The notes below the pieces were generated by a model. It did no database searches. It worked only from the letters and a program-made list of their open reading frames with translations, and was not told where the DNA came from. Positions 1 to 64,000 of a stretch of 64,000 bases of DNA are shown here, piece by piece. The stretch lies in NCBI GenBank assembly GCA_032718475.1, contig JAUCBJ010008112.1:1-64000 (forward strand), written 5' to 3'. The DNA comes from Nemertoderma westbladi. Lineage: Eukaryota; Animalia; Xenacoelomorpha. Positions within the stretch are counted from its first letter, which is position 1. Each line of letters begins with the position of its first letter. Position numbers and translations under genes: made by a program.

Positions 1-372
1 GAATAATACCGGTCCGTCACTATATAACGTGCACCCTTCTCGGCTGAATAAACGACATGAACAGTACCAACCTGTTGTGCATGGGGGTGGGGGTCAGTGG
101 GATTGGGGTTCTAGACTGACGAACGAAACGATAGTAGGGCCTACATGTATTTAATATTTTTAATTAGGGATGAATATTAATTCAATTAACTGAATCATTT
201 CAATGTTTTTGTTCAAACATTTAAACAATTTCACAAGGGGGTGGGGGTTTATTAGGAAACTTAAAAAACAAGCTGTAAATTACTTAATGAGTTATTATGT
301 TAATTACTATGATATTTACATTATTCATACATCAGAAAAACTTATTATTTTAATTCGAATTTAAACAACATA

Positions 373-482
373 AGCTCCGGATTGGCTCCGGGTTAATTTG
401 CCCGGAGTCGGAACCAGAGCCGGAACTAGAAAATTGGCCCGGAGCTCCGGATTTCCGGAGCCGGAGCTCTGTCGCATCCCTA
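373..482. repeat. Probable right end of a non-autonomous DNA transposon (GGAGCCGGAGC-type subterminal repeats, ending GCATCCCTA)
   Basis: Cluster of GCTCCGG/CCGGAGC motifs ending in a hAT-like terminus; the matching left end is not securely identified. Confidence 0.35.
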
Positions 483-485
483 GTG

Positions 486-3400
486 TACTGTGGAAGATCA
501 CCCATTGGTGGTGAACAGGCATTCCTTTAGGAAACGAGTGGAAGGGTTTACTGGGGAAGATCACCCATGGTGGTGAACAGGCATTCCTTTAGGAAACAGA
601 GTGGAAGGGTTTACTGTGGAAGATCACCCATGGTGGTGAACAGGCATTCCTTTAGGAAACAGAGTGGAAGGGTTTATTGTGGAAGATCACCCATGTGTGG
701 TGAACAGGCATTCCTTTAGGAAACAGAGTGGAAGGGTTTACTGTGGAAGATCACCCATTGTGGTGAACAGGCATTCCTTTAGGAAACAGGTGGAAGGGTT
801 TACTGGGGAAGATCACCCATTGTGGTGAACAGGCATTCCTTTAGGAAACAGAGTGGAAGGGTTTACTGAGGAAGATCACCCATGGTGGTGAACAGGCATT
901 CCTTTAGGAAACGAGAGTGGATGGGTTTACTGTAGAAGATCACCCATGGTGGTGAACAGGCATTCCTTTAGGAAACAGGAGTGGAAGGGTTTACTGTGGA
1001 AGATCACCCATGGCGGTGAACAGGCATTCCTTTAGGAAACAGAGTGGAAGGGTTTACTGTAGAAGATCACCCATGGTGGTGAACAGGCATTCCTTTAGGA
1101 AACAGAGTGGAAGGGTTTAGTGTGGAAGATCACCCATGGTGGTGGACAGGCATTCCTTTAGGAAACAGAGTGGAAGGGTTTACTGTGGTAGATCACCCAT
1201 GGTGGTGAACAGGCATTCCTTTAGGAAACAGAGTGGAAGGGTTTACTGTGGTAGATCACCCATGGTGTTGAACAGGCATTCCTTTAGGAAACAGAGTGGA
1301 AGGGTTTACCGAGGAAGATCACCCATGGTGATGAACAGGCGTTCCTTTAGGAAAGACAGTGGAAGGGTTTACTGTGGTAGATCACCCATGGTGGTGAACA
1401 GGCATTCTTTTGGGAAACAATGTGGAACGGGTTTACTGTCGAAGATCACCCATGGTGGTGAACACTGAACAGGCATTCCTTTAGGAAACAGAGTGGAAGG
1501 GTTTACTATGGAAAATCTCTCGTGGTGGTGAACAGGCATTCTTTCGGGAAACAGAGTGGGAGGGTTTACTGTGGAAGAGCACCCATGGTGGTGAGCAGGC
1601 AATCCTTTAGGAAACAGAGTGGAAGGGTTTACTGTGGAAGATCACACGTGGTGATGAACAGTCATTCCTTTAGGAAATAGAGTGGAAGGGTTTACTGTGG
1701 AAGTTCACCCATGGTGATGAACAAGTATTCCTTTGGGAGACAGAATGGAAGGGTTTATTGTGGAAGATCACCCATGGTGGTGTGGTGAACAGGCATTCCT
1801 TTAGGAAACAGAGTGGAAGGGTTTACTGGGGAAGATCACCCATGGTGGTGTGGTGAACAGGCATTCCTTTAGGAAACAGAGTGGAAGGGTTTACTGTAGA
1901 AGATCACCCATGGTGGTGAACAGGCATTCCTTTAGGAAACAGAGTGGAAGGGTTTACTGTGGAAGATCACCCATGGTGGTGAACAGGCATTTCTTTAGGA
2001 AACAGTAGTGGAAGGGTTTACTGTGGAAGATCACCCATGGTGGTGAACAGGCATTCCTTTAGGAAACAGGAGTGGAAGGGTTTACTGTGGAAGATCACCC
2101 ATGGTGGTGAACAGGCATTCCTTTAGGAAACGAGTGGAGGTGGAAGGGTTTACTGTGGAAGATCACCCATGGTGGGTGAACAGGCATTCCTTTAGGAAAC
2201 AGAGTGGAAGGGTTTACTGGGGAAGATCACCCATGGTGGTGAACAGGCATTCCTTTAGGAAACAGAGTGGAAGGGTTTACTGTGGAAGATCACCCATGGT
2301 GGTGAACAGGCATTCCTTTAGGAAACAGAGTGGAAGGGTTTACTGTGGAAGATCACCCATGGTGGTGAACAGGCATTCCTTTAGGAAACAGAGTGGAAGG
2401 GTTTACTGTAGAAGATCACCCATGGTGGTGAACAGGCATTCCTTTGGGAAACAGAGTGGAAGGGTTTACTGTGGAAGATCACCCATGGTGGTGAACAGGC
2501 ATTCCTTTAGGAAACAGAGTGGAAGGGTTTACCGAGGAAGATCACCCATGGTGGTGAACAGGCATTCCTTTAGGAAACACAGTGGAAGGGTTTACTGTGG
2601 TAGATCACCCATGGTGGTGAACAGGCATTCCTTTAGGAAACCGAGTGGAAGGGTTTACTGTGGAAGATCACCCATGGTGGTGAACAGGCATTCCTTTAGG
2701 AAACAGAGTGGAAGGGTTTACTGTGGTAGATCACCCATGGTGTTGAACAGGCATTCCTTTAGGAAACAGAGTGGAAGGGTTTACTGTGGTAGATCACCCA
2801 TGGTGTTGAACAGGCATTCCTTTCGGAAACAGAGTGGAAGGGTTTACCGAGGAAGATCACCCATGGTGATGAACAGGCATTCCTTTAGGAAAGACAGTGG
2901 AAGGGTTTACTGTGGTAGATCACCCATGGTGGTGAACAGGCATTCTTTTGGGAAACAATGTGGAACGGGTTTACTGTCGAAGATCACCCATGGTGGTGAA
3001 CATTGAACAGGTATTCCTTTAGGAAACAGAGTGGAAGGGTTTACTATGGAAAATCTCCCGTGGTGGTGAACAGGCATTCTTTCGGGAAACAGAGTGGAAG
3101 GGTTTACTGTGGAAGAGCACCCATGGTCGTGAGCAGGCATTCCTTTAGGAAACAGAGTGGAAGGGTTTCCTGTGGAAGATCACCCATGGTGATGAACAGT
3201 CATTCCTTTAGGAAATAGATGGAAGGGTTTACTGTGGAAGTTCACCCATGGTGATGAACAGGTATTCCTTTGGGAGACATAGTGGAAGGGTTTATTGTGG
3301 AAGATCACCCATGGTGGTGTGGTGAACAGGCATTCCTTTAGGAAACGAGTGGAAGGGTTTACTGGGGAAGATCACCCATGGTGGTGTGGTGAACAGGCAT

Positions 3401-4167
3401 TCCTTTAGGAAACAGAGTGGAAGGGTTTACTGGGGAAGATCACCCATGTGTGGTGAACAGGCATTCATTTAGGAAACAGTGGAAGGGTTTACTGGGGAAG
3501 ATCACCCATTGTGGTGAACAGGCATTCCTTTAGGAAACAGAGTGGAAGGGTTTACTGTGGAAGATCACCCATGGTGGTGAACAGGCATTCCTTTAGGAAA
3601 CAGAGTGGAAGGGTTTACTGTGGAAGATCACCCATGGTGGTGAACAGGCATTCCTTTAGGAAACAGAGTGGAAGGGTTTACTGTGGAAGATCACCCATGT
3701 GTGGTGAACAGGCATTCCTTTAGGAAACAGAGTGGAAGGGTTTACTGTGGAAGATCACCCATGGTGTTGGTGAACAGGCATTCCTTTAGGAAACAGAGTG
3801 GAAGGGTTTACTGTGGAAGATCACCCATGTGTGGTGAACAGGCATTCCTTTAGGAAACAGAGTGGAAGGGTTTACTGTGGAAGATCACCCATGGTGGTGA
3901 ACAGGCATTATTTTGGGAAACAGAGTAGAAGGGTTTACTGTGGAAGATCACCCATGGTGGTGAACAGGCATTCCTTTAGGAAACAGAGTGGAAGGGTTTA
4001 CTGTGGAAGATCACCCATGGTGGTGAACAGGCATTCCTTTAGGAACAGAGTGGAAGTGGTTTACTGTGGAAGATCACCCAAGGTGTTGAACAGGCATTCC
4101 TTTAGGAAACAGAGTGGAAGGGTTTACTGTGTAAGATCACTCATGGTAGTGAACAGGTATTCCTTTC
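486..4167. repeat. 63-bp tandem satellite, roughly 58 units, intronic
   Basis: Unit TACTGTGGAAGATCACCCATGGTGGTGAACAGGCATTCCTTTAGGAAACAGAGTGGAAGGGTT repeated head-to-tail. The ORF-track hits here are 21-aa periodic translations of it. Confidence 0.97.
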
Positions 4168-4257
4168 GAAGTCGAAGGATTTATTGTCAGAAATGTATAA
4201 ATTATTTATATTATTTTCTTCAGAAAAACTTTATTTCTCATCATATAATTTTTCCAG

Positions 4258-4422
4258 GTTCGATTCCCGTCTCATTTCACCGCCGATCTCAAAGAGTTGC
4301 TTCGCAGTCTCCTCCAGGTCGACCTCACCAAGCGCTTCGGCAATCTTAAGAACGGCGTCAATGACATCAAAAACCACAAATGGTTCCAAACCATTGATTG
4401 GATCAGTATCTATCAGAAGAAG
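4258..4422 (+). CDS. PRKACA: cAMP-dependent protein kinase catalytic subunit, penultimate coding exon (165 bp)
   Basis: tttccag|...|gtgagt splice sites. Translates [55 protein letters not shown], nearly identical to PKA-C. The symbol denotes the PKA-C family; the paralogue cannot be resolved. Confidence 0.96.
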
Positions 4423-4629
4423 GTGAGTTATAGTTAATAAAGATCAATACCATGATGTTCTATACAAAAATACTAAATGTATCGATCTGTGATTACATTA
4501 TTAATTAAAATGGAACGGCTCAAACTATTACAACTTGATGAAATAGTTTATGGAACTATTGTCATATTTAAAATAAACCATAGCGTACATTATATTTGAA
4601 CTACTATAAATTCCGTATGTAAGATTCTT

Positions 4630-4960
4630 GTGGGGCGAGCCATGAAGTTAGTTAGCGGAGCCTTAACGAACTGACACTGTTAAGGGTGTGGGTTAATTTT
4701 TGTCTTTGTCGTTGTCGTCGTCGTTACGATTTTGACATGCTAATAACTTTGTCGGATTTAAGGCTGTCGAGTAGAAACCACGTGGCATCAATATGACCAA
4801 AAGTTGAGATTTTTAGAGACTTTCACACACCATCAGTTCAACAGTTTCCCGCTAGAGGACTACATGTCTAAACATTAAATATCCGCCCATTACTTTGATT
4901 TTAATCTGTCCAAGCTGAAACTATAGATATATATTATACCATTATCAGCTGTGTCTTTAA
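4630..4960 (-). mobile_element. Helentron/HINE-like non-autonomous repeat fragment
   Basis: Starts TGTGGGGCGAGC (reverse complement of the GCTCGCCCCACA end seen at ~56660) followed by a (GTC)n microsatellite. The inner boundary is approximate. Confidence 0.4.
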
Positions 4961-5529
4961 ACTGAGGCTAATCCGAAGGCAGTTAGTCCCGCTGCCACCA
5001 TTACGGCAACCGAACACATCCCCCTATGGGATTCCTTATATGACATGCATTGTGTTTTATCATCGTATAATCTCTTTGTAAACCCACATTTTAGAATATA
5101 TAATTAATTGCATTTCTTGTTTTTATTTAATAAATACCGGCTTGTCCGTGCTTGCTACTGGTAAAATATAGTTCAGTCGCGACATATTGATTGATATCTT
5201 AAAAGTGCCACTAACAATTATTTATCTTACAGTCCCATATAGCGAGCTGTATTATAGTGTACATTATAAACATAACTACGACATTATTACCAATTCCCTG
5301 TTCTATTTGAACAAATTTACATTCCTTTGTATTTCATATTCATAAAATTGCCTATCTGTTTGTCTCTTATTGACACAAGTTTCAGGATATAAGATCGCTC
5401 TTTAAATCCCGACGGGAGAAAAACTTAATGTTTTTTTCTTCATGTGATTTACATTTTTTCCAGAGAAAAGGTGCAGCGAAACCGTATAGCACATGGGACA
5501 TTTTTATGTACCGGAATACTGCAGGCCAG

Positions 5530-6090
5530 TACACGTACGTGGGGACTTCGCGCAGCACCAAGTCCAGATGAGCCTTTGCGTAGAGGTACAATTAGTGAAC
5601 CTAGTCATTCGCCCCCTAGCGGCAGACATAGGAACTGTAAAAGTCTGTCTGTCAGCAGAATTTATTTATTCAGCAATGCCCATAGGTTACTCCTACCAAA
5701 TTGCAGATTAATCTGATGGTTGGTTCTAGAATTTTTTGTAAATTTATTTGGTTGAGTGATTAATACCAGTACTTCATGTTATTTCGTTGTGCGAGCGCCC
5801 TGGTCACTAAGTATAGGCGCTATATAAATAACATATTATTATAATTACAGCTACTTTTACGTTTATGTCAATTCGCCCCCTAGCGACAGACAGATTAAAT
5901 ACACAAGTCTGTCTCTCTGTAAAATTTTTAAATTTTTGTTAGACTACATGTGTACCAAGTTTAGTTCCATTTCATCCGAGATTGACTGATTTATTAGCGT
6001 TCAAAAATTTACAATGACGACGACGACAGACGGGTCCAATAATTATACCCGTTGGCTAAGGCTCACCTGGACTTACGTGGCTAGCCCCAC
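5530..6090 (+). mobile_element. Helentron/HINE-like interspersed repeat
   Basis: An inverted copy lies at ~57373-57765 (shared spurious ORF MSLCVEVQLVNLVI). Contains a GACGACGACAGAC microsatellite and a 3' GCTAGCCCCACA end. The family assignment is inference. Confidence 0.55.
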
Positions 6091-6699
6091 AAACGACAGT
6101 CAGTGGCATCATGGAATAGGCTTCTACCTTCTACAGTAATTAATAGTAATCTGTGTAATTTTATCAAACTGTCATTCATCAGACAATCACAGAATCATAC
6201 TACTGGTTTATTTTATAGTGAATTACTCTTGCTTGTTAATTTATATTGGCCTAGCTAGCTGGTGTTCGGCAGGGAAAAAAGTTTTTTTATTTCTCGTGTA
6301 ATTAATTAGTTATATCCTGCTTGGTCAACCAACTGGTTTTCAGGACTCGCTGATATCAATCAGCACGTATTTCATAAAACCGTATCTCTTAAAAATTCAT
6401 AAATATTTGTTCTTTCAACCGGAAACACTTCAGCTACGATATCGGAACTAAGGATTCATTGGGATGGGAGGCGGCGGTGGGGGTGCGGGGGGGGGGGGGG
6501 GGTGTGGTAGTATTATTGTAAGGGGCTGTAATCAGAAATATACCCATTTATTTATTGTTGTTATTAATTAATTGCTATTACTCCTTTCCATTTTTAGCTG
6601 ATTTTCTATTGTAGTTTTGCTTTGCGCAGCTCTCGTATTCACGATATGCCATAATTTTACCTTTTCTTACATTCAAACAATACAAAAATCTGGAAGTTA

Positions 6700-7509
6700 G
6701 GACAATTCCAACCCGGACAATTCCGACCCGGACAATTCCGACCCGGGCATTCCGACGCGAACAATTCCGACCCACTCAGAGATCGAATTAAATTTTCATG
6801 GTCGGAATTGTCCGGGTCGGAATTTTTCTAGGTCGGAATTGTCCGGATCCAACTAAAAAAAATAATTAATATAAATTACCGGTAATAAATAACATAAAAT
6901 ATGTGTTCTAGAACACTAATATTTTTCTTAATTAATAGCTAATATATTTTAGAACATTTTAAAAAAAGTAGCAAAAACTAGTTTTAAAATTTTGGTGGGG
7001 GGTGTGCCCAAAACACACTACTAGTACCGATACGGAATTTATTCAATTCGAAAAATACTATTCAACTATAAAATTACATAGCAAACATGTGTAGAACGAA
7101 GAATATCCATGCACACAGCAATCTTACGTTGAATAATAAAACAATATAATGTTACATGGAATTTTTATTTATTATTATTATTTTTATTTAATTATTTGGG
7201 TCGGAATTGTCCTATGCCGACCCGGACAATTCCGACCCAAGAAAATTTCATTTGATCTCTGAATGGGTCGGAATTGTCCGGGTCGCAATTTTCCGGGTCG
7301 GAATTGTCCGTGTCGGAATTGCCCGGGTCGGAATTGCCCTGGTCGGAATTGTCCGGGTCGGAATTGTCCGGGTCGCAATTTCCGGGTCGGAATTGTCCGG
7401 GTCGGAATTGTCCGTGTCGGAATTGTCCGGATCGCAATTGTCCGGATCGCAATTGTCCGGATCGCAATTGTCCGGATCGCAATTGTCCGGGTCGCAATTC
7501 TCCGTACAC
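6700..7509. repeat. Foldback-like element built from 15-bp units (GGACAATTCCGACCC / GGGTCGGAATTGTCC) in inverted arrays
   Basis: Arrays at ~6700-6850 and ~7197-7500 face each other and share an inverted unique spacer (CCGACCCACTCAGAGATC vs GATCTCTGAATGGGTCGG). Confidence 0.8.
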
Positions 7510-7617
7510 CAAAAATCTGCCCGCTTAGTGTGTTTCAAGGTTCAATTATTTTAGTACCCAAAGTTTACCAATATGCCCATTATTTACCACCAAGCACTTT
7601 ACACGTTATCTCCCTAG

Positions 7618-7743
7618 GTTGAACCCCCGTTTGTACCGAAGACCAAAGGGCCCGGCGACTCATCCAACTTCGACGACTACGAGGAAGAAGATCTCAGGAT
7701 CTCGTCAAGCGAGAAATGCCCCCGAGAGTTTGGCGATTTCTAG
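7618..7743 (+). CDS. PRKACA: cAMP-dependent protein kinase catalytic subunit, last coding exon
   Basis: ccctag| acceptor; translates [44 protein letters not shown] (AGC C-terminal tail, FDDY motif, terminal FxxF). Phase 0 matches the previous exon. Confidence 0.96.
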
Positions 7744-10700
7744 ACGTCGGGAGGCTTCCGCAGGGACTCAACACGAGGCGCGACACTATTGGACGCTGAC
7801 CTATGTAGACCCACCCCATGGAACAGTGTTGCCTAGTAACGCGCGTGGTCCTTCGGTCACGCGATCCTCATACCCCAGGTGTAGTCTGTCACTTATAATA
7901 GTTGAGTCTATATCGATATAGTTTGATAACCATTTAGTTTATATTTTGTATTATAAATATATTATTATGTGACAATGCGTTCGACTAATAATATAGCTAT
8001 ACATACTAATGTTTGTTATATGCGAGCTGCTTTATATATCTCGTGTGTGCCCAATATACTGTAGACTGTAGATCTAGTTCTCTAAATATTGATAGATACA
8101 TTTTTCGTGCCTCTATATTTAATTCAGTCCGTTATCAACTAGTAATGAGTTTCATCATTATTTTATATACAATCTGATATTATTATAGTGCTAATTGCTT
8201 CCTAAATTATTATTCTAGTATATCTAAAACATGTGTGGCTCGCACCTTCTTTCTACCGTGCGATCTCTTTATCCCTCTAAAACCGACAATCGCGTGGCTG
8301 TTTTCTGTCTGCTATATTTTTGTTTACTTTTAAGCGAGTTATATTTCTTTACGCTCGTTTGTATGTATTCCAAACACATAGGTTGACGTGTTGAAATTAA
8401 TTTCGTATTTTGGAACAATCGGATTTTATGTTAATTTTTTACATTTTATGATTTTGTGGCAAATGTATACTGATGGGACACAGAATATTCTGACACTAAA
8501 CGAAATGTTTCAACCTCTCATTGAATATCAGAATAAGTTATGGATAACCGTCTAACACAGATTTCTGCAGGAAATGTCACTCTCTTCGCTCGTTCATGTA
8601 AATATTCGCACTCCAGATAATAAACCTTACTTTACACTATAATGAATAGTTAATTGTTTATATAAATATATTGCGTGTACATTCAGTTTGAGCTGATGAA
8701 TATATTTGCCGAATATTAAACTGCGGATATGTAAATATTTTGAAATAATATATAACAGAACAACCTTATTACCTTATACGTACAACCTTATACATAATCC
8801 TATTTCAAACAGGGTCAATCGATAATATTCCAGGGTCTAAAACATAATTCACGAGTTAAAGCGTTTTTATTAATTCAACGATTTTTTCCGGATCGTTTTA
8901 TTGCAGACTGTCCTTTGATAACTCGAATAATAATATTTAAATGAAAGCTCTATGGGGTCGTAGTGAATTGTTTTCAATATCGCATCAAACGTATAACAAT
9001 ATCGACACGCATGGGTGTGAATTATTAGATGTACATAATATATTATTAACTTATGTGCTTAGTCCATTATTTATTGTGCCGTTTCTAATTGCGAAACGTT
9101 ATTTTTCGTCTGTCAGTGTTACAGTAGAAATTCTTTGTTATGTTTTTTGGTTATTTAAAACGAGGTCTCTGTTTTTTCTACTTTTAGGGATGTGGACTGA
9201 TTGATAGCTTTGTATTTGAATCGCTTCGCTTTAATTTAAAAAATACACAAATTTTATTGGTCGTTTTATCGCAGATGAAAAAAAGCTAAATTATAAAAAA
9301 TTAAATACAACCCTGATGATGTAAGATTGTCACTTTTGGTGACAATTTGAAGTTATACAATTTTTAGTAAATCGGCCAGCCATACAAATATTAAAAAATT
9401 TACCTAACAAAAAATGTAGCAAACTAAAATCAATTTAAATTACTATTTTTCATGTTCTCTGATAGTAAACTATAGTCTCAAACTAGAGATACGACAATGA
9501 TATAGTTTAAATTGTAAAAATAAACATTATGTTAGATACTTATTAATTAATAAATATGTCGGTAATAAAGATAATTTATATATATCAATTAATAATAATC
9601 TAACATTTAAGATGTTATAAAAATAATTCATTATTTGTATCTTAAATATATTGGTAGTCATTTCATTAATCAGTGCATGTTTATACTTTATTTTCACTGG
9701 TTGTGTTTCAATAACAGGGATGTGTCTGGGTGTAGTATCATCATGTTTGTTATAATTTAATTAATTACTGTCAGTTATAATTGATCAATACTAGAGAGAC
9801 ACTGTGAGACGCCTTTTTTCACCATCTGTAATTTTGTAATTGGTGCAATAGTTAAGCATTTTTTGGTTATATTAGCGCTCACACCCATAGTATATAGTTA
9901 CTCGCGCACCTAACTCACAACTGCTTTTATTGAATTACGTTTGCTATTTTGTTGGTTGTGGGACCGGTTTTCAGTTTGTTAGCTCACGTACTTAAATTTG
10001 TTCAATTTGTTAACCACCTGTGTAGCGCTAATAAATTAAATCTCATTTCAAAGTTCTTTTGGCCTCATTTCCGTCTATTTTATTTCAGCGCCACCCATGG
10101 GTCCCCGTGTGTAGGAGGTCTGGTTACAGAAAGTTCAAAATTAATTTCATTTTTAATTTATACTCTAAATACTGGATTGTAAACCTCAATCTACTTTATT
10201 CCCGGTGTTACTGCTGGTTTATGGCAGATGGAAACAAACATACACACTCAGATATATAGATACATACATAGGCCTACAGGTACCAAAACTTTTGATAAGG
10301 TTATGTTATAAAATATTCTATCATTTTTTATCGTAGTAGCTTTCTTTACACTCGCTCTTTACGTTCGTTCTTGTAATAAACCACTCGGATTTCGGATTAG
10401 ATCAAAGTAAAGTATTACTTTATACTCCATATACATATAATAGTTACACCACATAGGGTAGAACCTGCAACCTGCCGTTTGTAGGTTGTTTTATAAGCCA
10501 CATAAATCAATTAAAATTTTGTAATTTTATCGATAGTATATAATGGAGATAAAGTGAGTAAACCAATACAATGGTTGTTAATACGTAATTAATTAATACA
10601 CTAATTTGGCCTTCGGATAAAGAAAATAAGTTCATTTATAATAATGGGTTAGACCCTTTTTAATCTCAACATAACTGTTGCAGAAGTCGTGATATAGCCT

Positions 10701-11093
10701 ACATTGAGATGGACCCGTCATAAGTAATAGACTGATTATCTTAATAAAATAAAATAAAAACGATTGCCCATTTATTGATCTTGCCAATAAGCAGATTTAA
10801 TTAACTAACTGAGGATTCCATATTTAAGTTGTACGGATGAGTGAGTCATACTTTTCCTGCGTTCTGGGCAACTACACATATTGGAAAACAATTACAATCA
10901 CTGGATTCTAATAATTATTATCATGAACTACATACATACCGGTACTGTAGTACTCTCTGTCGATAGTCGATAGTCACCCGATAAACTGAATTGATGCGTT
11001 TTCTCACATTTTATGAATAAACTAGAAAAGCCAGCAAGCTGTTGTAAACGAAACTGCCTAAACTTTAAATCGAAATTTAATATTAAACAAAAA

Positions 11094-11162
11094 GACCTCA
11101 TCCAGGATCGAACCCACCACTTTCCCATCCGCTAAGTCCTGTGCTTTACGTAGTGAGCTAGC
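11094..11162 (-). repeat. tRNA-derived fragment (SINE head or tRNA pseudogene)
   Basis: Minus strand reads GCTAGCTCACTACGTAAAGC...GGTTCGATCCTGG...TTTTT, i.e. A-box-like, B-box and T-run; no intact cloverleaf. Confidence 0.5.
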
Positions 11163-11199
11163 AGAGATAAATCATTGAAATAATCACCAGAACAACAAG

Positions 11200-13055
11200 T
11201 ATTACATACAAGATTTGTAGCAAAGATTGCTACAATGAACGCACGCACGCTGAAAGCACTTACCAAACAGGGTGACATGGTCGCTCTGGCAATGGAATAT
11301 AACATCGACATCATCTGCATCCAAGAACATCGGATTTGTCATGAAGACACTGCCATGAAGTACAATGACATTGGAAATGGATGGACGTTAGTAACAAGCT
11401 CAGCAGTAAGAAACTGCTAAGAATTATGCTAAGCCCATTTGTACTTAAGACCATAAACAACATCGAATCTATAAATTCCAGGGTTATGATCGCAACATTT
11501 GATGGGAATCCCAAGGCAACAGTTATATGCTGCTACAGTCCAACCAATGCCTCAGAGCCAGAACAAGCAGTCAAGTTTTATGAAGAACTGACTGGACTTA
11601 TTAAGTACATTCCGAAACACAATGTTAAAGTCATTTCTGGTGACCTGAATGCGCAAATTGGCCCAGAAGACATCAAGGGTTACACCTACTGTATAACACC
11701 AGTTCTAACAGAAATGGGTACTTACTTTTAGACCTAATGAAAGAATGTGAATTGATACCAACAAACAACATGGAACCAAAGCACAACTGGATTACATCCT
11801 TATAAACAAAAAGTGGAGAAACAGCATGATCAACTGCGAGGCATACAGCTCGTTCAACCTAATTGGTTCGGACCACAGAATTGTGACTGCAGAGATCAGA
11901 CTCAGTTTGAGAACCAGCAAACCCAGGACAAGCAAGCAAATCAACTATGACTGGGAGAAACTCAGAACTGACAATGCTGTAAAGGATGCTTATACAGTAG
12001 AAGTTCAAAACCGCTTTGAAGCACTTCAGTCAATGGATGAAGACCAATCCACCGATTCAATATACCAGAATATAATAACAGCCCACAAGGAATCAGCTAA
12101 GAGGCATATCCCCCAGAAGCCCAAACGAAAACAGTATGTGCCATGGCAAAACTCTGAGGATACTTGTAAGAGAGAAGATCTTAAGATAGCCTACAAAGTT
12201 AAAACCGAACAACCAACAACCGAAAACATTAACAAGGTTGAGAAAGCTAAGGACGATCTTAAATTGGCCTACAACATCAGCCAGGAAAAGTACATACGGG
12301 ATAAAACTGAAGCAATTATTACAACTGCTCACATACAGCAACAATCAAGACTTACCTGGCAAACTGTAAATGAGGTATCTGGTCGGAAACGTTGTGCAAA
12401 GGGGCGCCTCAAAGCCGATAATCCTGAAGAACGTGTTAGGAAGAGGAAAAATCACTTCAGCAACTTGCTTGGGCATCCACCAAACATCGAGGTCAGCCCT
12501 ACAAGGAAAATATATGACAAGACACTACCTATAGAAACAGGGGACTTCACACCTGCCGAACTCCAAAGAAGCATTAAAAGCATGTCCAATAATAAAGCGA
12601 GTGGATTAGATGAAATCCCAACGGAGGTATGGAAAACCGGAGTGCTAAACAGACCATTATTGAATGTTTGCAACCGGATGTTAAAAGGGGAAAAGCCACC
12701 ACCAATTTGGACTAAAGGTCAACTAAAGCATCTCCCCAAGAAAGGAGACCTCGGCATACCAACAAACTATCGAGGGATCTATCTGCTTGTGGTAGCTGCC
12801 AAAATATACAATAAAATGTATTGAGATAGAGGTAAAATGCTTGAAATCCTAAGAGCTTATGGAATACCAGAAGTAATTGTTACTGGCATTGGATTGCTAT
12901 ATTGTGACACAGAAACGCAGGTACTCTCACCAGATGGTGAAACTGAGTTTTTCTCAATCCTGGCTGGCGTACTGCTAGGTGAAACATTAGCACCATTACT
13001 ATTTGTAATTGTGCTGGATTACGCAATGAGGACGGCCACAAAGGGTGAAGATCTG
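11200..13055 (+). mobile_element. Decayed non-LTR retrotransposon (RTE-like; APE endonuclease plus partial RT)
   Basis: APE motifs ATMNARTL, DIICIQEHR, YSPT, GDLNAQIG, SDHRIV; RT motifs KKGDL..NYRGI and GVLLGETLAPLLF. Frameshifts and an internal deletion near 12824; ends abruptly at the element A LTR. Confidence 0.9.
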
Positions 13056-14152
13056 TGTTCGCGCTTTCAGACCTTTAGCAGTTTAACCTGCCAATTTTAG
13101 TTGTCCTCTTGTTTATAAATCGACTTTAGCCCTTACCAATTACCTGGTGTACTGAAGTTACATCTGCCGAAGCCAGTCCGTGCGCGGCGTATGACCCACG
13201 GTGTGGGAGACTGGATTCGGATTCCTTGGGAAGTATTGCAGTGTAGACCTACTGTATTATTCGATTGATCGCTACTATATAATCTCTGACAACTATATTT
13301 ACTTTCGGGGAAATATTAACAGTTCCTTTAGGACGTGGCGCTTTAAGTATAAAAACAGAGTTATGACTTATACTAATCACAACTAGATGGCCACAGAGTT
13401 TCGTAAATAGCGCATTCTTTAGGAGATGCTTTATTAACCTTCACACTACTTCACATGACTTTACACTACTTCACACTAATTTGCCGACCGTCACTGAATT
13501 TGATCATATATAAGGAGGATTGCAACTGACACACGTAGGGATTATGAAATAGCATTTAATTCACACAAAACCACTATAATTTAACTCGCAGTTGCTACCG
13601 GTAGACTCTATTCCTCTTACCTCAGTAATCAATAAGATTGAGGGGTTTATGATTATTTATCGGTATTCTCCAAATATAACATCAACATCCATTAATATAA
13701 CAACAATTAATACTATAAAACAGAAGTAAAATAGTGCGGTGAAATGAGTTAAGTAAGTAATGTATACAAATGTGAGATGAAATACAGGTGACAAGTTAAT
13801 AGATTTACGTTCTTATAACCAAGGCCATCAGATGTTCCTAGGCTAAAGTCTGAAACTTCCGTACAGAAGCACAGAATTCTGAGTTGGTTCTAATTCTCAG
13901 AAATAATAATAAAGACCATAATGCATTGCGAGTTTCTTAGATAGGGTTCTGTTAGCCGTAAAGTTAAAATTGCTCTGATTGGCTGAATAAGACAGAACAA
14001 AGAACTTCCAAGTACACAAAGAATCAGCTGACAGATTTCGTCATCCTGGTTCCAATTCCTTTCTGACGCATAGTTGAATAATTTTAGGGCTATTTTAGAG
14101 TATTCTGCGCATTGCGTAAAAATGACTTGTTATGTCCGCAAAAGCTTTTACA
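13056..14152 (-). mobile_element. 3' LTR of BEL/Pao element A (~1.1 kb, TG...CA)
   Basis: On the minus strand it begins TGTAAAAGC after a purine tract (GGGAGCAG) and ends GCGCGAACA. It aligns from end to end, in blocks, with 58384-59487. Confidence 0.85.
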
Positions 14153-14230
14153 CTGCTCCCAGAAAATGGGATTTAAGTCTATAAAATATAAAAAATCACA
14201 GTTTCTAAAATACAAAAATACTCTAAACTA

Positions 14231-17200
14231 TTAGTCATTCTTTCGTGAACGGCATTTACGAAGTTTTTTGAGGCTAGTAAGAGTCCTTTTCTCTTTGGGG
14301 CGAGCCACTTTACTAGGAGGGCTATAACTCCTGGGTGAGGGGTGCAATACAATTGCATCGGAAGGTTTCAGATTACAGTCGGTGTATCCGCCAGTCGAGG
14401 TACCCGGTTGATCGATATCAACCTCAGTGGAACGAGGTCGAACAACCTTTAGAGCGCGTTTCAGGACAGCAGCTCTTACTGGTCCCTGACGGGTCGTTTG
14501 CACGATAGCGGTAGGTTGACTGTGAGTAGTGAGAAATTTCCTTGGTTTGATGGTTCTTTCCAACTCGCGTTCTCTGGCTTTATATTCATATGGTCGTCTA
14601 TGAACTTCTTGTAGCTCTGGATGCGAGTTTATGAACAAGTCACCGTATTCCGGATCCTGACGGATGAAGTTGATCAAGTTATAGGAATTCAGGTTATTAG
14701 GATTAATATTCCTAAGATACTTGCGAACAAACTTAGTTGAAATATTCTCGCCAACACGCTTCATCAGCTCGTAGCTAGGAGTGCGAGATTTTTGCTCAAT
14801 GGAAGCAAAGAGATATGGGTGAAATGCATAGATTCCTTCATATGCACGTCCAGGATAGTATCGATGACGTGATTCGCAATGGAGATCCGCGTTAGCTTCC
14901 CAAGCTCTGATGTAACGCAGGGCAACCATTTTGTCTACGCTTTCTAGATCTCGGTTGAAAGGGCAATCGAAACTTGCGTGTCCTTTAAACTGACAATGAT
15001 GACATTGAGTCATAAATTGAGGACAGACTGCGAAGATGTGTAGATTATTGAGTCTACAATACGCACAATAAATCTCCATAGCAGGCTGTTCTTTAAAGTA
15101 GGAGCAGAGTGCGTTGGAGTCCGCCGGGGTAAAGTGATCTCGTGATGCACATAATTGGCAACGTTTCCTAGAAATATAATTGGCATGCCGATAATCGTAT
15201 GCTGTGAGACATTGTGGACCTTGATACCATTCCAGCACATAATCATTGTCACTGCTCCTGGGCGCTGTGGATTGAATCTCCTCGGACTCCAAGCAAATTG
15301 GTTCGTCTTCCAATTGCATAGCTGAGGTAGGTGTAGCTGTTTCCTCAAGGGAACCCACTGTTTGAACTTCCACAATAGAATAACCTGTGGGAATTCGGGG
15401 TCTTTGTATGACAGATGAATGTAGGTTCTGTATACAAACGTCCTTAAAAATGGCGAATCCAGCGCTGTCCAACTTCTCAGCAGCCGAGTCTCTTAAGCTG
15501 AGCTTGGTCAGAGCGCGGTCCTTGAACTGACTATCAACGTTGCGGAACAGAGTCAGAAAGCGCCTAAAGCATTCGAATCGAATGAATTTATTGTGTTCAT
15601 CTAGCTTGGCGAGTTTGGTTCCGAGCAGTAAGGGATGAGCGCGTATAGTACGACTGCACACATCGGCTAGCCAACCGGCAAGTGCGGCGTTCTCGAAGAT
15701 AGTGTATATAGCTAATGAGGGACGGAGTGGAACACTCATAAAGCTATAGACGACGCCAGGTGCGGTTAATGGTCCGTCAAAATATAATCGAGAATAATGA
15801 TCTCCATATATTTGTTGGTAGCTGACAGGGTTTCCGACTTTGAAATTCCATCCGTATTCTTGGAAGGAAAGATGTCCAATAGAGGTTCGTTGTACTTTAT
15901 TGATTCCGCTTGATGTATTAGCATACATAGTTCGGAAGAAACCTCGGCCTTCTGCCCAGGGAGCAATCAGCTGGGTGTCTACGAAAGGATATGGGATATT
16001 CTCCATGTTTCTGAAGTCATTTTGGAGATCTCCATAGATAGCTGAGCCGATTTTAAGGATTCTCTCGTCAAACAGCATCTCGAGCACTGGCTGGGGTAGC
16101 ATATATCCATCTATACCCATGGCCGGTTTGCGCTCGGTATCAGTAACATAACGCTGCGCGAGTTCGAATTGTCCATGTCGGAGTTTCTTTTGTATCTCGG
16201 TGAGAGTCTCAAAAGAATAATCGATCACGTCGCAACACGCTCGAGTAAACACAAGGGTAGAACCAGCTAGTCCTCTTATGTGTATCATTCGCGTAGTTCC
16301 CAGTTCTCCAACCGGAACGCTACCTTCGTTATCGTAAGTAACAACTCCATACATTTCGATAATGTTAAGAGTTTCATTCCACTCTTTAGTGGCGTTTTCT
16401 ATGCTCATACCCACCGGATGCCATAAGGTTGCGCATTCGCTTGCGTTAGGTAAATCGCTATACTTCAGATAATGTGTAGTATGAGTCTCTGCATCTCCGT
16501 ATTGCTGTATTCTCTCTTCCTCGAACAATACATTGAGATTCCAATGGACTAATCGAGTTTTAATAAATCCATCGAGATTATACGGAAGTATTATGTCCTT
16601 TTCTATTCTTGAAACATTATAAGGTTTTCTGAATGAGTTTACCTTAACCAATTGGTCTAAATGTTTCTGTAGTTGTTCGAGTTCAACAAGATCAAGGGGA
16701 TTTATCAATGGTAGAAACTTTAAACTGTATGTAGGATCTTCAGGTTTCACCATATAATATTGAGTTAAATTGACATAATAGGGGTGGTCTTTGATCCCAT
16801 AAAATGAGTTCGGTAAAGGTCTAGCGCGTAGGTTGACCTCGTGTACCATATGACGGACAAGATCCGCCCGATTGTCCGGAGGTTCAACGAGTATACCGTC
16901 GACACGAGCGGCCTCGATTGGCGGACGTTGTAACATAGGAGCGTCAGCGATAAGATCTCTAGATCTTAAGTTGATATCAACCGTTTGGGGTTGTACCATG
17001 GCGAAGAGTTTGTCTCCGAAATGGGGAACCATCGAAGGATGAATGATGGTTTTGGAATAGAGATCAGTCATAAGGATTTTAGCTTCTGGCTGGGCTAAAG
17101 CCGCTTCTTCTCTTTCATCCATTTCGATGTGCTTCTCCTCGAGCTGATTTTCCTCCGCTTCTCATTGGAAGCGTTCGTCCAAAAACTCTTGTAGAGAGTA

Positions 17201-18491
17201 TGTTCGTCCAAGTTCGATATCTTCTTCGAGATTCTGGATTTCCCGATCGAACTGGGGTAAAGCCAATTCCTTTACCGCTTGGACTTGCTGCTGCAATTTA
17301 CGTTTATCTAAACAATCGTAGGTTCCTTTTCAGATCTTTTTTCGAATAGCGTCTAACGCATTTCGTACAACGCTCTCCTCCACTTCGGTGACAGGTTGTA
17401 TCGGAGTTAACCCGGGACGATTATATGGGTTGAATGGCGATATTAGATGTCCGTGTCCCAATCCGGCTAGGTAGGATGGGCGAATATCTAGAGAGCCCAC
17501 AACCGGAGTGCCACCGAATAATTGTTCAGGTAACACTAGATCTTTGAACAATGAATACAACTCAGGAGGATCCGTCATACTATTAGGATCAAGAGCCCGA
17601 GGTCTCACCAGGGAATGAGGAGGTCTGACCGAGTATTCTGGAACTCTGATCATAGGTTTATTTAAGGATCGTTTGAGTCGAGCGAGCGTAGGTGATACGT
17701 CGAACAAGTTTCGCTCGAAACTCCCATAAGTGTAGCTAGTAAAACTGTGTTTAGCGCAACGTCTCCGCGGATGTTTATGTCTTTCCGTTTGTTGGTTGGG
17801 TCTAGGGCATTCATCGCAGTAATACCAAAGACGCATGTCTTGTAGGGGAAACGCTGGTGATCTTTCTCCAGTTTTATAATATTCCTCCATCTGTTCGAAG
17901 CTATCCGGTACAACAGGTAGCGGTTGATCGGCGGTAAGATACATCATAGTGAAATAGAGTCATTTGATTTCTATCATAGGGTTATGATGTATACCTTGAG
18001 GATATCGAGTTTCTAGATTTTGTTGACTGGCTACATTGAGATATGTTTCTCTCAAGAATTCCAAATATTCGTTGAAGTCACTGCGTTTATCCGGCTCTTC
18101 AACATTCAACATCTTCTCTTTCGAGTCGGTTTCGAATATAATTTTCATGTTCGATTCTCAGTTTATCATTCCGACTCCGCTGGGTATGATACTTAAATAG
18201 AATCATTTCCATTTCGGTGTCTACATCGTCCGTATCATGTAAATCGATAGGATGACCAGTAGTTAAGAAGTCCATATACGTACCATTACGATGCGTATAG
18301 CGAGCGGTGAATTTTCTATAGTCCAATTCACGCTGGAGCTGTTCCTTTGACATTGGCGGTTCGATATAGCGGCCATCGTCTTCCGTAGTATGTTGACTAG
18401 CGTCGCCGCTTATTAAGCTATCAACAAACGCTTGCAATGGTGGGGTATATCGCTCCCTGATACCAAGATCATCTTCTATCAACTCAGTCAT
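14231..18491 (-). pseudogene. Element A ORF2: CxxC-CxxH finger + DEDDy 3'-5' exonuclease + three CCHC fingers (~1420 codons, disrupted)
   Basis: ORFs 18099-18491, 17960-18148, 17330-17947 and 14231-17122 join via one frameshift and three in-frame TGA (17960, 17330, 17162). Motifs: YDNEG, LPQPVLEMLFDERILKIGSAIYGD, FVDTQ, YTIFE. Colinear with the C-terminal part of the element B polyprotein. Confidence 0.85.
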
Positions 18492-19604
18492 AGCTGCTAT
18501 ATGAGTTTATCGATATTATAATTGATAATAATTAGGCCAGCGGTCGTTGCTGCCTCCCCCTCAGTGCCCCCGGACAGCGCAAGATCCTCAGCGCTGATGC
18601 ACTGTCGTCGCTGTGCCTCTCGCCAACGTAGTAGCTACACAACGACAACAATAACCAGCGCGAGTCACTCCACTGTCCGTCCCAAGGGCTTAGATATACT
18701 GGAGGTACTTGCTATAGAGGCAGGGTAACTTTCACAACTGCGACTCGCTACTGTAAACACACTTTAGTAGTAACATTCACCTATAAATACACAAATTCCA
18801 CATTCCTGTCACAATTTGTACAAATTCGGGCCATTTGTCCGTTAGTCAAATGCCTTCCAGAATGCCACGTTATTATTATGTATCCCTGGATACTAGCAAG
18901 GTGCTATTTATTCCGCATTCTATTCAATGGGGCAAGCTTTCTATTGTTCTTTTAACTCACTTCTAATTCTAGCGTGGTTGTTGCTATGGTGACATTATGG
19001 AAAGCTAGCGGTAGAATTAGAGTAATTCTCATGCATACAGATCTGGGATGCTATTTAATAGTGATTCTTTAATTGTCATTATTCCCTTTATACATGATTT
19101 TATGAATTTTATCGGCTATTGACTGTACACTGGAGATTCTCTCACACTAATATACTTAATAGGGTGAATCTCTGCTCCCATGATCTATTAATTAATGGAA
19201 TTTTGGGAATGTTATAAATTGTATAAAATGACAATTTATCAAATTCATGAGAGGATATGAATTTAAAATTTATTCCCGTGAATTTTATTATTTGATATTA
19301 AAATAGATACAATTTTATTCCAGAACATAGCTGGGAACTAGGATCCTTAATTCCAGAAATTTGTCTTTTAAGAGTATCGGTAAGTACTACGATACCTTAA
19401 TCGACTAGAATTTTAGAGGATCGAAATTTTTAACAGATTTTGATTTATAAATTTTCTAGAGTCAATTTGTTAGCATTTCCTCTATTTTAACATTTGTTTT
19501 AACAAACGTAATAAATATTTATTACATATTTAATATTTAAGATGGGCACCGATTTATTCCAGAACATGTCTGGGGACGTTAACCACTGATTCTAGAATTT
19601 TGTC

Positions 19605-21535
19605 TATAGAATTATATTCCCTAAATGCCGTGGATTTTCAAAATTTTATTTTATTCGGATTAACTTTTGTAAAGATTGCTTTAAGTTCTCATTCGTATTG
19701 GTTCTATCATTTGTACATCTATCGGTCAAGTGGTTCAGTAGCTCAGTTGGTAGAGCGTTGGAAATTATATGTGTAGTAGGTATCGAGTTCGAATCCTAGT
19801 AAGTGCGAATTATTTTTTGTACAGAATTTCAACTCATTTAAATTAACCGCTACAAATTAATTGCATTCGTCTGTACCAATGAGGCTGTAGTTATTTGATT
19901 GTAACCAATGTCGTGCAAGTTATATATTAGCTGGACCAATAGCTATCTTTAAAACCCCGTTAGAACCCATAGAACAATCGAGAATTTTCTCGATTGATTG
20001 CGGCACAAATTTGCTATATAAAGGTGCGATTTGTTCATTAGTTATCAATCTACACTACTTCAATATTCTCTCAGTTATTTAGTTATCTGATATTTGTTTA
20101 TTCTGTGCTTAGTTTATTCTCAGATTACATTGTATTATAATTGTATCTTCTGTAATAAAGTCAGAATATTCTCTCAGCTTTTCTATCTGTTTTACTATGG
20201 ATTCACTACGGTGAACAAACTCAGGGACAGGATGGCCGGCTAGAGATCGGGCCGCAGCAATGAACGGGAACATCACGGGAATGTAGACGAGAGACAACCC
20301 GCAATACCATCTAGAGTTATTCGCCCATCGCCTGAAAGGTTAGACAGCGTTCGATCCTTGCTACCTAAGTATAAGACCAAAAGATCAAAAGGTAGACGTA
20401 GTGACACGCTGTAAGCCCAAAATTACATCATAGGGACTGTACTGTCTTGATTCAGGAAAACCCACAGTAGACCTTCACATTCCTACGGGGGAGGGAGAGC
20501 GCAGGCAGATACTAGTACGCAGATAGGACGTAGGCACACCGGTACAAGGCATACACATTGGTTAGGGTGCAGCAAACTGTACGCTTAACTCTTGCTAAGT
20601 ACAGGTGCGCGTGCGACTATTTGCAGTACGACAGTGTCCATTGCATTAGAACTTGTAGGCTAGGGGGGTTGCTGTGTTTTCACCTGAATTGGGATTGTAC
20701 CGTTCAGGCGGTAGGGCAGTTTACGTACTAGGCGCAAATAAATTGAGGCTATCAGGGATACTAACATCTACCGTGTCCCCGCCAACGCCCTAATAGGAAG
20801 TTACCCGGACTACCTGGGTGACTAAAATTCTAGATAGGAGCCAGGATAGCTATTAGTACCTGTACGCCTACAGTAGTAAACTAACACATCTCTTCTTAGT
20901 ATCAGGGACCTGGTACCTAAAATTGCCGAATTCTGGGCGTAGTATTAACCTTATGCCTGAATTTGAGTCCTGGAAATACGCAAGAGGGGAAGGAACCTTA
21001 TCATTCGTGAGTATTGGACCTACAAGTTACAAAATTAGAATATTCGTAAATGCACACCGTACCCAGTAATTATATATGTGAAGGAGCAAAACTGTTTTGA
21101 CCGTTCAGAATTAACACACGCGCGTTAGAAATTATTTACACCTCGAAATATATAAAATTAACTTTGTCCGTACTGTGCTTTGCCCGCTAGTTAGACATCT
21201 CCAAATCTCTGCCTGTACCTAGCTAGCGTCCCTTTGCCCAACCATATAAATCACACCGCGGCAAAGTATACGAGCCCCTTAGTCCGTCAGTGAGTCAGCC
21301 TGATTTTAGGATTCGCTGTGCGGGATTTTGTTTTATCGAAGTTTGTCTGCTCGTAGACTGTTTTCTGCCTCACCGGTTATAAGAGATCAATACTGCAATA
21401 TATTCGCTTACTTAGAGTTTACTGTTTTGGTGAGAAGGTCGGATTTATGATTTGATTTACAAACTTTACAGTAAGATATTGCAGGTATTGTTACCGTCTC
21501 TTCCAATAGTAGGAATAGGCGTATCTCTTCAATTA
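19605..21535 (+). repeat. 5' LTR of element B (1931 bp, TA...TA termini)
   Basis: Direct repeat of 33759-35689 (offset 14154). Three substitutions found by eye (19788, 20504, 21319). Confidence 0.96.
19732..19818 (+). promoter_or_regulatory. tRNA-like Pol III promoter cassette within the LTR (second copy at 33886-33972)
   Basis: A box TAGCTCAGTTGG(TAGAGC), B box GAGTTCGAATCC, then a T6 run. No acceptor or anticodon stem of a functional tRNA. Confidence 0.65.
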
Positions 21536-21546
21536 GTAGGAATGTG
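21536..21546 (+). promoter_or_regulatory. Putative self-priming primer-binding site of element B
   Basis: GTAGGAATGTG abuts the LTR end and is the exact reverse complement of CACATTCCTAC at 20476-20486. No TGG-initiated tRNA PBS is present. Confidence 0.65.
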
Positions 21547-22342
21547 TTTTACTGAACTACGGTTCGGTAGGACTAAAGTTATTTGAAAATTTTGTATTTT
21601 GAGGTAAAAATTTGTATTTGATTAGCTAAGTGCTAATTTTAAAATAAAATTTGATTTGAACCGCGTGTAAAATATTTTTGGAATTGAATACCGGTGTTTA
21701 AAAGGGTTTAAATACCATATTGTACCGGTACAAAATTTTCGTAAAGTAAAACCTAACTCTTTTGTTTTTTCAGGATTCAGAACTCATTTCTAGACTGTAA
21801 CGGGAGCAAGACCGTGTTTAGCAAGTTTGGGAGATAGATAACTCAACAACTTTGGTTGGGAAAATCGCGTTTCGTCCGCAACGTTAAAAACGGAAAGGTT
21901 CACGTTCGGTTTGTATCTGGGAATCTGTTTTTCTGGAGAATTATTGGAGTGGGTGAGTTCGAAAAGTTGCATAAATAAGTTAGGCATTACCGTATTAGTT
22001 AAAATTATTGTGGGTTCCACTGTCTCAAGTATTTATGCATTCCGTATGATTTCTTTGTTCATTGCTGAATTAGTCCGTATTATTGTATTTAATTTACCTT
22101 TTGATAACGCATATCGTTATCCGATTTATTTGTTATAAAATTGGCTGCTAGGCTAATTTTATTATATACTTATTCCGTGACATTTATTTGCTGTAAAATT
22201 GGCCGTTTAGGCTAATTTTATCCATCTGCTATAAAATCGGCCGGTAGGCTAATTTTATAAGACTGTAATTAGTACCGTTTTGTATAAATACGGTAAAACT
22301 CGATACTTTGACACTCACTTTACTTGACTTACAACTACCGAA

Positions 22343-25300
22343 ATGAGTGACAAACAAGACTATACGAAAAATACACAAACCGACTATGACTCATGTGACG
22401 CGGATAAGTCAGCAGCGGAAGGACAACAGGGGAAGACTCGCGAGCCTACCGAACCTACACCGTGTGCGTCACCAGTACATCCAACGGGAGTACCGGATGC
22501 CGTAGTACGAGGCGACGGCAGGACCGAGGACTTTCTAACTGTTCCGCAACCTAGATACAGGGAAACGGACATGGTAAGTTCAGCAGGAAGCACAGAAAGT
22601 GTGGTTAGAAGCGTCGGAGGTTACATGGCGCATATAACCAGGAGTATTGGAGAAGGCCAACGCATATTAGACGGGTTGACCGCTCCGATGTCTCGATTCG
22701 AGTTCTACACCCTCCAGGTTAGAGTACAGAGTAAAGTATATAAGTCCGTAGATAATCTAGTTGGCCTACAAGATCTAGCTAGACAGAGACAGGACATGGA
22801 TACTCAACTTAGAATCCTCGAGAAACTAATGATCACTAGAGAGAAACTGATTCAGTTTAAGTCGACGATTAGACAGATACAACAGGAACAAGCGGACCAG
22901 TTGTTAGGTGAGTCAGTTTCGGACGAATTATTACAACCCGAGGAAGAACAGGAACTGTACCGACTGGATGGACAATTAAAACACCTGACGGACCACTTAC
23001 GTATGTGCGGCGAAGACGTCGGAGATTGGGAAACCGTGCCGGAATATACGAAGGAAACTTCACCCGTACGAATTGAATCGGCACCGGGAATACTGGACCA
23101 ATCGTTGGTAAGTATTCGTAGCGAAATCTGCGAGGGAAGTATAGTCACGTCAGAAGTTGCTCGACAACAGCAAGAATTCCACCGACAACGACAAGAAATG
23201 GAAGAACAAGCTCAACTTCTAGTGATGCAAGCAGCAGTAGAGGAAGAGAAGCTACGCGTTGCGAATATAGCAAGAATCTCTCATCTACAGGAACAAGCTG
23301 AATTAGAAGCAGCTGAAGTAGAAAGGTTAGAAGTAGACATTGCCCGACAAGCGGCAGCGGCAGCGGCCGAGGTAGAGCGACGAGCGGCAGCGGCCGAGTT
23401 AGAGCGACGAAACGCAGCGGCCGAGTTGGAGCGACAAACGGCAGCGGCAGAATTACAACGAGAAAGGTTAGTTTCGGAAGCGCGGGCCGAAATGAAAACA
23501 CGGCAAATAAAAGCTCAATCCGCTATACGACAAGCGGAGTTTGAGGCGCAACGACAACAAACGGAACAACGAGAGAAGACAGTGAAACTTCATTTCGAAC
23601 TCGAGAAGAAGGCGAGAGAATTAGCGAACGCCGAGGAAGATTTGGATCAAAAGGCCCGCGATAGATCGATGAGATCTCGTGACGGACATGATTTGGACCA
23701 GTTAGAGGTAAGACATCGCCAAATTCAGGAACGGAAGAAGGAAGGAAGCGTAGGAGCACCCGGACGGGAACGACAATTAGTAAAAGACGTGTGTCAACGA
23801 TTCCCACAGGTAACTCATATGTTTGCACCGGTTACGAGTAAGGAACCTGTTTCGATTGCGGGTAGTAGTGATATTTCTCCTATCCATGGTGCGACGGAAC
23901 ACAGGTTTGTTATTCCGGACGAGTTTACACCGCCAAGAGCAACGTCGTCGCCCATTCCGAAAGTCAAGGTAAGTAACCCACCGATTACGGATCGTAGTAG
24001 TTTATTGACCGGACCTGCGCTACTGACGACAAAACAGGTGAGTCCACCGTCGACACCTAAACCCGTTACACACTACGCTTACCCAATGACGTTTCGACCA
24101 ACAAGGCCTTTGGATTCAAATGCTGTCATTCGCCCACCGAACCAGTTTACATCGCAATCTACGACTTCGAGGAAGACTTGTGAGCCTACCGAACAACGGA
24201 GAACAGAGACGCGACCATTCAACCATTTTACATCGCAATCTACGACTTCGAGGAAGACTTGTGAGCCTACCGAACAACGGAGAACAGAGACGCGACCATT
24301 CAACCAGTTTACATCGCAATCTACGACTTCGAGGAAGACTTGTGAGCCTACCGAACAACGGAGATCAGTGGACGATGTTCCGAAACGAAACGTGAGAATT
24401 CGTACGACGCAACGAACGCGAGCACGTCGACCACCATATCCGGATGATAGTAGTACTTCGAGCGAATCGGATTACCCGAAACGCGAGGTATTTAGAACAG
24501 GGGCGGCCGATGAATATAAACGCGAGCGTTCAGACAACTCCTTTGCAGACAATCCTCCACAGAATACACCAACACAGAAGGCGTTACAACCAACGGACGC
24601 AATTAGTACACAACAGTTCGCCGACATCCTGCGACCAGTTGTTAACAAGTTGGCTCAGATCGAGGAACGTCTGGAGGAAGGTTACACCGACAGTTCGAGA
24701 AATTCCGAATTCGAACACAATAGACACCCGAAGGAACCACAAAGACCGGTACCTTCAAACCCCACATCGTATCAGGGAAAAGCGCCAAGAAGGGATATCA
24801 ACCAAGTTACCAACCAAGGACGCGAAACTCTGAACGTTGCCGAGGAGATAGCGAAATTCGCAGCCAGACAGGGATTGCCGGTACAACAACCACCGAAGTT
24901 CTCCGGTAGCTCAAAACACTGGCATACCTTCGTAGACTATATCGAATCCCAGATCGCCGTGTGCGCCTTTACATCACGGGAGAAGTTCAATTACTTGCTC
25001 CAAACGTTGTCAGGAGAACCTAAACGTTTGGCGGAGACTTTCGTCGGTGTACCGGACGCTTTCGAACTAGCGTACGATCGTTTAACTTCGATATACGGAG
25101 GTACAGTGAGCATGGCCAGGTCAGTAATAGAGGAACTCTGTAAGGGAGGGGCTATCACTAAACCCGTCGACTTACTAAAACTAGCTGACGAGATCAAGAA
25201 CGCTATCACTACCTTAAGATCAATTGGACAACTTGATTACGGGAATACCCCTACAGTCCTATTAAAGATAATAGGACGACTCCACCATCGACTTCGTCGG

Positions 25301-28300
25301 GAGTGGAGGAAGGTCGAATACCAGCGAGAGGAGCGGGGAGGATTCTTAAAATTAGAAGATGTGTACCTTTTAATATCCAGGGAGGCGGTAGTAGAAACTC
25401 GATCTAACTACACCGACCAGCACATCGTGGCAGAAGGAATCACACTGCCATCCTCTAACCGACAAAAACCCCAGACAACATCCACTAAGACGGCCACTTA
25501 CGCCACACCGACGGAATCACGACAATTCTCAGACGGTAATAGAGTATCTGCGCCCATTGGGACGAAACAGACGAGACAGCAACTCAGCACCGACTTCAGT
25601 GGCTGCCAATACTGCGAGCATCTAGGTAAGCGGTATATCGGTCACAAGTTACGAGGTTGTCGACAATTTCGCGAGTTGAACTCGGAAGAACGACGGCTGC
25701 AAATACGGCCACTGGACTCTTGTTGGCGGTGTACGCGACACGGACACGTCCGTAAAGACTGCCCAAATACCGACACTTGTCCATCCTGTGGACGCAATCA
25801 CGACGGTCTGCTCCACACAGACAGCCACACGCCGACGAAACGCTTCGCCAGGGAACACCCGGAAGCAGCAGCGAGATGTGATGCGGCTTACCAAAAACGA
25901 GAATCAAAAACGACTCCAACCTTCGTGACCCATATTGAGGATTGCTTCTCAGAACAATCCGGATCGTCGGATGAAGAATCAGAAGACGACGATGAATATT
26001 CCAATGGAGACGAACAACCGTCGATCGCGCTCCTGACTACTGATCAACTGAAGGGATTCAGTGTAATCCCGATTAAGGTTACTGGCACAAAGGGGAGCAA
26101 GAGGATCTATGCGATTCTAGATTCAGCCTCATCCCATAGCTACGTGGACGAAAAGATAGCTGACGTCGTGACGGATCTAAAACAAGGTAAGCACGTCAGT
26201 TATACAGTAAGTAGTATGCACGGACAGCGTGCAATACCAGTGACACGAGTCAAGTTAAACTTAGACTCTCTTCTTCCAAAATCGCAACACAGCGAGAGGG
26301 AGAGGTCTTTGTTGCCCTTTAGAGATCTAACCTTTGCGGCTACGAAGGACTTTAGTAACCTACTAGGTCCAGTACCGGAACAATCTCTAGAGGACCGTAA
26401 GTATTTCAGACACCTTGGTGTACCCGAATGTCCTGTCAATTATAGATCGGTAGCAATGCTGATCGGGACAGACCAATTCAACCTACATCAGGTGTGGGAA
26501 ACCAGACCATCGGCAGTTGTAGCGGGAAACGCATACGCCTGCAGAACGCCGATAGGGTGGTATACTCGAGCGCCTGTGCGCACACTAGACGTAAGTGACG
26601 AGGAAGACGATGTACAGAGTACATGTAGTTTATTAACTACAAATTCAATTCATTCCTTTTCACACGACGTGAACCATACTACACTACAGTCGACAAAACA
26701 CGACAGACGTGTAACTAGTATGATAAGTCACAAGGAGCAGCTAACCCACAAGGTGAGTTTAGAACTTGGGGAGAAGACGAGTCAGCTGGAGATTCCATCG
26801 ACGACAGATGATAGGCTTGCGAGTCTACCTACCCCAATAACCTCAACAGTGCCCGTCGATATCGATGATGACGCGTTGAGAAATCATCAGTTGGAACAAG
26901 CCGCCTTGGACAAAGAATTAACGGAGAAGACTATCAGGTGGTTAGAACAAGATACAGCTGAACCTGGTAGCTACGAACCTTGTATGTCGGAACAGGAGAA
27001 ACAATCTCTGAAGATCATGGAAGATACTATCCGCCAGACGAAAGACGGACATTATGAGGTAGGGATGTTATGGCGTAGCCAAAGTCCTAAACTTATAAAC
27101 AACTATCCACTGGCTTTAAGACGTCTACACTCAATACGGCAACGTCTATTGAAGGACGAGAAAGCCCATCTGCAGTATAACACTCAGATGGAGACGTATT
27201 TGACAAAGGGATACGCTATCCGAATGACTAACCCGGAGCGAGTGACCGACCAGACGTACTACTTGCCACATCACTACGTGAGACACCCCGACAAACCAGA
27301 CAAAGTACGTGTAGTCAATGACTGTGCGGCTCTGTTTGAGGGAATGTCCCTCAATAGTGAGTTGATGGATGGACCGAACATGAATAATTATCTTATGGGG
27401 GTGATTATGCGCTTCCGTCAGCGTCAAGTAGCCTTTACTTGCGACGTTGAAGCGATGTTTCACCAAGTAAAAGCGTTAGAGCGAGACAGAGACAGTTTGC
27501 GGTTCCTCTGGTATCCGGAAGGAGACTTAAGCCTACCACCAGCGACTTACCAAATGCAAGTTCGCGTTTTCGGTGCCAGAGACAGCCCAAATTGTACGAT
27601 GTACGCCCTAAAGCAAGCCGCTAGGGATCAGAAACATCTATATGACCCAGAGATAATTAGAATTGTGGAGCGTGACTTTTACGTTGATGACGGATTACAG
27701 AGTTGCGACACAGTAGAACGTGCTACAACAGTAGCACATCAATTACGGGACTGCTTGGCGGGCGGAGGTTTTAACCTCACCAAATTCGCCTCAAACAGTG
27801 CCGAATTAGTAGACTCATTCGGAACTACTGAGCGTGGAGGTGGTGACATAGACCTAGAGTTCGAACCACTACCGACGACTAAGGTGTTAGGGCTCTTTTG
27901 GGACCCAAACACAGACAACTTTCGAGTGAAGGTGAGACTGGACAGTCAAGGGAACACACTGACAAAGAGATCATGCTTGTCAAAATTGAGCCGATTGTTC
28001 GATCCGTTAGGATTCATCAGTCCAGTGATACTGCAAGCCCGCATTTATATGCGCAGTATCTGGAAGGATGGACTAACATGGGACGAGCCGATCTCATCAG
28101 ACCAAGTGGACTTATGGAAGACCTGGGAGGCGGAATTATCTTCGCTAGAGGATTATTTCATACCCAGGGTTTACTTTCCATTGCAAAGTACATTTCCTGA
28201 CAACTTGGAACTACACTGTTTTTCTGACGCCAGTGACAACGGTTTTGGTGTGGCAGCGTACTTACGCAGACAAGTAGAATCAGACGAGTTCGATGTTTCG

Positions 28301-31300
28301 CTCATTACTTCTAAGGCTAAGACCATGCCTACTAAGTATATGACGACACCACGAGCCGAGCTACAAGCCGCAACCCTGTCAACCACCATCGTGAACCTCA
28401 TACAGACAGAACTACAGTCGAGTTTACAGATATTTTATTGGACTGACGCGACGTTGGTTTTATTTTACATAAACAACGACACACTCGAATTCAAGACATT
28501 CGTTGCTAACCGTCGCGCGGAAATTCTAGACCGTTCAATAAAAGGGGATTGGCGACATTGTCCCGGACCACAAAACCCAGCTGATATTGCGTCGCGAGGA
28601 ATGATGCCTGAGGAATTCTGTAAACCGGAGAACAAAGAGTTTTGGCAACACGGACCCCAGTTCTTGCAGAAATCGACACAAGATTGGCCTCCGTTATACG
28701 ACAACAAGTCCAACACTATTCCCAAGGACGCCGAAATCAAGAAACCAAAAAAGGGGAAGACAAAGAAAAAGACGACGGCGGCGAAACTCAAGAAAAAACC
28801 GAAGGCGAAATGGAAAGATATAACTTCAAAGGTCAAGAGAGGAAGACTTGCGAGCCTTTCTACACCAGACATATCGCCAGACGGTCAACCAGACACGTTA
28901 CCAGACGGTCAACCAGACATGTTACTAGACAGCCAACCAGACATTTTGCCAGACATATCACAAAATGTTCCACCAGACGCTAGTAACACACTGACAAACA
29001 GTAAAGCCGCAGTTTCCCTATTGGAGCGGCCTTCTATTGACAAACAACCAGATACGTTACTAGACGTATCGCCAGACACATTACTAGACAGTCGACTAGA
29101 CACTAGTAATGTATTGACTAACAATAAAGCCGCAGTTTCCCTATTGGAGCGGCCTTGTATTGACAAACTACCAATTTTGACACACTTGAGCAACCATAAG
29201 CACGGTGAAACCTCATGTATTACAGATGTTAACTACACCCTAATTATGGAGAAAGGGATACAAGGAGAGCCGAGATGGGGATATGATATCCAAGAGGAGG
29301 CAGCAGCACCATTCGAAAGATTTGGAGCCAAGGATTATACTATATTCGGTATAAAAGAATTATCGGAAAGTACAGCGAAACTCGCGAGAACTAAATATGA
29401 CTCGAATGTATTAAAGAGAAGGCAAAACGCATTGAACGAAAGAATCGAAAGTTTGCGCCAAACCTTCAACGAACTTTACCCGTACGATGCTTTGTGTGAT
29501 ACGGGAGACATTAGCGAAGACCCCGATACTGAAATTAGTCGTTTGTATCATACCATGCAATACCTAAAGGCGCACGAACCTATGCCCGCGGTACGCGATG
29601 AATTCGATGGAATGCATCTTTACAGACGAACTCGAGGGGACGATAGAGAAACCAAGGAAGCATTTTCAGTTTATAAACTTTATTATCAATGCGGTTCTTG
29701 TATGCGCGAACAACGAAATGCGATTCCGATGCGTTTGAATAAGGAAAATCCCGAACCGATATTGGCGAGGTGTTCGAATCATCAACAACTACGCTACCAG
29801 GAAGGAGGGTATCCTTTATCGAATCCATATCATTCATTTGCTATGACCGGACCAAAGGCGGGAGAAACTGTCATTTACCCACCTAAGGTTGTTGAACCCG
29901 ATGTATTTGAACTTACGCTGGACGAGGCGAATCAGTCAACCCGCGAAAAGAAAGAAGCTCTTAGCCTATACAGAGCCTACAAGGCTTTCGAGAAAGGTGA
30001 GATGGAAGAATGGGGTGGAAGACTCGCGAGCCTACCTTGCCATTGGACGTCACACGATCAAACTTCAGCTAAGGAGATGACACCGGAAGTTTTCGAGAGC
30101 ATAAACTTTGCTCAAAACGTTATTCAGAGACTACAGATTGCATCCCCGGAGAGGCCAAGAGAAATGCAACCGTATAGTACTTCAACTACGAAACCATTGA
30201 GTACGACACTCAATTTCCCTATTAGTATACCAGTCCGACAGGATACGACGTACGAAATACCCATCGTGGATCATCCAGAAATCATTTCAAACTTGGAGTT
30301 TCTTCCTGCAGTTGTTTTCAGCGATATGAGTAAGATATATGATTTACGTAGACATATTACTCAAAAGGTCGTGCACAACGTTCCACCTCATATTCAAGAT
30401 TTCAAGGAACTGGATAGAGCTGGTGCCGACATAGCTCCGAGTAATCTGAAAGGATATCTAACCAAGACGATTCGTTTATGGATTGGAACCGGAACCTTCG
30501 AGTCGGATACAGATATTGCCGCAGATTGGCGAGGTAAGGTTATTCGTTTCGATGAGGATAAGGATATAGAGAAGATTTGGCAACCTTCGGAAGAATTGTT
30601 GGATGAATGGACTAGGACGTTTAGATCGTTTCAGGAAAACGGTTATATGTTTTACGATAACGAGGGCGGCAGTCATCAGCAGAGTTTGACTTCTAAGACT
30701 ATACAGATTAGAGCGGCGGACGGAGTCCTGCACGTTTTCAGTAGACAGAGGAGCGACAAACGAATGCCGATACCTCCAGCGAATACAAAGCGACACCATC
30801 TTATCACCGATATAGTAAAGAAGATGGACCAAGCTTGTAATATTGACGCTAGAATGCTACCGAAGATGGTAAGAAACATGATTTTAGATAAAACTGTTGT
30901 AAAGGTTGGATCAGGAGTAAGGGAGGATTTAATTAGCGACTTCGCCGGCATGACGGACAGCGATGACCGACTACCGACACCATACGTCGACACTCGACCT
31001 CTTATTCTGTGGTCTATAGAACAGGGATATTTTCGTGAGTATAATACTCAGAAGACTGGAACTGGATACATTTCCTACCTGTTATTCAATTGGGATTATA
31101 AGGAAGGTAAAAGAAACAAGTATATTGAAACTTATGGAGAAGGTGATACTCCAGATATGAGTGAGTTTGAATCACAGCTTAAATGGAGAGGATGCGTGTA
31201 TTGGGCTATTACGTCACCTCCAAGAGCGGTCTTACAATATTATTTAGCAATAGAGTCGTCAGTGAATGTTTGCCTAATCGCCGACATCGTGTCTCGGACT

Positions 31301-31381
31301 CTCAAAAGACATCCACTTTGTCTCGGAGAAGATCATACGTTCTACATGGAAGGGAGAATTCGTACCGACGTGTTTAGATGA
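22343..31381 (+). CDS. Element B polyprotein: Gag (capsid-like domain + 3 Cys/His knuckles) - aspartic protease - RT - RNase H - linker - Zn finger - DEDDy exonuclease
   Basis: 3012-aa ORF. Motifs: PKFSGSSKHW (Pao gag), CWRC..GHVRKDC, ILDSASS (~26120), FYVDDG (~27680), HCFSDAS and NPADIASRG (RNase H), FYDNEGG (30656). No HHCC/DDE integrase motifs seen. Confidence 0.93.
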   Translation: MSDKQDYTKNTQTDYDSCDADKSAAEGQQGKTREPTEPTPCASPVHPTGVPDAVVRGDGRTEDFLTVPQPRYRETDMVSSAGSTESVVRSVGGYMAHITRSIGEGQRILDGLTAPMSRFEFYTLQVRVQSKVYKSVDNLVGLQDLARQRQDMDTQLRILEKLMITREKLIQFKSTIRQIQQEQADQLLGESVSDELLQPEEEQELYRLDGQLKHLTDHLRMCGEDVGDWETVPEYTKETSPVRIESAPGILDQSLVSIRSEICEGSIVTSEVARQQQEFHRQRQEMEEQAQLLVMQAAVEEEKLRVANIARISHLQEQAELEAAEVERLEVDIARQAAAAAAEVERRAAAAELERRNAAAELERQTAAAELQRERLVSEARAEMKTRQIKAQSAIRQAEFEAQRQQTEQREKTVKLHFELEKKARELANAEEDLDQKARDRSMRSRDGHDLDQLEVRHRQIQERKKEGSVGAPGRERQLVKDVCQRFPQVTHMFAPVTSKEPVSIAGSSDISPIHGATEHRFVIPDEFTPPRATSSPIPKVKVSNPPITDRSSLLTGPALLTTKQVSPPSTPKPVTHYAYPMTFRPTRPLDSNAVIRPPNQFTSQSTTSRKTCEPTEQRRTETRPFNHFTSQSTTSRKTCEPTEQRRTETRPFNQFTSQSTTSRKTCEPTEQRRSVDDVPKRNVRIRTTQRTRARRPPYPDDSSTSSESDYPKREVFRTGAADEYKRERSDNSFADNPPQNTPTQKALQPTDAISTQQFADILRPVVNKLAQIEERLEEGYTDSSRNSEFEHNRHPKEPQRPVPSNPTSYQGKAPRRDINQVTNQGRETLNVAEEIAKFAARQGLPVQQPPKFSGSSKHWHTFVDYIESQIAVCAFTSREKFNYLLQTLSGEPKRLAETFVGVPDAFELAYDRLTSIYGGTVSMARSVIEELCKGGAITKPVDLLKLADEIKNAITTLRSIGQLDYGNTPTVLLKIIGRLHHRLRREWRKVEYQREERGGFLKLEDVYLLISREAVVETRSNYTDQHIVAEGITLPSSNRQKPQTTSTKTATYATPTESRQFSDGNRVSAPIGTKQTRQQLSTDFSGCQYCEHLGKRYIGHKLRGCRQFRELNSEERRLQIRPLDSCWRCTRHGHVRKDCPNTDTCPSCGRNHDGLLHTDSHTPTKRFAREHPEAAARCDAAYQKRESKTTPTFVTHIEDCFSEQSGSSDEESEDDDEYSNGDEQPSIALLTTDQLKGFSVIPIKVTGTKGSKRIYAILDSASSHSYVDEKIADVVTDLKQGKHVSYTVSSMHGQRAIPVTRVKLNLDSLLPKSQHSERERSLLPFRDLTFAATKDFSNLLGPVPEQSLEDRKYFRHLGVPECPVNYRSVAMLIGTDQFNLHQVWETRPSAVVAGNAYACRTPIGWYTRAPVRTLDVSDEEDDVQSTCSLLTTNSIHSFSHDVNHTTLQSTKHDRRVTSMISHKEQLTHKVSLELGEKTSQLEIPSTTDDRLASLPTPITSTVPVDIDDDALRNHQLEQAALDKELTEKTIRWLEQDTAEPGSYEPCMSEQEKQSLKIMEDTIRQTKDGHYEVGMLWRSQSPKLINNYPLALRRLHSIRQRLLKDEKAHLQYNTQMETYLTKGYAIRMTNPERVTDQTYYLPHHYVRHPDKPDKVRVVNDCAALFEGMSLNSELMDGPNMNNYLMGVIMRFRQRQVAFTCDVEAMFHQVKALERDRDSLRFLWYPEGDLSLPPATYQMQVRVFGARDSPNCTMYALKQAARDQKHLYDPEIIRIVERDFYVDDGLQSCDTVERATTVAHQLRDCLAGGGFNLTKFASNSAELVDSFGTTERGGGDIDLEFEPLPTTKVLGLFWDPNTDNFRVKVRLDSQGNTLTKRSCLSKLSRLFDPLGFISPVILQARIYMRSIWKDGLTWDEPISSDQVDLWKTWEAELSSLEDYFIPRVYFPLQSTFPDNLELHCFSDASDNGFGVAAYLRRQVESDEFDVSLITSKAKTMPTKYMTTPRAELQAATLSTTIVNLIQTELQSSLQIFYWTDATLVLFYINNDTLEFKTFVANRRAEILDRSIKGDWRHCPGPQNPADIASRGMMPEEFCKPENKEFWQHGPQFLQKSTQDWPPLYDNKSNTIPKDAEIKKPKKGKTKKKTTAAKLKKKPKAKWKDITSKVKRGRLASLSTPDISPDGQPDTLPDGQPDMLLDSQPDILPDISQNVPPDASNTLTNSKAAVSLLERPSIDKQPDTLLDVSPDTLLDSRLDTSNVLTNNKAAVSLLERPCIDKLPILTHLSNHKHGETSCITDVNYTLIMEKGIQGEPRWGYDIQEEAAAPFERFGAKDYTIFGIKELSESTAKLARTKYDSNVLKRRQNALNERIESLRQTFNELYPYDALCDTGDISEDPDTEISRLYHTMQYLKAHEPMPAVRDEFDGMHLYRRTRGDDRETKEAFSVYKLYYQCGSCMREQRNAIPMRLNKENPEPILARCSNHQQLRYQEGGYPLSNPYHSFAMTGPKAGETVIYPPKVVEPDVFELTLDEANQSTREKKEALSLYRAYKAFEKGEMEEWGGRLASLPCHWTSHDQTSAKEMTPEVFESINFAQNVIQRLQIASPERPREMQPYSTSTTKPLSTTLNFPISIPVRQDTTYEIPIVDHPEIISNLEFLPAVVFSDMSKIYDLRRHITQKVVHNVPPHIQDFKELDRAGADIAPSNLKGYLTKTIRLWIGTGTFESDTDIAADWRGKVIRFDEDKDIEKIWQPSEELLDEWTRTFRSFQENGYMFYDNEGGSHQQSLTSKTIQIRAADGVLHVFSRQRSDKRMPIPPANTKRHHLITDIVKKMDQACNIDARMLPKMVRNMILDKTVVKVGSGVREDLISDFAGMTDSDDRLPTPYVDTRPLILWSIEQGYFREYNTQKTGTGYISYLLFNWDYKEGKRNKYIETYGEGDTPDMSEFESQLKWRGCVYWAITSPPRAVLQYYLAIESSVNVCLIADIVSRTLKRHPLCLGEDHTFYMEGRIRTDVFR
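24139..24362 (+). repeat. 81-bp in-frame tandem repeat (about 3 units) in gag
   Basis: NQFTSQSTTSRKTCEPTEQRRTETRPF repeated with period 81 (24171, 24252, 24333). Confidence 0.9.
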
Positions 31382-32971
31382 TTCCTTGAACCCTTCTACA
31401 ACTCTGACGCTCAGTGTAATGCCTTTACTCGAGCAGGATTTAGTATATTTCGAGACGTGTATCTTCGCTGTGCGGGATCTCTTATCGAAAGACCATCTAT
31501 GTTTACATTGTTACCCTATGAAGGAGAACGTATCGTGGAGATTACGGAAGAATCACGGCAGACGCGCGCGCCTATCGGTCACCTTGGTGATGAATTCGAA
31601 GTAACTACTACGATCGCCGACGATCCTTTAGAGGAACTTCTTGAGATAGAAAGGAACCTCCCGAAGAAATCTCAGACGGAGATTCGACAACTTGAAGCAA
31701 CAGATGCTATAGTTTGTATACAACCTTCAGAAACCTACCAACCCATAGACCCAGATGATTATGATTATAGTATGGGAGGAAGCGCTCGACCGATTGGAGA
31801 TCTTATATACGAACGAGTGTGGTACCCTGCCAATACGATGTGTAGTAAATGTGGCGTCGCTGGACATCATATGGCAAAGTGCAGTGGAAAGCACATTACT
31901 ACGACTCAGCTAATCTGTGGATGGTGTGGGGATCAAGGGTCTCATACCTTTTATACTTGCTGGAGATTTATGGCTCAATGTACTTACTGCAATATAAAGG
32001 GACATCGAGCATCTGAATGCCAACTGAGAGACATACCTTATGAACACGAATCTGTAAAACTCGTGAGGAAGTTATTTGATGAGTGGGAAGATTTAGCCGA
32101 CGAACATGTATCGGCACAGAGAAGACGGTTTCCGATGAGAGCGCATCTCGGATTTTGGGCGGTAAATCCCCAGACGATGATGTCGGAAGGATATATCTCC
32201 GCTATGCCCCAATACGACGAACTTATCGAGGTTGTCGATATTTTGCCCCACGACAGCGGATTCCGAGTGGTGCGCGAGTATCTGTTACAAATTCACCCGG
32301 ATAACAAAAACACGTGGAATTTTCAGAAAGTCGTTAATCGGATTACGTATGGTGAATTCGATCGTTTCCGAACTGAAAAACGGAATAAAGGAGCTTGGTT
32401 AACCGTCGCATGGGCGTACCGAGCCGCGTTTTACCACAAACGTATACGAGCGAGCGTATTCGAGGAAGAGGAGGTCCTAGAGGCGACAAATATATCAGCC
32501 ACTCCGGTTGCGCCGTCTGCACGTCACCCTCGGGAGGACGGGCAGGGTAGGATCATACGGGTCCAGAAGGTGGGCCAACAATTAAAGAAAATTATTAATG
32601 TAGAAGAACGCAAGGGAGTTGAGCCGACTATTCGAGTTACTCGGGATACGGTATCACTTCCAAGAGAACCAGTAGGAGGATCGGGACATACACCAGCTGA
32701 TCAACAGGGGGCGCAAGCTACTCTTGGGTCTGCGTCGTCCACTTCTCGCGCGTTCCCAGACGTTCTACCAACTGTAGTGACAACTGATCGGTCACGAGGA
32801 ATCGGTCGAGGTTTTGGGATGCTAAATAAACGAATTTGCGAGGAAATAGTCGCACCATCTCTCAACGTCCCAAGTAAACCAGTGACTCGCCCCACAAGTC
32901 CCATATCGCGAGCAAAGTCACCTGTGCGCAGTTTTCGAGGACGCGGCAGGGCTCGATCCACTAAGCGATAA
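31382..32971 (+). CDS. In-frame continuation of the element B polyprotein past a single TGA: three CCHC fingers + basic tail
   Basis: Same frame as 22343. DVFR*FLEPF...AGFSIFRDV aligns with ECFRRFLTLF...AGFAIFKDV of element A ORF2. Fingers: CSKC..H..C, CGWC..H..C, CTYC..H..C. Confidence 0.85.
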   Translation, partial: FLEPFYNSDAQCNAFTRAGFSIFRDVYLRCAGSLIERPSMFTLLPYEGERIVEITEESRQTRAPIGHLGDEFEVTTTIADDPLEELLEIERNLPKKSQTEIRQLEATDAIVCIQPSETYQPIDPDDYDYSMGGSARPIGDLIYERVWYPANTMCSKCGVAGHHMAKCSGKHITTTQLICGWCGDQGSHTFYTCWRFMAQCTYCNIKGHRASECQLRDIPYEHESVKLVRKLFDEWEDLADEHVSAQRRRFPMRAHLGFWAVNPQTMMSEGYISAMPQYDELIEVVDILPHDSGFRVVREYLLQIHPDNKNTWNFQKVVNRITYGEFDRFRTEKRNKGAWLTVAWAYRAAFYHKRIRASVFEEEEVLEATNISATPVAPSARHPREDGQGRIIRVQKVGQQLKKIINVEERKGVEPTIRVTRDTVSLPREPVGGSGHTPADQQGAQATLGSASSTSRAFPDVLPTVVTTDRSRGIGRGFGMLNKRICEEIVAPSLNVPSKPVTRPTSPISRAKSPVRSFRGRGRARSTKR

Positions 32972-33057
32972 AAGGGAGGGCAAGGGTGGACGGAAGACTC
33001 GTGGGCCTTTCTTATGATTTTGTGATTTATTTGAATTTATATTTATATTTGTGTTTA

Positions 33058-33270
33058 TTCCGAACTTATGCAATTTATATTATTCCGAACTTATGCAATT
33101 TGTATTGTTCCGAATTTATGAAATTTAGAAATAAGAACTTATATTTAGTAAAACTTATATTTAGTAAGAATTTATATTTTATATTTACGTGATTATTTCG
33201 AACCTATGCAATTTATATTATTCCGAACTTATGCAATTTATATTGTTCCGAATATTATGCAATTTATATT
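33058..33270 (+). repeat. AT-rich ~25-bp degenerate repeats in the 3' UTR of element B
   Basis: Recurrent TTCCGAACTTATGCAATTTATATT. Confidence 0.7.
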
Positions 33271-33758
33271 TTATAAGCAGTATTTGTATTTACAGTGAAA
33301 TAGAAAGTTTTATAGATAGAAAATTTTGTGCTCAGAAAGACTCATATTTGTAATTATTCCAAACTTATGCAATCTACATTTAGGTAAGAAAGTATTTGTA
33401 ATTACTTGAATTTATGCAATATTTGGGATGCAATAGTAGATGGAAGACTCGCGAGCCTTTCTTATTGTTTTCATTTATTTGTATTTGTAATTGTTTGAAT
33501 TTATGCAATATCTGAGATGCAATAGATTTATATTGGTGAATTTAATTTAGATTTATATTGTACTTACTTAGTAAAGCCTTAAATACGTAAAGTTTGAATT
33601 TGTAATTATTTTTGTATCGAATCATTACGTAGAAAGGAAGTATTGTTTGAAATTTAATTGTAAATATGTAAGTACGCCCTAAGTATTCTATAGTTTAATT
33701 GATTATTGGTGAAAACCGTATATTTTATGCACGATAATATCCTGTTTTCATGGAGCGG

Positions 33759-35689
33759 TATAGAATTATATTCCCTAAATGCCGTGGATTTTCAAAATTT
33801 TATTTTATTCGGATTAACTTTTGTAAAGATTGCTTTAAGTTCTCATTCGTATTGGTTCTATCATTTGTACATCTATCGGTCAAGTGGTTCAGTAGCTCAG
33901 TTGGTAGAGCGTTGGAAATTATATGTGTAGTAGGTATCGAGATCGAATCCTAGTAAGTGCGAATTATTTTTTGTACAGAATTTCAACTCATTTAAATTAA
34001 CCGCTACAAATTAATTGCATTCGTCTGTACCAATGAGGCTGTAGTTATTTGATTGTAACCAATGTCGTGCAAGTTATATATTAGCTGGACCAATAGCTAT
34101 CTTTAAAACCCCGTTAGAACCCATAGAACAATCGAGAATTTTCTCGATTGATTGCGGCACAAATTTGCTATATAAAGGTGCGATTTGTTCATTAGTTATC
34201 AATCTACACTACTTCAATATTCTCTCAGTTATTTAGTTATCTGATATTTGTTTATTCTGTGCTTAGTTTATTCTCAGATTACATTGTATTATAATTGTAT
34301 CTTCTGTAATAAAGTCAGAATATTCTCTCAGCTTTTCTATCTGTTTTACTATGGATTCACTACGGTGAACAAACTCAGGGACAGGATGGCCGGCTAGAGA
34401 TCGGGCCGCAGCAATGAACGGGAACATCACGGGAATGTAGACGAGAGACAACCCGCAATACCATCTAGAGTTATTCGCCCATCGCCTGAAAGGTTAGACA
34501 GCGTTCGATCCTTGCTACCTAAGTATAAGACCAAAAGATCAAAAGGTAGACGTAGTGACACGCTGTAAGCCCAAAATTACATCATAGGGACTGTACTGTC
34601 TTGATTCAGGAAAACCCACAGTAGACCTTCACATTCCTACGGGGGAGGGAGAGCGCAAGCAGATACTAGTACGCAGATAGGACGTAGGCACACCGGTACA
34701 AGGCATACACATTGGTTAGGGTGCAGCAAACTGTACGCTTAACTCTTGCTAAGTACAGGTGCGCGTGCGACTATTTGCAGTACGACAGTGTCCATTGCAT
34801 TAGAACTTGTAGGCTAGGGGGGTTGCTGTGTTTTCACCTGAATTGGGATTGTACCGTTCAGGCGGTAGGGCAGTTTACGTACTAGGCGCAAATAAATTGA
34901 GGCTATCAGGGATACTAACATCTACCGTGTCCCCGCCAACGCCCTAATAGGAAGTTACCCGGACTACCTGGGTGACTAAAATTCTAGATAGGAGCCAGGA
35001 TAGCTATTAGTACCTGTACGCCTACAGTAGTAAACTAACACATCTCTTCTTAGTATCAGGGACCTGGTACCTAAAATTGCCGAATTCTGGGCGTAGTATT
35101 AACCTTATGCCTGAATTTGAGTCCTGGAAATACGCAAGAGGGGAAGGAACCTTATCATTCGTGAGTATTGGACCTACAAGTTACAAAATTAGAATATTCG
35201 TAAATGCACACCGTACCCAGTAATTATATATGTGAAGGAGCAAAACTGTTTTGACCGTTCAGAATTAACACACGCGCGTTAGAAATTATTTACACCTCGA
35301 AATATATAAAATTAACTTTGTCCGTACTGTGCTTTGCCCGCTAGTTAGACATCTCCAAATCTCTGCCTGTACCTAGCTAGCGTCCCTTTGCCCAACCATA
35401 TAAATCACACCGCGGCAAAGTATACGAGCCCCTTAGTCCGTCAGTGAGTCAGCCTGATTTTAGGATTCGCTGCGCGGGATTTTGTTTTATCGAAGTTTGT
35501 CTGCTCGTAGACTGTTTTCTGCCTCACCGGTTATAAGAGATCAATACTGCAATATATTCGCTTACTTAGAGTTTACTGTTTTGGTGAGAAGGTCGGATTT
35601 ATGATTTGATTTACAAACTTTACAGTAAGATATTGCAGGTATTGTTACCGTCTCTTCCAATAGTAGGAATAGGCGTATCTCTTCAATTA
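33759..35689 (+). repeat. 3' LTR of element B
   Basis: Direct repeat of 19605-21535; preceded by purine-rich GGAGCGG and followed by TTGTC. Confidence 0.96.
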
Positions 35690-36333
35690 TTGTCTTTCAA
35701 GTATATCGGTGGGTGCCGTGATATCTTAATCGACAAGAATTTCAGATGGTCAAAGGGTTCAACAGATTTATTTAATAGATTTCATTAATACTATTAATAT
35801 TTGTTAATATTTTGAGCTTCAATACTACTGTTAAATGGACATCATTCTACTATATGTATTATTTAATATACGGTATGAGAGCAATATTGCAAGAAGCAAT
35901 GTCAGTGAGAAGAGGCAAGTCGTTTCCAAGGTCTACCCAGAGCTTGGTATAGCCGAGACACGAGGATCTGAACTTTGCATTCCTAATACTCCACTTACCA
36001 ATAATACTTGAGTATAGTAGGGGCGGTATATTGTACTTTTAATAAGTATGGACATTTCATCTTACTGTAGTCACGTATTTATAGTATGATACGGACAGTA
36101 AGGAAAGAGAAAATGAATTATTTCTCGCCGTTAAACGAAATATATTATACTAAGTAATTAAGTAATAAAACACGAATATATTGCACTAATCTACTGAATA
36201 ATCTCTAAAATATTATTCTACTAAATAAAACTAAAGAAAACGATTATATAATAAAATTACATAATAATACATACATAAATATAAAAATAAAAATAAATAA
36301 AATAATGCAGTCACACACCCACTCCTAACACTG

Positions 36334-39300
36334 TTACGTTGGGGAGTCCCTAGATGTTTGTTGGATTAGGGAGGTGGTCGTGGGAAGAGTCTCTTGCCTT
36401 CCATAGTTACCAGACAACTCTCGGTCTCTTTCCAGTAAACATAAACGACCAACTGGGCGATTAAGTTGTTGTGTTTCGAATACAATTCCAGGTTTCTTAA
36501 AGTTACGTCGCATGACGATGAGTTCTATCGATCGCACTAAACCATCATCGGATATATGAGTCTCGATGATACGACCTGTCTGCCACCTCTTACGTGGAAG
36601 ATCTGATTCCACGATAAGAACCATGTCTCCGGCGCTGACGTTTTCTTGCTGCGCAAACCACTTTGTTCGAAGTTGTAGCTTAGGAAGATAATGTTTTTCG
36701 AAATGGTCAGCGAAACAACAGGATAATAACTGCATAAGTTGCCAAGTTTGTCGGCAGTATTCATCTCCGTCCGTGATTTCCGATTGCGGGAGCATGGCTA
36801 CAGGTTTCTTTAGTAGGAAATGCGCTGGTGTTAGCGCTTCTAGGGAGTCGGGACTCGATGAGACTGGCATAAGCGGTCTCTCGTTAAGATAGGCGGCGAT
36901 TTCTTCCATTAACGTCCGCAAAAGTTCGTCGGTGAGATACGCGCGGCACGGCACTATAAAGTGAAATGCGGTCTTCACGCTTCGTATTAGTCTCTCCCAA
37001 CTTCCTCCCCACCAAGGGGCGTTGGCGGCGTTGAAGGTCCAGCTAGATGCTGTTACCCTTAGCTGATCGTCCACCTGTCTTTGGTTCCAATCTTTCACGT
37101 AAGCTTTGATCTCATTATTGGCGCCAATGAAGTTTGTTCCTTTGTCGGATCTTATAGTGTTGCTAGTTCCAAAACGAGCGATCTGTCGGCGTAAACTCAG
37201 TATGAAGCTGTTGGTAGATAGATTGTTCACCATATCTAGATGAATCGCTCTACAAGTCATACAGACAAAGATGACACACCATCGCTTGACTATAGTCCTA
37301 GCACGATATACTTCAATAGGGCCAAATAAATCCACACCAGTATTAGTAAAGGGTGGTTCATAGAAGCTTACTCGTTCCCTAGGTAATTCTGCCTCGCGCT
37401 GTGTTAAAGGCCTACTAAATGCTTTCCTGCAGGGTATACAGTTCCTAAGAACTTGGTTTAGAGCTCTACAGGGCTTATGGAAATAATAGCGAGTTCGAAT
37501 TTCGCTAAGAACTCGTTCTCTACCAGCATGGTAAAGTCTACTGTGAACATCTACAATCATCTTGATTTGTATTTCAAGATTTCTAATGAGTATGGGAAAC
37601 TTAGTGTCAAAGGACAATGGAGCATTAGTTAATCTCCCTCCGACACGTATTAATACATCTATCATTGTGCTAGAGAAACGATCCCTTAAGCGCATCTGTG
37701 GATTTCTCAACAACAGGAAATACTTATCGGAATCTTCATAGCATTGCAGGGGTCTCAGTATCTGCTTATTGGTATCATCATGTTCTTGGTAACTGATCTT
37801 CTCAGTCAGAAACCTATCAGACACTCTGTAAACGGGAAGGTCTTTAATAGCATGGACCTTTTCAGATACTATTGGAGCAGTATCACTAGCGATCTTCGTC
37901 CTGGAATAGTGATGATGGAAACATCTTTTCAGGTACACAACGGCCTTGCAAAGCCGATTCCAGGAGCTATAATGATCTATTGCTCTTTGTAGGAGAGGGG
38001 AGACGTCTGGTGTTCCAGATTTCCAGTCTCTTTCCCTGATCTCTATAACGGATTTATTCGTATTTCTCGTAACATCCGTGGGTATGTTTAGATCTATGGC
38101 GTCGTCACCAGAGGCGTGTAGTACAGACAGATCTATCACGGGTTTAAATAACTTTGATTTACTCGTCCGGGTTTTAGGTTTGACTTTCTCCGCTCCCTTG
38201 GCTTGTCTAATCTCTGCGGTAGTGAGATGAGGGAGCCATTCCTCCTCTTCTTTACTCAGGAAGTCGGGTCCACCTAACCAGTCTGAAGTATCTATCAACT
38301 CTTGAGGAGTTGCTCCTCTGGAAGCGAGGTCAGCTGGATTAATCGTCCCAGGGCAATGTCTCCATTGATCCGTATTAGAGCGACTAAGTGTAATGGCTAC
38401 TCTTTTGGTAATGAAGACGCTGAACTGACAGACTTCATTTGTTATATACTCCAGAACGAGTAAAGCATCAGTCCAATAGACAGTTTTCTCAAGTGGATAG
38501 TCGATCTGTTCTGTTACATTCCGGCCGATGGCTGTAGCGTATAGATCCGCCTTTAACTCCGCTCTAGGAACTCGTAGTTTGTTGTTTATTAGGGCCTTAG
38601 AGGCGACCAATGCAACCTTAATTCCATCCGGAGTTTCAACCCTCAGGTAGGCTACTATACCTATTCCCAAATCGCTGGCGTCTCCAAACACATGGAGTTG
38701 ATAGGCATATGTGGGGAGAACGTGACCAAAATATGAACGGGAAATCTTAAAGTTCTCGATGGATGGTAGATAATCTTCCCATTTCATCCACTTCTTTAGC
38801 AGTTCTCCCTTAAGTGGATCATCCCACGAGTGTTTTTCGAGCCACATTTGTTGTACTAAGCTCCGAGCAACTAATATGACTGGGCTAATATATCCCAATG
38901 GATCGAAATAAGTGCTCAGGATACTTAAACAAATCCATTTAGTTCTAACTGGATTATCTCGTTGTTTTAACTGAAAGAATAGAATGTCTCTCTCCGTGTC
39001 CCATTTTAATCCAAGAGTCTTGGTTTCTGGAAGATCGTCCTTAATGAGGTCCAGGTCTTTTAACACTTCGGTCTTCTACTGGTATCAATTCCCGGAACTC
39101 ACGGGAGGTACTAGTGAATTTGGTTAGGCGAAATCCACCTCGTCGTAAGCACTCAACCGTTCCATTATCAACATTTATCGCTTCTTCCACCGATGGAAGG
39201 GACTTTAAATTGTCATCCATGTAAATATCCCGTTTGATGTTGTCGATAACCGCTTTAGAGAAGGCATCTCGATTGTCATCGGCAGTGGTACGCAGTACCG

Positions 39301-42300
39301 AACAAGCGTTCGAGGGGCTCGACATGATCCCGAAAGCCTGGATTGTCCTTCAGTACTCCACCGGTTTTAGGTTGAGGTCTCCTTCAGGCCACCACAGAAA
39401 TCGTAGGCTGTCTCGCTCCCTATCCAACGCCTTTACTTGTAGGAACATGCTTTCGATGTCCGAAGCGAACGCGATCGAATATTGCCGCAGTCTTAGTAAT
39501 ATTCCCAACAAAGATTGGAGTAAGTTGGGTCCCGGCAACAGTTCAGTATTCAGGGATTGACCCATGTAAAGGGCGGAGCCGTCAAACACTACCCGGACTT
39601 CGTTGGGTTTACCGTGCTTGGGAACGTAATGATGTGTTAGATAATACGTTCTCTCCGTTATGGGTGTTTCTTCCGGAACTCGCTCCGCGTATCCCTTATC
39701 TATAAATTTCTTCAGTTGGGTTTTATACATTTCCCTGGCTTGAATGTTAGACGTCAGACGCCGATGTAGTTGAGCGATTCTTTTTTCCGCTAAAGGTCGG
39801 TTATTTACGAAGCTGGGTTCTCTCCGTCGGAACGGAAGACCAATCTCATAGCGACCTTCTTCCTTCAGATAACATGTAGTCGTTTCCGGAATCTGCTTGG
39901 CTCTCTCTTCCTCGACAGACAAGGCTTTGTCGTAGGAATTAGGCTCTACGGCTTCTTGAGTAAAGAATCGTACGGCGTGTTCATCGCGGATTTTGTTATT
40001 ATATCGATCTATCACTTCGTTTAATTCATCGTTATAGGTAAATTGTTCACCATGTTGGTTGATAAGGTGACATAGGTTGACTTGGTTTAGCCAAGTTTGG
40101 TTCGCAGTGAGGAGATCAATGGTATTTTCCTCGTCGTAGAGGTTGCTTATGTCGTCGTTATCTGAGGAGTATGGGGTTTCATCAGCTGGGATTTCTTCTT
40201 CACTTATATCTTCCTGCCATTCACTCACCTGGTGGACTCGTTCACTTGGGAGTCTTTCCAGTAAGGTCCTATGGGAAGGTCCAGTGAAGTACCAACCTAC
40301 TCTTGTTCTTCCCGCATACGTCTGGAGTGGTCGCGGTCGAGCAGGCCATTTTTCTAATGTCTCAAGCGCCTCGTGCGCATTTTGGCCGAGTAAAATCTGT
40401 ACCCCTGGATAATCGGTCCTGAATCTAGGTATGTTGTGTTGCTTTGTAAAATGATCTTCATCCCAGTTGTAAGGCTCCACTTGGCTAGTAGCAAAGTTCT
40501 TTATCGCCACCATCTTGACCGACCTTACACTATTTTCTCCTAGTTCATCCTGGGGAGTGCACAACGCTCCCACGTAGTAATCTGTGGCTACTGTGGATTT
40601 CCAAACCTGCATAATTCCAGAAAGATTCTGTTTGGTTCGGAACTTTGGTTGACCATCAAAGATGTCTTCGGCTAGATCCTTGTCGATGAAGGCGCCTGTA
40701 CTGCCGGAGTCAAGGAGGGCGTTTACTATCAAGCTCTTCCCTATCCCATGGACCCTCAGTTGCATCACCGGGAATTCTCGGATACCTACAGATGAAGTTG
40801 GCGCTTTACCAGAGAGCGGTCTTTCTGGAATAGGCAGTAGAGGATCTTCTCCATCTGTTTCTGTCTCGTATGTAAGTGCTCGATACACAGCTGTGTTGAT
40901 CATATAACAGGATTCATTTTCGTCGGAGAATTCATCCATGTAGAATCCTTCCATCTCCGAACTATGGTCAGTGTCGTTCACATCACTGAATTGGACATTC
41001 GGGCTCACTTACCTGACTCGTACAGGTTCTGTCAAATTCGGTGTGCAGCAAGATATGATGTTTCGCGCCGCACTTCGCACACCTTGCGTCCGAATAACAG
41101 GTCCGTCGTTGATGTCCTCGTCTGAGGCAATTATAACACAACCGCTTATCCCACATGACGTCACGCCTATCCTTCAGGGATTTCTTTAAGAATTCATCAC
41201 ACCCACTCAAGCCATGTGGCCCGTCGCACAATACACATTTAGGTTTGATGTTACTTACCTTAACCTGCGTTGTGTTGTGCACACTTGTTCTTTCTTCAGG
41301 CTTTCTTCCATGAATTCTCTTAGGAGACATAGGGGGAGTTGTTACCTGTTCTCTCCTGCCACTGGTTTGAGACTTAGATTTACTTACGTCTTTCCTAACT
41401 TTATTGACATAATAAGATCTTTCGGTGTCCGTATAACACACTGGTGTTACCTCTTTCATAGTAACGGCTTTTTCACTTACCTTACTTTCCAGAGTCTTCT
41501 CTCTAGACTGTTTTAGGAGTTGTAATCTTACCTCTCTGTTTAAGAATGACAGAAGGTCCGCCATGGTTGGATCTCTATGTTGTTGGTCCATCAGATAGAG
41601 AACCTTTTTGTCCCAGCGAGTACCTACTCCACCCTTTGGCAAAGTTGATGCTACAGCTCCTACAACCATAGAATTCTGGTATTCATGAGACTTACCCAAC
41701 CAGTCTAGCTGTTTACAGATCTCCTGAATCTCATCGGAAAACTCTATAATCCCGCTGCTAAGAAACTTTCTGGGCGCCATTAATTTCGCATAAAGATATC
41801 TAGCTATGTTTGTCCTATTACCATACCTGATGTTTAGTGTATCCCAAACTTGTCTTAATCCGTCTGGATGTCCAATAAACTTTAACGCCATTAACTTGGG
41901 AGGTCCTTCCAAGCACTTGATGAGGAATCGAAGTTTCTCTCCGTTAGATAGTACAGAGTTCTGTATGATATCTTTATAATATTCATTAAAAAGTAACCAT
42001 TTCATCTCATCTCCATTGAACTTGACGACCTCTCCTACCTTTACTGCTTGACGGGCTTCCGTTCTAGCCATCTGACGTGTAAAACTTTCTTGAGCCATCG
42101 TATTATTTAATATCGAATTATCGGTATATAAATTTCTCGGATTATGATCAGATCTGTATGGGATATCATTATCAACAGTCTTATAATTACCCTTAATAGG
42201 GTTTACTATAGGAGTTTCTACTTCGCTAGCAGTATAGATGTGTGTAGGCTCCACACCTTGCGCATGAAATACTTCAGACCTAATGGGCTGACACATTGTT

Positions 42301-43793
42301 ACATGGGGTGGTGGTATACCCATTTGCATATTTACTAATTTATCGCGCTCTAAAGCGATACTTTGTTGTACTTCTTGCAGCTCTAACCTACTCTCTCTTA
42401 CTGTTCCCTTTAACAGTTGAACAGTCCCTTCCAATTCTCGGACTTGCTCGGAAGATTTGTTTTTGTTACCTTCCAGCTGCCCGAGCAGCCATTCCATCCC
42501 CCGTCGTCCCTCGTCCACCCACTCAACCGCGGAGGCGGGAGATGCCAACTTAGTAGCTGGATGGCACATCGGGACGACGGGAGACAGTTTGTTGATAATG
42601 TCTTGTTCGGCGTCTAGGACTGTTTGGGATTCCGTCAGTTGTCTACTGGGCACAGGTAGTTTAGTACTGTGCAAAGGGAATTTAGAGTTAGGTTCTGGAA
42701 GTACAGGGGTCTCTATCATAGGAGTGGCTTCGCTAACAGGCCTAATTATTTCGGGCTCATCTACTATAGTAAGGAGTCTTTCTACTCTAATAATTTGGTC
42801 TGTAGGTTCTTGATGACTTAAGTCTGCATTAGCTAGTTGCCTTCTCACCACAGGAGGCAAATTAGGTACTTCTGCCGGTGTGGCGCTCTTCTACATCCAC
42901 TTGAACGAGATTTATTACCTTTACCCTCGGGATCCGTTGTATCACCTTCATCAGAGGAGGTAAATCCCTGTCTTCTGGGAGTAGATCGACTCAGTAGTTG
43001 CATCTGAGTAGCTGCTCTCTGTTTATTTAAGTAATCTTGTTTCGCCTGAAGATTCTCCAACTCTAGTTGGGTTGTCGCTTCAGATGCTCATCGTTCTGCT
43101 TCTGCCACTGCCGCTGCTGCTACCGCTTTTCTTTCGGCCTCTGCCACTGCCGCTGCCGCTGCCGCCGCTGCTGCTAACTTTCGATCTTCTATTTGCCTTT
43201 TCTTTATTTGTTCTTCTTGGTCCATTACGATGAGGATGCTTTCAGCAAATTTAGCCTCCTCCGCAGCTAATATTTCCGCATCTAAAGAGTCCAACCCGAA
43301 TTTGGCTCCCTCACTATTGGGATGAATTCCAGCTAGCCGTCTTCTTAGCTCTTTGTCACCTATAAATCGTTGATAATCCGACAGATAGATGTCAATAGCA
43401 TCCTTCTTTTGAGGTTTTCCGGATATCGCTTCGCCTTCCACATGAGAAAAGGTGGCATCTGTTGATTCTCCGTGGGTAGCTCGTTCAGTTAGCTGAACCC
43501 TCCATTGTGTTGTTCCCTGGACTTTAACATTCACTCGTTGGAACCAAGTCTTTACAGCCACTTGCAACGACGTGTCTTGGCTTCTCTTCGAGGCTTCCTC
43601 AAAGGCTGAAAGGATTAATCTGATCCGCAAGATACGTTCTCGCACTTGATAAAGCAGCTCTCCCTGCTCTTGAGGTCCTTTTGGTTGTTGGAATAAATGC
43701 TCTTCTAGTCGTTCCAAGGAGTTGAAGAATCCCTGGACATATCCTGCTGCTGACCTCTAAGTCGTCTAATAGTGTCTGACAGGAACGAAGCAC
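36334..43793 (-). pseudogene. Element A gag-pol (Gag-PR-RT-RNase H-integrase), disrupted and 5'-truncated
   Basis: Consecutive ORFs 43599-43793, 43088-43717, 42845-43060, 40983-42860 (gag, CYNC..GHQRRTC), 39350-41008 (LLDSGST, RT N-part), 39041-39325 (YMDD) and 36334-39066 (FGDAS, NPAD, H..H..CIPC, GVDLFGP / SDKGTNF / WERL integrase). Confidence 0.93.
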
Positions 43794-44029
43794 ACCATCG
43801 AGCTAAAATTATATACAACGGGGTCTAATAGTGTCTGACAGGAACGAAGCACACCATCGAGCTAAAATTATATACAACGGGGTCTAATAGTGTCTGACAG
43901 GAACGAAGCACACCATCGAGCTAAAATTATATACAACGGGGTCTAATAGTGTCTGACAGGAACGAAGCACACCATCGAGCTAAAATTATATACAACGGGG
44001 TCTAATAGTGTCTGACAGGAACGAAGCAC
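43764..44029. repeat. 59-bp tandem repeat, 4.5 identical units, at the truncation point of element A gag
   Basis: GTCTAATAGTGTCTGACAGGAACGAAGCACACCATCGAGCTAAAATTATATACAACGGG at 43764, 43823, 43882, 43941 and 44000 (partial). Confidence 0.93.
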
Positions 44030-45115
44030 GGTAGATTGGCAGACAGATATTCAATGATAACTCAAGAACTAAAGGTGATCTCTTTAATTAAGCCGTTTTC
44101 AGATTTGAAATTCTCATTAAATTATACTATAAATGCAATAAAAATCAACTTTCTGAAATTTAGAACCTTAGAACCAGAGGGCTACCCCCCCCCCCCCCCC
44201 CCCCCTAACTTAAAATACATTTGTAATCATGTTATATTCCGCATTGCGTATTTATTCTAGAACACTATTTATCTTACGACAGATGTTTTACATAGTAACA
44301 ACAATAAATTAACATTCAGAGGTTTGAGATACTGGTCAATATAAGTAAGGAAAATCTAAGATAGAAACAATTTTTGTAATTTATTGAAAATAAGTATTAT
44401 GTTTGCAGTAGCCTAAGGAATGGGTTACTAATTTTGTAACATTGTACGTGTCGTGTTATTGCACATGCACACACTGTTACTGGTAATACATGCATAGCTC
44501 GTAGTGCATTTGGAGTACACTGTGGTGGACTCGTAGTGGTGGCTCACTCGTAGTGGACTGTGGCCAAGTAATGCACCGATATAGGCCTACCTCTCTCACC
44601 TCAGGAATACATTCTACCAGCTAGCTAACATTCTCTAGAATTTGTCCTCAATTAGCCGCAGAAGTGAGTTCGAATGTGGACGTCGTGGCCGTTGCATTTA
44701 GGACCCTGCAGTGGTCACCCAAACTTATATTTTACATTTGCATTAATCAGTTTCAGTTTTATTTTGATAATATATTACTTTACACGCTATTGCAGGCCTT
44801 GTCCGCACACTTGCAATACAAATTGCAACGTAGGCTGTAGGCTATACAGTAGTGGTGGCTGAATATTGTCTGTGCAGTAGCTCTCCCATACGTTTGCAAA
44901 CATTATACGCTCTTCTTACACCATGTCCTGCAATATAGTGTCCTAATTCAGTGACATGGAAAATGTTTTTCGACAAATCTTAAGGAGGGTGTGCTTGTTG
45001 TGTTGTTAATGGTTTTGTGCTTTCTTGGTGCTAGATAGAATATTCACAGACATTCTTACTTATTATCTCAGAATGACATTTTTTCATTTTTAAAACACTA
45101 CCGGTACTCCTCATT

Positions 45116-46215
45116 AGATCACTCATGGTGGTGAACAGGCATTACTTTAGGAAACAGAGTGGAGGGGTTTACTGTGGAAGATCACCCATGGTGGTGAACA
45201 GGCATTATTTTGGGAAGCAGAGTGGAAGGGTTCCACCTTGGTGTAGTGGTCGCATTGAATTCACATCTCCCGTAGGTCGTGGGTTCGATCCTCACATGGG
45301 CCAGGGTAGTTTTCGTTTCGGCACGAATGCTTTAAAGGGACCAGCCAGGGCGCTTCTCTGCCTTGCATCTTTAATTGGTAGCTAAATGAGTACTGGAGTT
45401 TCCTCTGGGGAGTAAAGTTCTGGGGGGACCGCACTGGAAATAAGTCGTCAGACTTTGTGCGTAATCCCTGGCCTAGCGGCCGAAGAAAATTTACTTGTTT
45501 GAATGGTTTACTGTGGAAGATCACCCATGCTGGTGAACAGGCATTCCTTTAGAAACAGAGTGGACGGGTTTACTGTGGAAGATAATCCATGGTGGTGAAC
45601 AGGCATTCCTTTGGAAAACAGAGTGGAAGGGTTTACTGTAGAAGATCACCCATGCTGGTGAACAGGCATTCCTTTAGAAACAGAGTGGAAGGGTTTACTG
45701 TAGAAGATCACCCACGCTGGTGAACAGGCATTCCTTTAGAAACAGAGTGGACGGGTTTACTGTGGAAGATAATCCATGGTGGTGAACAGGCATTCCTTTG
45801 GAAAACAGAGTGGAAGGGTTTACTGTAGAAGATCACCCATGCTGGTGAACAGGCATTCCTTTGGAAACAGAGTGGAAGGGTTTACTGTGGAAGATCATCC
45901 ATGGTGGTGAACAGGAATTCCTTTGGAAAATAGAGTGGAAGGGTTTACTGTATCACCCATGGTGGTGAACAGACATTCCTTTAGAAACAGAGTGGAAGGG
46001 TTTACTCTGGAAAATCACCCATGGTGGTGAACAGGCATTCCTTTGGAAAACAGAGTGGAAGGGTTTACTGTAGAAGATCACCTATGGTGGTGAACAGGCA
46101 TTCCATTACAGACTGAGTGGAATGGATTACGGTGGAAGATCACCCATGGTGGTGTGGTGAACAGGCATTCCTTTGAGAAACAGAGTGGAAGGGTTTACTG
46201 TGGAAGATCACCCAT
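45116..46215. repeat. Second block of the 63-bp satellite, interrupted by a SINE
   Basis: Same unit and orientation as 486-4167, somewhat more diverged. Confidence 0.95.
45233..45504 (+). mobile_element. tRNA-derived SINE inserted in a satellite unit
   Basis: A box TGGTGTAGTGG, B box GGTTCGATCCT, ~270 bp. The satellite resumes in register after it (GGTT on both sides). Confidence 0.75.
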
Positions 46216-47146
46216 TCCTTGCAGCATTGCATTCCTTGGCTTAACGAGCAGAAAAGCTTCTCCCATTCATATAGATATACTATTTTTAAGTCTAGTCCCG
46301 CCGTGCTCCCAACAAAGTGCGAGGGTTACAGTACTCCCATGCACAGAGCTGTAAGTCCGATGGGCTCATAATTAAGAGACATGATGAGGTTCAGTAGGTT
46401 TTTTGGGACCTCTTGGTAGACCAGTACAGGGTAATAAATAATTATTGTGACAAAACAATAGAATGAATAGACAAAACTACATTTTTGTAGTGCACAATCG
46501 TCCACGTACATGTGCGAAGGAAACTACTAGAAATTCTAGAACGTAGTTATATTGTTAGGAACCAAGAAGTTCTAAGTAGGCCAAGACGCCGGAATTTACT
46601 AGCTAACTTTGCACTTTTTCACTTTACGAGATAGCCCCAGACTTCCTAAACTATTGTTTTTGACGCCTTGGGATATACCCCTGTAATTTTTTCCTGCTAC
46701 TTAGTTTTTTATATATTTTAGACTCGAATTTTTCTATGTCGCGTTATCTATTTATTTTAAAAGATATTGTTGTTTTAGGATTAATTAATAATTGTAACAG
46801 TTCCGTATAGCATTACATTTTTATAACATAAATGATTGTTACCATGGTAACATTATTGAGTTCTAGAACAAAATATATATAATAAACACTATTCTAGAAC
46901 ATAAATAATATAAAAAATATAATGTTCTAGAACATATAGCTATTTATTTTTCAAATTTAAAATAGCTAGTAATAGAAAAAAAATATTTATTTATATTATT
47001 TACCGGTATTTAGGCCTATTAAAAATGTATCTACCAAATTGTATATTTTTTTAAATTTACAGTACTAGCTATATTAAAATTAATGATAATAATAATTAAT
47101 AATAATAAATTAATAATTAATAATTAATAAATTAATGATAATTAAT

Positions 47147-47430
47147 TATGACCCACTGTGTGTGTGAATTCTATGGCCAGAGTGAGGGGTAGGCTACTTT
47201 GTATTATTCGATTGATTCGCAAAGTGAAAATCGCGCTGATTGGCCAAAATACAAACTCTACGCATAAAGAAACAGCTGGCAAGTTTCGTCATGTTAGTTC
47301 TGGATTAAGACAGACGCGTAGTTGCATAAGTTTATACTTCATCCAACACCTTAAAACAATGTTGGCCTTTTTTTAGAGTAGTTCGCGAATTGCACAAAAA
47401 CGACACATTTATGCCGCAAAAGTTTCAACA
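47147..47430 (-). mobile_element. Internally deleted, diverged LTR relic of the A/C family
   Basis: 47217-47430 aligns with ~13957-14152 (CTGATTGG...TTTCGTCAT...CCGCAAAAG...ACA); 47147-47216 aligns with ~13190-13270. Confidence 0.7.
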
Positions 47431-49357
47431 ATATACCTAGTTATTTTTCAAATTTAGAATAGTTAGCGGTAGTAATACAAATTTTTATTTATTTATATTA
47501 TTTATTGTTAAAATTAACATTATTTACCGCTCAGCCATTGGCGGTAAATAAGATTTGCATTATTTACCTAGGTAAGTGGGGATTATTGCTCTTCAATCAG
47601 TCAACTTTGTACTGTAATACATACCATTCTGGGGCATTTTAATTATTTAATGAGTAGCTACGACTAGTAAAATGACATTAATTAATAATCTTCAAATAAA
47701 TAATATGTTCCAGAATATTGTGTATTAGATATAATAAATGGTCTGCCCTGCAGGCGGCCTGTATCGGATGCAAATACCTGCACATTTTGGAACGGCCATT
47801 CTCAACTATTTCTCAACGACATTTACATTTATTTACAAATTTGGAATCCTTGCAACGAAACTTTTCCCTTGGTGTCAACAAATCAAAATAAGGACGAAGA
47901 ATAACTGCGGTGTGACTGGTGCAATGTTTAATTACTTATTAAACAATAATATCTTTTAATAATTATAATAATAAAGGGGTGAATTTAACGATACAATTAC
48001 ATATTGTAGGATAAATAAAACACGTTATTAACCTTTTCGCCCCTCGATCTGACTTATTTAGTACGGTACTAGTGAGTTTTGTGCACAGCCCCCCTCAAAT
48101 TTTTTTTTATACTAGCTAGTGTTTGTTACTTTTTTTTTTAAGTTCTAAAACATACAGTATAGCCTAATCTATTCATTTAATTCTATCCATTCATACTCCC
48201 CCCCCCCCCCCCCCCCATGAACCTTTTTTTAAAATGGCTGTCAATTAGTCTTAAATGATAATATTGCTATTTTGTTATGGTCAACCACAGTATGGAAGGC
48301 CAAATAGCCTTTATAGTAAAATTTGAAAATTTGTAGCCTCCCCCTAGCGGCTGGCAGCGGAATTAAAGATTTCACTAAAATTGCTACTAGTCCCTCAATT
48401 TTGGTCCAAATTTCTTGCAACCAACTTTTTCGTACTCAGCGTGATCAACTCTACAAAAGTTATCTTGTAGAATTTTTAATTAGCCAATTTTATTTTAATT
48501 AATTAATTTAATTAATTAATTATCATATTTTTAATTAAAAATGGCTAATTATAAAAAATGGTAATATTTATCAAAATTCCATAAGATAACTTTTAAAGAG
48601 CTACCAAAGCTCGTTTGAATGAGCCATAAACTAAGAAAATTAGTTGAAAAATGACGGAGGAGTAGTAATTCGAAAATGAAAAATGTCATTCCGAGAAAAT
48701 GCCCTTCAAAGTTTAAACCGTCCCGCCAAAATTGGCTGTCTGTGTTCTGGTTGGTTAATTATTTCTGGCACGAATGATGCACTTCAACGAGCTAAAATGT
48801 TCATTACTGGGGTTTTCGGGGTCGCTGATTTTATTTCCGATGTCAGTTTTAATTTTTGGTGGAATCTAGTCTATCTGTCTGTCTGTCGGTCTTCTGTCTC
48901 TCTTACAATTTGACGGACAGACCGTCATACGGAAAAAAGGTGATAACTCGAGAACCGAAAGAAGTCTCACTAAGCAGTTTTCAGATTTGTAATCCTCATT
49001 AAATTCTACTCTAGGTGAAATAAAGAAACAATAATTTGAAAATTTTACCTGTGGGGGGTATACACCCCCCCCCCCCCCCCTTAATATAAAAATGTTGTTA
49101 TAGAACAATTATATTTTTTGTTCTAGAACAAAAAATAGAAAAAAACAAGCTAATTTGTTCATCTTTTAAATTTTTTATCGTATGTTATCTTTGTATAAAT
49201 TTATTTAAACTAGCTAGTTTTTGTTTCCTTTTTAAAAAAAGGTTCTAGGTACTAGTGTGTTTTGTGCACACACCCCCTCAAATATTTTATACTAGCTAGT
49301 TTTCGTTACTTTTTTAATGTTCTAGAACATATTGTTTATTCATTTTTTTTATTAATT

Positions 49358-49455
49358 TTGTTCTAGAACAAATAATTGTTGTTCTAGAACAAATAATTGT
49401 TGTTCTAGAACAAATAATTGTTGTTCTAGAACAAATAATTGTTGTTCTAGAACAA
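49358..49455. repeat. 22-bp tandem repeat containing the palindrome TGTTCTAGAACA
   Basis: TTGTTCTAGAACAAATAATTGT repeated about four times. Confidence 0.8.
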
Positions 49456-50631
49456 AATTAATTAATTAGGTATTTTTGAAGTTATCAAAGCTATTTTTTT
49501 TTTCTCAAATGTTCTAGAACATTTCGTCTATTTATTTTTGTAAAAAGTTGTAAAATGTTCTAGAACAAATATTTTTTGTTCTACAGTAGGACATTTAAAA
49601 AAATGTTATTTTGTGGTGTTTTTATTTGATTAGTAAGTGTTAAAAAGAATTACTAACAACTACTAATTTTCATTGTAGTTAGTGATTTTTATTACATATG
49701 TGATACAAAGATAACATAGAATAAAAAATTATCAAAATTTACAAATTTATATATTTAATGAATAGATAATATGCAAAATGAAAATGTTGGCACGGGCGGA
49801 ACTCTAGCCATAAGTTGGAAGGGGTGTGCCCAAAACAGAGTAGTATCGAAAACATCTCCACTATATGTTCAGTATCTTATCTTAATTTATTCAATTTTAA
49901 GTACTGTAAAGTATACCTGTAGTTGCCATTTCAATTATAAATGGATACATTGTTTTGATGTACCGGTAACTAACTTATGCAAGTGTCATAGCGACATGGA
50001 TAGTCTGTCCTGTAAATGCAACGATAACGAAACGATTAATGAAACGATTTATCTTGCCATGACGACATGATTGTCCTACAGTTATTACGGCATCATCAAC
50101 AACAATTACAGTGAGTTTTGCACATGTCGAGCCTTCATATTCTTGAATATAATGTCTTTATTGTTATCTGACGTTTCCATAACAACCTGGACAGCATCGA
50201 ATGTAGTGTGGTAATTTGACCACGTAACCTATCATGTTTTATGGTTTCTTTAATACTCTATAATATATTTCATTCTTTCAAAAATGTTGATCCGTATAAT
50301 TAAATGCAGAGGAGCCCTGTCTGTATTTGTTTTATGTATGTTATGTATGCTATGTTGCTTAGCTTTTATCACCTTTACTACTGCAGCTGAGATAATCGAG
50401 CTTTATATTTCTATTGCCAACAGAATCCTACAGGAACGCAACCTGAAACCCTCAGACTGACCGCAGTATGACCGAACCGTCGACCTCGAGGTGTTTAATT
50501 GTATTCGCTAACCAGTCGCTGAACTAATATGAAAATATTAGTTTTTTTTTAAATAATTAATAATAAATATTAGTTGTTTTTTATACTTTAATTATGTGTT
50601 ATTTTGTTCAAAACTATTAAGAATTATTACA

Positions 50632-52805
50632 TATACACCATGACCCGTAATATAGTGTCATTTTCTGATGACACGGACCCCCCCCCCCCCCCCAAATTTT
50701 TCTTCAAATCTTTATCATATTGCTTGAAATTTGAAACACAACTAGTTCAACTCACCGTGGTTGTTACCATGAAACCGGAATTTTCGATTTCGCCTTTAAA
50801 TTTTATTTATAAGCGTTTTAAAAAAGTGTCTTTTGCGAAATCGCACCCTCCTGTATCATTGCCATTCTTCACTTCAGTCGTATTTTTTTCATATCAATAA
50901 AAAGCTTGCGTTGCAAGGATTCCAAATATGTAACAATGTCTGAATTTCGTTGAGAAACAGCTGAGATATAGGCGTTCAAAGATTGCAAGAATTATTGTTC
51001 ACTGCAGGCCATTTATTCTATTTAATAAATACACAATATTCTGGAACAATTTGTTTATGTATGATTAGCTACGCAATATAGATATTGTATAGGCATACCG
51101 CTGTTGCCTACCAACTCATAAAATAAATAACACGTTCTAGAATTTTGTGTATTTATTAAATAGAATAAATGGCTTGCAGCGAACAATAATTCTTGCAATC
51201 TTTGAACGCCTATTTCTCAGCTGTTTCTCAATGAAATTCAGATATTGCTACATATTTGGAATCCTTTCAACGCAAGCTTTCTATTGATGTGAAAAAATTA
51301 CGACTAAAGTGAAGAATGGCAATGATACAGAGGGTGCGATTTCGCAAAAGACACTTTTTTAAAACGCTTATAAATAAAATTTAAAGGCGAAATCGAAAAT
51401 TCCGGCTTCATGGTAACAACCACGGTGAGTTGAACTAGTTGTGTTTCAAATTTCAAGCAATATGATAAAGATTTGTAGAAAAATTTGGGGGGGGGGGGGG
51501 GGGGTCCGTGTCATCAGAAAATGACACTATATTACGGATAATTGAATGTACCGACATACTGGTGATGTATATATTAACTTTAAGGTAAACACTAGAGTCT
51601 TACACCCTTTAACTACAAAAAAAATATAGAATCAGGACATTAAGCCCAAAATACCTTCCAGACCCTAAGGCCATCAAGGAACACAAAACAAAACAAACAA
51701 AAAACACAAACACAAGTATAGTATCAGGACATTAAGCCCAAAATACCTTCCAGACCCTAAGGCCATCAAGGAACACAAAACAAAACAAACAAAAAACACA
51801 AACAAAATATATTATACCATGCTCCACATACAAGTATGTATCGCAACCCTAACCCTAAAACCTAGCCGCCATACACTAAATGATACCGGTATTAAACTGC
51901 ACAAAAGCTAAGCCTATATTCTATAAGAAAATATATGACATTTTTGTCGCCGTGAAAGAGGTATGACTAAAACAAAATAATTAATTTGTTAAAAATATGG
52001 TTGCGTTTCGGCGTCTACGACCAGTACGCGCTAATCCTCGACACCTCATCAGCTGGACAGGGAATTAGCCAAGCCTAACTATATTGCACCATTGACCTAA
52101 ATTAATCGCACCATCAACTCAGTTACCACTCAGCCCAAACAGACTTCAGACCTCAGAACATTGGAACACTATAGGCCTACAGTAAGTAAACATGTAACCA
52201 ATGGAAAACTGGTAGTTTGCTAGAGCAAACACACAGCACAAAAATTATATAAGATTTAACAACATGCAGTGATGCCGGAGTTCTGCTCTATCCCAGTAAA
52301 AATTTGGGATATTCATATGTGATAATTGAATGTACCGACATACTGACTAACAGGGGGTTGTGATGTATATATTAACTTTAAGGTAAACACTAGAGTCTTA
52401 CACCCTTTAACTACAAAAAAAATATAGAATATATATGTGGAGCATGGTATAATATATTTTGTTTGTGTTTTTTGTTTGTTTTGTTTTGTGTTTCTTGATG
52501 GCCTTAGGGTCTGGAAGGTATTTTGGGCTTAATGTCCTGATACTATACTTTTGTTTGTGTTTTTTGTTTGTTTTGTTTTGTGTTTCTTGATGGCCTTAGG
52601 GTCTGGAAGGTATTTTGGGCTTAATGTCCTGATACTATACTTTTGTTTGTGTTTTTTGTTTGTTTTGTTTTGTGTTCCTTGATGGCCTTAGGGTCTGGAA
52701 GGTATTTTGGGCTTAATGTCCTGATTCTATATTTTTTTTGTAGTTAAAGGGTGTAAGACTCTAGTGTTTACCTTAAAGTTACTATATTACGGGTCATGGT
52801 GTATA
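50632..52805. mobile_element. MITE with ~410-bp terminal inverted repeats and TA ends (Tc1/mariner-like), with an insertion in its right TIR
   Basis: Left arm ~50632-51047 is the reverse complement of ~51134-51537 plus 52793-52805. Ends TATACACCATGACCCG / CGGGTCATGGTGTATA. Confidence 0.85.
51538..52780. mobile_element. Palindromic insertion with 92-bp subrepeats
   Basis: ~51577-51830 is inverted relative to ~52434-52780. The 92-bp unit occurs twice on the left and three times on the right; flanked by duplicated ACTATATTACGG. Confidence 0.7.
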
Positions 52806-53099
52806 TCAAATAATTATTGAATGATTAAATTTAATTTTAAAATAGTGTTATAAGTTATCAAATGCTTTAATCAAATATGAAGCTTTATCTTAAACCCAAG
52901 ATATGCGAGAGATTTAAGGATGAACTACTGTATCCCTATCAGGATGAACTTGTTTCACAATATTTTGCGGGCATCCCCATACTACTAGGATCGGCATGCT
53001 GCATTGCAGCTGCATTTTTAAGAATGCTGTGCCGGCTTATCGACAAAATTGCACCGCCACAACTCCCTATCACCCATGACATTTGCTAGATCATCCGCA

Positions 53100-54830
53100 T
53101 CTTCAAGGCCAGTGTCCTTTAAGATGCGTCTCAAGAAAGTCATGGGCTAGCCACCATGCTTATTCACTCCATGAGGCTGCTAAAGTACAAGATTATGCAC
53201 TGGCTGGTCCTCACGGGGAAAGCAATGTCCTGCAAAGCGGAGGCGATTTTGTTCTAGTGTCAAGCTTGGGGGAACCAATGAGACACCTCCAATGTTATAT
53301 AGTGTCTGGTTGGAGATGTGTGCATTGAACTTGACACAATGAACCCGGCGTAGCATTCTTGTGAATGTGCCGTCCAGAGATTTGGTGTCCTCAGCAGTTA
53401 GAGCCCAGCATGGACTCCCATAGAGGAGTACTGGAACTACTGCTGCTCTAAATAACCGGACCTTAAGTTTCCGATTAATTCTTGGTGACTTCCAAATCCT
53501 GGAAAGCCTATTCAAGGCTGCCCATGCCTTTCCCTTACGTATTCGAAGGTCCTCACCTGACTTCCGGATCCATGATCCCAGGTAACAGAAGTCATCCACA
53601 TGCTCAAGCATACCATCTTTTGAGCTTATGCTCATCCGATCAGAGACTTGCTGAGGACTTTCAAAGTTAACTGTCAAAATTTTGGTCTTTCTCGAGTTAA
53701 TAAAAAGACCAACACTAGAAGCAGCATGTTCTAATGAGCTGAGGAGCCGTTGGGCTCCCTCTAGTGATTCTGAGAGTACTCCTAAGTCATCAGCAAAGTC
53801 TAGATCAGTTAGGTACTTGGCAGGATTTCCTCGACTTCTGGAGCAAGTAGGTGGAGTTATCATCACCCCATCATCATTATGATGATCTAAGGATATGCGT
53901 AGAACATAGTCAACAACAATTATGAACAAGAATGGTGCAAGTGTGTCTCCCTGGAGGACGCCCCATAACACTTCAAATGGTTCTGTGTCACCGTCAACAG
54001 TAGACACAAATGTTGTCGAACCATCGTATACTGATCTGATTGCTGCAATAATTTCATCAGGAATCCCATATAATGAAAGTATGCTGAACATACGTGAGCG
54101 AGAGACTGAATCAAAGGCCTTGAAGAAGTCAACAAAGATAACAGCCAGATGCCTGTCTTTCTTTTTTGATAACTCTTCAATTATCCTTCTAAGTGCCAAA
54201 ATGGGCTCCATGGTCCCACGACCTTTACGGAACCCATTCTGATTTCCACGGAGCAGTCTCTCAATGGGATCCCTGATGCGATTTAATAGAATTCTATTGT
54301 ATAGCTTTGCAGCAATCGAGATCAATGACATTCCCCGAAAAGAACCATAGAGTGTTAGGTTGCCCTTCTTGGGAACTGGCACCAACTTATTTGTTTTCAT
54401 TTCTTGTGGGACTCTTGTTGTACGGTACATGTCTACTATGATGGGGTAGATGAGCTTTAAACACTCAGGTATTTTAAGACCTCAGGGGGAACACCATCTA
54501 CTCCACTGGCACGATTGGTCTTAATGCTCTTTGCAGCAGCCTTCACTTCTGCAAAGGAGATATCACCAATGGGAATATCTGGGAGTACAGACTCAGACAC
54601 TTTTACTTCTATAAAGTTATCAGGCAATACCCTGTCATTATTGAGGAGCTTTTCAAAGTGGGCCTTCCAACCATTGAGGCGATCGGCTGGTGATTCAGCC
54701 TTAACCTTGGTGGTTGGTTGGCTTCTTCGACCAGCAAGCAAGTTGATCGATCTCCATGCCTGGGATGATTGCCTGCTGTCGTCAGCATCCCCCATAAGGA
54801 ACTTTGTTGCGGCAACCCATGACCTACAAT
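53100..54830 (-). mobile_element. 5'-truncated non-LTR retrotransposon (RTE-like RT), decayed
   Basis: ORFs 54457-54795 and 53180-54430 carry QNGFRKGR, FVDFFKAFDSV, GVLQGDTLAPFLF, LDFADD, FCYLGS, RLRFAGHC. Confidence 0.92.
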
Positions 54831-54997
54831 AATACGGCCTGAAAATCTGCAGCAGCAGCCACTTTATTTTTATATCTTTAACAATTTAATCTAAAAATGT
54901 AGTAGCCGACTTTGTTTTTACTTTCAACTGTTGGTTAACCGCATTTTTAATACAATTGCAAGTAATGAAATGCCTAATATTGTAGCGTAGCGACTAG

Positions 54998-55266
54998 CGA
55001 GCGATATACAACTGCAGCAGTTCGCGCAGCGATGAACCGGGTGGACCGACTTCGTGGGTCGTATTCTCAATCACAGCGATCAGTGTATTGGTAGCGCTGC
55101 TGGGCTGCTACTGTACAGACTGCGGCTTCGGGGTGTTTAGAGGGGCTGCGGGAATCGATCCCACGTTGACCGACAAGGAAGTCGCGTTTGTAAGAGCGCA
55201 CTCGCGAGTGGAGAAAGCTGTGGAAGACTTGAGACACGAAATACTCGAAATGGAACGTTCTCTTGG
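54998..55266 (+). other. Candidate coding exon (hydrophobic helix + short coiled coil), gene unknown
   Basis: Open frame ...WVVFSITAISVLVALLGCYC...VEKAVEDLRHEILEMERSL ends at a G|GTAAGT donor; GC-rich relative to its flanks. The acceptor is uncertain. Confidence 0.3.
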
Positions 55267-56319
55267 TAAGTTTAATACAGTTGCAACGTTTCTATTAGGG
55301 CCTACTGTGTGAGTGAAATATAGTCATCATATTATAGTTGGCATGTTATTTTACTTGCACTTAACGTTCGTGGGGCCATCGCGCAGGACGAGGCTCAGTC
55401 AGATTAAAATTGAGCGACTGTATCACAAAATCAGGTTTTGAGAAATTTACCCACACCACCAATCAATCAAAGAAAGGGGGACAGTACGTGTTCATCTCTT
55501 TTAATCTGCACGCCCCCCCCCCCCCCCTTCCTACCAACCAATACATAACCGCGACATCTACCACCCAAGGGGCGGAAGGGTAGCACAAACTTATTTGCAA
55601 TCACACGTTCAATATGCGAAGCCATGTGGTTTATAGGAAATATCGAGAATTCTAGAAAATCGAGAATACGAGAAACTTGATCGAAATACCTGCTCATCCC
55701 AGTATCCGTCCGTAGTCACCGGACAGCTGCGGTTTATTCCCGTAGAACAGTAGAATTCCCGCAGCTTCCGATCCAATTCGACAACGAATTCGCCTCACAC
55801 TTTCGCATGGCAGAGAACATAATCTGGTACGATACACGTCTGCCTGACTTTCAACAATTTCCCCCAGGCGATCCCAGGATCCGGCTGTCCGGGCCGCCGC
55901 TTAACCCAAATCGCAATCCTCGTCGATTCGTCCAGTCGTCGACGTAAGTCGGACTCTTCCCACCGCACTCCAAGGTGGGTGGCCTGAGTGAGGCATGATG
56001 AACTTGGCAGTGGCCCGCATTACGATCCGACCGACCGCCGTATTCCCAGTGTAGTAAATAGAATCTTACTGACAAGCAAGCAATTCCGTAGTATTTATTC
56101 CTCAGTTAATCGCATCTTGATGCCACTCGGCTGCTCGGGTCCAGATACATCGGACTGTCGGAAGCTGTTGAGATGAAGAAGTTGTTTAGATGGCCTTGCC
56201 AACGACCAACGACCTGAAGACGGTACCGGTAACTCTGTACCACTGTAACAGTTAACAGTACCGGTACCGTACTGTAATCCTGTAGTCTCCTAGCAACCAG
56301 CTGATGCCAAGCCTAATGA

Positions 56320-56663
56320 TTTTTGGGTAGATTAATTTATTATAACCGTATGCTGTACGAAGACCCCACGCAAATTCAATTTGGAAAATTTCTAAACTTT
56401 GGCCAGACTACATGTGTACCAAGTTTAGTTAAATTTCATTAACATTTGGCTGAGTTATTAACGTTTAAAATTGGACACGACAGAACGACAGAACAACAGA
56501 TCGACAGAACAACAGATGAACAGAGCAACAGACACACCGATTGAGTTAGTGGTACCTGTATGCTAAGCTCGCTTACTTTCGTCGCTCGCCCCACAACAGA
56601 CACACCGATTGAGTTAGTGGTACCTGTATGCTAAGGTCGCTTAATTTCGTCGCTCGCCCCACA
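56320..56663 (+). mobile_element. Helentron/HINE-like repeat with a duplicated 3' end
   Basis: Shares AGACTACATGTGTACCAAGTTTAGTT with ~5941. Has an ACAGA microsatellite and a tandemly duplicated end GCTTA.TTTCGTCGCTCGCCCCACAA. Confidence 0.55.
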
Positions 56664-57372
56664 AAATAATGCTTGTTTTGTAATGTTTCTTTATGTATAT
56701 ATATTCTGTTATTCTGTATATATTACCATTTTATTGTTTAGGTTAAAAGTAAATCCCGCATCTTTAATCTTCTCCTTTTCCTCAATTTGTAAGACACAGT
56801 TTATTGTTTTGGTTAGTAAATCCCGCATCTGTAATTTAATAATCCTTTTCCACAATTTGTAAAAAAACCGTTTAGAATTATTCGGTTAACACCTGCTCTG
56901 CTAGGGTCTAAAAGAGTCTCTATCACTAGGGATATAATATTAGTTTTATTAATAATATTATGTTAATTACATAATATTATTAACTAGTAGCTGTATTATA
57001 TAGGTCCCTACTATAAATTATAAACTGTAAATTAGCCATACAACTGTAGGCTGTGTTGTATACTGTATACGCGTAGGCCTACACATTTAATAGTACCGAG
57101 TGTAATTTTATAGCCGGAGTAACAGACAGAAATACGAAATACAACCAGCAACACGTAATAAATTCAGGTTGTAGAGTGAGCACCCAACAGACTGCCACGT
57201 GCTACGTTGAATACTGTTTGTGTACGACTCAAACCGAGGATAAGAAGAATTGTTAGTTTATGTGCAGTGCGCACACAAATAACGAATTATATCAAAGTTA
57301 GCTAATCTTAATAAAAGGTTGGCGTAAAATAATTCCAGTACTTGTGCCGTCCTGGGTACTACTGTACGGCCG

Positions 57373-57765
57373 TATGGGGTATAATTAGTGGACCCGTCTA
57401 TCGTCGTTTGAACGCTAATAAGTCAGTCAATCTCGGATGAAATGGAACCAAACTTGGTACACATGTAGTCTGTCAAAGGGTTAGAAATTGTACAGAGAGA
57501 CTGTGTATTTGTCTGCCGCTAGGGGACGAATTTAGAAACGAGAAAGTAGCTGTATTTATAGAACCAACCTTCAGATTGATCAGAAATTTGGTAGGAGTGA
57601 CATACGGGCATTGCTGAATAAAAAAAATCTGCTCACAGATAGACTGTTCGTCTTGTACAGTTCTTCTATCTGCCGCTAAGGGGAGAATGACTAGGTTCAC
57701 TAATTGTACCTCTACGCAAAGGCTCATCTGGACTTACGTGCTGCGCGAAGTCCCCACATACGTGT
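57373..57765 (-). mobile_element. Inverted copy of the 5530-6090 repeat family
   Basis: Reverse-complement similarity over ~390 bp. Confidence 0.7.
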
Positions 57766-58383
57766 CTATTCTGTATACATCAGGTTCCTAAATGAATTGT
57801 TCCACGTTCCCACAAATAATGTTCAAAAGTACAATCTCATGGCATACTTGTAGTATCTTAATTCAGTGGCCTGAACCATCTGATATTAATCCTCAACGCT
57901 ATTCAGATGTTTTACAGAATTAGGATCCTTGTGGGCGAATCATCGCGGCCCATCTGTACAAATAATTACGGTAACAAAAACGGCTCAAATTAGTGGCGGT
58001 GTTAATGGTGCAATATTGGTACGTTTAATAGTGAGATATATTTTCAATCACTTGTATCAAAAGTCTGAAAGCGAAAATAGTATTCCAGGAGTTGGGACTT
58101 TTGGTAATATTATTTCAGTTGTTTTATTGCAGTTTGGCCCCAATTATATTCTAGCGGTATTGGAGAGGTAATAAGCCAGCGATGCACACTACCCGGAGTC
58201 CGTTGCCACTGTAAAAGCTTCTGTGGGATGCAACTGGTCCTTCGCCCCGCGATCCAGTTTTTCCCCCATACGCTGAAATACTCTGAAACCTGCTGTAAAA
58301 GCGTTTACAGATATAATTGGATCCCCTAGCCCTCGGGGTGCTGTATAAGTGTTTTTAACGGACATAAAATAGATTCTTCTGAA

Positions 58384-59487
58384 TGTGTGCTTTATGCGGA
58401 CGTAGCAGGGTACACAACCCGCAATGCGGCATTTCACTGTCACTATGTCAAGGGAAGGATTCTGATTACGACATCTCCCAGCTGGATGATGACGTGGAGG
58501 GAGCTCTCATTGGACTCCTGGTTCCTTTGTTTTGGTCTAACAACCAATCAGGGTGATTTGCGTTTTCCTTGAAGAGATACCTACAGCAGCTCCCAAACTC
58601 AGTGTTTATGTCGTTCCATACTGCCTGAAGATCGGCTGGAATGACGCAATGTTTCTGCCTTTTTATAAGAACATTAGTAGGCTAAATTATAGAAAGCATA
58701 GCTATTATCGATTCGATCCGATTCGATTCGACACGATTCCAATTTATAACTTAACGATTCAATGCAATCTAATTATATCTTAACCTACCGTCATACTGCT
58801 TTTACTGTTTGTAATTTTGTATCAGTATAATTGGATGTTATTAGTTGAAGAATATCAATAATCAACCCACATTTTCCCAATATCTTTGATACACTACAGG
58901 TTAGAGAGAAAGGTTATGTACAACAATTGCGACTTTATTATTGTGTTTGTAGTGAATCTAATGTTGTTTGACAGACACTACCTGAGTCCAGTGCATATCT
59001 CTTTATACCTGATCAAAGTCAGTAACTGTCGGCATATCAGTGAGCAGTGTTGTGCGTTACCGGTAGCGTGCGTGATTGTAAAGTGATTGGATCTGATAAT
59101 AAAGCATTCCTAAAGAATGCGCCCTATGCTTGAAATTTAAGCCATATCGTTGTGTGTAGTATCAGTCATAACTCTGTTTACATAGGTAGAGCGCCACGTC
59201 CTAAAAGGAACTGCTAATATTTCCCGAAAGTGAATAATATTTGTCAGAGATTATATATTAGTAATCAATCGAATAATACAGTAGGCTTGACCGCAAATAA
59301 ATTTAAGCCCACGAATCCAGTCTCCCGGTGTTATAAACGGGTCATTTGGACGCGCATGGACTGGCTTCGGCTAATGTTTTTGGTTTGTTTTGTATTAAAT
59401 CTTATCATCTTACAAAAGGCAGATTATCAATAAAGACATATAAATTTCGGCAGGTTAAACTGCTGAAGGTCTATAAAAGCGCGTACA
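58384..59487 (+). mobile_element. 5' LTR of BEL/Pao element C (~1.1 kb, TG...CA)
   Basis: Colinear with the reverse complement of 13056-14152. Ends GCGCGTACA (A: GCGCGAACA). Conserved TTATAAGAAC at ~58663. The start is uncertain by a few bases. Confidence 0.8.
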
Positions 59488-59498
59488 ATAATAGCTAT
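59488..59498 (+). promoter_or_regulatory. Putative self-priming primer-binding site of element C
   Basis: ATAATAGCTAT abuts the LTR's terminal CA and is the exact reverse complement of ATAGCTATTAT at 58698-58708. Confidence 0.65.
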
Positions 59499-59744
59499 CG
59501 ATCTTATTTGCGGTAAGCAATAAGATTGAAAATACCGGTACTACTACCGTAGGTCCGTAGGCCCAACTGTCATAACCGGTACTGCTGTGCAAGTACATTA
59601 GTATTATTTCGATTGTGATCTATTGTATATTGTGGGCTGCCAGGGGAATAGGGATTGATCACCCCTCATTCTTTTGTATAGTTTACTTATTTCTGTCGGT
59701 TTTATTTACTAGTAAGTTAATATTGAGCCGAAGACGTGTAAGTC

Positions 59745-60325
59745 TGCTCAGATTGTTCAGATCATTGTAGGCTGGACTGTTGTCTGACGGTTGTTAGGCT
59801 TGAAGATTACAGCGTGTGTAGAGAGTCTGATAGGTGCCAGTTAGTAAGTTGGGGCAACTCGTAAGTTGTAAGGTCAACCCCTATAAAGAATAAGCCGCGC
59901 TACCTTATTAGCACGCATACTCACTAACAAGTTTCGGAATCTGCATATACTGTGGTTATTTAGGCTTGATAGTAGTCCGTCAGCGTTTATCCTGTATTGT
60001 TTGTATAGTCTGTTCAGATACCGTAATATTATTCAGATATTTTGTGGGCTGGATTGTTGCCTAGCTGTTGTTGGGTCTGAAGGAATTGCTACGTGTGTAG
60101 AGTAAGTCTGATAAAGTGCCGTTAGTAAGTTGGGGCAGCCATCGCTGTAAGGACAATCCCCTCTTAAAGAATAAGTCGTACTACCGTATTAGCACGCATA
60201 CTAACTAACAGTTTCAGAATCTGCACATACAGTAGTTTGTTTAGGCTTAGTGGTAGTCTGTCAGCATTTTAGTTTGTATTTTATTTGAGTATTCTGTACG
60301 GGTAGCGTAATATTTATTATTCAGA
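59745..60325 (+). repeat. Diverged ~277-bp tandem duplication in the 5' leader of element C
   Basis: GGCTGGA.TGTTG...GTTAGTAAGTTGGGGCA...ATTAGCACGCATACT at ~59770 and ~60047. Confidence 0.75.
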
Positions 60326-61482
60326 GTTTATGCAATTACTCGCAACATTCATGTCCCCAAGTTTATTCCTACAGTAATTGTGTTTGTTATACATACCGTT
60401 ATAGTTAAATTAACCCCAGTACTACACGGGCTGCTTGGCGTAGGTAAAGACTGGTGACTTAGTGCCCCGGTCACTCCAGCAGATGCTGTGGTTCTTTTAA
60501 CTGTTCAAGTATATTTAACTACTGGTTATCTGTTTTACAAGTACCTGTACCTAATTTAGGGTTTAGTGTACAGTGCTGTCCGAGAGTAATTAGTGTAGGC
60601 ATTATTGTGTTGTAAAGTAGTTAATAGGCACGCTCGTTCTGGTAGACGGCGGTAATTAACTTCTAGGTAGGAACACTCCGTAGATACATAACGTTGTACC
60701 TATAGCGCTACGGCTGTAGGTCGTCAGGCGGTGGTATTTTCCTATCTAGACAACGCAATATTTACTTCTGCTTATTATTTTCAAATACCGTAGTATCCTG
60801 TCCGTTGAAATAACCAGGAGATCTAACCCTTTGTTAGACTGGTTAGTAGTTTCCCTGTAAAATTGCCCTAAAAATCTGTACGTACCGTTTTTGTGTGTTT
60901 ATTAGAGATTGTAATCTCACCAATAGTAAGTAACTAGTAAATAAGTAACGTAGGCCAGTAGAATTATTCTGTTTAGTGTCCCATAAGTAGCACTTCACTG
61001 AAAGCGCACAGCTTCTGTGTAGTGGTATTTTACCGGAAATAGTAACACCTATTTCAATCTTGTAACAAATCCCTTATCAGGGTATATATATATTATAAAT
61101 CAACTCCAAAGATTTATAAATCAGTAGGCCTGTCATACAACAAGTAGGTCTCAATATCAGTTGGACTACTGCTTACATAACGGTAACAGAGTAAACTCAA
61201 GTAACTAAGTAACCTTATAATTTCAGAAATTCAATTATCCTAAATAATTGATATACCGGTATCTATAATAGGCTTAATATATATTTGTATATATTTGTAC
61301 TGAAATTATATACCGGTACTCTGTGACAAACCTAGTCTGCAATAATTATATATACTGTGGGTGTATACCGGTATCCTAATATATCGTAATTAATTACCGG
61401 TACTAGGCCAACAGTCCTACTGAATTACTGGACTTGCTTTAACTGTAACTATAGCAGTAGGCATTCAACTGTATAACTAAAC

Positions 61483-64000
61483 ATGGCTGACATAAAGAAA
61501 ACTCTGTCAGATAGTCTTTTAGAAACAACAGCCTGTTTCTCAGATCAAAGTGTAGAGAATCCTAGACCGAGATCTGAGACCCCTCCTACTGTAAGAAGGG
61601 CAACCCCTGCAGTAGTTGTGTCAGAACCTAGGTTGGTAGAAGCGATTTCGCAATTTGCTAAGTTAGTGAAGCGCCGTAGGTCTGCCATAGGCACTCGGGC
61701 CCAAGTCAAACGGAACCCAGAGGAAGCTGTCCTATCGCAGCAACATCCTGATCACGAACCTAGTCCCCAGCGACCCGATAGCTCCAGTAGTTCGGAGACT
61801 GTTGAGCGGACACCCGAACGCGGAGCGAAAATGGTGGATACGGCTTGTGATGAGCGGCCAACCTTTGAAGAATCAACCGACGCCCCTTCTTCTCAAGTAG
61901 AAAGCGAAGTGGAAAGCGAAGTGGAAAGCGAAGTGGAAAGCGAAGTGGAAAGCGAATTAACACCAGAAGGACCACAAAAGAGAGATGCAATTGATACCTA
62001 TTTGTCAGATTATCAGCGATTCATAGGAGACAAGGAGTTGAGAAGAAGACTGCATGGATTTACACCTAATAGTGCAGGGGCTAAGCGTGTATTGGACGAA
62101 CTCGATGCTGAGATGTTAGCTAAAGATCAAGCTAAATTTGATGAGGAAAGACGCATCGCTAGAGCCCAGGAAACACAAGTCCAGAAAAAACAAATAGAAG
62201 ATCGAAAGGCAGCAGCAGCGGCAGAGGCAGAGGCAGCAAGAAAGTTAGCAGCGGCAGAGGCAGAGGCAGCAAGCAAGCTAGCAGCGGCAGAGGCAGCAAG
62301 CAAGCTAGCAGCGGCAGAGGCAGAGGCAGAAAGAAAATTGACAGAAGCGGAAAAGAGAGCTTCTGACGAGATCGCCCAACTAGAGTTGGCAAATCTGCAA
62401 GAGACACATGATTACATCAATAAACGCGACACAGAAAGTCGAATGAAGATACTGAGTCGATCTACTTCGAAACGCCAAGGTTTTACATCCTCAGAAGAAG
62501 GAGACACTACCGACACTGAAGGTGGAAGAAATAGATCCCGTCTCAGTAGGCGTAAAAGAATGTCTCCACGTCAGAAATTGCCTGATTTGCCTCCAGCTGT
62601 TAAGAGACAACTAGCTAGCATAGCAGTAGATAGTACAGAACCCACAGACCAAACTATTACCATTACCAGACTCCCTACTATAGTAGATGAGCCGGAAATA
62701 ATTAGGCCTGTTCTAGAAAACACCCCTTCGGTGAGAGAGACCCCTGTACTCCCCAAATCTACTACCAAACTCCCTTTACACAGTACTATTAAATTAACGG
62801 CACCTGGTGGAGCAGCCCAAGTCCCGGTTCTGGAGACTGAGAGAGACATACAAGATCTGTCTCCCGTCGCCCCGATACGGCCCGCTACAACGTTGGCGAC
62901 TCCCGCTTCGGCGGTCGAGTGGGTTGAGAAGGGACGGCGGGAGATGAGTCTCTTGCTCGGTCAAATGCGAGAACAGCGAGACTGTTCCTCGCAACAGATC
63001 CGGGACTTAGAAGGGACTGTCTACCAACTCAAGGGAACCGTAAGGGATAGTAGGATAGAGCTGCAAGAAGTGCAGCAAAATATCGCTCTCGAGCGCGACA
63101 AATTAGTCAATATACAAAGGGGAATACCAACACCCCCTGTAACCCTGTGTCAACCTGCTAGGTCGGAAGTGTATCATGCGCGAGGTGTGTCGCCTACACG
63201 CATATATACTGCTAGCAAAGTAGAAACACCCCCTATAACCCTGAGTCAACCTGTTAGGTCTGAAGTACATCATGCGCAAGGTGTGTCGCCTATACGCATA
63301 TATACTGCTAGCGAAGTAGAAACTCCTATAGTAAACCCTATTACGGGAGACTACAAACCTGTGAATAATGATATTCCCTATAGACCTGATAATGATCTGA
63401 AAAATTTATATACCGATAATTCGATATTAAATAACACGATGGCCCAAGAAAGCTTTACGCGTCAGATGGCTAGAACAGAAGCCCGCCAAGCGGTCAAAGT
63501 GGGAGAAATTGTCAAATTCAACGGTGATGAGATGAAATGGTTACCTTTTAAAGAATATTATGAAGATAGCATACAGAACTCTGTACTATCTAGCGGAGAG
63601 AAACTGAGATTCCTCATCAAATGTTTGGAAGGACCTCCCAAGTTAATGGCGTTGAAGTTTATTGGACATCCAAATGGATTAAGACAAGTCTGGGATACAT
63701 TAAACACCAGGTATGGTAATAAAGATAATATCGCTAAGTATTTGTATGCAAAACTGGTAGCCCCTCGAAAGTTCCTTAGTAACGAGATTATAGAGTTTTC
63801 CGATGAGATTCAAGAAATCTGCCGACAATTGGATTGGTTAGGTAAGTCCCATGAATATCAGAGCTCCATGGTCATCGGAGCCATAGTCTCTACTTTGCCA
63901 AAGGGTGGAGTATGTACACGTTGGGACAAGAAGGTGTTGCATATGATGGAGCAACAACGACGGAGCCCCACCATGGTGGATCTCATGTCATTCCTAGACC
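61483..64000 (+). CDS. Element C Gag (N-terminal part, runs off the window)
   Basis: Frame starts MADIKKTLSDS and the window ends in the same frame (RSPTMVDLMSFLD). Closely homologous to element A gag (DAIDTYLSDYQRFIGDKELRRRL; MAQESFTRQMARTEARQAVKVGE). Absent from the ORF track, consistent with no stop inside the window. Confidence 0.9.
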   Translation, partial: MADIKKTLSDSLLETTACFSDQSVENPRPRSETPPTVRRATPAVVVSEPRLVEAISQFAKLVKRRRSAIGTRAQVKRNPEEAVLSQQHPDHEPSPQRPDSSSSSETVERTPERGAKMVDTACDERPTFEESTDAPSSQVESEVESEVESEVESEVESELTPEGPQKRDAIDTYLSDYQRFIGDKELRRRLHGFTPNSAGAKRVLDELDAEMLAKDQAKFDEERRIARAQETQVQKKQIEDRKAAAAAEAEAARKLAAAEAEAASKLAAAEAASKLAAAEAEAERKLTEAEKRASDEIAQLELANLQETHDYINKRDTESRMKILSRSTSKRQGFTSSEEGDTTDTEGGRNRSRLSRRKRMSPRQKLPDLPPAVKRQLASIAVDSTEPTDQTITITRLPTIVDEPEIIRPVLENTPSVRETPVLPKSTTKLPLHSTIKLTAPGGAAQVPVLETERDIQDLSPVAPIRPATTLATPASAVEWVEKGRREMSLLLGQMREQRDCSSQQIRDLEGTVYQLKGTVRDSRIELQEVQQNIALERDKLVNIQRGIPTPPVTLCQPARSEVYHARGVSPTRIYTASKVETPPITLSQPVRSEVHHAQGVSPIRIYTASEVETPIVNPITGDYKPVNNDIPYRPDNDLKNLYTDNSILNNTMAQESFTRQMARTEARQAVKVGEIVKFNGDEMKWLPFKEYYEDSIQNSVLSSGEKLRFLIKCLEGPPKLMALKFIGHPNGLRQVWDTLNTRYGNKDNIAKYLYAKLVAPRKFLSNEIIEFSDEIQEICRQLDWLGKSHEYQSSMVIGAIVSTLPKGGVCTRWDKKVLHMMEQQRRSPTMVDLMSFLD

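What the first reader, a model, noticed from the sequence alone, without database searches (positions are those of the whole stretch)
13056..64000. Candidate system: giant BEL/Pao lineage combining an encoded 3'-5' exonuclease/CCHC module with tRNA-independent self-priming
Seen: three BEL/Pao elements. The two with a visible 3' half (A, B) both encode a DEDDy exonuclease plus CCHC fingers. The two with a visible 5' end (B, C) both replace the tRNA PBS with an 11-nt complement of their own LTR. B is 16.1 kb, and A exceeds 14.6 kb without its 5' LTR and leader. Known: BEL/Pao elements usually have one gag-pol ORF (sometimes env) and a tRNA PBS. Self-priming is established for Tf1/sushi-type Ty3/gypsy elements, and DEDDy cargo ORFs are known from bdelloid rotifer retroelements. 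I am not aware of the combination in BEL/Pao but cannot search. Inference: the nuclease may trim RNA back to the PBS duplex to make the primer 3'-OH, proofread RT on an unusually long genome, or degrade host small RNAs.
Basis: partly seen in the sequence, partly recalled or inferred. Interest (0 to 1): 0.9.

Follow-up and report, generated by a model that had tools for sequence, protein, structure and literature searches.

The report
Integrase-less, self-priming retrotransposon carrying exonuclease
Two related jumping-gene families in this animal DNA carry an extra predicted RNA-trimming enzyme and likely start copying themselves with their own RNA instead of a host tRNA, and one of them has lost its integrase gene and carries that extra enzyme in its place, so it likely borrows integrase from another element.

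Summary
Observation confirmed, with additions.

- B (19605-35689) is a young 16.1-kb BEL/Pao-lineage element (LTRs differ at 3 of 1931 bases, 5-bp target duplication) nested in A; C is a sister of A.
- B and C have no TGG-type tRNA site. Each has an exact 11-nt complement of its own LTR flush with the LTR end (1 and 7 of 5000 shuffles). New: in both, a strong hairpin starts at the edge of that site (z -6.2, -4.8).
- A and B share an exonuclease plus three-knuckle module (28% identical, weakly supported DnaQ/EXD2-like fold) and are sisters by RT-RNase H.
- Not stated in the finding: B has no integrase. The module is fused in frame where integrase belongs, and B ends TA...TA.

A linked priming system is not shown. 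There are only two related families, RNase H motifs are intact, and the same cargo occurs in unrelated rotifer retroelements. 'Giant' is overstated: maxima of 16-23 kb are in print. Best reading: Tf1-like self-priming plus an independent RNA-trimming accessory, with B helper-dependent. My searches found no such BEL/Pao element in print; Repbase, GyDB and Dfam were not searchable. New variant of a known kind.

The parts
13056..14152 (-). Element A 3' LTR (1097 bp, TG...CA), TATA-like TTATAAG at LTR position 335, AATAAA at 718
14153..14166 (-). A polypurine tract, flush with the LTR; resembles B's
14231..18157 (-). A ORF2 (env position): N-terminal Cys/His motif (17818), exonuclease motifs 16336-15689, three CCHC knuckles 15160-14978; three in-frame stops in its upstream part
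18507..19604 (-). A non-coding spacer between pol and ORF2, downstream part; holds a short internal repeat into which B inserted
19600..19604 (.). B target-site duplication, left copy (TTGTC)
19605..21535 (+). Element B 5' LTR (1931 bp, TA...TA ends); TATA at LTR position 411-419, AATAAA at 550 and 1133
20476..20486 (+). B candidate self-primer (exact complement of the PBS), LTR position 872, followed by a purine tract that can pair with the LTR end
21536..21546 (+). B primer-binding site, flush with the LTR end
21546..21573 (+). B 12-bp hairpin with UACG loop at the 3' edge of the PBS
22343..32971 (+). B single reading frame: Gag (DUF1759, three knuckles), PR, RT, RNase H, Lys-rich linker, ORF2-like N-terminus (29420-29812), exonuclease, three CCHC knuckles; no integrase; one in-frame stop at 31379-31381 that contigs of three runs do not share
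30653..31258 (+). B exonuclease motifs: D-N-E (30653), KVGSGVREDL (30902), YLAIE (31238)
31841..32005 (+). B accessory triple CCHC knuckle
33745..33758 (+). B polypurine tract, flush with the 3' LTR
33759..35689 (+). B 3' LTR
35690..35694 (.). B target-site duplication, right copy
36334..41008 (-). A pol: PR, RT, RNase H, integrase (37656-36430); broken by a stop and a frameshift
40983..43756 (-). A gag, broken; cut at its 5' end next to a 59-bp tandem repeat; leader and 5' LTR absent
58342..59487 (+). Element C 5' LTR (TG...CA), homologous to A's LTR; TTATAAG at 58663, AATAAA at 59098
58698..58708 (+). C candidate self-primer, 35 nt below the start of the TATA-like box shared with A
59488..59498 (+). 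C primer-binding site, flush with the LTR end
59498..59528 (+). C 12-13-bp hairpin at the 3' edge of the PBS
61483..64000 (+). C gag (83% nucleotide identity to A over 774 bp), runs off the window

Best explanation
Two sister BEL/Pao-lineage retrotransposon families (A/C and B) carry a predicted 3'-5' exonuclease with three zinc knuckles and likely prime reverse transcription with their own RNA, and family B has no integrase, carries the module in its place in one reading frame, and likely borrows integrase from a helper element. Priming (inferred): the RNA starts at the 11-nt primer and folds onto the site flush with the LTR end. The next hairpin stacks on that duplex, and the element's RNase H cuts after base 11, as in Tf1. 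The module (inferred): the common ancestor of A and B captured it in the env position as an accessory RNase D/EXD-type exoribonuclease. The knuckles hold single-stranded RNA while the nuclease trims RNA 3' ends, most likely in RNA turnover or against host small-RNA silencing, independently of priming. B arose by a deletion of integrase and spacer that fused the module in frame, so protease would release it inside the particle.
For: Shown: exact 11-nt complements flush with both LTR ends (1 and 7 of 5000 shuffles). The two primers have different sequences. Flush hairpins in both (z -6.15 and -4.84, 0 of 200 shuffles each; among the 4 and 2 most stable places in LTR plus leader). C's primer lies 35 nt below a TATA-like box shared with A and upstream of AATAAA. 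The duplex forms with probability 0.86-0.92 when the RNA starts at the primer and ends 30-55 nt past the site. An integrase profile finds only A's integrase in the window's six frames (E 2e-131), while 118 of 120 RT-RNase H homologs have one. B's LTRs differ at 3 of 1931 bases and it has a 5-bp duplication. Contigs of runs X1, X3 and X4 cover B in 30 of 30 bins, and no listed joint or loose end places an integrase after RNase H (lists cut). Of the 32 listed variants in B's frame (stop site left out), 26 fall on third codon positions, 5 of 5 past RNase H. A and B are sisters (SH-aLRT 99 among 38 rows; 0.999 among 121). For the fold: top rows are EXD2, RNase D, Nibbler and WRN (E 1.9e-3; Z 7.6); two remote homologs keep the same module and fall with PF01612 clusters. 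For independence of the traits: Tf1 makes its primer with RNase H (PMC7175516), B's RNase H motifs are present, and DEDDy ORFs occur in rotifer Juno, Vesta and Terminons (PMC5408684, PMC6431247).
Against: No transcription start was measured. B has no TATA 30 nt above its primer; its clear TATA and first AATAAA both lie upstream of the primer, and when folded from there the duplex does not form (0.0). For C the duplex also weakens with a longer 3' end (0.43 and 0.001). Run X4 (library not on record) shows depth steps that would put B's main 3' end upstream of the primer, which does not fit plain Tf1 geometry (weak, contigs only). Tf1's three-duplex 'pretzel' is not reproduced: C has no flanking duplex (391 of 500 shuffles as good) and B one (6 of 500). 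The model is poor (pLDDT 45; the second model 31) and Z 7.6 is under the tool's bar of 8. Atlas scores are under 0.9 and are for homologs. The third motif is YxxxE. Nothing tests the substrate. A's primer site and C's 3' half are unseen. The variant list is the best-supported 40 of 682 rows. A and B are long branches, 42% identical in RT-RNase H.
Confidence: 0.55

Rival explanations
1. Linked system: the exonuclease makes the primer. An RNA that starts upstream, or a second packaged RNA, anneals to the site and is trimmed 3'-to-5' back to the duplex edge, leaving the 3'-OH.
For: B has both traits, and the module is fused into its Gag-Pol frame, so it would be packaged with RT. In B the primer lies downstream of the obvious TATA and first AATAAA, where a simple 5'-end primer is awkward. 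The duplex ends sharply at 11 bp in both elements. A and B share the module by descent.
Against: Trimming needs a free 3' end, so a cut is still needed. RNase H suffices in Tf1. C fits Tf1 geometry. In A the module is a separate ORF behind a non-coding spacer. The cargo occurs in unrelated retroelements. Unchecked notes of this scan report self-priming BEL/Pao elements elsewhere and their summaries mention no nuclease (a lead only).
Confidence: 0.2
2. The exonuclease acts on DNA: it proofreads RT on a long genome, or removes non-templated bases from the blunt cDNA ends before integration.
For: DnaQ-like folds include proofreading domains. PBS and PPT both abut the LTRs, implying blunt ends. 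In B the module follows RNase H in the same polyprotein.
Against: The nearest folds are EXD2, RNase D, Nibbler and NrnC types, followed by three nucleocapsid-like knuckles. About 650 residues separate RNase H from the nuclease. BEL/Pao elements of similar length are reported, and 0 of 120 RT-RNase H homologs carry the module in their polyprotein.
Confidence: 0.13
3. The module is a catalytically weak or dead RNA-binding protein (like EXD1, Egalitarian or Maelstrom) used for RNA localisation, packaging or as a decoy for the piRNA machinery.
For: Third motif YxxxE in A, B and P0002 instead of YxxxD; EXD1-like clusters and Egalitarian appear among the look-alikes. PMC5408684 notes inactive DEDD derivatives in piRNA biogenesis.
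Against: All four acidic positions are kept in 4 of 4 sequences that are only 23-33% identical; P0003 has YxxxD.
Confidence: 0.12
4. The 11-nt pairing is real but is not the primer: it is a dimerisation, packaging or translation switch, and priming uses a tRNA fragment or another RNA.
For: B's promoter and poly(A) layout does not fit Tf1 simply. C's site contains an 8-nt palindrome. The host's tRNA set was not available, so internal tRNA complementarity is untested.
Against: The pairing is flush with the LTR end, exactly where minus-strand DNA must start, is 11 nt as in Tf1, and recurs with different letters in two families.
Confidence: 0.12

Closest known systems
Belpaoviridae / BEL-Pao LTR retrotransposons (ICTV profile, PMC8742986)
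   Same: DUF1759 Gag with three knuckles, PR-RT-RNase H (PF05380), integrase with DUF5641 in A, PPT; RT-RNase H is 43-44% identical at best to BEL/Pao polyproteins of molluscs, echinoderms, cnidarians and tunicates.
   Different: No 18-nt tRNA site; B is 16.1 kb with 1.9-kb TA...TA LTRs and no integrase; an exonuclease-knuckle module occupies the env position (A) or the integrase position (B). Sub-clade (Sinbad, Suzu, Sailor and others) not assigned: no reference sequences were at hand.
Tf1/sushi self-priming Ty3/gypsy elements (Tf1, Tf2, Tj1); predicted also for Tcn1 and the plant Copia lineage TAR
   Same: An 11-nt LTR segment complementary to a PBS just downstream of the LTR; RNase H present (PMC7175516, PMC4600332, PMC6317226).
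   Different: BEL/Pao enzymes; primer and site 780-1050 nt apart; a local hairpin follows the site instead of the three-duplex pretzel (bioRxiv 2022.12.06.519325); 5'-end position unproven, doubtful for B.
DEDDy ORF3 of bdelloid Juno and Vesta LTR elements and Terminons (PMC5408684)
   Same: An RNase D-like 3'-5' exonuclease as extra ORF downstream of pol; a deviant acidic motif (DEED there, D-E-D-E here).
   Different: Different host lineage of element; three CCHC knuckles and an N-terminal Cys/His region here ('CCHC' occurs 0 times in that paper's text); fused into the polyprotein in B. Homology to the rotifer ORFs not tested.
Cellular DEDDy nucleases: EXD2, RNase D, Nibbler, EXD1, Trypanosoma brucei RNase D (nuclease plus CCHC)
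   Same: Top structural rows; the nuclease-plus-knuckle layout matches the Euglenozoa cluster and PDB 7c45. That the trypanosome enzyme trims guide-RNA tails is recalled.
   Different: Sequence identity 11-17%; no Pfam hit; large insertions; encoded by a retrotransposon.
Non-autonomous LTR derivatives mobilised in trans (large retrotransposon derivatives, PMC6431247; Morgane and BARE-2, recalled)
   Same: Intact LTRs and target duplication with a missing enzyme supplied by a helper.
   Different: B keeps Gag, PR, RT and RNase H in a long selected frame, lacks only integrase, and gains a domain.

Membership tests
Belpaoviridae (BEL/Pao) | RT and RNase H of BEL/Pao type | tested here: met
   PF05380 E 2e-41 (B), 1e-33 (A); 804 homologs at E<=1e-20, all 120 listed carry PF05380
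Belpaoviridae (BEL/Pao) | Gag with capsid and nucleocapsid domains | tested here: met
   DUF1759 in A, B, C; Cys-His knuckles in A and B
Belpaoviridae (BEL/Pao) | Pol order PR-RT-RH-IN, element A | tested here: met
Belpaoviridae (BEL/Pao) | Pol order PR-RT-RH-IN, element B | tested here: not met
   No integrase by Pfam, tblastn or a purpose-built profile. B is filed as a derivative of the lineage, not as a canonical member.
Belpaoviridae (BEL/Pao) | 18-nt PBS complementary to a tRNA 3' end | tested here: not met
   No TGG within 25 nt of the LTR end in B or C; internal tRNA matches untested for lack of the host tRNA set
Belpaoviridae (BEL/Pao) | Genome 4.2-10 kb, LTRs 0.2-1.2 kb (ICTV) | tested here: not met
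   B 16.1 kb with 1.93-kb LTRs, A over 14.6 kb; within the survey maxima of PMC3118150 file 9
Belpaoviridae (BEL/Pao) | Polypurine tract before the 3' LTR | tested here: met
Tf1/sushi self-priming | LTR segment of about 11 nt complementary to the PBS | tested here: met
Tf1/sushi self-priming | Primer is the 5' end of the RNA | tested here: inconclusive
   C: TATA-like box 35 nt upstream; B: none at that distance; no 5'-end data
Tf1/sushi self-priming | Three-duplex pretzel around the PBS | tested here: not met
   One flanking duplex in B, none in C; the 3' side forms a local hairpin in both
Tf1/sushi self-priming | Chromovirus Ty3/gypsy enzymes | tested here: not met
   Enzymes are BEL/Pao type; it may work like Tf1 but is not a member
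Tf1/sushi self-priming | RNase H cleavage after base 11 | not testable with these tools
   Catalytic motifs present in B
DEDDy 3'-5' exonucleases | DnaQ-like fold | tested here: inconclusive
   Best Z 7.6 (rmsd 5.0, 110 aligned) to EXD2 from a pLDDT-45 model; the top rows are almost all DnaQ-like, but Z is under 8 and no Foldseek E<=0.001
DEDDy 3'-5' exonucleases | ExoI D-x-E and ExoII D | tested here: met
   Invariant in 4 of 4 rows; the ExoII stretch aligns to EXD2 (E 1.6)
DEDDy 3'-5' exonucleases | ExoIII Y-x-x-x-D | tested here: inconclusive
   YxxxE in A, B and P0002; YxxxD in P0003; motif definition recalled
DEDDy 3'-5' exonucleases | Nuclease activity | not testable with these tools
   needs an assay
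Bdelloid Juno/Vesta DEDDy ORF3 | Homology to the rotifer ORF3 pool | not tested
   Those sequences were not among any search result

The most novel reading that the evidence does not exclude
B is a helper-dependent retrotransposon that swapped its integrase for a packaged 3'-5' exonuclease, and in this lineage the self-primer is finished by exonucleolytic trimming back to a hairpin-stacked 11-bp duplex. That would be a new way to prime reverse transcription, in a pair of families that may share labour: B-type elements bringing RT and nuclease, A-type elements integrase.
Probability: 0.15. Interest if true: 0.85.

Novelty: new variant of a known kind. Interest (0 to 1): 0.62.

Why it matters
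ICTV describes Belpaoviridae as tRNA-primed, 4-10 kb and poorly understood in replication (PMC8742986). This lineage departs in three testable ways.

1. It likely extends self-priming to a third LTR superfamily, with a different RNA structure from Tf1's.
2. It extends the exonuclease cargo known from rotifer elements to BEL/Pao. The fusion in B suggests the enzyme works inside the particle, which narrows an open question about what these cargo nucleases do.
3. B is a young, repetitive element that keeps a very long frame under selection, lacks only integrase and has TA...TA ends. This raises the question of which integrase moves it. Pipelines that require integrase, TG...CA ends or a tRNA site would miss or misfile such elements.

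Tried and rejected
No whole genome is held, so copies could not be collected and families could not be scored.

Homolog searches: none for full-length A ORF2; only P0002 with the four-row profile. Of 3 hits among 1.84 billion representatives, P0001 is a repeat-protein artefact and was dropped. No related loci in viral or metagenome contigs with the module; one uninformative 1.3-kb locus with B's RT. None of 120 RT-RNase H homologs carries the module in its polyprotein; separate ORFs beside them could not be seen.

A's primer site was sought by laying contigs on A's LTR and by a scan of the window and was not recovered. The second model (A's domain) failed (pLDDT 31) and was not searched. No tRNA gene or Rfam family explains the sites. 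No RNA holder was listed.

Rejected: a splice-made primer as in notes e1-7811049 and e1-7882409 (the complements here are contiguous in the LTR); programmed read-through at B's stop (contigs covering it in X1, X3 and X4 read otherwise, so it is copy-specific); a Tf1 pretzel; 'giant' as a record; B's lack of integrase as a one-copy accident (made unlikely, not excluded).

Literature searches gave no paper with self-priming or an exonuclease in BEL/Pao. In some searches the term 'bel pao' matched nothing, so one search is the real test. Three primary Tf1 papers were not held.

Full report
ANATOMY. The window is repeat-rich eukaryotic DNA; no genome is held for it. Three BEL/Pao-lineage elements are present. 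A lies on the minus strand from 43756 to 13056. It has a broken gag, a broken pol with PR, RT, RNase H and integrase, a non-coding spacer, a second ORF with three in-frame stops, a PPT and a 1097-bp TG...CA LTR; it is 14,611 bp without B and has no 5' LTR in the window. It interrupts a LINE RT gene. B (19605-35689, 16,085 bp) sits in A's spacer, with 1931-bp LTRs that differ at 3 places, a TTGTC duplication and TA...TA ends. C begins at 58342; its LTR aligns with A's and its gag is 83% identical to A's over 774 bp. So there are two families, A/C and B.

B HAS NO INTEGRASE. B's frame runs Gag, PR, RT and RNase H with their catalytic motifs, then a Lys-rich linker, then sequence homologous to A's ORF2 (residues 2365-2495, E 1e-10; 2655-3331, E 6e-57). 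An integrase profile built from up to 60 homologs finds only A's integrase in the six frames of the window (E 2e-131). 118 of 120 RT-RNase H homologs have an integrase; the two without end early. Contigs of three runs cover B in 30 of 30 bins and a fourth in 27 of 30. Run X1 alone lays 25,077 contigs spread from 99% to under 90% identity, so the family is repetitive (inferred; depth is no copy number). No listed joint or loose end places extra sequence between RNase H and the module, but the lists are cut. The stop at 31379-31381 is not shared by the contigs that cover it (10, 2 and 2 contigs in X1, X3, X4), so the family likely has one frame of about 3,540 codons. Of the 32 listed variants in the frame (from the best 40 of 682 rows, stop site left out), 26 are at third codon positions, 5 of 5 past RNase H, and none of the 12 listed indels lies in the frame. 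The fused module therefore looks selected. A young insertion with a clean 5-bp duplication and no integrase implies an integrase in trans (inference).

THE MODULE. The A and B domains are 28% identical. Pfam names no nuclease. A two-row profile found 3 hits in 1.84 billion proteins; two (P0002, P0003) have the same nuclease-plus-three-knuckle layout, and one is an artefact. All four rows keep D-x-E, a second-motif D and Y-x-x-x-E/D. The Atlas places both homologs with PF01612 clusters (0.86 and 0.87, under the 0.9 bar). The model of B's domain is weak (pLDDT 45), but its best matches are EXD2 (E 1.9e-3; Z 7.6, rmsd 5.0, 110 aligned), diDNase/NrnC, WRN, Nibbler, RNase D and EXD1, and viral 3'-5' exonucleases. 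The knuckles resemble nucleocapsid knuckles. I take the DnaQ-like fold as likely and activity as untested. None of 120 RT-RNase H homologs carries the module in its polyprotein. A and B are sisters against these homologs (0.999 among 121 rows; SH-aLRT 99 among 38 rows chosen as 24 near and 12 random homologs) although only 42% identical, so one old capture is likely; both are long branches.

THE PRIMER SITE. Neither B nor C has TGG near the LTR end. The first 11 nt after each LTR are exactly complementary to 20476-20486 and 58698-58708, with no extension. Shuffles reach this in 1 and 7 of 5000; 11 of 12,212 and 3 of 4,502 internal 11-mers have any complement in the LTR. A new feature: in both elements a 12-13-bp hairpin begins at the last base of the site (z -6.15 and -4.84, 0 of 200 shuffles). 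It is one of 4 (B) and 2 (C) equally stable places in LTR plus leader, with no shared sequence. It would stack on the primer duplex where a 5' end leaves room (inference). C fits Tf1 geometry: TATA-like box, primer 35 nt on, AATAAA 400 nt later. In A's LTR the stretch just below the same box (13743-13795) is the least shared among related contigs and is replaced in listed joints, as expected if primers differ by family, though this is indirect. B is less tidy. Its clear TATA (LTR position 411) and first AATAAA (550) precede the primer (872); a second AATAAA lies at 1133. The duplex forms at 0.92 from starts at 20476 or 20420 and at 0.0 from 20300 or earlier. Run X4, of unrecorded type, shows depth rising to about 130 per mille of X1 towards 28.8 kb (an A-rich stretch) and towards 34.3-34.4 kb, then falling to 27 and 7. 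That looks like oligo-dT RNA with a main end at the first signal and a minor one further on. It is a weak hint only, but it would mean that only a minority of B's transcripts can serve as self-primed genomes. The Tf1 pretzel is not reproduced.

ARE THE TRAITS LINKED? This cannot be shown from two sister families, of which only B displays both. Tf1 makes its primer with RNase H (PMC7175516, passages). DEDDy ORFs were gained at least twice by rotifer Juno and Vesta elements and occur in Terminons (PMC5408684 and PMC6431247, passages). Unchecked notes of this scan report self-priming BEL/Pao elements in other genomes, and exonuclease cargo in other LTR families; these are leads, not support. I therefore favour two independent traits (0.55), with primer trimming (0.2), DNA-end work (0.13), a dead RNA-binding domain (0.12) and a non-priming role for the pairing (0.12) as rivals; these are not fully exclusive.

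WHAT IS KNOWN. The ICTV profile (PMC8742986, whole text) gives 4.2-10 kb, LTRs of 0.2-1.2 kb, an 18-nt tRNA site and integrase. The metazoan survey (PMC3118150, passages and file 9) lists maxima of 16-23 kb and LTRs to 2.4 kb and does not mention PBS or primer in its text. The review of giant transposons sets its bar at 20 kb. Self-priming is described for Tf1/sushi and predicted for Tcn1 and plant Copia TAR elements (PMC6317226, PMC4600332, bioRxiv 2022.12.06.519325; passages). Passages of PMC8220671, PMC12440569, PMC11673190 and PMC3601003 added no precedent; Troyka shows that other terminal signatures exist. Ten full-text searches (listings seen, and the papers named here) gave no BEL/Pao element with self-priming, an exonuclease, or loss of integrase alone. 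Subscription papers, Repbase, GyDB and Dfam were not searchable.

VERDICT. Real, and a new variant of a known kind. Each part has a precedent in another superfamily. Their meeting in BEL/Pao, the flush hairpin and the integrase-for-exonuclease swap in B have none that I found. The linked system remains a minority hypothesis. Interest 0.62.

Noticed in passing
window 19735-19800 (and the same place in B's 3' LTR): A tRNA-like stretch with A-box and B-box look-alikes in B's U3, seen by eye; ARAGORN and Rfam report nothing. Possibly a decayed SINE or tRNA piece.
   Followed up: partly
window 21500-21546: The first 8 nt of B's PBS also occur about 25 nt upstream inside the LTR end as part of a short local duplication; it may record how the TA end or the site arose.
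   Followed up: no
window 19289-19604 and 35690-35782: B inserted into the second unit of a roughly 240-bp-period repeat in A's spacer; the empty site is abundant in all four runs and the flanks are far deeper than B. Whether B targets A-family elements is open.
   Followed up: partly
window 11751-13055: A interrupts a LINE RT gene; the rest of that LINE is not in the window, so A's 5' side was lost by deletion or rearrangement.
   Followed up: partly
window 28276-28836 and 33886-34447; also 13396-13483: Run X4 shows depth steps at an A-rich stretch and at poly(A) signals of both B and A, as oligo-dT RNA would; its library type is not on record.
   Followed up: partly
window 29420-29812 and 17700-18090: A conserved region of unknown function with a CxxC...CxxH motif precedes the exonuclease in both A and B; no Pfam hit.
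   Followed up: partly
window 486-4166 and 45501-46215: A 62-63-bp satellite in two arrays.
   Followed up: no
window 50640-52787: Two foldback or MITE-like elements with long near-perfect inverted repeats and 92-bp internal units.
   Followed up: no
window 59752-60325: C's 2-kb leader holds a roughly 290-bp direct duplication at 77% identity.
   Followed up: no
P0002 and P0003: Two unnamed proteins on 9.4-kb and 7.5-kb contigs share the nuclease-plus-three-knuckle module; whether they lie in retrotransposons could not be seen.
   Followed up: partly
window 53180-54481: A second LINE RT fragment on the minus strand.
   Followed up: no

Follow-up and report, generated by a model that had tools for sequence, protein, structure and literature searches.

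A predicted DEDDy-type exonuclease module with three CCHC knuckles in BEL/Pao retrotransposons of Nemertoderma westbladi

Introduction

What would an LTR retrotransposon gain from a gene, placed between pol and its 3' LTR, that resembles a 3'-5' exonuclease? To our knowledge, few retroelements carry accessory nucleases, and no role has been assigned to any of these. The question arises from two nested elements, A and B, in a window of 64,000 nucleotides of Nemertoderma westbladi DNA (assembly GCA_032718475.1, contig JAUCBJ010008112.1, positions 1 to 64,000). We asked how the two elements are built, whether the domain that they share is related to known exonucleases, and what it may do.

Results

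In element A, on the reverse strand, gag (DUF1759) and pol (Peptidase_A17, Integrase_H2C2, DUF5641) are spread over four open pieces at 36334..43756 (-); these Pfam domains are BEL/Pao features, while its LTR pair is weak. The accessory gene, ORF2, is open over 963 codons at 14231..17122 (-), with a TAA stop at 14231-14233; from stop to stop the frame has 976 codons (14231-17161 (-)). It encodes an exonuclease-like domain with a predicted DnaQ fold (15587..16393 (-)), three CCHC zinc knuckles (14963..15160 (-)) and a conserved C-terminal domain that begins with WEANADLH (14675..14902 (-)). An upstream piece in the same frame (17330..17959 (-)) is severed by TGA stops, which lie at 17162-17164, 17330-17332 and 17960-17962, and a further open piece in a different frame (18099..18506 (-)) gave no significant match to B. 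A first-pass annotation, made from the sequence alone, had placed one ORF at 14231-18491; the 963-codon ORF is there, but the TGA stops and the frame change mean that the span is not a single open frame. All five in-frame stops of the two elements are TGA. Reading TGA as a sense codon was rejected as the main explanation because A is also broken by frame changes and the stop of B is private to its copy.

With B removed, about 1.74 kb separate the pol stop (36334) from 18506, close to the 1.75 kb estimated earlier, and the roughly 1.7 kb between pol and the module is without an open frame. The putative 3' LTR of A (13056..14152 (-)) would begin with TG at about 14152, at a distance of 79 bp from the ORF2 stop. 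This is near the proposed spacing of about 80 bp, but the LTR itself is weakly shown: it matches 47218-47481 with 73% identity over 232 columns, and its part at 13056-13720 resembles the region upstream of a third A-like gag (68% over 710 bp). No tRNA gene for a primer-binding-site comparison was found within the 64-kb window.

Element B (19605..35689 (+); 16,085 bp) is nested in A. Its LTRs (19605-21535 and 33759-35689 (+)) are 1931 bp long and 99.85% identical, and it is flanked by a 5-bp target site duplication, TTGTC, at 19600-19604 and 35690-35694. These features mark B as a true insertion, and so do Logan contigs from other copies of the A type, in which loose ends from 19600 run directly into the sequence to the right of B (29 in X1 and 12 in X2). 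DUF1759, Peptidase_A17, the 1931-bp LTRs and the 5-bp duplication are its BEL/Pao features. A reading frame of 3546 codons (22328..32971 (+)), interrupted by a single TGA at 31379-31381 that is private to this window's copy, encodes gag, RT and Peptidase_A17 and ends in the exonuclease-knuckle module. This comprises an exonuclease-like domain at 30605..31327 (+) and, within 31841..32107 (+), three CCHC knuckles (31841-32020) and WEDLADEH (32084-32107). The module is thereby fused in frame to Pol at the site where the integrase would sit. No integrase was detected in B by Pfam, and the best BLASTP match to the integrase of A had an E value of 0.96; that alignment, between the zinc-binding part of A's integrase and the LY...CxxC region of B, is at chance level and was discarded. 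A search of the ESM Atlas with the B linker (residues 2150-2660) was uninformative (best score 0.79).

The description of the gene as a stand-alone ORF2 in the position of env is correct for A only, since in B the module forms the C-terminal end of the gag-pol frame, in frame with it, and in P0007, a metagenomic relative, it follows gag and protease. P0007 combines a gag of the DUF1759 kind with an aspartyl protease, the exonuclease motifs and three CCHC fingers; with A and B it makes three cases in which the module is tied to BEL/Pao. Env-like signal or transmembrane segments were not found in either module: the highest 19-residue Kyte-Doolittle means were 1.19 (A) and 1.38 (B), compared to a usual cut-off of 1.6, and both peaks fall inside the exonuclease domain. 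In the DNA runs of the organism both element families occur in multiple copies, with 34,207 X1 contigs on A 13000-19604 and 4,453 on B 27600-32000; the Logan contigs of A-type copies are only 120-300 bp long. The module region of A is as repetitive as its flanks, and the 16-kb B-type BEL/Pao family is abundant and recently mobile.

Compared by BLASTP, the modules of A and B are identical at 209 of 748 positions (28%; E 1e-61), with a separate match over the upstream piece (E 2e-9). All motifs listed in the first-pass annotation were located in both elements and their coordinates checked. The upstream region holds LYFTMMYL in A (17936-17959 (-)) and LYHTMQYL in B (29543-29566), followed by a C-x2-C...C-x2-H motif (A 17747-17818 (-), B 29690-29782 (+)); in B this region, 29543..29782 (+), is in frame with Pol. 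The exonuclease-like domain contains ExoI YDNEG (A 16322-16336 (-), B 30653-30667 (+)), ExoII K(I/V)GSxxxxD (KIGSAIYGD at 16028-16054 (-) in A, KVGSGVRED at 30902-30928 (+) in B), (F/Y)VDT (FVDTQ, 15971-15985 (-); YVDTR, 30983-30997 (+)) and ExoIII (YTIFEN, 15689-15706 (-); YLAIES, 31241-31258 (+)). The W(E)xxADxH motif reads WEANADLH in A and WEDLADEH in B.

To follow the catalytic columns we aligned 15 rows, namely A, B and 13 database relatives, with about 20% overall identity. The acidic residues and the tyrosine are retained in A, B and most relatives, as had been proposed for A and B: the ExoI Asp is present in 13 of the 14 rows with that column and the ExoI Glu in all 14, the ExoII Asp in 14 of 15 and the ExoIII Tyr in 15 of 15. 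The unusual Y-x3-E form of ExoIII is real and recurs in two of the 13 aligned relatives; at the +4 position, nine rows have Asp, four Glu (A, B, P0005 and P0008) and two Asn. Glu differs there from the canonical Asp and preserves the carboxylate. Catalytic residues have been lost among some relatives: P0013 has Ser and Asn, P0015 has Asn, and P0010 has neither the Glu of ExoI nor the Asp of ExoII nor the Tyr of ExoIII. At least some members can therefore do without catalysis.

When 1.84 billion proteins were searched, a small unnamed family emerged that combines an exonuclease-like domain with three CCHC knuckles and, at the C-terminus, a further conserved domain. There are 18 database relatives, and the module also occurs in unnamed proteins of metagenome assemblies. 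A profile of A and B aligned to a profile of 11 relatives with an hhalign probability of 99.9% (E 2.9e-31) over 479 columns, a stretch that takes in exonuclease domain, knuckles and C-terminal domain. Word-index searches among proteins of near length (queries P0001, the family alignment and P0007 residues 1000-1563) returned nothing beyond the query; fused or split forms at longer or shorter lengths may exist.

Neither Pfam, even at E values up to 10, nor the profile of A and B alone against the PDB found an exonuclease in A or B, so the exonuclease link rests on intermediates and a medium-confidence model. The profile of the relatives alone matched the EXD2 exonuclease domain (E 3.8e-12) and Egalitarian (E 8e-5), and the profile that includes A and B matched EXD2 (E 4.5e-12), Egalitarian (7e-5) and the WRN exonuclease (1.3e-3). 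In these alignments the family's ExoI, ExoII and ExoIII fall onto DCE, ED and YAARD of EXD2, and ExoII also onto that of WRN. With PF01612, four of 11 relatives reach an E value of up to 1, the best being P0013 (23.3 bits against a cut-off of 23.6). Because every scanned member scores below the Pfam cut-off, the module family is, on its sequences, a homologous sister family and not a PF01612 member by Pfam's rule.

We used AlphaFold2 to model residues 215-512 of the A protein, which gave a model of medium confidence (pLDDT 69.7, pTM 0.73) built from 15 sequences. Its top PDB matches in Foldseek were the Nibbler EXO domain (E 1.8e-4), RNase D, EXD2 and the WRN exonuclease (TM 0.62 on target). 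In VIA-align, all 50 matches listed are 3'-5' exonuclease domains; NrnC (Z 12.7), WRN (Z 12.1; rmsd 3.2 over 170 residues), Nibbler (Z 11.9) and RNase D score at Z 11.6-12.7, and the ranking is flat among DEDDy folds (10.2-12.7 across NrnC, apicoplast Pol, WRN, Nibbler and RNase D). In a viral fold library, where some rows are unnamed, the named matches are DnaQ-like or RNase H-like except for two with other names. The AlphaFold and Foldseek check proposed at the outset thus agrees with the suggested DnaQ-like fold of the WRN/EXD2/Nibbler/RNase D kind. Together, the profile matches and the model show a domain homologous to the EXD2/WRN/RNase D-type (DEDDy) 3'-5' exonucleases, for which a DnaQ-like (RNase H-like) exonuclease fold is predicted.

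The three CCHC fingers described earlier are present in A and B, and their Cys and His residues are conserved across the family. In the 963-residue A protein they are C655/C658/H663/C673, C686/C689/H695/C700 and C707/C710/H715/C720; over 13 aligned rows 11 of these positions are invariant and the His of the first finger is nearly so. The third finger is a classical C-x2-C-x4-H-x4-C knuckle, and fingers 1 and 2 have longer, family-specific spacings. The linker between exonuclease domain and knuckles is about 140-250 residues long. A second AlphaFold2 model, of A residues 640-835 (knuckles and C-terminal domain; pLDDT 71), gave no Foldseek match at E up to 1e-3 and a best VIA-align Z of 2.0, and matched no known fold. 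The suggested likeness to Nanos-type fingers found no support, Nanos being absent from the PDB profile matches (E up to 10), from the 11 Foldseek rows and from the VIA-align list; the nearest matches were the RNase D of Trypanosoma brucei (TbRND), retroviral nucleocapsids and Lin28. For TbRND the Foldseek match of the finger region is weak (E 2.1). The nearest ESM Atlas cluster has the TbRND architecture (score 0.89; 173 of 256 features), which we regard as a lead only.

Discussion

We think it more likely than not that this BEL/Pao accessory module, in which a DEDDy-type exonuclease-like domain is joined to three CCHC knuckles and a conserved C-terminal domain, trims element RNA or cDNA at single-stranded 3' ends in the replication complex. 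Judging from its conserved residues and predicted fold, the exonuclease domain would be active by two-metal hydrolysis, with Glu replacing the last Asp, and by analogy with the CCHC fingers of TbRND the knuckles may hold the strand a few nucleotides upstream of its 3' end. In A the module is situated between pol and the putative 3' LTR, in B at the gag-pol C-terminus, in frame; the B module would enter the particle within Gag-Pol and then be freed by the protease, and the presumed substrate is the element's own RNA, primer or cDNA ends. Several observations speak against trimming: both copies in the window are interrupted by in-frame stops, the second-best sequence match, Egalitarian, is non-catalytic, and the last acid is Glu and not Asp.

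The last two of these observations also lend something to a catalytically inert RNA-binding adaptor that would package or transport element RNA, as do Egalitarian, EXD1 or Maelstrom. Egalitarian is an RNA-localisation adaptor that is not known to require its nuclease residues. EXD1 is also among the fold matches (Z 10.8), and to the Asp to Glu change in A and B are added the losses in P0013, P0010 and P0015. However, the ExoI Asp and Glu, ExoII Asp and ExoIII Tyr are kept in nearly all rows in spite of an overall identity near 20%, and Glu keeps the carboxylate; we therefore regard an inert adaptor as quite unlikely. Nibbler and Mut-7 act on the 3' ends of small RNAs, and Nibbler is the top Foldseek match, which would suit a counter-defence nuclease acting on host RNAs, either trimming or destroying small silencing RNAs or using U-binding knuckles like those of TbRND to strip host-added 3' oligo-U tails from element RNA. 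In the same direction, the nearest architecture is that of a U-tail trimmer, TbRND (PMC7797062), and DEDDy ORFs are present in retroelement classes that are not related to each other (PMC5408684), a distribution suggestive of some generic interaction with the host. The flat ranking of DEDDy folds, however, gives no specific link to small-RNA trimmers, and with the modules of B and P0007 fused to Gag-Pol or gag-protease the protein would be confined to particles, so that a counter-defence role seems unlikely.

The architecture of B raises a proofreading or end-repair nuclease coupled to RT, or a module that does the work of integrase in B-type elements. B, 16 kb long with a frame of 3546 codons, has the module at the integrase site and no detectable integrase, and is nonetheless recent and multi-copy; the fold is also that of the proofreading domains of family-A polymerases. 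Yet A has both integrase and module, the 5-bp target duplication of B is what an integrase acting in trans would be expected to leave, we know of no case of strand transfer by a DEDD exonuclease, and nothing physically ties the module to RT. We hold this explanation to be very improbable. A bolder version, in which the module of the B lineage replaced integrase at the Pol C-terminus, either as a proofreading or end-repair nuclease coupled to RT, by which LTR elements could reach giant size, or as part of an insertion route free of an own integrase, is a doubtful speculation; if true, the RT-coupled nuclease would be a retroelement counterpart of nidovirus ExoN. Finally, the interrupted A copy, the 1.7 kb without an open frame after pol and the poorly supported LTR pair of A could indicate a captured host-gene fragment or a chance ORF between pol and LTR and not a gene of the element. 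This reading, to which we give hardly any credence, is largely refuted by the in-frame position of the module in the B polyprotein and P0007, by the similarity of A and B (E 1e-61) and by the equal repetitiveness of the region and its flanks.

Trimming of the element's own 3' ends remains our preferred reading. With the present family the DEDDy add-on, described from gypsy-like and Penelope-like elements of rotifers, is seen in BEL/Pao as well. Exonuclease, three CCHC knuckles and C-terminal domain emerge as one conserved composite module, and B represents a lineage with the module inside Pol and integrase missing. The family also provides a concrete protein for asking what a retroelement gains from a 3'-5' exonuclease, be it the processing of ends, a way to evade RNA tailing or small RNAs, or fidelity.

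EXD2, the WRN exonuclease, Nibbler/Mut-7, RNase D and NrnC share with the module a homologous domain, the predicted fold and the order of ExoI, ExoII and ExoIII with its Tyr, whereas none of them carries the knuckle and C-terminal module, and A and B differ in their ExoIII Glu. The exonuclease-like domain of Egalitarian (PDB 9uju, 9rvy) comes second by sequence (E 7e-5) and scores Z 10.5 by fold, but the nuclease residues that Egalitarian is not known to require are kept in the module family. Retroviral and retrotransposon nucleocapsid knuckles and Lin28 are weak matches, and the third finger is of the same classical type; the fingers of the module, however, follow an exonuclease and do not lie in Gag, as nucleocapsid knuckles do.

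TbRND is a cellular mitochondrial trimmer of guide-RNA U-tails (PDB 7c42-7c4c) with an Exo domain and four CCHC fingers, of which fingers 1-2 bind nucleotides 5-9 from the 3' end (PMC7797062). The order of DEDDy Exo domain and tandem CCHC fingers is alike, and both parts are weakly matched, by profile (7c45, E 0.0044) and by fold (Z 10.2-10.6). In contrast to the four fingers and 28-residue linker of TbRND (PMC7797062), the module has three fingers, a linker five to nine times longer, an extra C-terminal domain and a retrotransposon setting; with a linker of this length a ruler-like geometry need not carry over.

In full-text literature that included few subscription journals, we found no description of an exonuclease in BEL/Pao. 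The closest systems in print are the bdelloid rotifer LTR elements Juno and Vesta and the Athena/Terminon Penelope-like elements, which carry a DEDDy-type ORF3 (Rodriguez, Kenefick, Arkhipova 2017, PMC5408684). For its predicted activity a part in 3'-end processing has been proposed (PMC5408684). Like the module of A, this ORF3 lies downstream of pol in LTR retroelements and encodes a predicted RNase D-like exonuclease of the DEDDy type, and a change of acid to Glu is common to both, DEDD to DEED in rotifers and Glu in ExoIII here. The rotifer hosts are Ty3/gypsy-like or Penelope-like, whereas the hosts here are BEL/Pao, and the text of the rotifer paper contains neither "CCHC" nor "zinc", only a Cys-His-Cys motif in Vesta2 and Vesta5 (PMC5408684). 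Compared to ORF3 as published, the present module adds three knuckles and a C-terminal domain and, in B, a fusion to Pol in the place of integrase. The BEL/Pao host, the three-knuckle module and the ExoIII Y-x3-E are new and, by the published description, set it apart from the rotifer ORF3s. As an exonuclease add-on to retrotransposons was already known, with DEDDy ORF3s of rotifer LTR elements in print (PMC5408684), the module is a new variant and not a new kind.

Nested BEL/Pao elements in the window

Nested BEL/Pao LTR retrotransposons are found in the window. In the outer element, A, Pfam placed gag (DUF1759) at 40983-42890 and pol in two pieces at 39350-41008 and 36334-39075 (Peptidase_A17, Integrase_H2C2 and DUF5641), all on the minus strand, and the second element, B, lies on the plus strand at 19605-35689, where it interrupts A downstream of the pol gene. 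B is a recent insertion of a multi-copy family, with LTRs of 1931 bp each that are 99.85% identical and a 5-bp duplication (TSD; TTGTC) on both sides of them. In Logan contigs from DNA sequencing runs of the same organism, loose ends from 19600 ran straight into the window sequence to the right of B (n = 29 in run X1 and 12 in run X2), indicating that there are other A-type copies without B. With B excised, about 1.74 kb separates the stop of A's pol (36334) from the region of ORF2, the frame that follows pol in A. A putative LTR of A starts with TG 79 bp beyond the ORF2 stop; its match to a region preceding A's gag reaches only 73% (232 columns), which weakly supports a candidate LTR pair.

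Further repeats were seen around these elements. A third, A-like BEL/Pao element (61477-63999, plus strand, with 58800-59487) extends past the window end; its gag (DUF1759) has 83% DNA identity to A's gag region, and the sequence preceding that gag resembles A's putative 3' LTR at 68%. A 63-bp satellite forms a 3.7-kb array at 483-4166, with copies about 85-96% alike, and recurs over about 1.1 kb at 45116-46242, ahead of A's gag and within the expected 5' LTR or leader of A. At 43705-44058, where A's first open piece (43088-43756) has its upstream end, a 59-bp unit is repeated five times in tandem, with three identical copies. An open frame at 53180-54481 (minus strand) with RVT_1 (E 3.6e-28) and DUF6451 represents a retroelement unrelated to A and B, and inverted repeats (51569-51815 and 52540-52787, 98%) lie near it. 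The primer-binding site usually starts with TGG, complementary to the CCA end of the tRNA, and the bases that directly follow B's 5' LTR (21536-21560) do not start this way.

A conserved module follows pol in A and ends the polyprotein of B

The first-pass annotation had drawn a single exonuclease ORF at 14231-18491. Its part at 14231-17122 (minus strand) is open, comprising 963 codons and ending in TAA; the whole span is not one open frame, since the ORF2 frame continues upstream through in-frame TGA codons at 17162-17164, 17330-17332 and 17960-17962, and a further piece at 18099-18506, in a frame other than that of ORF2, does not align detectably to B. A's pol likewise contains an in-frame TGA within conserved RT sequence, plus a frame change. 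In A and B together, conserved coding sequence is interrupted by five in-frame stops, all of them TGA (the three in the ORF2 extension, 39350-39352 in A on the minus strand, and 31379-31381 in B), and the natural terminators of A's pol, A's ORF2 and B are TAA. The CpG observed/expected ratio was 0.87-1.23, that is, without depletion.

All motifs listed in the annotation were recovered, at re-derived coordinates, in A and in the C-terminal part of B: LYxTMxYL, an upstream C-x2-C...C-x2-H, YDNEG, K(I/V)GSxxxxD, (F/Y)VDT, YTIFEN in A or YLAIES in B, three CCHC fingers and WE..AD.H. The alignment of A's ORF2 with the B tail covers 748 columns at 28% identity (E 1e-61), and the upstream piece with the LY...Cys motif aligns between them at E 2e-9.

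In A, which has an integrase, the module (exonuclease-like domain, three CCHC fingers and C-terminal domain) occupies a frame of its own after pol. B carries it in frame, as the C-terminal portion of one gag-pol frame of 3546 codons (22328-32971) with a single in-frame TGA (31379-31381). Gag, RT and the Peptidase_A17 region are present in B; its homology to A's pol ends after the Peptidase_A17 region and restarts in the module, and neither Pfam nor BLASTP found an integrase in B (best match to A's integrase, E 0.96). B presumably depends on integrase supplied in trans. Contigs from the DNA runs covered B's RNase H-to-exonuclease stretch evenly (4,453 contigs in X1). At the site of B's stop, every covering contig reads another letter than the window (10/10 in X1 and 2/2 in run X3), and the stop is therefore private to the window copy.

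A few contigs bridge 2.0-2.5-kb deletions, at 14579-17124 (A-type) and 29379-31530 (B-type), that lose most of the module. The B polyprotein carries in-frame tandem repeats of 3 x 81 bp (24131-24373) in its 850-residue N-terminal part before gag and of 2 x about 115 bp (28936-29173) in the linker that leads to the module; no family match was obtained for either region.

Relatives of the module form a family linked to EXD2

Pfam reported nothing on A's ORF2 except a sub-threshold zinc knuckle and no exonuclease in the A and B segments, even at E up to 10, and PDB sequences searched with A and B alone gave no exonuclease either. The A+B profile, run with full HMMER against 1.84 billion representative proteins, yielded 18 proteins at E up to 1e-3 (best 4e-13), all unnamed and from metagenome or read-assembly sources. 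Eleven of the 18, with lengths of 535-752 residues, are built alike, with an exonuclease-like domain at the N-terminus, then a low-complexity linker and three CCHC fingers, and at the C-terminus a domain starting with FE..AD. A+B matched the profile of these eleven with an hhalign probability of 99.9% (E 2.9e-31, 479 columns). The relatives-only profile matched the exonuclease domain of EXD2 (E 3.8e-12) and Egalitarian (8e-5), and adding A and B brought in the WRN exonuclease (1.3e-3); in the profile alignment, the D-x-E, ExoII Asp and Y-x3-D/E of the family fall on those of EXD2. PF01612 gave sub-threshold matches in 4 of the 11 relatives and none above the Pfam cut-off.

One metagenomic relative, P0007, is a single frame of 1563 residues that unites a DUF1759 gag and an aspartyl protease with the exonuclease motifs and three CCHC fingers, and it provides a third, independent link of the module to BEL/Pao. 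Another, P0010 (633 aa), has a degenerate exonuclease domain with its catalytic residues lost and two copies of a knuckle + FEKFAD module.

The predicted fold is that of 3'-5' exonucleases

We modeled residues 215-512 of A with AlphaFold2 from a 15-row alignment that included 12 of the 18 relatives and one cluster mate; P0007, P0010, P0014, P0017, P0019 and P0020, mostly matching the finger region only, were left out. The model (pLDDT 69.7, pTM 0.73) has a predicted DnaQ-like fold, the absence of which would have counted against the annotation. The best PDB matches by Foldseek were Nibbler EXO, RNase D, EXD2, Egalitarian, WRN exonuclease and T. brucei RNase D; VIA-align gave Z scores of 12.7 for NrnC, 12.1 for WRN (rmsd 3.2, 170 residues), 11.9 for Nibbler and 11.6 for RNase D, with 3'-5' exonuclease domains making up all 50 of the entries listed; and in the viral structure library the matches were giant-virus DnaQ-like exonucleases and family-A polymerases of phages.

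Across the same alignment, the ExoI Asp is present in 13 and the ExoI Glu in all of the 14 rows having the column, the ExoII Asp in 14/15 and the ExoIII Tyr in 15/15, and at the position of the ExoIII acid 9 rows carry Asp, 4 carry Glu (A, B, P0005 and P0008) and 2 carry Asn. Eleven Cys/His of the three fingers are invariant in 13 aligned rows and the His of the first finger nearly so; the spacing of the third finger, C-x2-C-x4-H-x4-C, is that of a classical knuckle. When residues 640-835 of A were modeled as well (pLDDT 71), no known fold was matched: the top Foldseek hit, T. brucei RNase D, had E 2.1, and the best Z from VIA wide was 2.0. The resemblance to Nanos-type fingers suggested earlier found no support, as no Nanos protein was among the matches listed by the PDB profile search (E up to 10) or by the fold searches of the finger region; nor is the module an env-like protein, because it contains no transmembrane-like segment.

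Proposed function and alternatives

These data establish homology and a predicted fold, conserved carboxylates and tyrosine, conserved knuckles and placement within the elements, and we put the probability that the domain is correctly identified at about 0.9. We propose that the domain would act as a two-metal 3'-5' exonuclease that may act on the element's own RNA, primer or cDNA at their 3' ends, and that in B it would enter the particle as part of Gag-Pol. By analogy with T. brucei RNase D, whose fingers 1-2 are described as binding single strand upstream of the 3' end (PMC7797062), the knuckles could hold the strand in the same position. Identification and mechanism taken together are moderately favored.

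The module might instead, with lower probability, be an inert RNA adaptor of the Egalitarian or EXD1 kind. Against universal activity stand P0013 (two catalytic positions changed to Ser and Asn), P0015 (Asn at a catalytic position) and P0010 (without the ExoI Glu, ExoII Asp and ExoIII Tyr); A and B themselves keep an acid at ExoIII. A nuclease of counter-defence, directed against small RNAs or U-tails, is another such rival, as is proofreading or substitution for the integrase, which is missing from B and present beside the module in A.

Comparison with known retroelement exonucleases

The feature is real, and the first-pass annotation was right on its main point. A DEDDy add-on is in itself already known: such ORF3s are described in the rotifer elements Juno and Vesta and in Athena/Terminon Penelope-like elements (Rodriguez et al. 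2017, PMC5408684), and a 2019 opinion paper names a DnaQ-like exonuclease among the accessory domains of LTR elements (PMC6338049). For the rotifer ORF3s, whose activity they did not assay, the authors propose 3'-end processing, and one acidic residue is replaced by Glu (PMC5408684), a likeness to the elements described here. Our full-text literature search found no case of a BEL/Pao element with an exonuclease. The elements described here differ from the known retroelement DEDDy ORFs in that the host is BEL/Pao, in that Exo-3xCCHC-C-terminal is a fixed module with a family of its own below the Pfam threshold, and in the Glu in ExoIII and the integrase-less fusion in B.

Follow-up and report, generated by a model that had tools for sequence, protein, structure and literature searches.

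The window analysed here, a stretch of 64,000 nt from a Nemertoderma westbladi contig (JAUCBJ010008112.1, positions 1 to 64,000), contains a young BEL/Pao-type LTR retrotransposon of 16,085 nt that we refer to as Element B. Its two long terminal repeats (LTRs), of 1,931 nt each, are identical except for 3 positions. The features that delimit the element and its open reading frames (ORFs) are listed below.

19600..19604, forward strand: left copy of the target-site duplication (TSD), TTGTC, 5 bp
19605..21535, forward strand: 5' LTR, 1,931 nt, starting with TATAG and ending with CAATTA
22343..31381, forward strand: ORF1, with a gag DUF1759 domain, a zinc knuckle, RT-RNase H (Peptidase_A17) and ~870 aa without a known family; ends in TGA
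31382..32971, forward strand: ORF2, 529 codons, in frame straight past the TGA of ORF1; CCHC knuckles, the rest without a known family
33752..33758, forward strand: short polypurine-like tract GGAGCGG, abutting the 3' LTR
33759..35689, forward strand: 3' LTR, holding a second copy of the 11-mer described below at 34630-34640
35690..35694, forward strand: right copy of the TSD, TTGTC, 5 bp

The original prediction had taken the LTR end from LTR-LTR identity together with the TSD. Repeat alignment confirmed this end, and empty-site contigs from public reads of the same organism, with loose ends at 19600 and 19605, confirmed the outer boundary. The LTR termini are TA..TA, and not the TG..CA expected of BEL/Pao. 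The family is very abundant, with thousands of contigs of 80-100% likeness in three DNA runs from one organism. Further BEL/Pao copies are present within the window.

Coding capacity and classification

Pfam searches of ORF1 identified the BEL/Pao gag domain DUF1759 (E = 4.5e-11) and the RT-RNase H covered by the Peptidase_A17 model (E = 2.4e-41). Only BEL/Pao models were matched; the Ty3/gypsy reverse transcriptase and chromodomain integrase that mark the Tf1/sushi group were not among them. Furthermore, the best 120 of 980 relatives (E up to 1e-3) were BEL/Pao polyproteins with 36-44% identity, most of them carrying integrase domains. Judged by its sequence, Element B is a BEL/Pao-derived LTR retrotransposon.

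No integrase model matched any of the Element B protein pieces at E values up to 1. The C-terminal 867 aa of ORF1 gave one low-complexity match among 1.84 billion representatives and none in a second search, and Pfam and NCBIfam returned nothing significant for this orphan region. Its best profile was DnaQ epsilon (E = 0.062; 12.9 bits against a cut-off of 245), and the Atlas yielded leads only (0.85-0.86), one of which was a 3'-5' exonuclease cluster. AlphaFold2 run without an alignment produced no usable fold (mean pLDDT 29.6). Element B appears, from these searches, to have swapped its integrase for an uncharacterised protein.

Complementarity between the LTR and the predicted primer-binding site

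The 11 nt that follow the 5' LTR pair with a segment inside it, and the two sites are as follows.

20476..20486, forward strand: predicted self-primer CACATTCCTAC, the exact complement of GTAGGAATGTG; 3'-LTR copy at 34630-34640
21536..21546, forward strand: predicted primer-binding site (PBS) GTAGGAATGTG, at offset 0 from the 5' LTR end

We confirmed that the complementarity is perfect over 11 nt and that, as had been claimed, pairing ends on both sides, with T opposite T at one and G opposite A at the other. A published working criterion for self-primers asks for 10 bp or more of complementarity to the LTR, starting 0-5 bp past the 5' LTR (PMC6317226); in Element B the complement is 11/11 at offset 0. 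The paired sites are separated by 1,049 nt, compared with ~100-230 nt in the relatives described below. A search for CACATTCCTAC found it at 20476-20486 (+) and 34630-34640 (+), its complement at 21536-21546, and one site with a single mismatch at 31892. These four sites compare with 1.06 expected, and four were reached in 0 of 100 shuffles. We also considered that the match might have come from an inverted duplication, and rejected this because the similarity ends at the 11 nt.

How often such a match would arise by chance was estimated in several ways. In order-1 Markov shuffles of the LTR, a complement of at least 11 nt was found at offset 0 in 3 of 4000 cases (~1e-3) and at offsets 0-5 in 18 of 4000 (4.5e-3). 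Mock 11-mers had an LTR complement at 52 of 46,980 positions in the rest of the window and at 10 of 12,194 in the element interior. The 792-nt leader holds three further LTR complements of at least 11 nt, at 21640, 22057 and 22095, and because of these the local chance rate may be ~4e-3 per position.

Predicted folding gave different answers for different RNA ends. With a 5' end at 20476, 10 of the 11 pairs form with a predicted probability of 0.93-1.0 and the first with 0.23-0.25; with a 5' end at 20045, the probability is 0. The support that folding lends to the 11-nt pairing therefore depends on the assumed 5' end. In addition, summed contig depth rose 4-5 fold over 20462-20491 in two runs, which is weakly suggestive of a primer segment kept among subfamilies. 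A further run, presumed to be RNA, gave no coverage of 20368-20581.

A sequence scan found no TGG between 21436 and 21640, that is, within 100 nt of the site, which excludes a binding site for the 3' end of a tRNA (...CCA) there. The tRNA-Arg or tRNA-Gly PBS named in the ICTV profile accordingly has no TGG-type counterpart in Element B. ARAGORN detected no tRNA gene within the window and no tRNA in the 40 of 80 relative loci that were scanned; a lowered threshold gave noise only.

Contiguous and splice-junction complements in relatives

From an alignment of the Element B RT-RNase H with 17 matches we obtained 80 metagenome BEL/Pao loci (numbered with the prefix L) with 34-46% identity; viral contigs scanned with the Element B RT region yielded 0 loci. 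Canonical relatives in which the LTR end could be fixed share one arrangement, in which the LTR (TGT..ACA) ends in ACA and is followed by 2-5 nt and a short conserved block. Seven families carry GTTCGAATTTG or GTTCGAAAATG as this block. The PBS of Element B lies in the same place and has 8 of 11 bases in common with the commonest relative PBS, GTTCGAATTTG. The tract GGAGCGG also resembles the GGGGCCGG-type tracts of the relatives, and the TSD of one of them, L036, is likewise 5 bp.

No contiguous complement of the conserved block was found in the LTRs of the seven families, even with up to two mismatches allowed. A conserved host RNA that primes on the GTTCGAATTTG block was first considered and was dropped once splice junctions had been found. 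Five of the seven families have, within the LTR, a donor (GTAAG or GTGAG) and, 77-366 nt from it, a pyrimidine-rich AG acceptor; once joined, the exon ends complement the block past the LTR exactly. The family with the variant block has a correspondingly variant exon end. The junction scan found no junction for the families L002-L005 and L061/L062.

We then applied a strict scan to all 80 loci, which required a GTRAG donor and a pyrimidine-rich AG acceptor separated by an intron of 40-600 nt and, 0-5 nt past ACA, a site complementary to the junction over at least 11 nt; the reverse strand served as control. Seventeen loci matched on the element strand and two on the control strand; when the ACA rule was left out, the counts were 25 and 8. 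One of the 17, L011, sits within an ORF and is probably a false match. The remaining junction loci belong to ~12 families. Among these there are 10 distinct PBS sequences, 11-15 nt long, and every one of them complements the junction of its own LTR. In L016 the pairing was recognised via the 3' LTR, and in L043 donor and acceptor are present in both LTR copies. The primer of most relatives, as read from their LTRs, would exist only once the LTR intron has been spliced out.

Contiguous pairing was found in two further families, L039 and L058, whose LTR-PBS complements are 10 and 12 nt long and differ by one matched double change. That their LTRs are homologous is our reading, since they align poorly. 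Compensatory changes that keep the pairing were seen among the relatives, both in this double change and in the 10 PBS sequences that each fit their own LTR.

Element B itself has a contiguous complement, and no GT..AG split recreating its primer was found at offsets 0-5 and lengths 9-14. Scanning the whole window for junctions returned scattered matches, none of them 0-5 nt past ACA, and a search for the exact junction pattern in metagenome contigs gave 0 matches. The contiguous primer of Element B possibly arose by intron loss through a spliced template.

A quick tree of 38 rows was built, with 38 of the 80 loci omitted because they had no stop-free match of at least 480 residues. Near-duplicates (L003, L004, L005, L008, L012, L032, L077, L038, L062, L065 and L026) were removed where the match was usable. 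Element B, whose branch is long (1.81), pairs with L042 (support 90), and the group around them (support 82) also contains the junction-primed L017. Support for its neighbours is only moderate, and we do not lean on this placement.

Predicted position of the primer in the transcript

The LTR contains a predicted promoter and two candidate polyadenylation signals.

20015..20022, forward strand: TATA box TATATAAA, predicted classical promoter, with initiator-like YYANWYY motifs at 20045-20061
20154..20159, forward strand: first AATAAA, downstream of the predicted start and upstream of the 11-mer
20737..20742, forward strand: second AATAAA, a predicted polyadenylation signal 251 nt past the 11-mer; its use would put the primer inside R

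The original prediction had placed the transcription start at 20476/20477, so that the 11-mer would form the 5' end of the RNA as in Tf1. The initiator-like YYANWYY at 20475 on which this drew is real, but it is one of 18 in the LTR. An AATAAA does lie downstream of the 11-mer, as had been stated (20737), but another lies upstream of it (20154). The caveat that the TATA box near 20016 is not ~30 nt upstream of the 11-mer proved correct; TATATAAA lies ~430 nt upstream. We found no support for a start at 20476/20477, given the TATA box and initiator at 20015-20055 and the predicted internal position of the primer in L043. We consider it doubtful that the primer consists of the 5'-terminal 11 nt of the RNA. 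The Element B primer is probably inside R, ~430 nt from a predicted start at ~20047.

L043 provides a comparison for this layout. Its paired site would lie ~105 nt downstream of the TATA-predicted start and inside R, with a polyadenylation signal after it. The corresponding parts are given below, with L043 positions counted in its LTR.

TATA-like box: L043, about 181-190; Element B, 20015-20022
Intron donor: L043, 322/323; Element B, none
Acceptor or contiguous primer: L043, acceptor at 471/472; Element B, 11-mer at 20476-20486
AATAAA: L043, about 568; Element B, 20737
LTR end: L043, 694; Element B, 21535
PBS: L043, 3 nt past the LTR end; Element B, immediately past the LTR end

The order of parts is the same in both elements: TATA, primer, AATAAA, LTR end and PBS. 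Polyadenylation of the 3' LTR from the upstream AATAAA (20154) would place the primer in U5, and strand transfer would then fail. Under the proposed model this signal would have to be bypassed or spliced out.

Discussion

It is likely that Element B primes minus-strand DNA synthesis from its own LTR RNA and not from a tRNA. This core idea of the original prediction is supported by the lack of a TGG near the site, by the complement of published length and position, and by the relatives, which maintain the pairing with 10 different sequences. We regard the comparison of relatives as the decisive evidence at the level of sequence, and many BEL/Pao relatives appear to self-prime as well.

In the mechanism that we propose, a fold in the genomic RNA would bring the 11-mer into pairing with the PBS. 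Cleavage past 20486 by a nuclease, for which we assume the RNase H of the element by analogy, would leave the priming 3'-OH at this position, the 3' end of the 11-mer. Reverse transcriptase would then use U5 as template as far as the cut. The stretch from 20487 to ~20760, which would be R provided that the AATAAA at 20737 is the signal used, would thereby be copied, and this copy would be transferred to the 3' R, where synthesis would continue. A trimmed 3'-LTR copy as primer, which had been offered as an alternative source, is not needed. Plus-strand strong-stop DNA would copy the primer and so re-template the PBS in each cycle, which would keep the pairing perfect. The LTR appears to be untrimmed and to run up to the PBS; because of this, the last base common to both LTRs is the base that adjoins the duplex, as priming from 20486 predicts.

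Alternatively, priming might use an RNA of the host, for example the 5' half of a tRNA, as with the half tRNA of copia, or some other small RNA that ends in CACAUUCCUAC, with the copy in the LTR being a coincidence. BEL/Pao elements are described as tRNA-primed in the ICTV profile (PMC8742986), half-tRNA primers are known in Ty1/copia lineages (PMC6317226), and the 11-mer may be read as an anticodon-loop-like string. However, this reading requires a coincidence of ~1e-3 to 4e-3, and Rfam finds no known RNA family in 19000-36500 at E values up to 1. Furthermore, the 10 different PBS sequences of the relatives, each fitting its own LTR, would be inexplicable by one shared host RNA. We consider a host-RNA primer very improbable.

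The pairing might also be a long-range RNA structure, for instance one that switches packaging, translation or dimerisation, while another primer is used. Pairing is kept among the relatives, and conservation alone does not demonstrate priming; the leader also holds other LTR complements. Set against this, the duplex in Element B starts exactly where minus-strand DNA must start, at offset 0, the pairing of the relatives is found at the expected place of a PBS, 0-5 nt past ACA, and no other candidate primer site is available, as TGG is lacking. A purely structural role is in our judgement very improbable. Least probable of all is a functionless chance match, for which the LTR length of 1,931 nt, the very many elements screened (among which matches with a rate of 1e-3 will arise) and the seemingly raised complement rate in the leader might speak, and against which stand the exact register, the length equal to that of the relatives' PBS, the 8 of 11 bases shared with the commonest of these, the clade-wide rule of self-complementarity and the absence of an alternative PBS.

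Among the nearest known systems is Tf1, which self-primes from its LTR transcript. There the primer-PBS duplex is 11 nt, the primer is freed by RNase H cleavage, and the paired sites are much closer than 1,049 nt. Element B resembles the Tf1 group in that its PBS pairs with its own LTR transcript, and its predicted duplex is also of 11 nt. It differs in belonging to BEL/Pao, as judged by Pfam and its best relatives, whereas the Tf1 group belongs to Ty3/gypsy; in a primer that is probably internal to R, whereas Tf1 uses the first bases of its mRNA; and in paired sites 1,049 nt apart, with RNase H cleavage assumed by analogy. In Tf1 and Tf2 of Schizosaccharomyces pombe and Tj1 of S. japonicus, the PBS adjoining U5 complements the LTR transcript of the element itself; such priming is established for Tf1, and for Tj1 and the Tf1/sushi group it has been proposed (PMC4600332). 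It has also been predicted for the plant lineages Tcn1 (Ty3/gypsy) and TAR (Ty1/copia) (Neumann et al. 2019, PMC6317226). These share with Element B the LTR complement of the working criterion and are, likewise, predictions only; they are plant elements of other superfamilies.

According to the ICTV profile, the LTRs of BEL/Pao elements measure 0.2-1.2 kb and their genomes 4.2-10 kb, and the elements have a PBS for tRNA-Arg or tRNA-Gly and an integrase (PMC8742986). Element B is like canonical BEL/Pao in its DUF1759 domain, its RT-RNase H of the Peptidase_A17 model and its 5-bp TSD. It is unlike them in its 1.93-kb LTRs, its size of 16.1 kb, its TA..TA ends, and the lack of a tRNA site and of a detectable integrase; because LTR length, genome size, PBS and integrase all differ, it departs from each of the four ICTV traits. 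Element B resembles the junction-primed BEL/Pao relatives in where its PBS lies and how long this is, in the order of parts and in 8 of 11 bases of their commonest PBS, whereas its primer is contiguous and its LTR is not trimmed to ..ACA. The contiguous primer, the 1,049-nt span, the untrimmed ends and the lack of a detectable integrase are thus the oddities of Element B itself.

We tentatively propose a history for these oddities, which we think rather unlikely to hold. Element B may be an integrase-less offshoot of self-priming BEL/Pao elements in which a splice-junction primer has become contiguous and intron-free. Its untrimmed cDNA (TA..TA, 5-bp TSD) would be inserted by an orphan module made of the last ~870 aa of ORF1 and, through readthrough of the TGA, the 529-codon ORF2. 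A DnaQ-like 3'-5' exonuclease may form part of this module and trim the RNA back to the end of the primer. If this offshoot reading is true, it would amount to a new mode of priming and integrating for an LTR retrotransposon.

In the limited collection of literature searched, we found no report of BEL/Pao self-priming or of splice-junction primers, and searching it for literal sequences turned up unrelated primers only. The terms PBS, "primer binding" and tRNA do not occur in the main survey of BEL/Pao (PMC3118150). If the self-priming reading is true, a third superfamily primes with its own RNA, and does so widely, and the frequent splice-junction primers would tie host splicing to retroelement replication. 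The seemingly untrimmed LTR of Element B would allow the start of DNA synthesis to be read directly from the genome, and the element has reached a very high copy number even though its integrase has seemingly been replaced by an uncharacterised protein.

Putative splice-junction primer sites in metagenome relatives and leader complements

The metagenome BEL/Pao loci L007, L012, L016, L017, L018, L019, L023, L024, L027, L036, L043, L047 and L056 carry a predicted intron of 77-366 nt within the LTR. The donor of these introns is GTAAG or GTGAG and the acceptor is a pyrimidine-rich AG. In each of these loci, a primer-binding site (PBS) of 11-15 nt is the exact complement of the spliced LTR junction. 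One of the two matches in the reverse-strand control scan is a 16-nt junction complement that follows ACA on the reverse strand of L019. Instead of arising by chance, this match may belong to a genuine element that runs the other way.

In Element B, the 16,085-nt BEL/Pao-type retrotransposon, the leader contains three complements to the LTR besides the PBS, each 11-13 nt long, with about 0.8 expected:

21640-21652, leader site; LTR partner at 19641
22057-22067, leader site; LTR partner at 20255
22095-22105, leader site; LTR partner at 20384

LTR ends and LTR composition of Element B

The LTRs of Element B terminate in TA..TA rather than TG..CA (19605-19609, 21530-21535 and 33752-33763), and they include the four nucleotides ATTA, which in relatives form the spacer between ..CA and the PBS. 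This suggests that Element B cDNA is inserted without end trimming. The target-site duplication is nonetheless 5 bp. Inspection by eye showed a partial duplicate of the LTR-end/PBS junction some 25 nt upstream of it (21506-21546), with TAGTAGGAAT present at both 21508-21517 and 21533-21542.

The LTR itself is composite, being AT-rich until about 20200 and then having 43-55% GC for about 1.1 kb. Comparison with sequencing run X4 showed that the summed depth over the first ~440 nt (19619-20046) was 20-30 times that of the rest of the LTR, and this segment seems to be common to more abundant repeats. In one X4 contig (701 nt, 93 differences), A-to-G changes were densely clustered at 21076-21193, making it an editing-like, hypermutated copy. 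We also noted by eye a tRNA-like stretch in U3 (19737-19818), in which motifs resembling an A box and a B box precede a T run; neither ARAGORN nor Rfam called it at normal thresholds.

Coding region downstream of RNase H

No integrase was found in Element B, including the region 28450-32971. Downstream of RNase H, ORF1 has a C-terminal extension of ~870 aa, for which a homologue search among 1.84 billion representatives returned one low-complexity match and a second search returned none. Weak hints of a DnaQ-like 3'-5' exonuclease were detected in this orphan region (Atlas score 0.85; NCBIfam E 0.062). ORF1 ends as follows:

31379-31381, ORF1 stop codon TGA

Because ORF2 (529 codons, with CCHC knuckles) follows this TGA directly and in frame, read-through from ORF1 into ORF2 is possible.

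Other repeats in the window

A second BEL/Pao family and a 63-nt satellite are also present:

36334-43756, minus strand, complete copy of the second family, integrase domains present
61477-63999, plus strand, partial copy of the second family, leaving the window after gag
410-4190 and 45501-46215, 63-nt satellite arrays

No 5' LTR was found for either second-family copy. The gag of both copies shares only 23-25% identity with that of Element B.

Follow-up and report, generated by a model that had tools for sequence, protein, structure and literature searches.

A multi-copy BEL/Pao retrotransposon of Nemertoderma westbladi without integrase, whose reverse transcriptase-RNase H frame runs into a predicted exonuclease-CCHC module

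The window analysed here is a stretch of 64,000 nucleotides from Nemertoderma westbladi (contig JAUCBJ010008112.1 of assembly GCA_032718475.1, positions 1 to 64,000 of the forward strand). It contains a BEL/Pao LTR retrotransposon of ~16 kb on the + strand (19605-35689), named element B, which sits inside an older element, A, on the opposite strand. The gag-pol region of A (36337-43756) and its separate ORF (14234-17161) were assigned to one element because they share strand and order, with the B insertion between them; LTRs of A were sought, and their boundaries could not be delimited. The features of the two elements are the following.

14234..17161, - strand: separate ORF of element A, 976 aa, homologous to the exonuclease-CCHC module of B
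19600..19604, + strand: left target-site duplication TTGTC, identical to the 5 bases at 35690-35694
19605..21535, + strand: 5' LTR, 1931 bp, with ends TA...TA and not TG...CA, 1928/1931 identical to the 3' LTR
22343..31378, + strand: polyprotein reading frame, which opens with the first ATG and is cut off by the in-frame TGA; it encodes a long N-terminal extension (coiled-coil/repeat), gag, PR, RT, RH, linker, N-terminal part of the ORF2 homolog and exonuclease-like domain
24899..25312, + strand: gag core, Pfam DUF1759, E 4.5e-11
26114..26140, + strand: protease motif ILDSASSHS, read from the translation
27677..27694, + strand: RT motif FYVDDG, read from the translation
27962..28447, + strand: Pfam Peptidase_A17 (Pao retrotransposon) match, E 2.4e-41
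28574..28693, + strand: NPADIASRG ... QDWPP, the last block common to B and integrase-bearing Pao polyproteins
28739..28816, + strand: Lys-rich stretch
28859..29173, + strand: PD-rich linker, containing a 115-nt direct repeat
29229..29230, + strand: recurrent breakpoint, between the bases of which a few contigs of X1, X2, X3 and X5 have other sequence; putative integrase-deletion site
29249..30550, + strand: N-terminal part of the ORF2 homolog, beginning at an ATG, no known family
30551..31378, + strand: DEDDy-type (DnaQ-like) 3'-5' exonuclease fold
30647-30670, + strand: ExoI, YDNEG
30896-30943, + strand: ExoII, KVGSGVREDLISDF
31235-31261, + strand: ExoIII, YYLAIES, with Glu where the family has Asp
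31379..31381, + strand: in-frame TGA located after the exonuclease-like domain and before the zinc knuckles, either rare or confined to this copy
31382..32971, + strand: remainder of the frame (spacer, three CCHC knuckles, conserved C-terminal block at 32072-32335, Arg-rich tail, stop)
31841-31882, 31916-31960 and 31979-32020, + strand: the three CCHC knuckles
33759..35689, + strand: 3' LTR, 1931 bp
35690..35694, + strand: right target-site duplication TTGTC
36337..39075, - strand: end of the pol of element A, with Peptidase_A17, RNase H, Integrase_H2C2 and DUF5641, showing what B lacks

LTRs usually end in TG...CA. Apart from its unusual LTR termini, B has the two LTRs and short target-site duplication (TSD) of a BEL/Pao element, with the 5-bp TTGTC on both sides, and its gag and pol signatures, DUF1759 and Peptidase_A17, both score above the Pfam cut-offs. 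Only 3 mismatches separate the LTRs over 1931 bp. An earlier note on this DNA had described near-identical LTRs, a clean TSD and a recent insertion by an integrase; the LTR pair and the 5-bp duplication support a recent insertion with a TSD of the integrase type.

The coding part of B is a single frame from 22328 to 32971, with its first ATG at 22343, which encodes in order gag, protease (PR), RT, RNase H (RH), a Lys-rich and PD-rich linker, ~430 aa without known family, a DEDDy-type exonuclease fold, three CCHC knuckles and a C-terminal block. The frame is broken once, by the TGA at 31379-31381, so that the earlier statement that it continues from RNase H into the homolog of A's ORF2 without a stop is correct for the junction itself but not further on. 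Every contig of the DNA runs X1, X2 and X3 placed at this codon differs from the window, and in the alignment with the ORF of element A the TGA lies opposite a sense codon. The ILDSASSHS motif is taken to be the protease active site. The RT assignment is based on homology to the pol of the neighbouring element A (32% identity for aa 1332-1827 of B) and on the YVDD motif; Pfam RVT_1 had no match in B, and a phmmer search with the RT-RH part against solved structures gave no match at E<=0.1. The direct repeat of the linker consists of positions 28936-29050 and 29059-29173 (115 nt, 81% identical).

B was compared with the Pao pol of element A (36337-39075, minus strand), which includes an integrase: Pfam detects Integrase_H2C2 and DUF5641 there. 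Identity is 42% through RNase H, the NPADIASRG block and the W..GP.FL..W.P motif, and the similarity stops in the Lys-rich stretch near 28730. No Pfam match to rve, Integrase_H2C2 or DUF5641 was obtained in 28655-32968 of B at E<=10, and a tblastn search with the integrase of the neighbour as query had no hit in B up to an E value of 10. The integrase that follows RNase H in BEL/Pao elements (H2C2, DDE core, DUF5641) was thus not found in B, and the place where it is expected is taken by the Lys-rich and repetitive PD-rich segment, as the earlier note had described. The Pfam and structure search that it proposed for the region downstream of RNase H uncovered no cryptic integrase by Pfam (E<=10) and recovered a DnaQ-like fold instead. 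Integrase Pfam domains are present in 31 of the 33 long relatives of the RH end of B, the other 2 terminating at or just inside the integrase, and none of the 33 matched the exonuclease-CCHC module profile, so that no other RT-RH-exonuclease fusion was seen among them. No integrase-bearing element with the LTRs of B was found.

The downstream part of B is indeed the homolog of the separate ORF of A (minus strand, 14234-17161; 27% identity over 752 columns, E 3e-61), and the homology extends beyond that ORF (aa 2365-2495 of B against minus-strand positions 18088-17717, 29% identity, E 1.6e-10). A profile of the A and B modules gave 24 library matches at E<=1e-3, of which 2 were false (family P0001-P0024; these relatives come from ENA/Logan contigs of 2.4-18.6 kb), and a profile of 19 library proteins alone, built without the window sequences, scored B at 138.5 bits and A at 127.4 bits. 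B has the layout of this family, i.e. Exo motifs, three CCHC knuckles and then an F.E..AD...R...W.GF block, and eight Cys/His columns are invariant across 21 aligned module sequences. Neither the ORF of A nor the 21-sequence alignment had a match in a word-indexed protein collection.

The family profile matched EXD2 (6k17) with an E value of 4.5e-13. An AF2 model of the exonuclease domain of B reached a pLDDT of 73.6 and a pTM of 0.74 (a model from a 2-row alignment, pLDDT 26.6, was discarded), and all 9 Foldseek matches of the domain model at E<=1e-3 were DnaQ-like exonucleases. In VIA alignments covering 158-171 residues with an rmsd of 3.3-3.6, Z was 12.1 for NrnC, 11.2 for Nibbler and 11.1 for the WRN exonuclease; with RNase D included, the model aligns to this fold over ~160 residues at Z 10-12. 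The profile match to EXD2, the model and the two structure comparisons support the earlier reading of the downstream module as an exonuclease fold followed by CCHC knuckles. The D-x-E of ExoI and the Asp of ExoII are present, YDNEG and KVGSGVREDL of B aligning with the motifs of the family and of EXD2, and the ExoII Asp (D213) is nearly invariant in the family alignment. B departs from the Y-x3-D of ExoIII: the Tyr is kept, but the acid is Glu in B, A, P0001 and P0004 and Asp in most family members. Pfam DNA_pol_A_exo1 matched neither B nor A at E<=10, and among 18 scanned relatives it was seen in P0011 only (23.3 bits, cut-off 23.6). Because the ExoIII acid is Glu and not Asp and DNA_pol_A_exo1 does not match B, the module of B stays a predicted exonuclease. 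The preceding segment, 29249-30550, matched no known Pfam family and had no usable match in the ESM Atlas.

Contig pieces from three studies were placed on B (399 from X1, 7089 from X2 and 2888 from X3), and only 24, 182 and 115 pieces, respectively, fitted partly. Summed word depth was of the same order across the RT/RH, linker and module bins in X2 and X3 and ~10-fold lower in the module bins than in the RT/RH bins in X1, contig depth not being equivalent to copy number. The runs of the three studies contain ~0.7 of the sampled words of 28400-31400, no RNA run being among those listed as containing them, and 28766-29400 is covered by many contigs with their own variants (e.g. 35 X2 contigs at 29061); as letters differ among the contigs, their origin from a single locus is excluded. 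Among 38 in-ORF variants, the best-supported of 179, 28 were synonymous (33% expected, p 4e-7), and 17 of the 26 downstream of RH within the same set were also synonymous. The integrase-less layout is neither unique to this copy nor an assembly error, as contigs of all three studies, with variants of their own, cover linker and module; the earlier note had held a loss restricted to one copy to be fatal to its claim.

Loose ends were found at 29229/29230 in X1, X2, X3 and X5 (the last guessed to be RNA), with 1-2 contigs per run. Those on the left side, at 29229, stay open in the pol frame, and those on the right side, at 29230, have stops shortly before the ATG at 29249 when read in the frame of the module (30 letters each). 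The loose-end letters are absent from the window, and no integrase was seen within the 30 letters. A joint 28861->29230, which has the same right-hand end as the breakpoint, was also present among the contigs. As no bridging contig across 29229|29230 is among those listed, the number of integrase-less junctions is an estimate based on depth and on the loose ends, which are few. To judge from their sequence, the contigs diverging at 29229|29230 would fit a two-ORF relative, and a longer, integrase-bearing form with the ends of B, but they could also represent an unrelated insertion or another subfamily.

In our view B is probably an in-frame integrase-deleted Pao derivative, present in multiple copies and mobilised in trans by integrase-bearing relatives. 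An internal deletion would have removed the integrase together with the gap behind it, and the same deletion would have brought the ORF that the family carries downstream into one frame with RT-RNase H; we infer a deletion because a few contigs leave the window exactly at 29229|29230, and the 5-bp TSD suggests that integrase was supplied in trans by such relatives. The description of the integrase as 'replaced' by the exonuclease-CCHC module was misleading: the module is no integrase substitute but an ORF that the family already had downstream and that has come into frame. The most likely role of the module is that of a zinc-knuckle-guided 3'-5' exonuclease, which might act at 3' termini, either of RNA or cDNA made from the element itself or of small RNAs of the host; being now part of the polyprotein, it would be packaged with RT.

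Among the origins offered in the earlier note, the integrase-deleted derivative complemented in trans fits the data best. A stable two-component or self-sufficient lineage, in which the RT-RH-exonuclease fusion is the functional and selected form and integration falls to a host enzyme or to a partner element that co-evolves with it, appears rather unlikely, although several observations agree with it: the fusion has stayed in one frame for 3547 codons, interrupted by a single stop that is private to this copy, the variants downstream of RH are mostly synonymous, linker and module are covered as deeply as RT/RH in X2 and X3, and the unrelated library protein P0003 combines a Pao-type gag, a protease and the same module in a frame of 1563 aa. 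In such a lineage the exonuclease, working beside RT, would trim 3' ends, process primers or proofread within an element whose length of 16 kb is unusual. The proofreading or primer-processing role raised in the earlier note is speculative. However, purifying selection is equally expected for a module needed in cis as a separate protein, a deletion keeps the frame by chance in 1/3 of cases, and none of the 33 long relatives carries another such fusion. The nidovirus ExoN permits large genomes, and the bolder form of this idea, in which B-type elements are a self-standing lineage whose fused exonuclease trims or proofreads cDNA 3' ends as a retroelement counterpart of ExoN, with integration left to a partner, is improbable.

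A retro-copy of a spliced transcript, with an intron between RH and ORF2 that contained the integrase, is very unlikely. The breakpoint is exact and recurrent, and the joint 28861->29230 reuses its right-hand end in the manner of an acceptor, but the breakpoint is known from 1-2 contigs per run, and however the extra segment is placed in agreement with the window letters, it neither starts with GT nor ends with AG; the GT-AG ends that the earlier note had proposed to look for were not seen in the letters available, and its spliced RNA skipping the integrase is not supported. The chance that a strongly diverged integrase is hidden in the ~430 aa encoded by 29249-30550 is slim. The region lacks a known family, but Pfam, at E<=10, detected neither an HHCC nor a DDE-type domain in it, and it is homologous to the region upstream of the separate ORF of A and downstream of A's complete integrase; because its homolog follows that integrase, the region belongs to ORF2 and not to pol. 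A private post-insertion deletion, or an assembly error, in one copy is scarcely credible: no support was found for it, the in-frame TGA alone being copy-private, and it is at odds with the share of sampled words recovered in the three studies and with the variant contigs across 28766-29400.

Compared with canonical BEL/Pao elements (Belpaoviridae), B is alike in its LTRs, 5-bp TSD, DUF1759 gag, Pao-type PR-RT-RH (Peptidase_A17) and the NPADxASRG block after RNase H, but it differs in lacking an integrase, in its TA...TA LTR ends, in an N-terminal extension of ~850 aa and in a frame of 10.6 kb (3547 codons, as against about 1700-2400 aa). Non-autonomous, partly coding LTR retrotransposons that are mobilised in trans are known mainly from plants. 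Like these, B lacks one essential function and is nevertheless high-copy, recent and flanked by a normal TSD; unlike them, it is missing only the integrase, whereas gag, PR, RT, RH and an accessory enzyme are under constraint. Whether an LTR element can thrive while relying on others for integrase only becomes a testable question.

The domain of B has the same fold as Trypanosoma brucei RNase D (PDB 7c42-7c4c), EXD2, WRN-exo, Nibbler and NrnC (Z 9.7-12.1). The combination of exonuclease and zinc knuckles is already known, as the 7c42/7c45 chains of T. brucei RNase D are hit by the module family profile in its exonuclease portion as well as in its CCHC portion. These DEDDy exonucleases are encoded by cellular genes and not by retroelement ORFs and share ~10-17% identity with B, the domain of which has ~75 additional aa separating ExoI from ExoII and a Glu as its ExoIII acid. 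The exonuclease-3xCCHC protein family of environmental assemblies gains a likely retroelement origin from the elements of the window.

Extra enzymatic ORFs are rare among LTR retrotransposons. A literature search returned no report of a DEDDy exonuclease in BEL/Pao elements, one of its queries being liable to miss the spelling with a slash. In a study of bdelloid rotifers, a DEDDy-type exonuclease is described as ORF3 of LTR retrotransposons (Juno, Vesta) and of Athena/Terminon retroelements, with the catalytic DEDD changed to DEED and Cys/His metal motifs in some of the ORFs, and bdelloid elements are the only LTR retrotransposons for which such enzymes had so far been described (PMC5408684). 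Compared by description, ORF3 of Juno, Vesta and Athena and the module of the window are both RNase D/WRN-like extra ORFs downstream of pol, and both show a conservative change of one catalytic acid (DEED there, the ExoIII Glu here). The window adds a second class of retroelements with a DEDDy module, which stands as an ORF by itself in A and is fused to RT-RH in B, an element that is young, abundant and integrase-less, and the question why a retroelement needs a 3'-5' exonuclease is thereby made testable. By that account, the bdelloid elements fall outside BEL/Pao, have retained the integrase and encode the exonuclease in an ORF3 of its own, whereas the lineage in the window is BEL/Pao. Its module includes three CCHC knuckles and, after them, a C-terminal block; in B this module is joined to RT-RH and the integrase is missing. 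LTR elements with DEDDy ORFs are thus already known from bdelloids, and what is new here, relative to that description, is the BEL/Pao host, the fusion and the loss of the integrase.

Element B, an integrase-less BEL/Pao element on the plus strand, carries two LTRs that differ at three positions over 1931 bp and is flanked at each end by the target site duplication (TSD) TTGTC. Its insertion is recent, as the earlier note had read from the near-identical LTRs and the clean duplication.

Features of the window (coordinates, strand, description)
19605-35689, plus: LTR element B, 16,085 bp
19605-21535, plus: 5' LTR of B, 1931 bp
33759-35689, plus: 3' LTR of B, 1931 bp
22328-32971, plus: frame of B, open except for one in-frame TGA
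31379-31381, plus: in-frame TGA, the sole stop inside the frame of B
22343-24898, plus: N-terminal extension ahead of gag, ~850 aa, coiled coil and repeats
B aa 858-995, plus: DUF1759 (gag; Pfam)
B aa 1879-2040, plus: Peptidase_A17 (Pao signature; Pfam, E 2.4e-41)
36337-39075, minus: pol of the older Pao element A, with Peptidase_A17, Integrase_H2C2 and DUF5641 (Pfam)
14234-17161, minus: ORF2 of A, a separate ORF of 976 aa
483-4166 and 45116-46242: tandem arrays with a 62-63-bp unit, ~86-95% alike within and between arrays
61477-63999, plus, with 57377-59487: third Pao-type element, C, truncated at the edge of the window

The 5-bp duplication shows that the cut was staggered and of the integrase type. 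The LTR termini of B are TA...TA (19605-19606 and 21534-21535, and likewise in the 3' LTR), and the integrase that moved it must accept such ends; LTRs elsewhere usually have TG...CA. No primer-binding site starting with TGG was found directly after the 5' LTR. The LDSAS, YVDD and RNase H acidic motifs are visible in the translation. The N-terminal extension is Glu/Ala/Arg/Gln-rich, coiled-coil-like and includes three near-identical repeats of ~26 aa (FTSQSTTSRKTCEPTEQRR...); an extension of ~850 aa before gag is unusual in Pao gag.

B is 42% identical to the pol of A through RNase H, the NPADIASRG motif and the W..GP.FL..W.P block. This likeness stops near 28730, in a Lys-rich stretch followed by a PD-rich linker that is a 115-nt direct repeat. 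The absence of integrase from B that the earlier note had seen is real: Pfam revealed no integrase family in 28655-32968 even at E<=10, and the integrase of A used as a tblastn query gave zero matches in B at E<=10. When B aa 2030-2700 were searched against a large protein collection, 33 long Pao polyproteins were retrieved; their matches cover 12-20% of the query and lie in its RNase H end alone. Integrase domains are present in 31 of them and two end at or just inside the integrase; none of the 33 matched the profile of the downstream module.

The downstream part of B was confirmed as a homolog of ORF2 of A (27% identity over B 30290-32335, E 3e-61). The alignment spans the TGA of B, opposite which ORF2 of A has a sense codon, and B aa 2365-2495 match 18088-17717, upstream of this ORF2, where the copy in A is broken. 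The earlier note described this frame as free of stops, which is true of the junction between RNase H and the module but not of the module as a whole, where the TGA lies. B and its TSD sit between ORF2 and the minus-strand gag-pol of A, and the simplest reading is that an older Pao element with two ORFs received B in the spacer between its pol and ORF2; we infer this nesting, because the boundaries of the LTRs of A were not definable in the window.

The 62-63-bp arrays flank the nested retroelements on both sides, and a 59-bp-unit array with three identical copies (43705-44058) lies just upstream, in the minus-strand sense, of the gag region of A. The gag region of C is 74-83% identical, in inverted orientation, to 41538-43415 of A. 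Upstream of this region of C lie stretches with matches at 5531-6050 and 13056-13436, on the downstream side of ORF2 of A. These matching stretches may be remains of A-family LTRs, with an order that differs between the two places.

Other copies were found in three DNA runs (X1, X2 and X3) from three studies with one organism label, in which ~0.7 of the words sampled from 28400-31400 were present. Over 27500-33800, 399, 7089 and 2888 contig pieces aligned, respectively, most of them 90-100% alike, with a partial fit in only 24, 182 and 115. Summed word depth was of the same order across RT/RH, linker and module in X2 and X3; in X1 the module bins were ~ten-fold below the RT/RH bins. Many contigs have their own letters inside the linker (e.g. 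35 X2 contigs at 29061), which shows that it exists in many diverged copies, and the loss of integrase is thus not unique to this copy. All contigs over the TGA codon (2, 12 and 2) differ there from the window, so that this stop is private or rare. After two of the 40 variants listed were dropped as lying behind the frame, 28 of the 38 kept were synonymous, where 33% would be expected for transitions (p 4e-7; 141 further variants lie beyond those listed), as were 17 of the 26 listed downstream of RNase H. Linker and module are multi-copy, and the variants show coding constraint. Most copies probably lack integrase; this we infer, since the depth of contigs does not measure copy number and the matches listed include none that bridges 29229|29230. 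Shorter deletion derivatives of the family were also seen, with joints 29385->31418 (X1/X2) and 29405->31530 (X3) that skip ~2.0-2.1 kb, comprising most of the N-terminal part of ORF2 and the exonuclease-like domain. In X5, a run labelled as another organism, 20 contigs match B at 95-100% identity, seven of them at >=99%, and one departs from B at 29229; these matches may reflect a close relative, sharing of the element or a problem with the label.

At this position, X1 and X5 contigs leave the window directly after 29229, and X2 and X3 contigs enter it directly before 29230 (one or two contigs per run, 30 letters each); one X1 contig has the joint 28861->29230. The departing letters are open in the pol frame, and the joining letters hold several stops in the module frame, just ahead of an ATG at 29249. 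These few contigs hint at a two-ORF relative in which pol continues, stops and is followed by ORF2, a pattern that would put the loss at the expected start of integrase. In the letters shown, the extra segment lacks GT..AG ends, which gives no support to the spliced RNA that the earlier note offered as one option.

A profile built from both modules, A's and B's, matched 24 of 1.84 billion representative proteins at E<=1e-3 (best 9.6e-14). The matches are unnamed, 250-820 aa long and derived from environmental assemblies; two were repeat proteins and were rejected as false. In one match (P0003), a 1563-aa frame on an environmental contig, the exonuclease-3xCCHC module is joined directly to gag of the Pao type (DUF1759) and to an aspartyl protease; Pfam detected no RT in it. 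Here the module has been fused to Pao proteins a second time, independently of B. An alignment of 21 sequences showed ExoI D-x-E, ExoII K-x-G-S-x(4)-D-x(3)-D-F and ExoIII Y-x3-D; after these come three CCHC knuckles, which are invariant, and a block conserved at the C-terminus. A, B and two library proteins (P0001 and P0004) have Glu in place of the ExoIII Asp. A profile without the window sequences gave scores of 138.5 bits for B and 127.4 bits for A.

The family profile matched EXD2 (6k17; E 4.5e-13), Egalitarian (2e-4) and WRN exonuclease (6e-3), as well as chains 7c42/7c45 of T. brucei RNase D, the latter with its exonuclease part and its CCHC part alike. In an AlphaFold2 model of B 30551-31378 (23-row alignment; pLDDT 73.6, pTM 0.74), all nine Foldseek matches at E<=1e-3 were DnaQ-like exonucleases, and VIA-align gave Z 12.1 with NrnC (161 residues, rmsd 3.6), 11.2 with Nibbler, 11.1 with WRN exonuclease, 10.6 with RNase D and 9.7 with T. 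brucei RNase D. Pfam's own exonuclease model did not reach B or A and came near threshold in one of 18 module relatives. The exonuclease-CCHC assignment is thus supported by the modelled fold, two of the three motifs (ExoI and ExoII) and the three knuckles, but not by the ExoIII acid or Pfam, and the module is a putative exonuclease.

We conclude that B probably arose from a two-ORF Pao lineage when integrase was deleted in frame, and that it would go on making gag, PR, RT and RH together with the accessory module. The integrase that inserted it was probably supplied in trans by relatives. The module would likely act as a zinc-knuckle-guided 3'-5' exonuclease; its predicted targets are 3' ends, either in RNA or cDNA of the element or in small RNAs of the host.

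Our literature search found no report of a DEDDy exonuclease in BEL/Pao. DEDDy ORFs in retroelements are already known: Rodriguez, Kenefick and Arkhipova (PMC5408684) describe DEDDy exonuclease ORF3s in the bdelloid LTR elements Juno and Vesta and such ORFs in Athena/Terminon retroelements, with one catalytic acid conservatively changed, and propose a retroelement-specific pool of DEDDy ORFs. Compared with the bdelloid Juno, Vesta and Athena elements as presented there, the feature in B is new in its BEL/Pao setting, its CCHC knuckles and its fused, integrase-less form.

Follow-up and report, generated by a model that had tools for sequence, protein, structure and literature searches.

Self-priming of reverse transcription is established for Tf1 of Schizosaccharomyces pombe, in which the first 11 bases anneal to the PBS (primer-binding site), RNase H cutting between bases 11 and 12 (PMC7175516, as far as its available text goes), and which requires duplexes between PBS-adjacent and LTR sequences (PMC10085805, available in part). 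The same mode has been proposed for Tj1 and the Tf1/sushi group (available part of PMC4600332), and self-primers have been predicted in the Tcn1 clade and in the TAR lineage of Ty1/copia, with an in-silico criterion of complementarity to the 5′ LTR over 10 nt or more, starting 0-5 nt after it (available part of PMC6317226). It has moreover been suggested that LTR elements first self-primed and took up tRNAs later (PMC3601003). For the BEL/Pao superfamily, the start of reverse transcription is hardly treated in print: a full-text literature search, with older BEL, Pao, Tas, roo and Cer papers outside its coverage, found no self-priming in BEL/Pao, and the available parts of a BEL/Pao survey and of the Sinbad paper mention no primer site of any kind.

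The 64-kb window analysed (the whole stretch of DNA under study) is eukaryotic, rich in AT, and contains satellites as well as nested retroelements, among them three elements here called A, B and C. Like Tf1 and Tf2 of S. pombe and Tj1 of S. japonicus, element C has a site flush with the CA end of its LTR that complements its own LTR RNA; as in Tf1, the pairing is 11 nt long, in C as well as in B, and neither element has a TGG-type tRNA site. A further candidate PBS-adjacent duplex between leader and LTR, downstream of the primer, is a likeness to Tf1 as well, with compensatory change seen once. Unlike the Tf1/sushi elements, which belong to Ty3/gypsy, C has BEL/Pao domains and no chromovirus features, and it also differs from Tf1 in its 1278-nt LTR with a duplex closing a 779-nt loop, and in that only one of the two extra 'pretzel' duplexes was found. 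In Tf1 both the start of the transcript and the cut by RNase H have been proven; in C they are predicted. B and C also fall under the same sequence criterion (11 nt, offset 0) as the Tcn1 clade (Ty3/gypsy) and the TAR lineage of plants (Ty1/copia: Houba, Osr-1), but belong to another superfamily and another host, and BEL/Pao is not mentioned in the available part of that work. As in tRNA-primed LTR retroelements, the primer site follows U5 directly and the 3′ LTR is preceded by a polypurine tract; B and C differ from these in that no TGG-type site is present in B, in C or in the one leader recovered for A-type elements.

Three BEL/Pao elements and the boundaries of their LTRs

The large reading frames of the window were assigned by Pfam to the BEL/Pao superfamily (Peptidase_A17, DUF1759 gag, Integrase_H2C2, DUF5641) and belong to A on the minus strand and to B and C on the plus strand. 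The features of C and A to which the following refers are these:

58210 to past the window end, plus strand: element C, with an open gag frame of 841 codons
58210..59487, plus strand: 5′ LTR of C, 1278 nt, TGT...ACA
58544..58548, plus strand: CCAAT box in U3 of C, a putative promoter element read from the sequence
58664..58670, plus strand: TATAAGA box of C, 34 nt before the 11-mer
58698..58708, plus strand: candidate self-primer ATAGCTATTAT, predicted from TATA spacing only to be the first 11 nt of the transcript (start of R)
59098..59103, plus strand: AATAAA of C, likely polyadenylation signal, which would place the end of R at about 59120
59290..59300, plus strand: U5 arm of a second pairing, ACCGCAAATAA, exact complement of 59504-59514
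59488..59498, plus strand: primer-binding site of C, ATAATAGCTAT, flush with the LTR end
59504..59514, plus strand: leader arm of the second pairing, TTATTTGCGGT, within a predicted local hairpin at 59498-59529
61477..63999, plus strand: gag frame of C, 841 codons, open at the window edge, DUF1759
13056..14152, minus strand: 3′ LTR of A, 1097 nt, with TATAAGA at 13817-13811 and U5 arm at 13244-13234

Element C is a BEL/Pao LTR retrotransposon. Its frame at 61477-63999 matched PF03564 (E 1.1e-13), a DUF1759-type gag, and A and C form one family, with a gag nucleotide identity of 83%. The pol of A carries PF05380, PF17921 and PF18701 by Pfam, the pol of C lying beyond the window end, and at least 120 homologues of A pol have the same domains as A; the best database homologues show about 34% identity and are spread over many animal phyla. 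B represents a family apart from A (43% protein identity in an alignment of 288 residues in the RNase H region). Pfam and homologue searches returned BEL/Pao families only and no Ty3/gypsy chromovirus pol, the mark of the Tf1/sushi group.

Both ends of the C LTR were located by more than one line of evidence. It begins at 58210 with TGTAAAAGCTT, its first 11 nt being identical to those of the A LTR; at this position contig depth goes up by orders of magnitude and contigs of the flank end, and in one sibling copy of C the LTR start is directly preceded by the polypurine-type TGGGAGCGG, a polypurine tract like those preceding the 3′ LTRs of A and B. Its end at 59487 (...GCGCGTACA) had been placed in the original prediction by alignment to the end of the A 3′ LTR (...GCGCGAACA), with the proviso that the true end might lie elsewhere. 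The placement held: a public contig of the C family stops at 59486, in keeping with an LTR end at 59487, and the end of A at 13056 is fixed independently of C, since contigs of the high-copy repeat flanking A stop matching at 13055. The A 3′ LTR is adjoined by the polypurine tract CTGGGAGCAG followed by TGT, so that TG...CA-ended long terminal repeats with a polypurine tract are documented by the C LTR, the C sibling and A.

Within U3 (58210-58697), what C shares with A is limited to the start of the LTR, TTATAAGAAC, which covers the TATAAGA region, and two short words; 9-mers common to both U3 regions occur in four places only, TTATAAGAAC among them. This word is kept in A at 13818-13809, in agreement with the earlier statement that the TATAAGA box found 34 nt before the C 11-mer is conserved in A. 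A CAGCCAATCAG-type block of the C U3 is found in A too, as is the TAATAAAGCAT block around the C AATAAA. The 11-mer starts at A58698, after C58697 (a C-A step). With six TATAWR words in the C LTR, a distance of 28-36 nt downstream of such a word applies to 3.5% of LTR positions, so the TATA spacing is suggestive of a transcription start there, and no proof. From these signals we infer that R measures about 420 nt and U5 about 370 nt. A reading of the C 11-mer as part of a polyadenylation site was rejected, there being no AATAAA or ATTAAA upstream of it. In the 2-kb leader of C, a tandem duplication of about 280 nt occupies 59752-60325; public contigs skip or repeat one such unit, so its copy number differs among family members.

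Element A is old and broken: B lies inside it, the internal part can be followed only to about 44058, and the 5′ end is missing. The sequence flanking its 3′ LTR at 12960-13055 is a very high-copy repeat, from which public contigs diverge at 13055; because they continue differently from there, A was inserted into another repeat. Between pol and 3′ LTR (14231-17161, minus strand) A has a 976-codon frame without Pfam hit, in the place of an extra and perhaps envelope-like gene. The minus-strand stretch 47425-47200 was considered as the missing 5′ LTR of A and discarded, being a weak LTR-start-like fragment without LTR end: it matches weakly the first 196 nt of the A LTR plus a 17-nt U5 word, then passes into AT-rich simple sequence, and is a decayed LTR fragment.

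Self-complementary primer sites of C and B

The 11 nt directly behind the C LTR, ATAATAGCTAT (59488-59498), are the exact reverse complement of ATAGCTATTAT (58698-58708). When the sequence was re-read by script, the predicted self-complementarity was confirmed in its length and its flush position: it spans exactly 11 nt, the bases outside it being unpaired on both sides (58697 C/59499 C and 58709 C/59487 A). The C word occurs at two places in the 64-kb window, the PBS and the LTR site, and nowhere else, against an expected count of 0.07, and two or more matches were seen in 0/100 shuffles. Within the window the C family offers a single readable PBS. The corresponding features of B are these:

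19605..21535, plus strand: 5′ LTR of B, 1931 nt, 99.8% identical to 33759-35689
19600-19604 and 35690-35694: 5-bp target duplication TTGTC of B
20476..20486, plus strand: LTR word CACATTCCTAC of B, complementary to the B PBS
21536..21546, plus strand: primer-binding site of B, GTAGGAATGTG, at offset 0

The boundaries of B are exact because of the target duplication, and GTAGGAATGTG (21536-21546) is the exact reverse complement, over 11 nt, of 20476-20486. The same length and position with unrelated letters, 11 nt at offset 0, thus recur in B and C, as had been claimed. The claim that such pairing is unlikely to be chance is likewise borne out: of 52,746 background 11-mers taken from the window, only 29 find a reverse complement at any position of the C LTR (5.5e-4) and 60 at any position of the B LTR (about 1e-3), figures that apply per 11-mer at one position fixed in advance for each of the two elements. 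The 30 nt that follow the 5′ LTR contain no TGG in either B or C.

Folding is compatible with the pairing in both elements. From the 11-mer to the leader of C, pair probabilities are 0.88-1.0 for the nine inner pairs; the primer/PBS duplex, with 2/11 G-C pairs, is AU-rich (-10.6 kcal/mol) and closes a loop of 779 nt. In B, ten pairs have probabilities of 0.93-1.0 and the duplex reaches -15.6 kcal/mol. An 8-nt palindrome, ATAGCTAT, lies inside both the C primer word (58698-58705) and the C PBS (59491-59498), so that two RNA copies could pair with each other via either stretch.

The promoter context of the two words differs. The nearest TATAWR word to the B 11-mer is 106 nt away and none stands at a C-like spacing, while a strong promoter-like block of three CCAAT motifs and TATATAAAG lies about 460 nt upstream of the 11-mer; this block looks like the real promoter of B. 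Since the B complement is not at a TATA-predicted start, a 5′-terminal primer is no general rule here. An AATAAA lies 107 nt behind the start predicted from the CCAAT/TATATAAAG block; self-priming in B would need an R that extends beyond 20486, and hence use of the AATAAA at 20737.

Regarding the coding part of B, a frame of 3017 codons in the plus-strand region 22328-32971 aligns to A pol up to the RNase H region, where the alignment ends; the roughly 900 codons beyond have neither an integrase match nor a Pfam hit, and the same is true of the next frame (31382-32971). Given the absence of an integrase match together with 99.8% LTR identity and a clean 5-bp duplication, B probably owes its integration to an enzyme provided in trans. 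In the U3 of B, the plus-strand stretch 19728-19810 resembles by eye a tRNA-derived head followed by a T run, with motifs that we take to be D-arm and T-arm boxes; ARAGORN and Rfam made no call on it.

For the A subfamily, the leader was recovered from two loose public contig ends of another, related organism, with an agreement of 0.85 at the A LTR end. It contains no TGG site, and the canonical tRNA site that had been named as a possible counterexample among family members was accordingly absent from the one A-type leader in which it was sought. Its first 11 nt have 7 positions in common with the C PBS and find no complement in the A 3′ LTR, either contiguous (at most one mismatch) or GT..AG-split; the site also differs from the one predicted from the sequence about 34 nt downstream of TATAAGA (minus strand near 13783). 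Because the leader comes from another organism and the A copy is old, this mismatch neither supports nor refutes self-priming.

Further downstream, the leader and U5 of C have a second pairing, an exact 11-bp match of 59504-59514 with 59290-59300. Nucleotides 19-29 of the A-type leader are in turn the exact complement of A U5 13244-13234, a stretch that aligns with C 59290-59300 and has most letters different. The second leader-U5 pairing, as judged from these two contigs, shows compensatory change across subfamilies. It is absent from the minimum-energy fold, in which each arm forms a local hairpin instead, and forcing both helices together costs 18 kcal/mol. A third Tf1-like duplex, between post-primer and pre-PBS sequences, was not found: 228/300 shuffles were as good as the real sequence for C and 8/300 for B. 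Likewise, comparison of the leader with the whole R-U5 was no better than shuffles (96/300 and 28/300).

Origin of the primer

We consider it reasonably probable that the primer for the minus-strand DNA of C is, as in Tf1, the element's own RNA and not a tRNA; such a Tf1-like mechanism would probably operate here in a superfamily for which the literature searched does not describe self-priming. In the proposed scheme, transcription would start at or near A58698, so that R would open with the 11-mer. By folding back across 779 nt, the 11-mer would reach the site adjoining U5; the RNase H of the element would cut after nucleotide 11 (58708/58709) and leave a 3′-OH, from which reverse transcriptase would extend through U5 and R before jumping via R to the 3′ end. 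The primer would in turn be copied during plus-strand synthesis and the PBS thereby rewritten, which would explain how site and primer stay matched in spite of family-specific letters. Since the site abutting U5 is by definition the place where the minus-strand primer anneals, the flush position favours priming. That the primer of C is specifically the capped 5′ end starting at 58698 is a more tentative proposal, for which we would put the chances at a little under even.

It is possible, though we hold it unlikely, that the primer is instead an internal piece of R, acting in cis or coming from a second RNA copy, and that the TATA spacing is a coincidence; the 11-mer would then be cut from a longer transcript, as the intron-split relatives described below would require. 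The B 11-mer would in fact lie about 430 nt inside a transcript started from the CCAAT/TATATAAAG block, the complement in the relatives L032 and L040 extends across a predicted junction of two exons, some 100 nt downstream of a TATA box, the corresponding word of L010 stands 60 nt behind its TATA word, and the ATAGCTAT palindrome makes pairing between two RNAs as easy as within one. Against an internal primer, the conserved TATAAGA precedes the C word by 34 nt, a spacing of the kind shared by only 3.5% of LTR positions, the word itself begins at a C-A step, and an internal primer would, by extension of the Tf1 scheme, leave a 5′ tail that is copied in plus-strand synthesis unless removed. Distinctly less probable is a purely structural role of the pairing, in cyclisation, dimerisation, packaging or translation control, with another RNA as primer. 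Stems between U5 and leader occur in retroviral leaders, and the palindromic core ATAGCTAT could serve dimerisation; however, in B as in C the pairing starts with the base that directly follows U5, its length in both is the 11 known from Tf1, and no alternative TGG site lies within 30 nt.

Priming by a host RNA with the same 11 nt, for instance a fragment of a tRNA or another small RNA, the LTR copy being secondary, would find a precedent in the half-tRNA primers known in Ty1/copia elements (available part of PMC6317226), yet two families with unrelated sites would each need both such a host RNA and an LTR copy of it. Moreover, ARAGORN found 0 tRNAs in the window, Rfam nothing relevant in the LTR of B or C, and neither 11-mer resembles the CCA end of a tRNA, which makes this origin very improbable. 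AT-rich sequence does raise the rate of short matches, but the joint chance for two fixed positions, in B and C, is about 6e-7 and the LTR boundaries of both were fixed independently, so that coincidence or a misplaced boundary hardly enters into consideration.

Metagenome relatives and wider implications

Relatives were collected with an alignment of A pol and four homologues, which identified 544 in metagenome contigs, 80 loci being kept. Both LTRs lie inside the contig in three of the 80 (L021, L032 and L040); L021 was not counted, its LTR end being blurred by internal repeats. A contiguous complement of at least 10 nt was found in 0/3 of these two-LTR relatives. In L032 and L040, however, 12 nt starting 3 and 2 nt, respectively, after ...ACA complement a predicted splice joint, formed by removal of a predicted LTR intron of the type GTAAG...pyrimidine-tract-AG (149 nt in L032, 77 nt in L040), while split-complement hits at control offsets numbered 0/360 for each.

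A strict split-complement scan of the 80 loci gave nine events on the element strand versus four on the control strand, and five of the nine, in four families (L032/L042, L040, L046 and L056), lie directly after ACA, with a complement of 12-13 nt that lies about 100 nt behind the TATA box and bridges a predicted intron of 77-423 nt. The positions within the loci are:

L032, 2400-2549 and 2775-2787: split-complement sites
L040, 907-984 and 1079-1091: split-complement sites
L046, 199-622 and 761-774: split-complement sites
L056, 531-625 and 768-780: split-complement sites

A looser scan (12 nt, any GT..AG, 2.5 kb) amounted to noise, with 2331 positions on the element strand versus 1851 on the control strand. 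These four families resemble B and C in being BEL/Pao, in having TGT preceded by a polypurine tract of the GGGGCCGG or GGGAGCGG type, and in that the site adjoining ACA pairs with the own LTR; they differ in that the complement arises after intron removal only, whereas it is contiguous in the DNA of B and C, in neither of which a split version was found. Contiguous inverted 11-mers in the 80 loci amounted to 195 pairs, eight of them with ACA before the downstream arm, which is no enrichment. L010 and L057 alone have an inverted 11-mer at the place expected of a primer site, that of L010 with its word 60 nt behind a TATA word; both are circularly assembled contigs, and their contiguous 11-nt sites are tentative candidates. 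An exact-pattern scan of the metagenome contigs for the U5 end common to A and C gave 0 matches, and a pol search of viral contigs found 0 relatives.

In these BEL/Pao relatives, the LTR-adjacent site would thus appear to pair with the own LTR, mostly across a predicted intron. That the BEL/Pao superfamily as a whole self-primes, with C in the plain Tf1-like form and relatives splicing an LTR intron, is a rather doubtful extension; self-priming would then be present in all three superfamilies of LTR retrotransposons and could be the ancestral start of DNA synthesis. Should B and C self-prime, the idea that self-priming came first (PMC3601003) would gain a third superfamily, annotation tools that look for tRNA sites would miss such elements or set their bounds wrongly, and the pair of primer and site would form a family barcode evolving in step.

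The window also contains repeats of other kinds. The same 63-bp satellite occurs in two arrays, at 410-4190 and 45116-46215, and 59-bp repeats are found at 43705-44058. A near-perfect palindrome of 900 bp lies at 50645-51537, and the remnant of a non-LTR retroelement at 53180-54481 on the minus strand, with a frame of 433 codons that carries RVT_1 and DUF6451.
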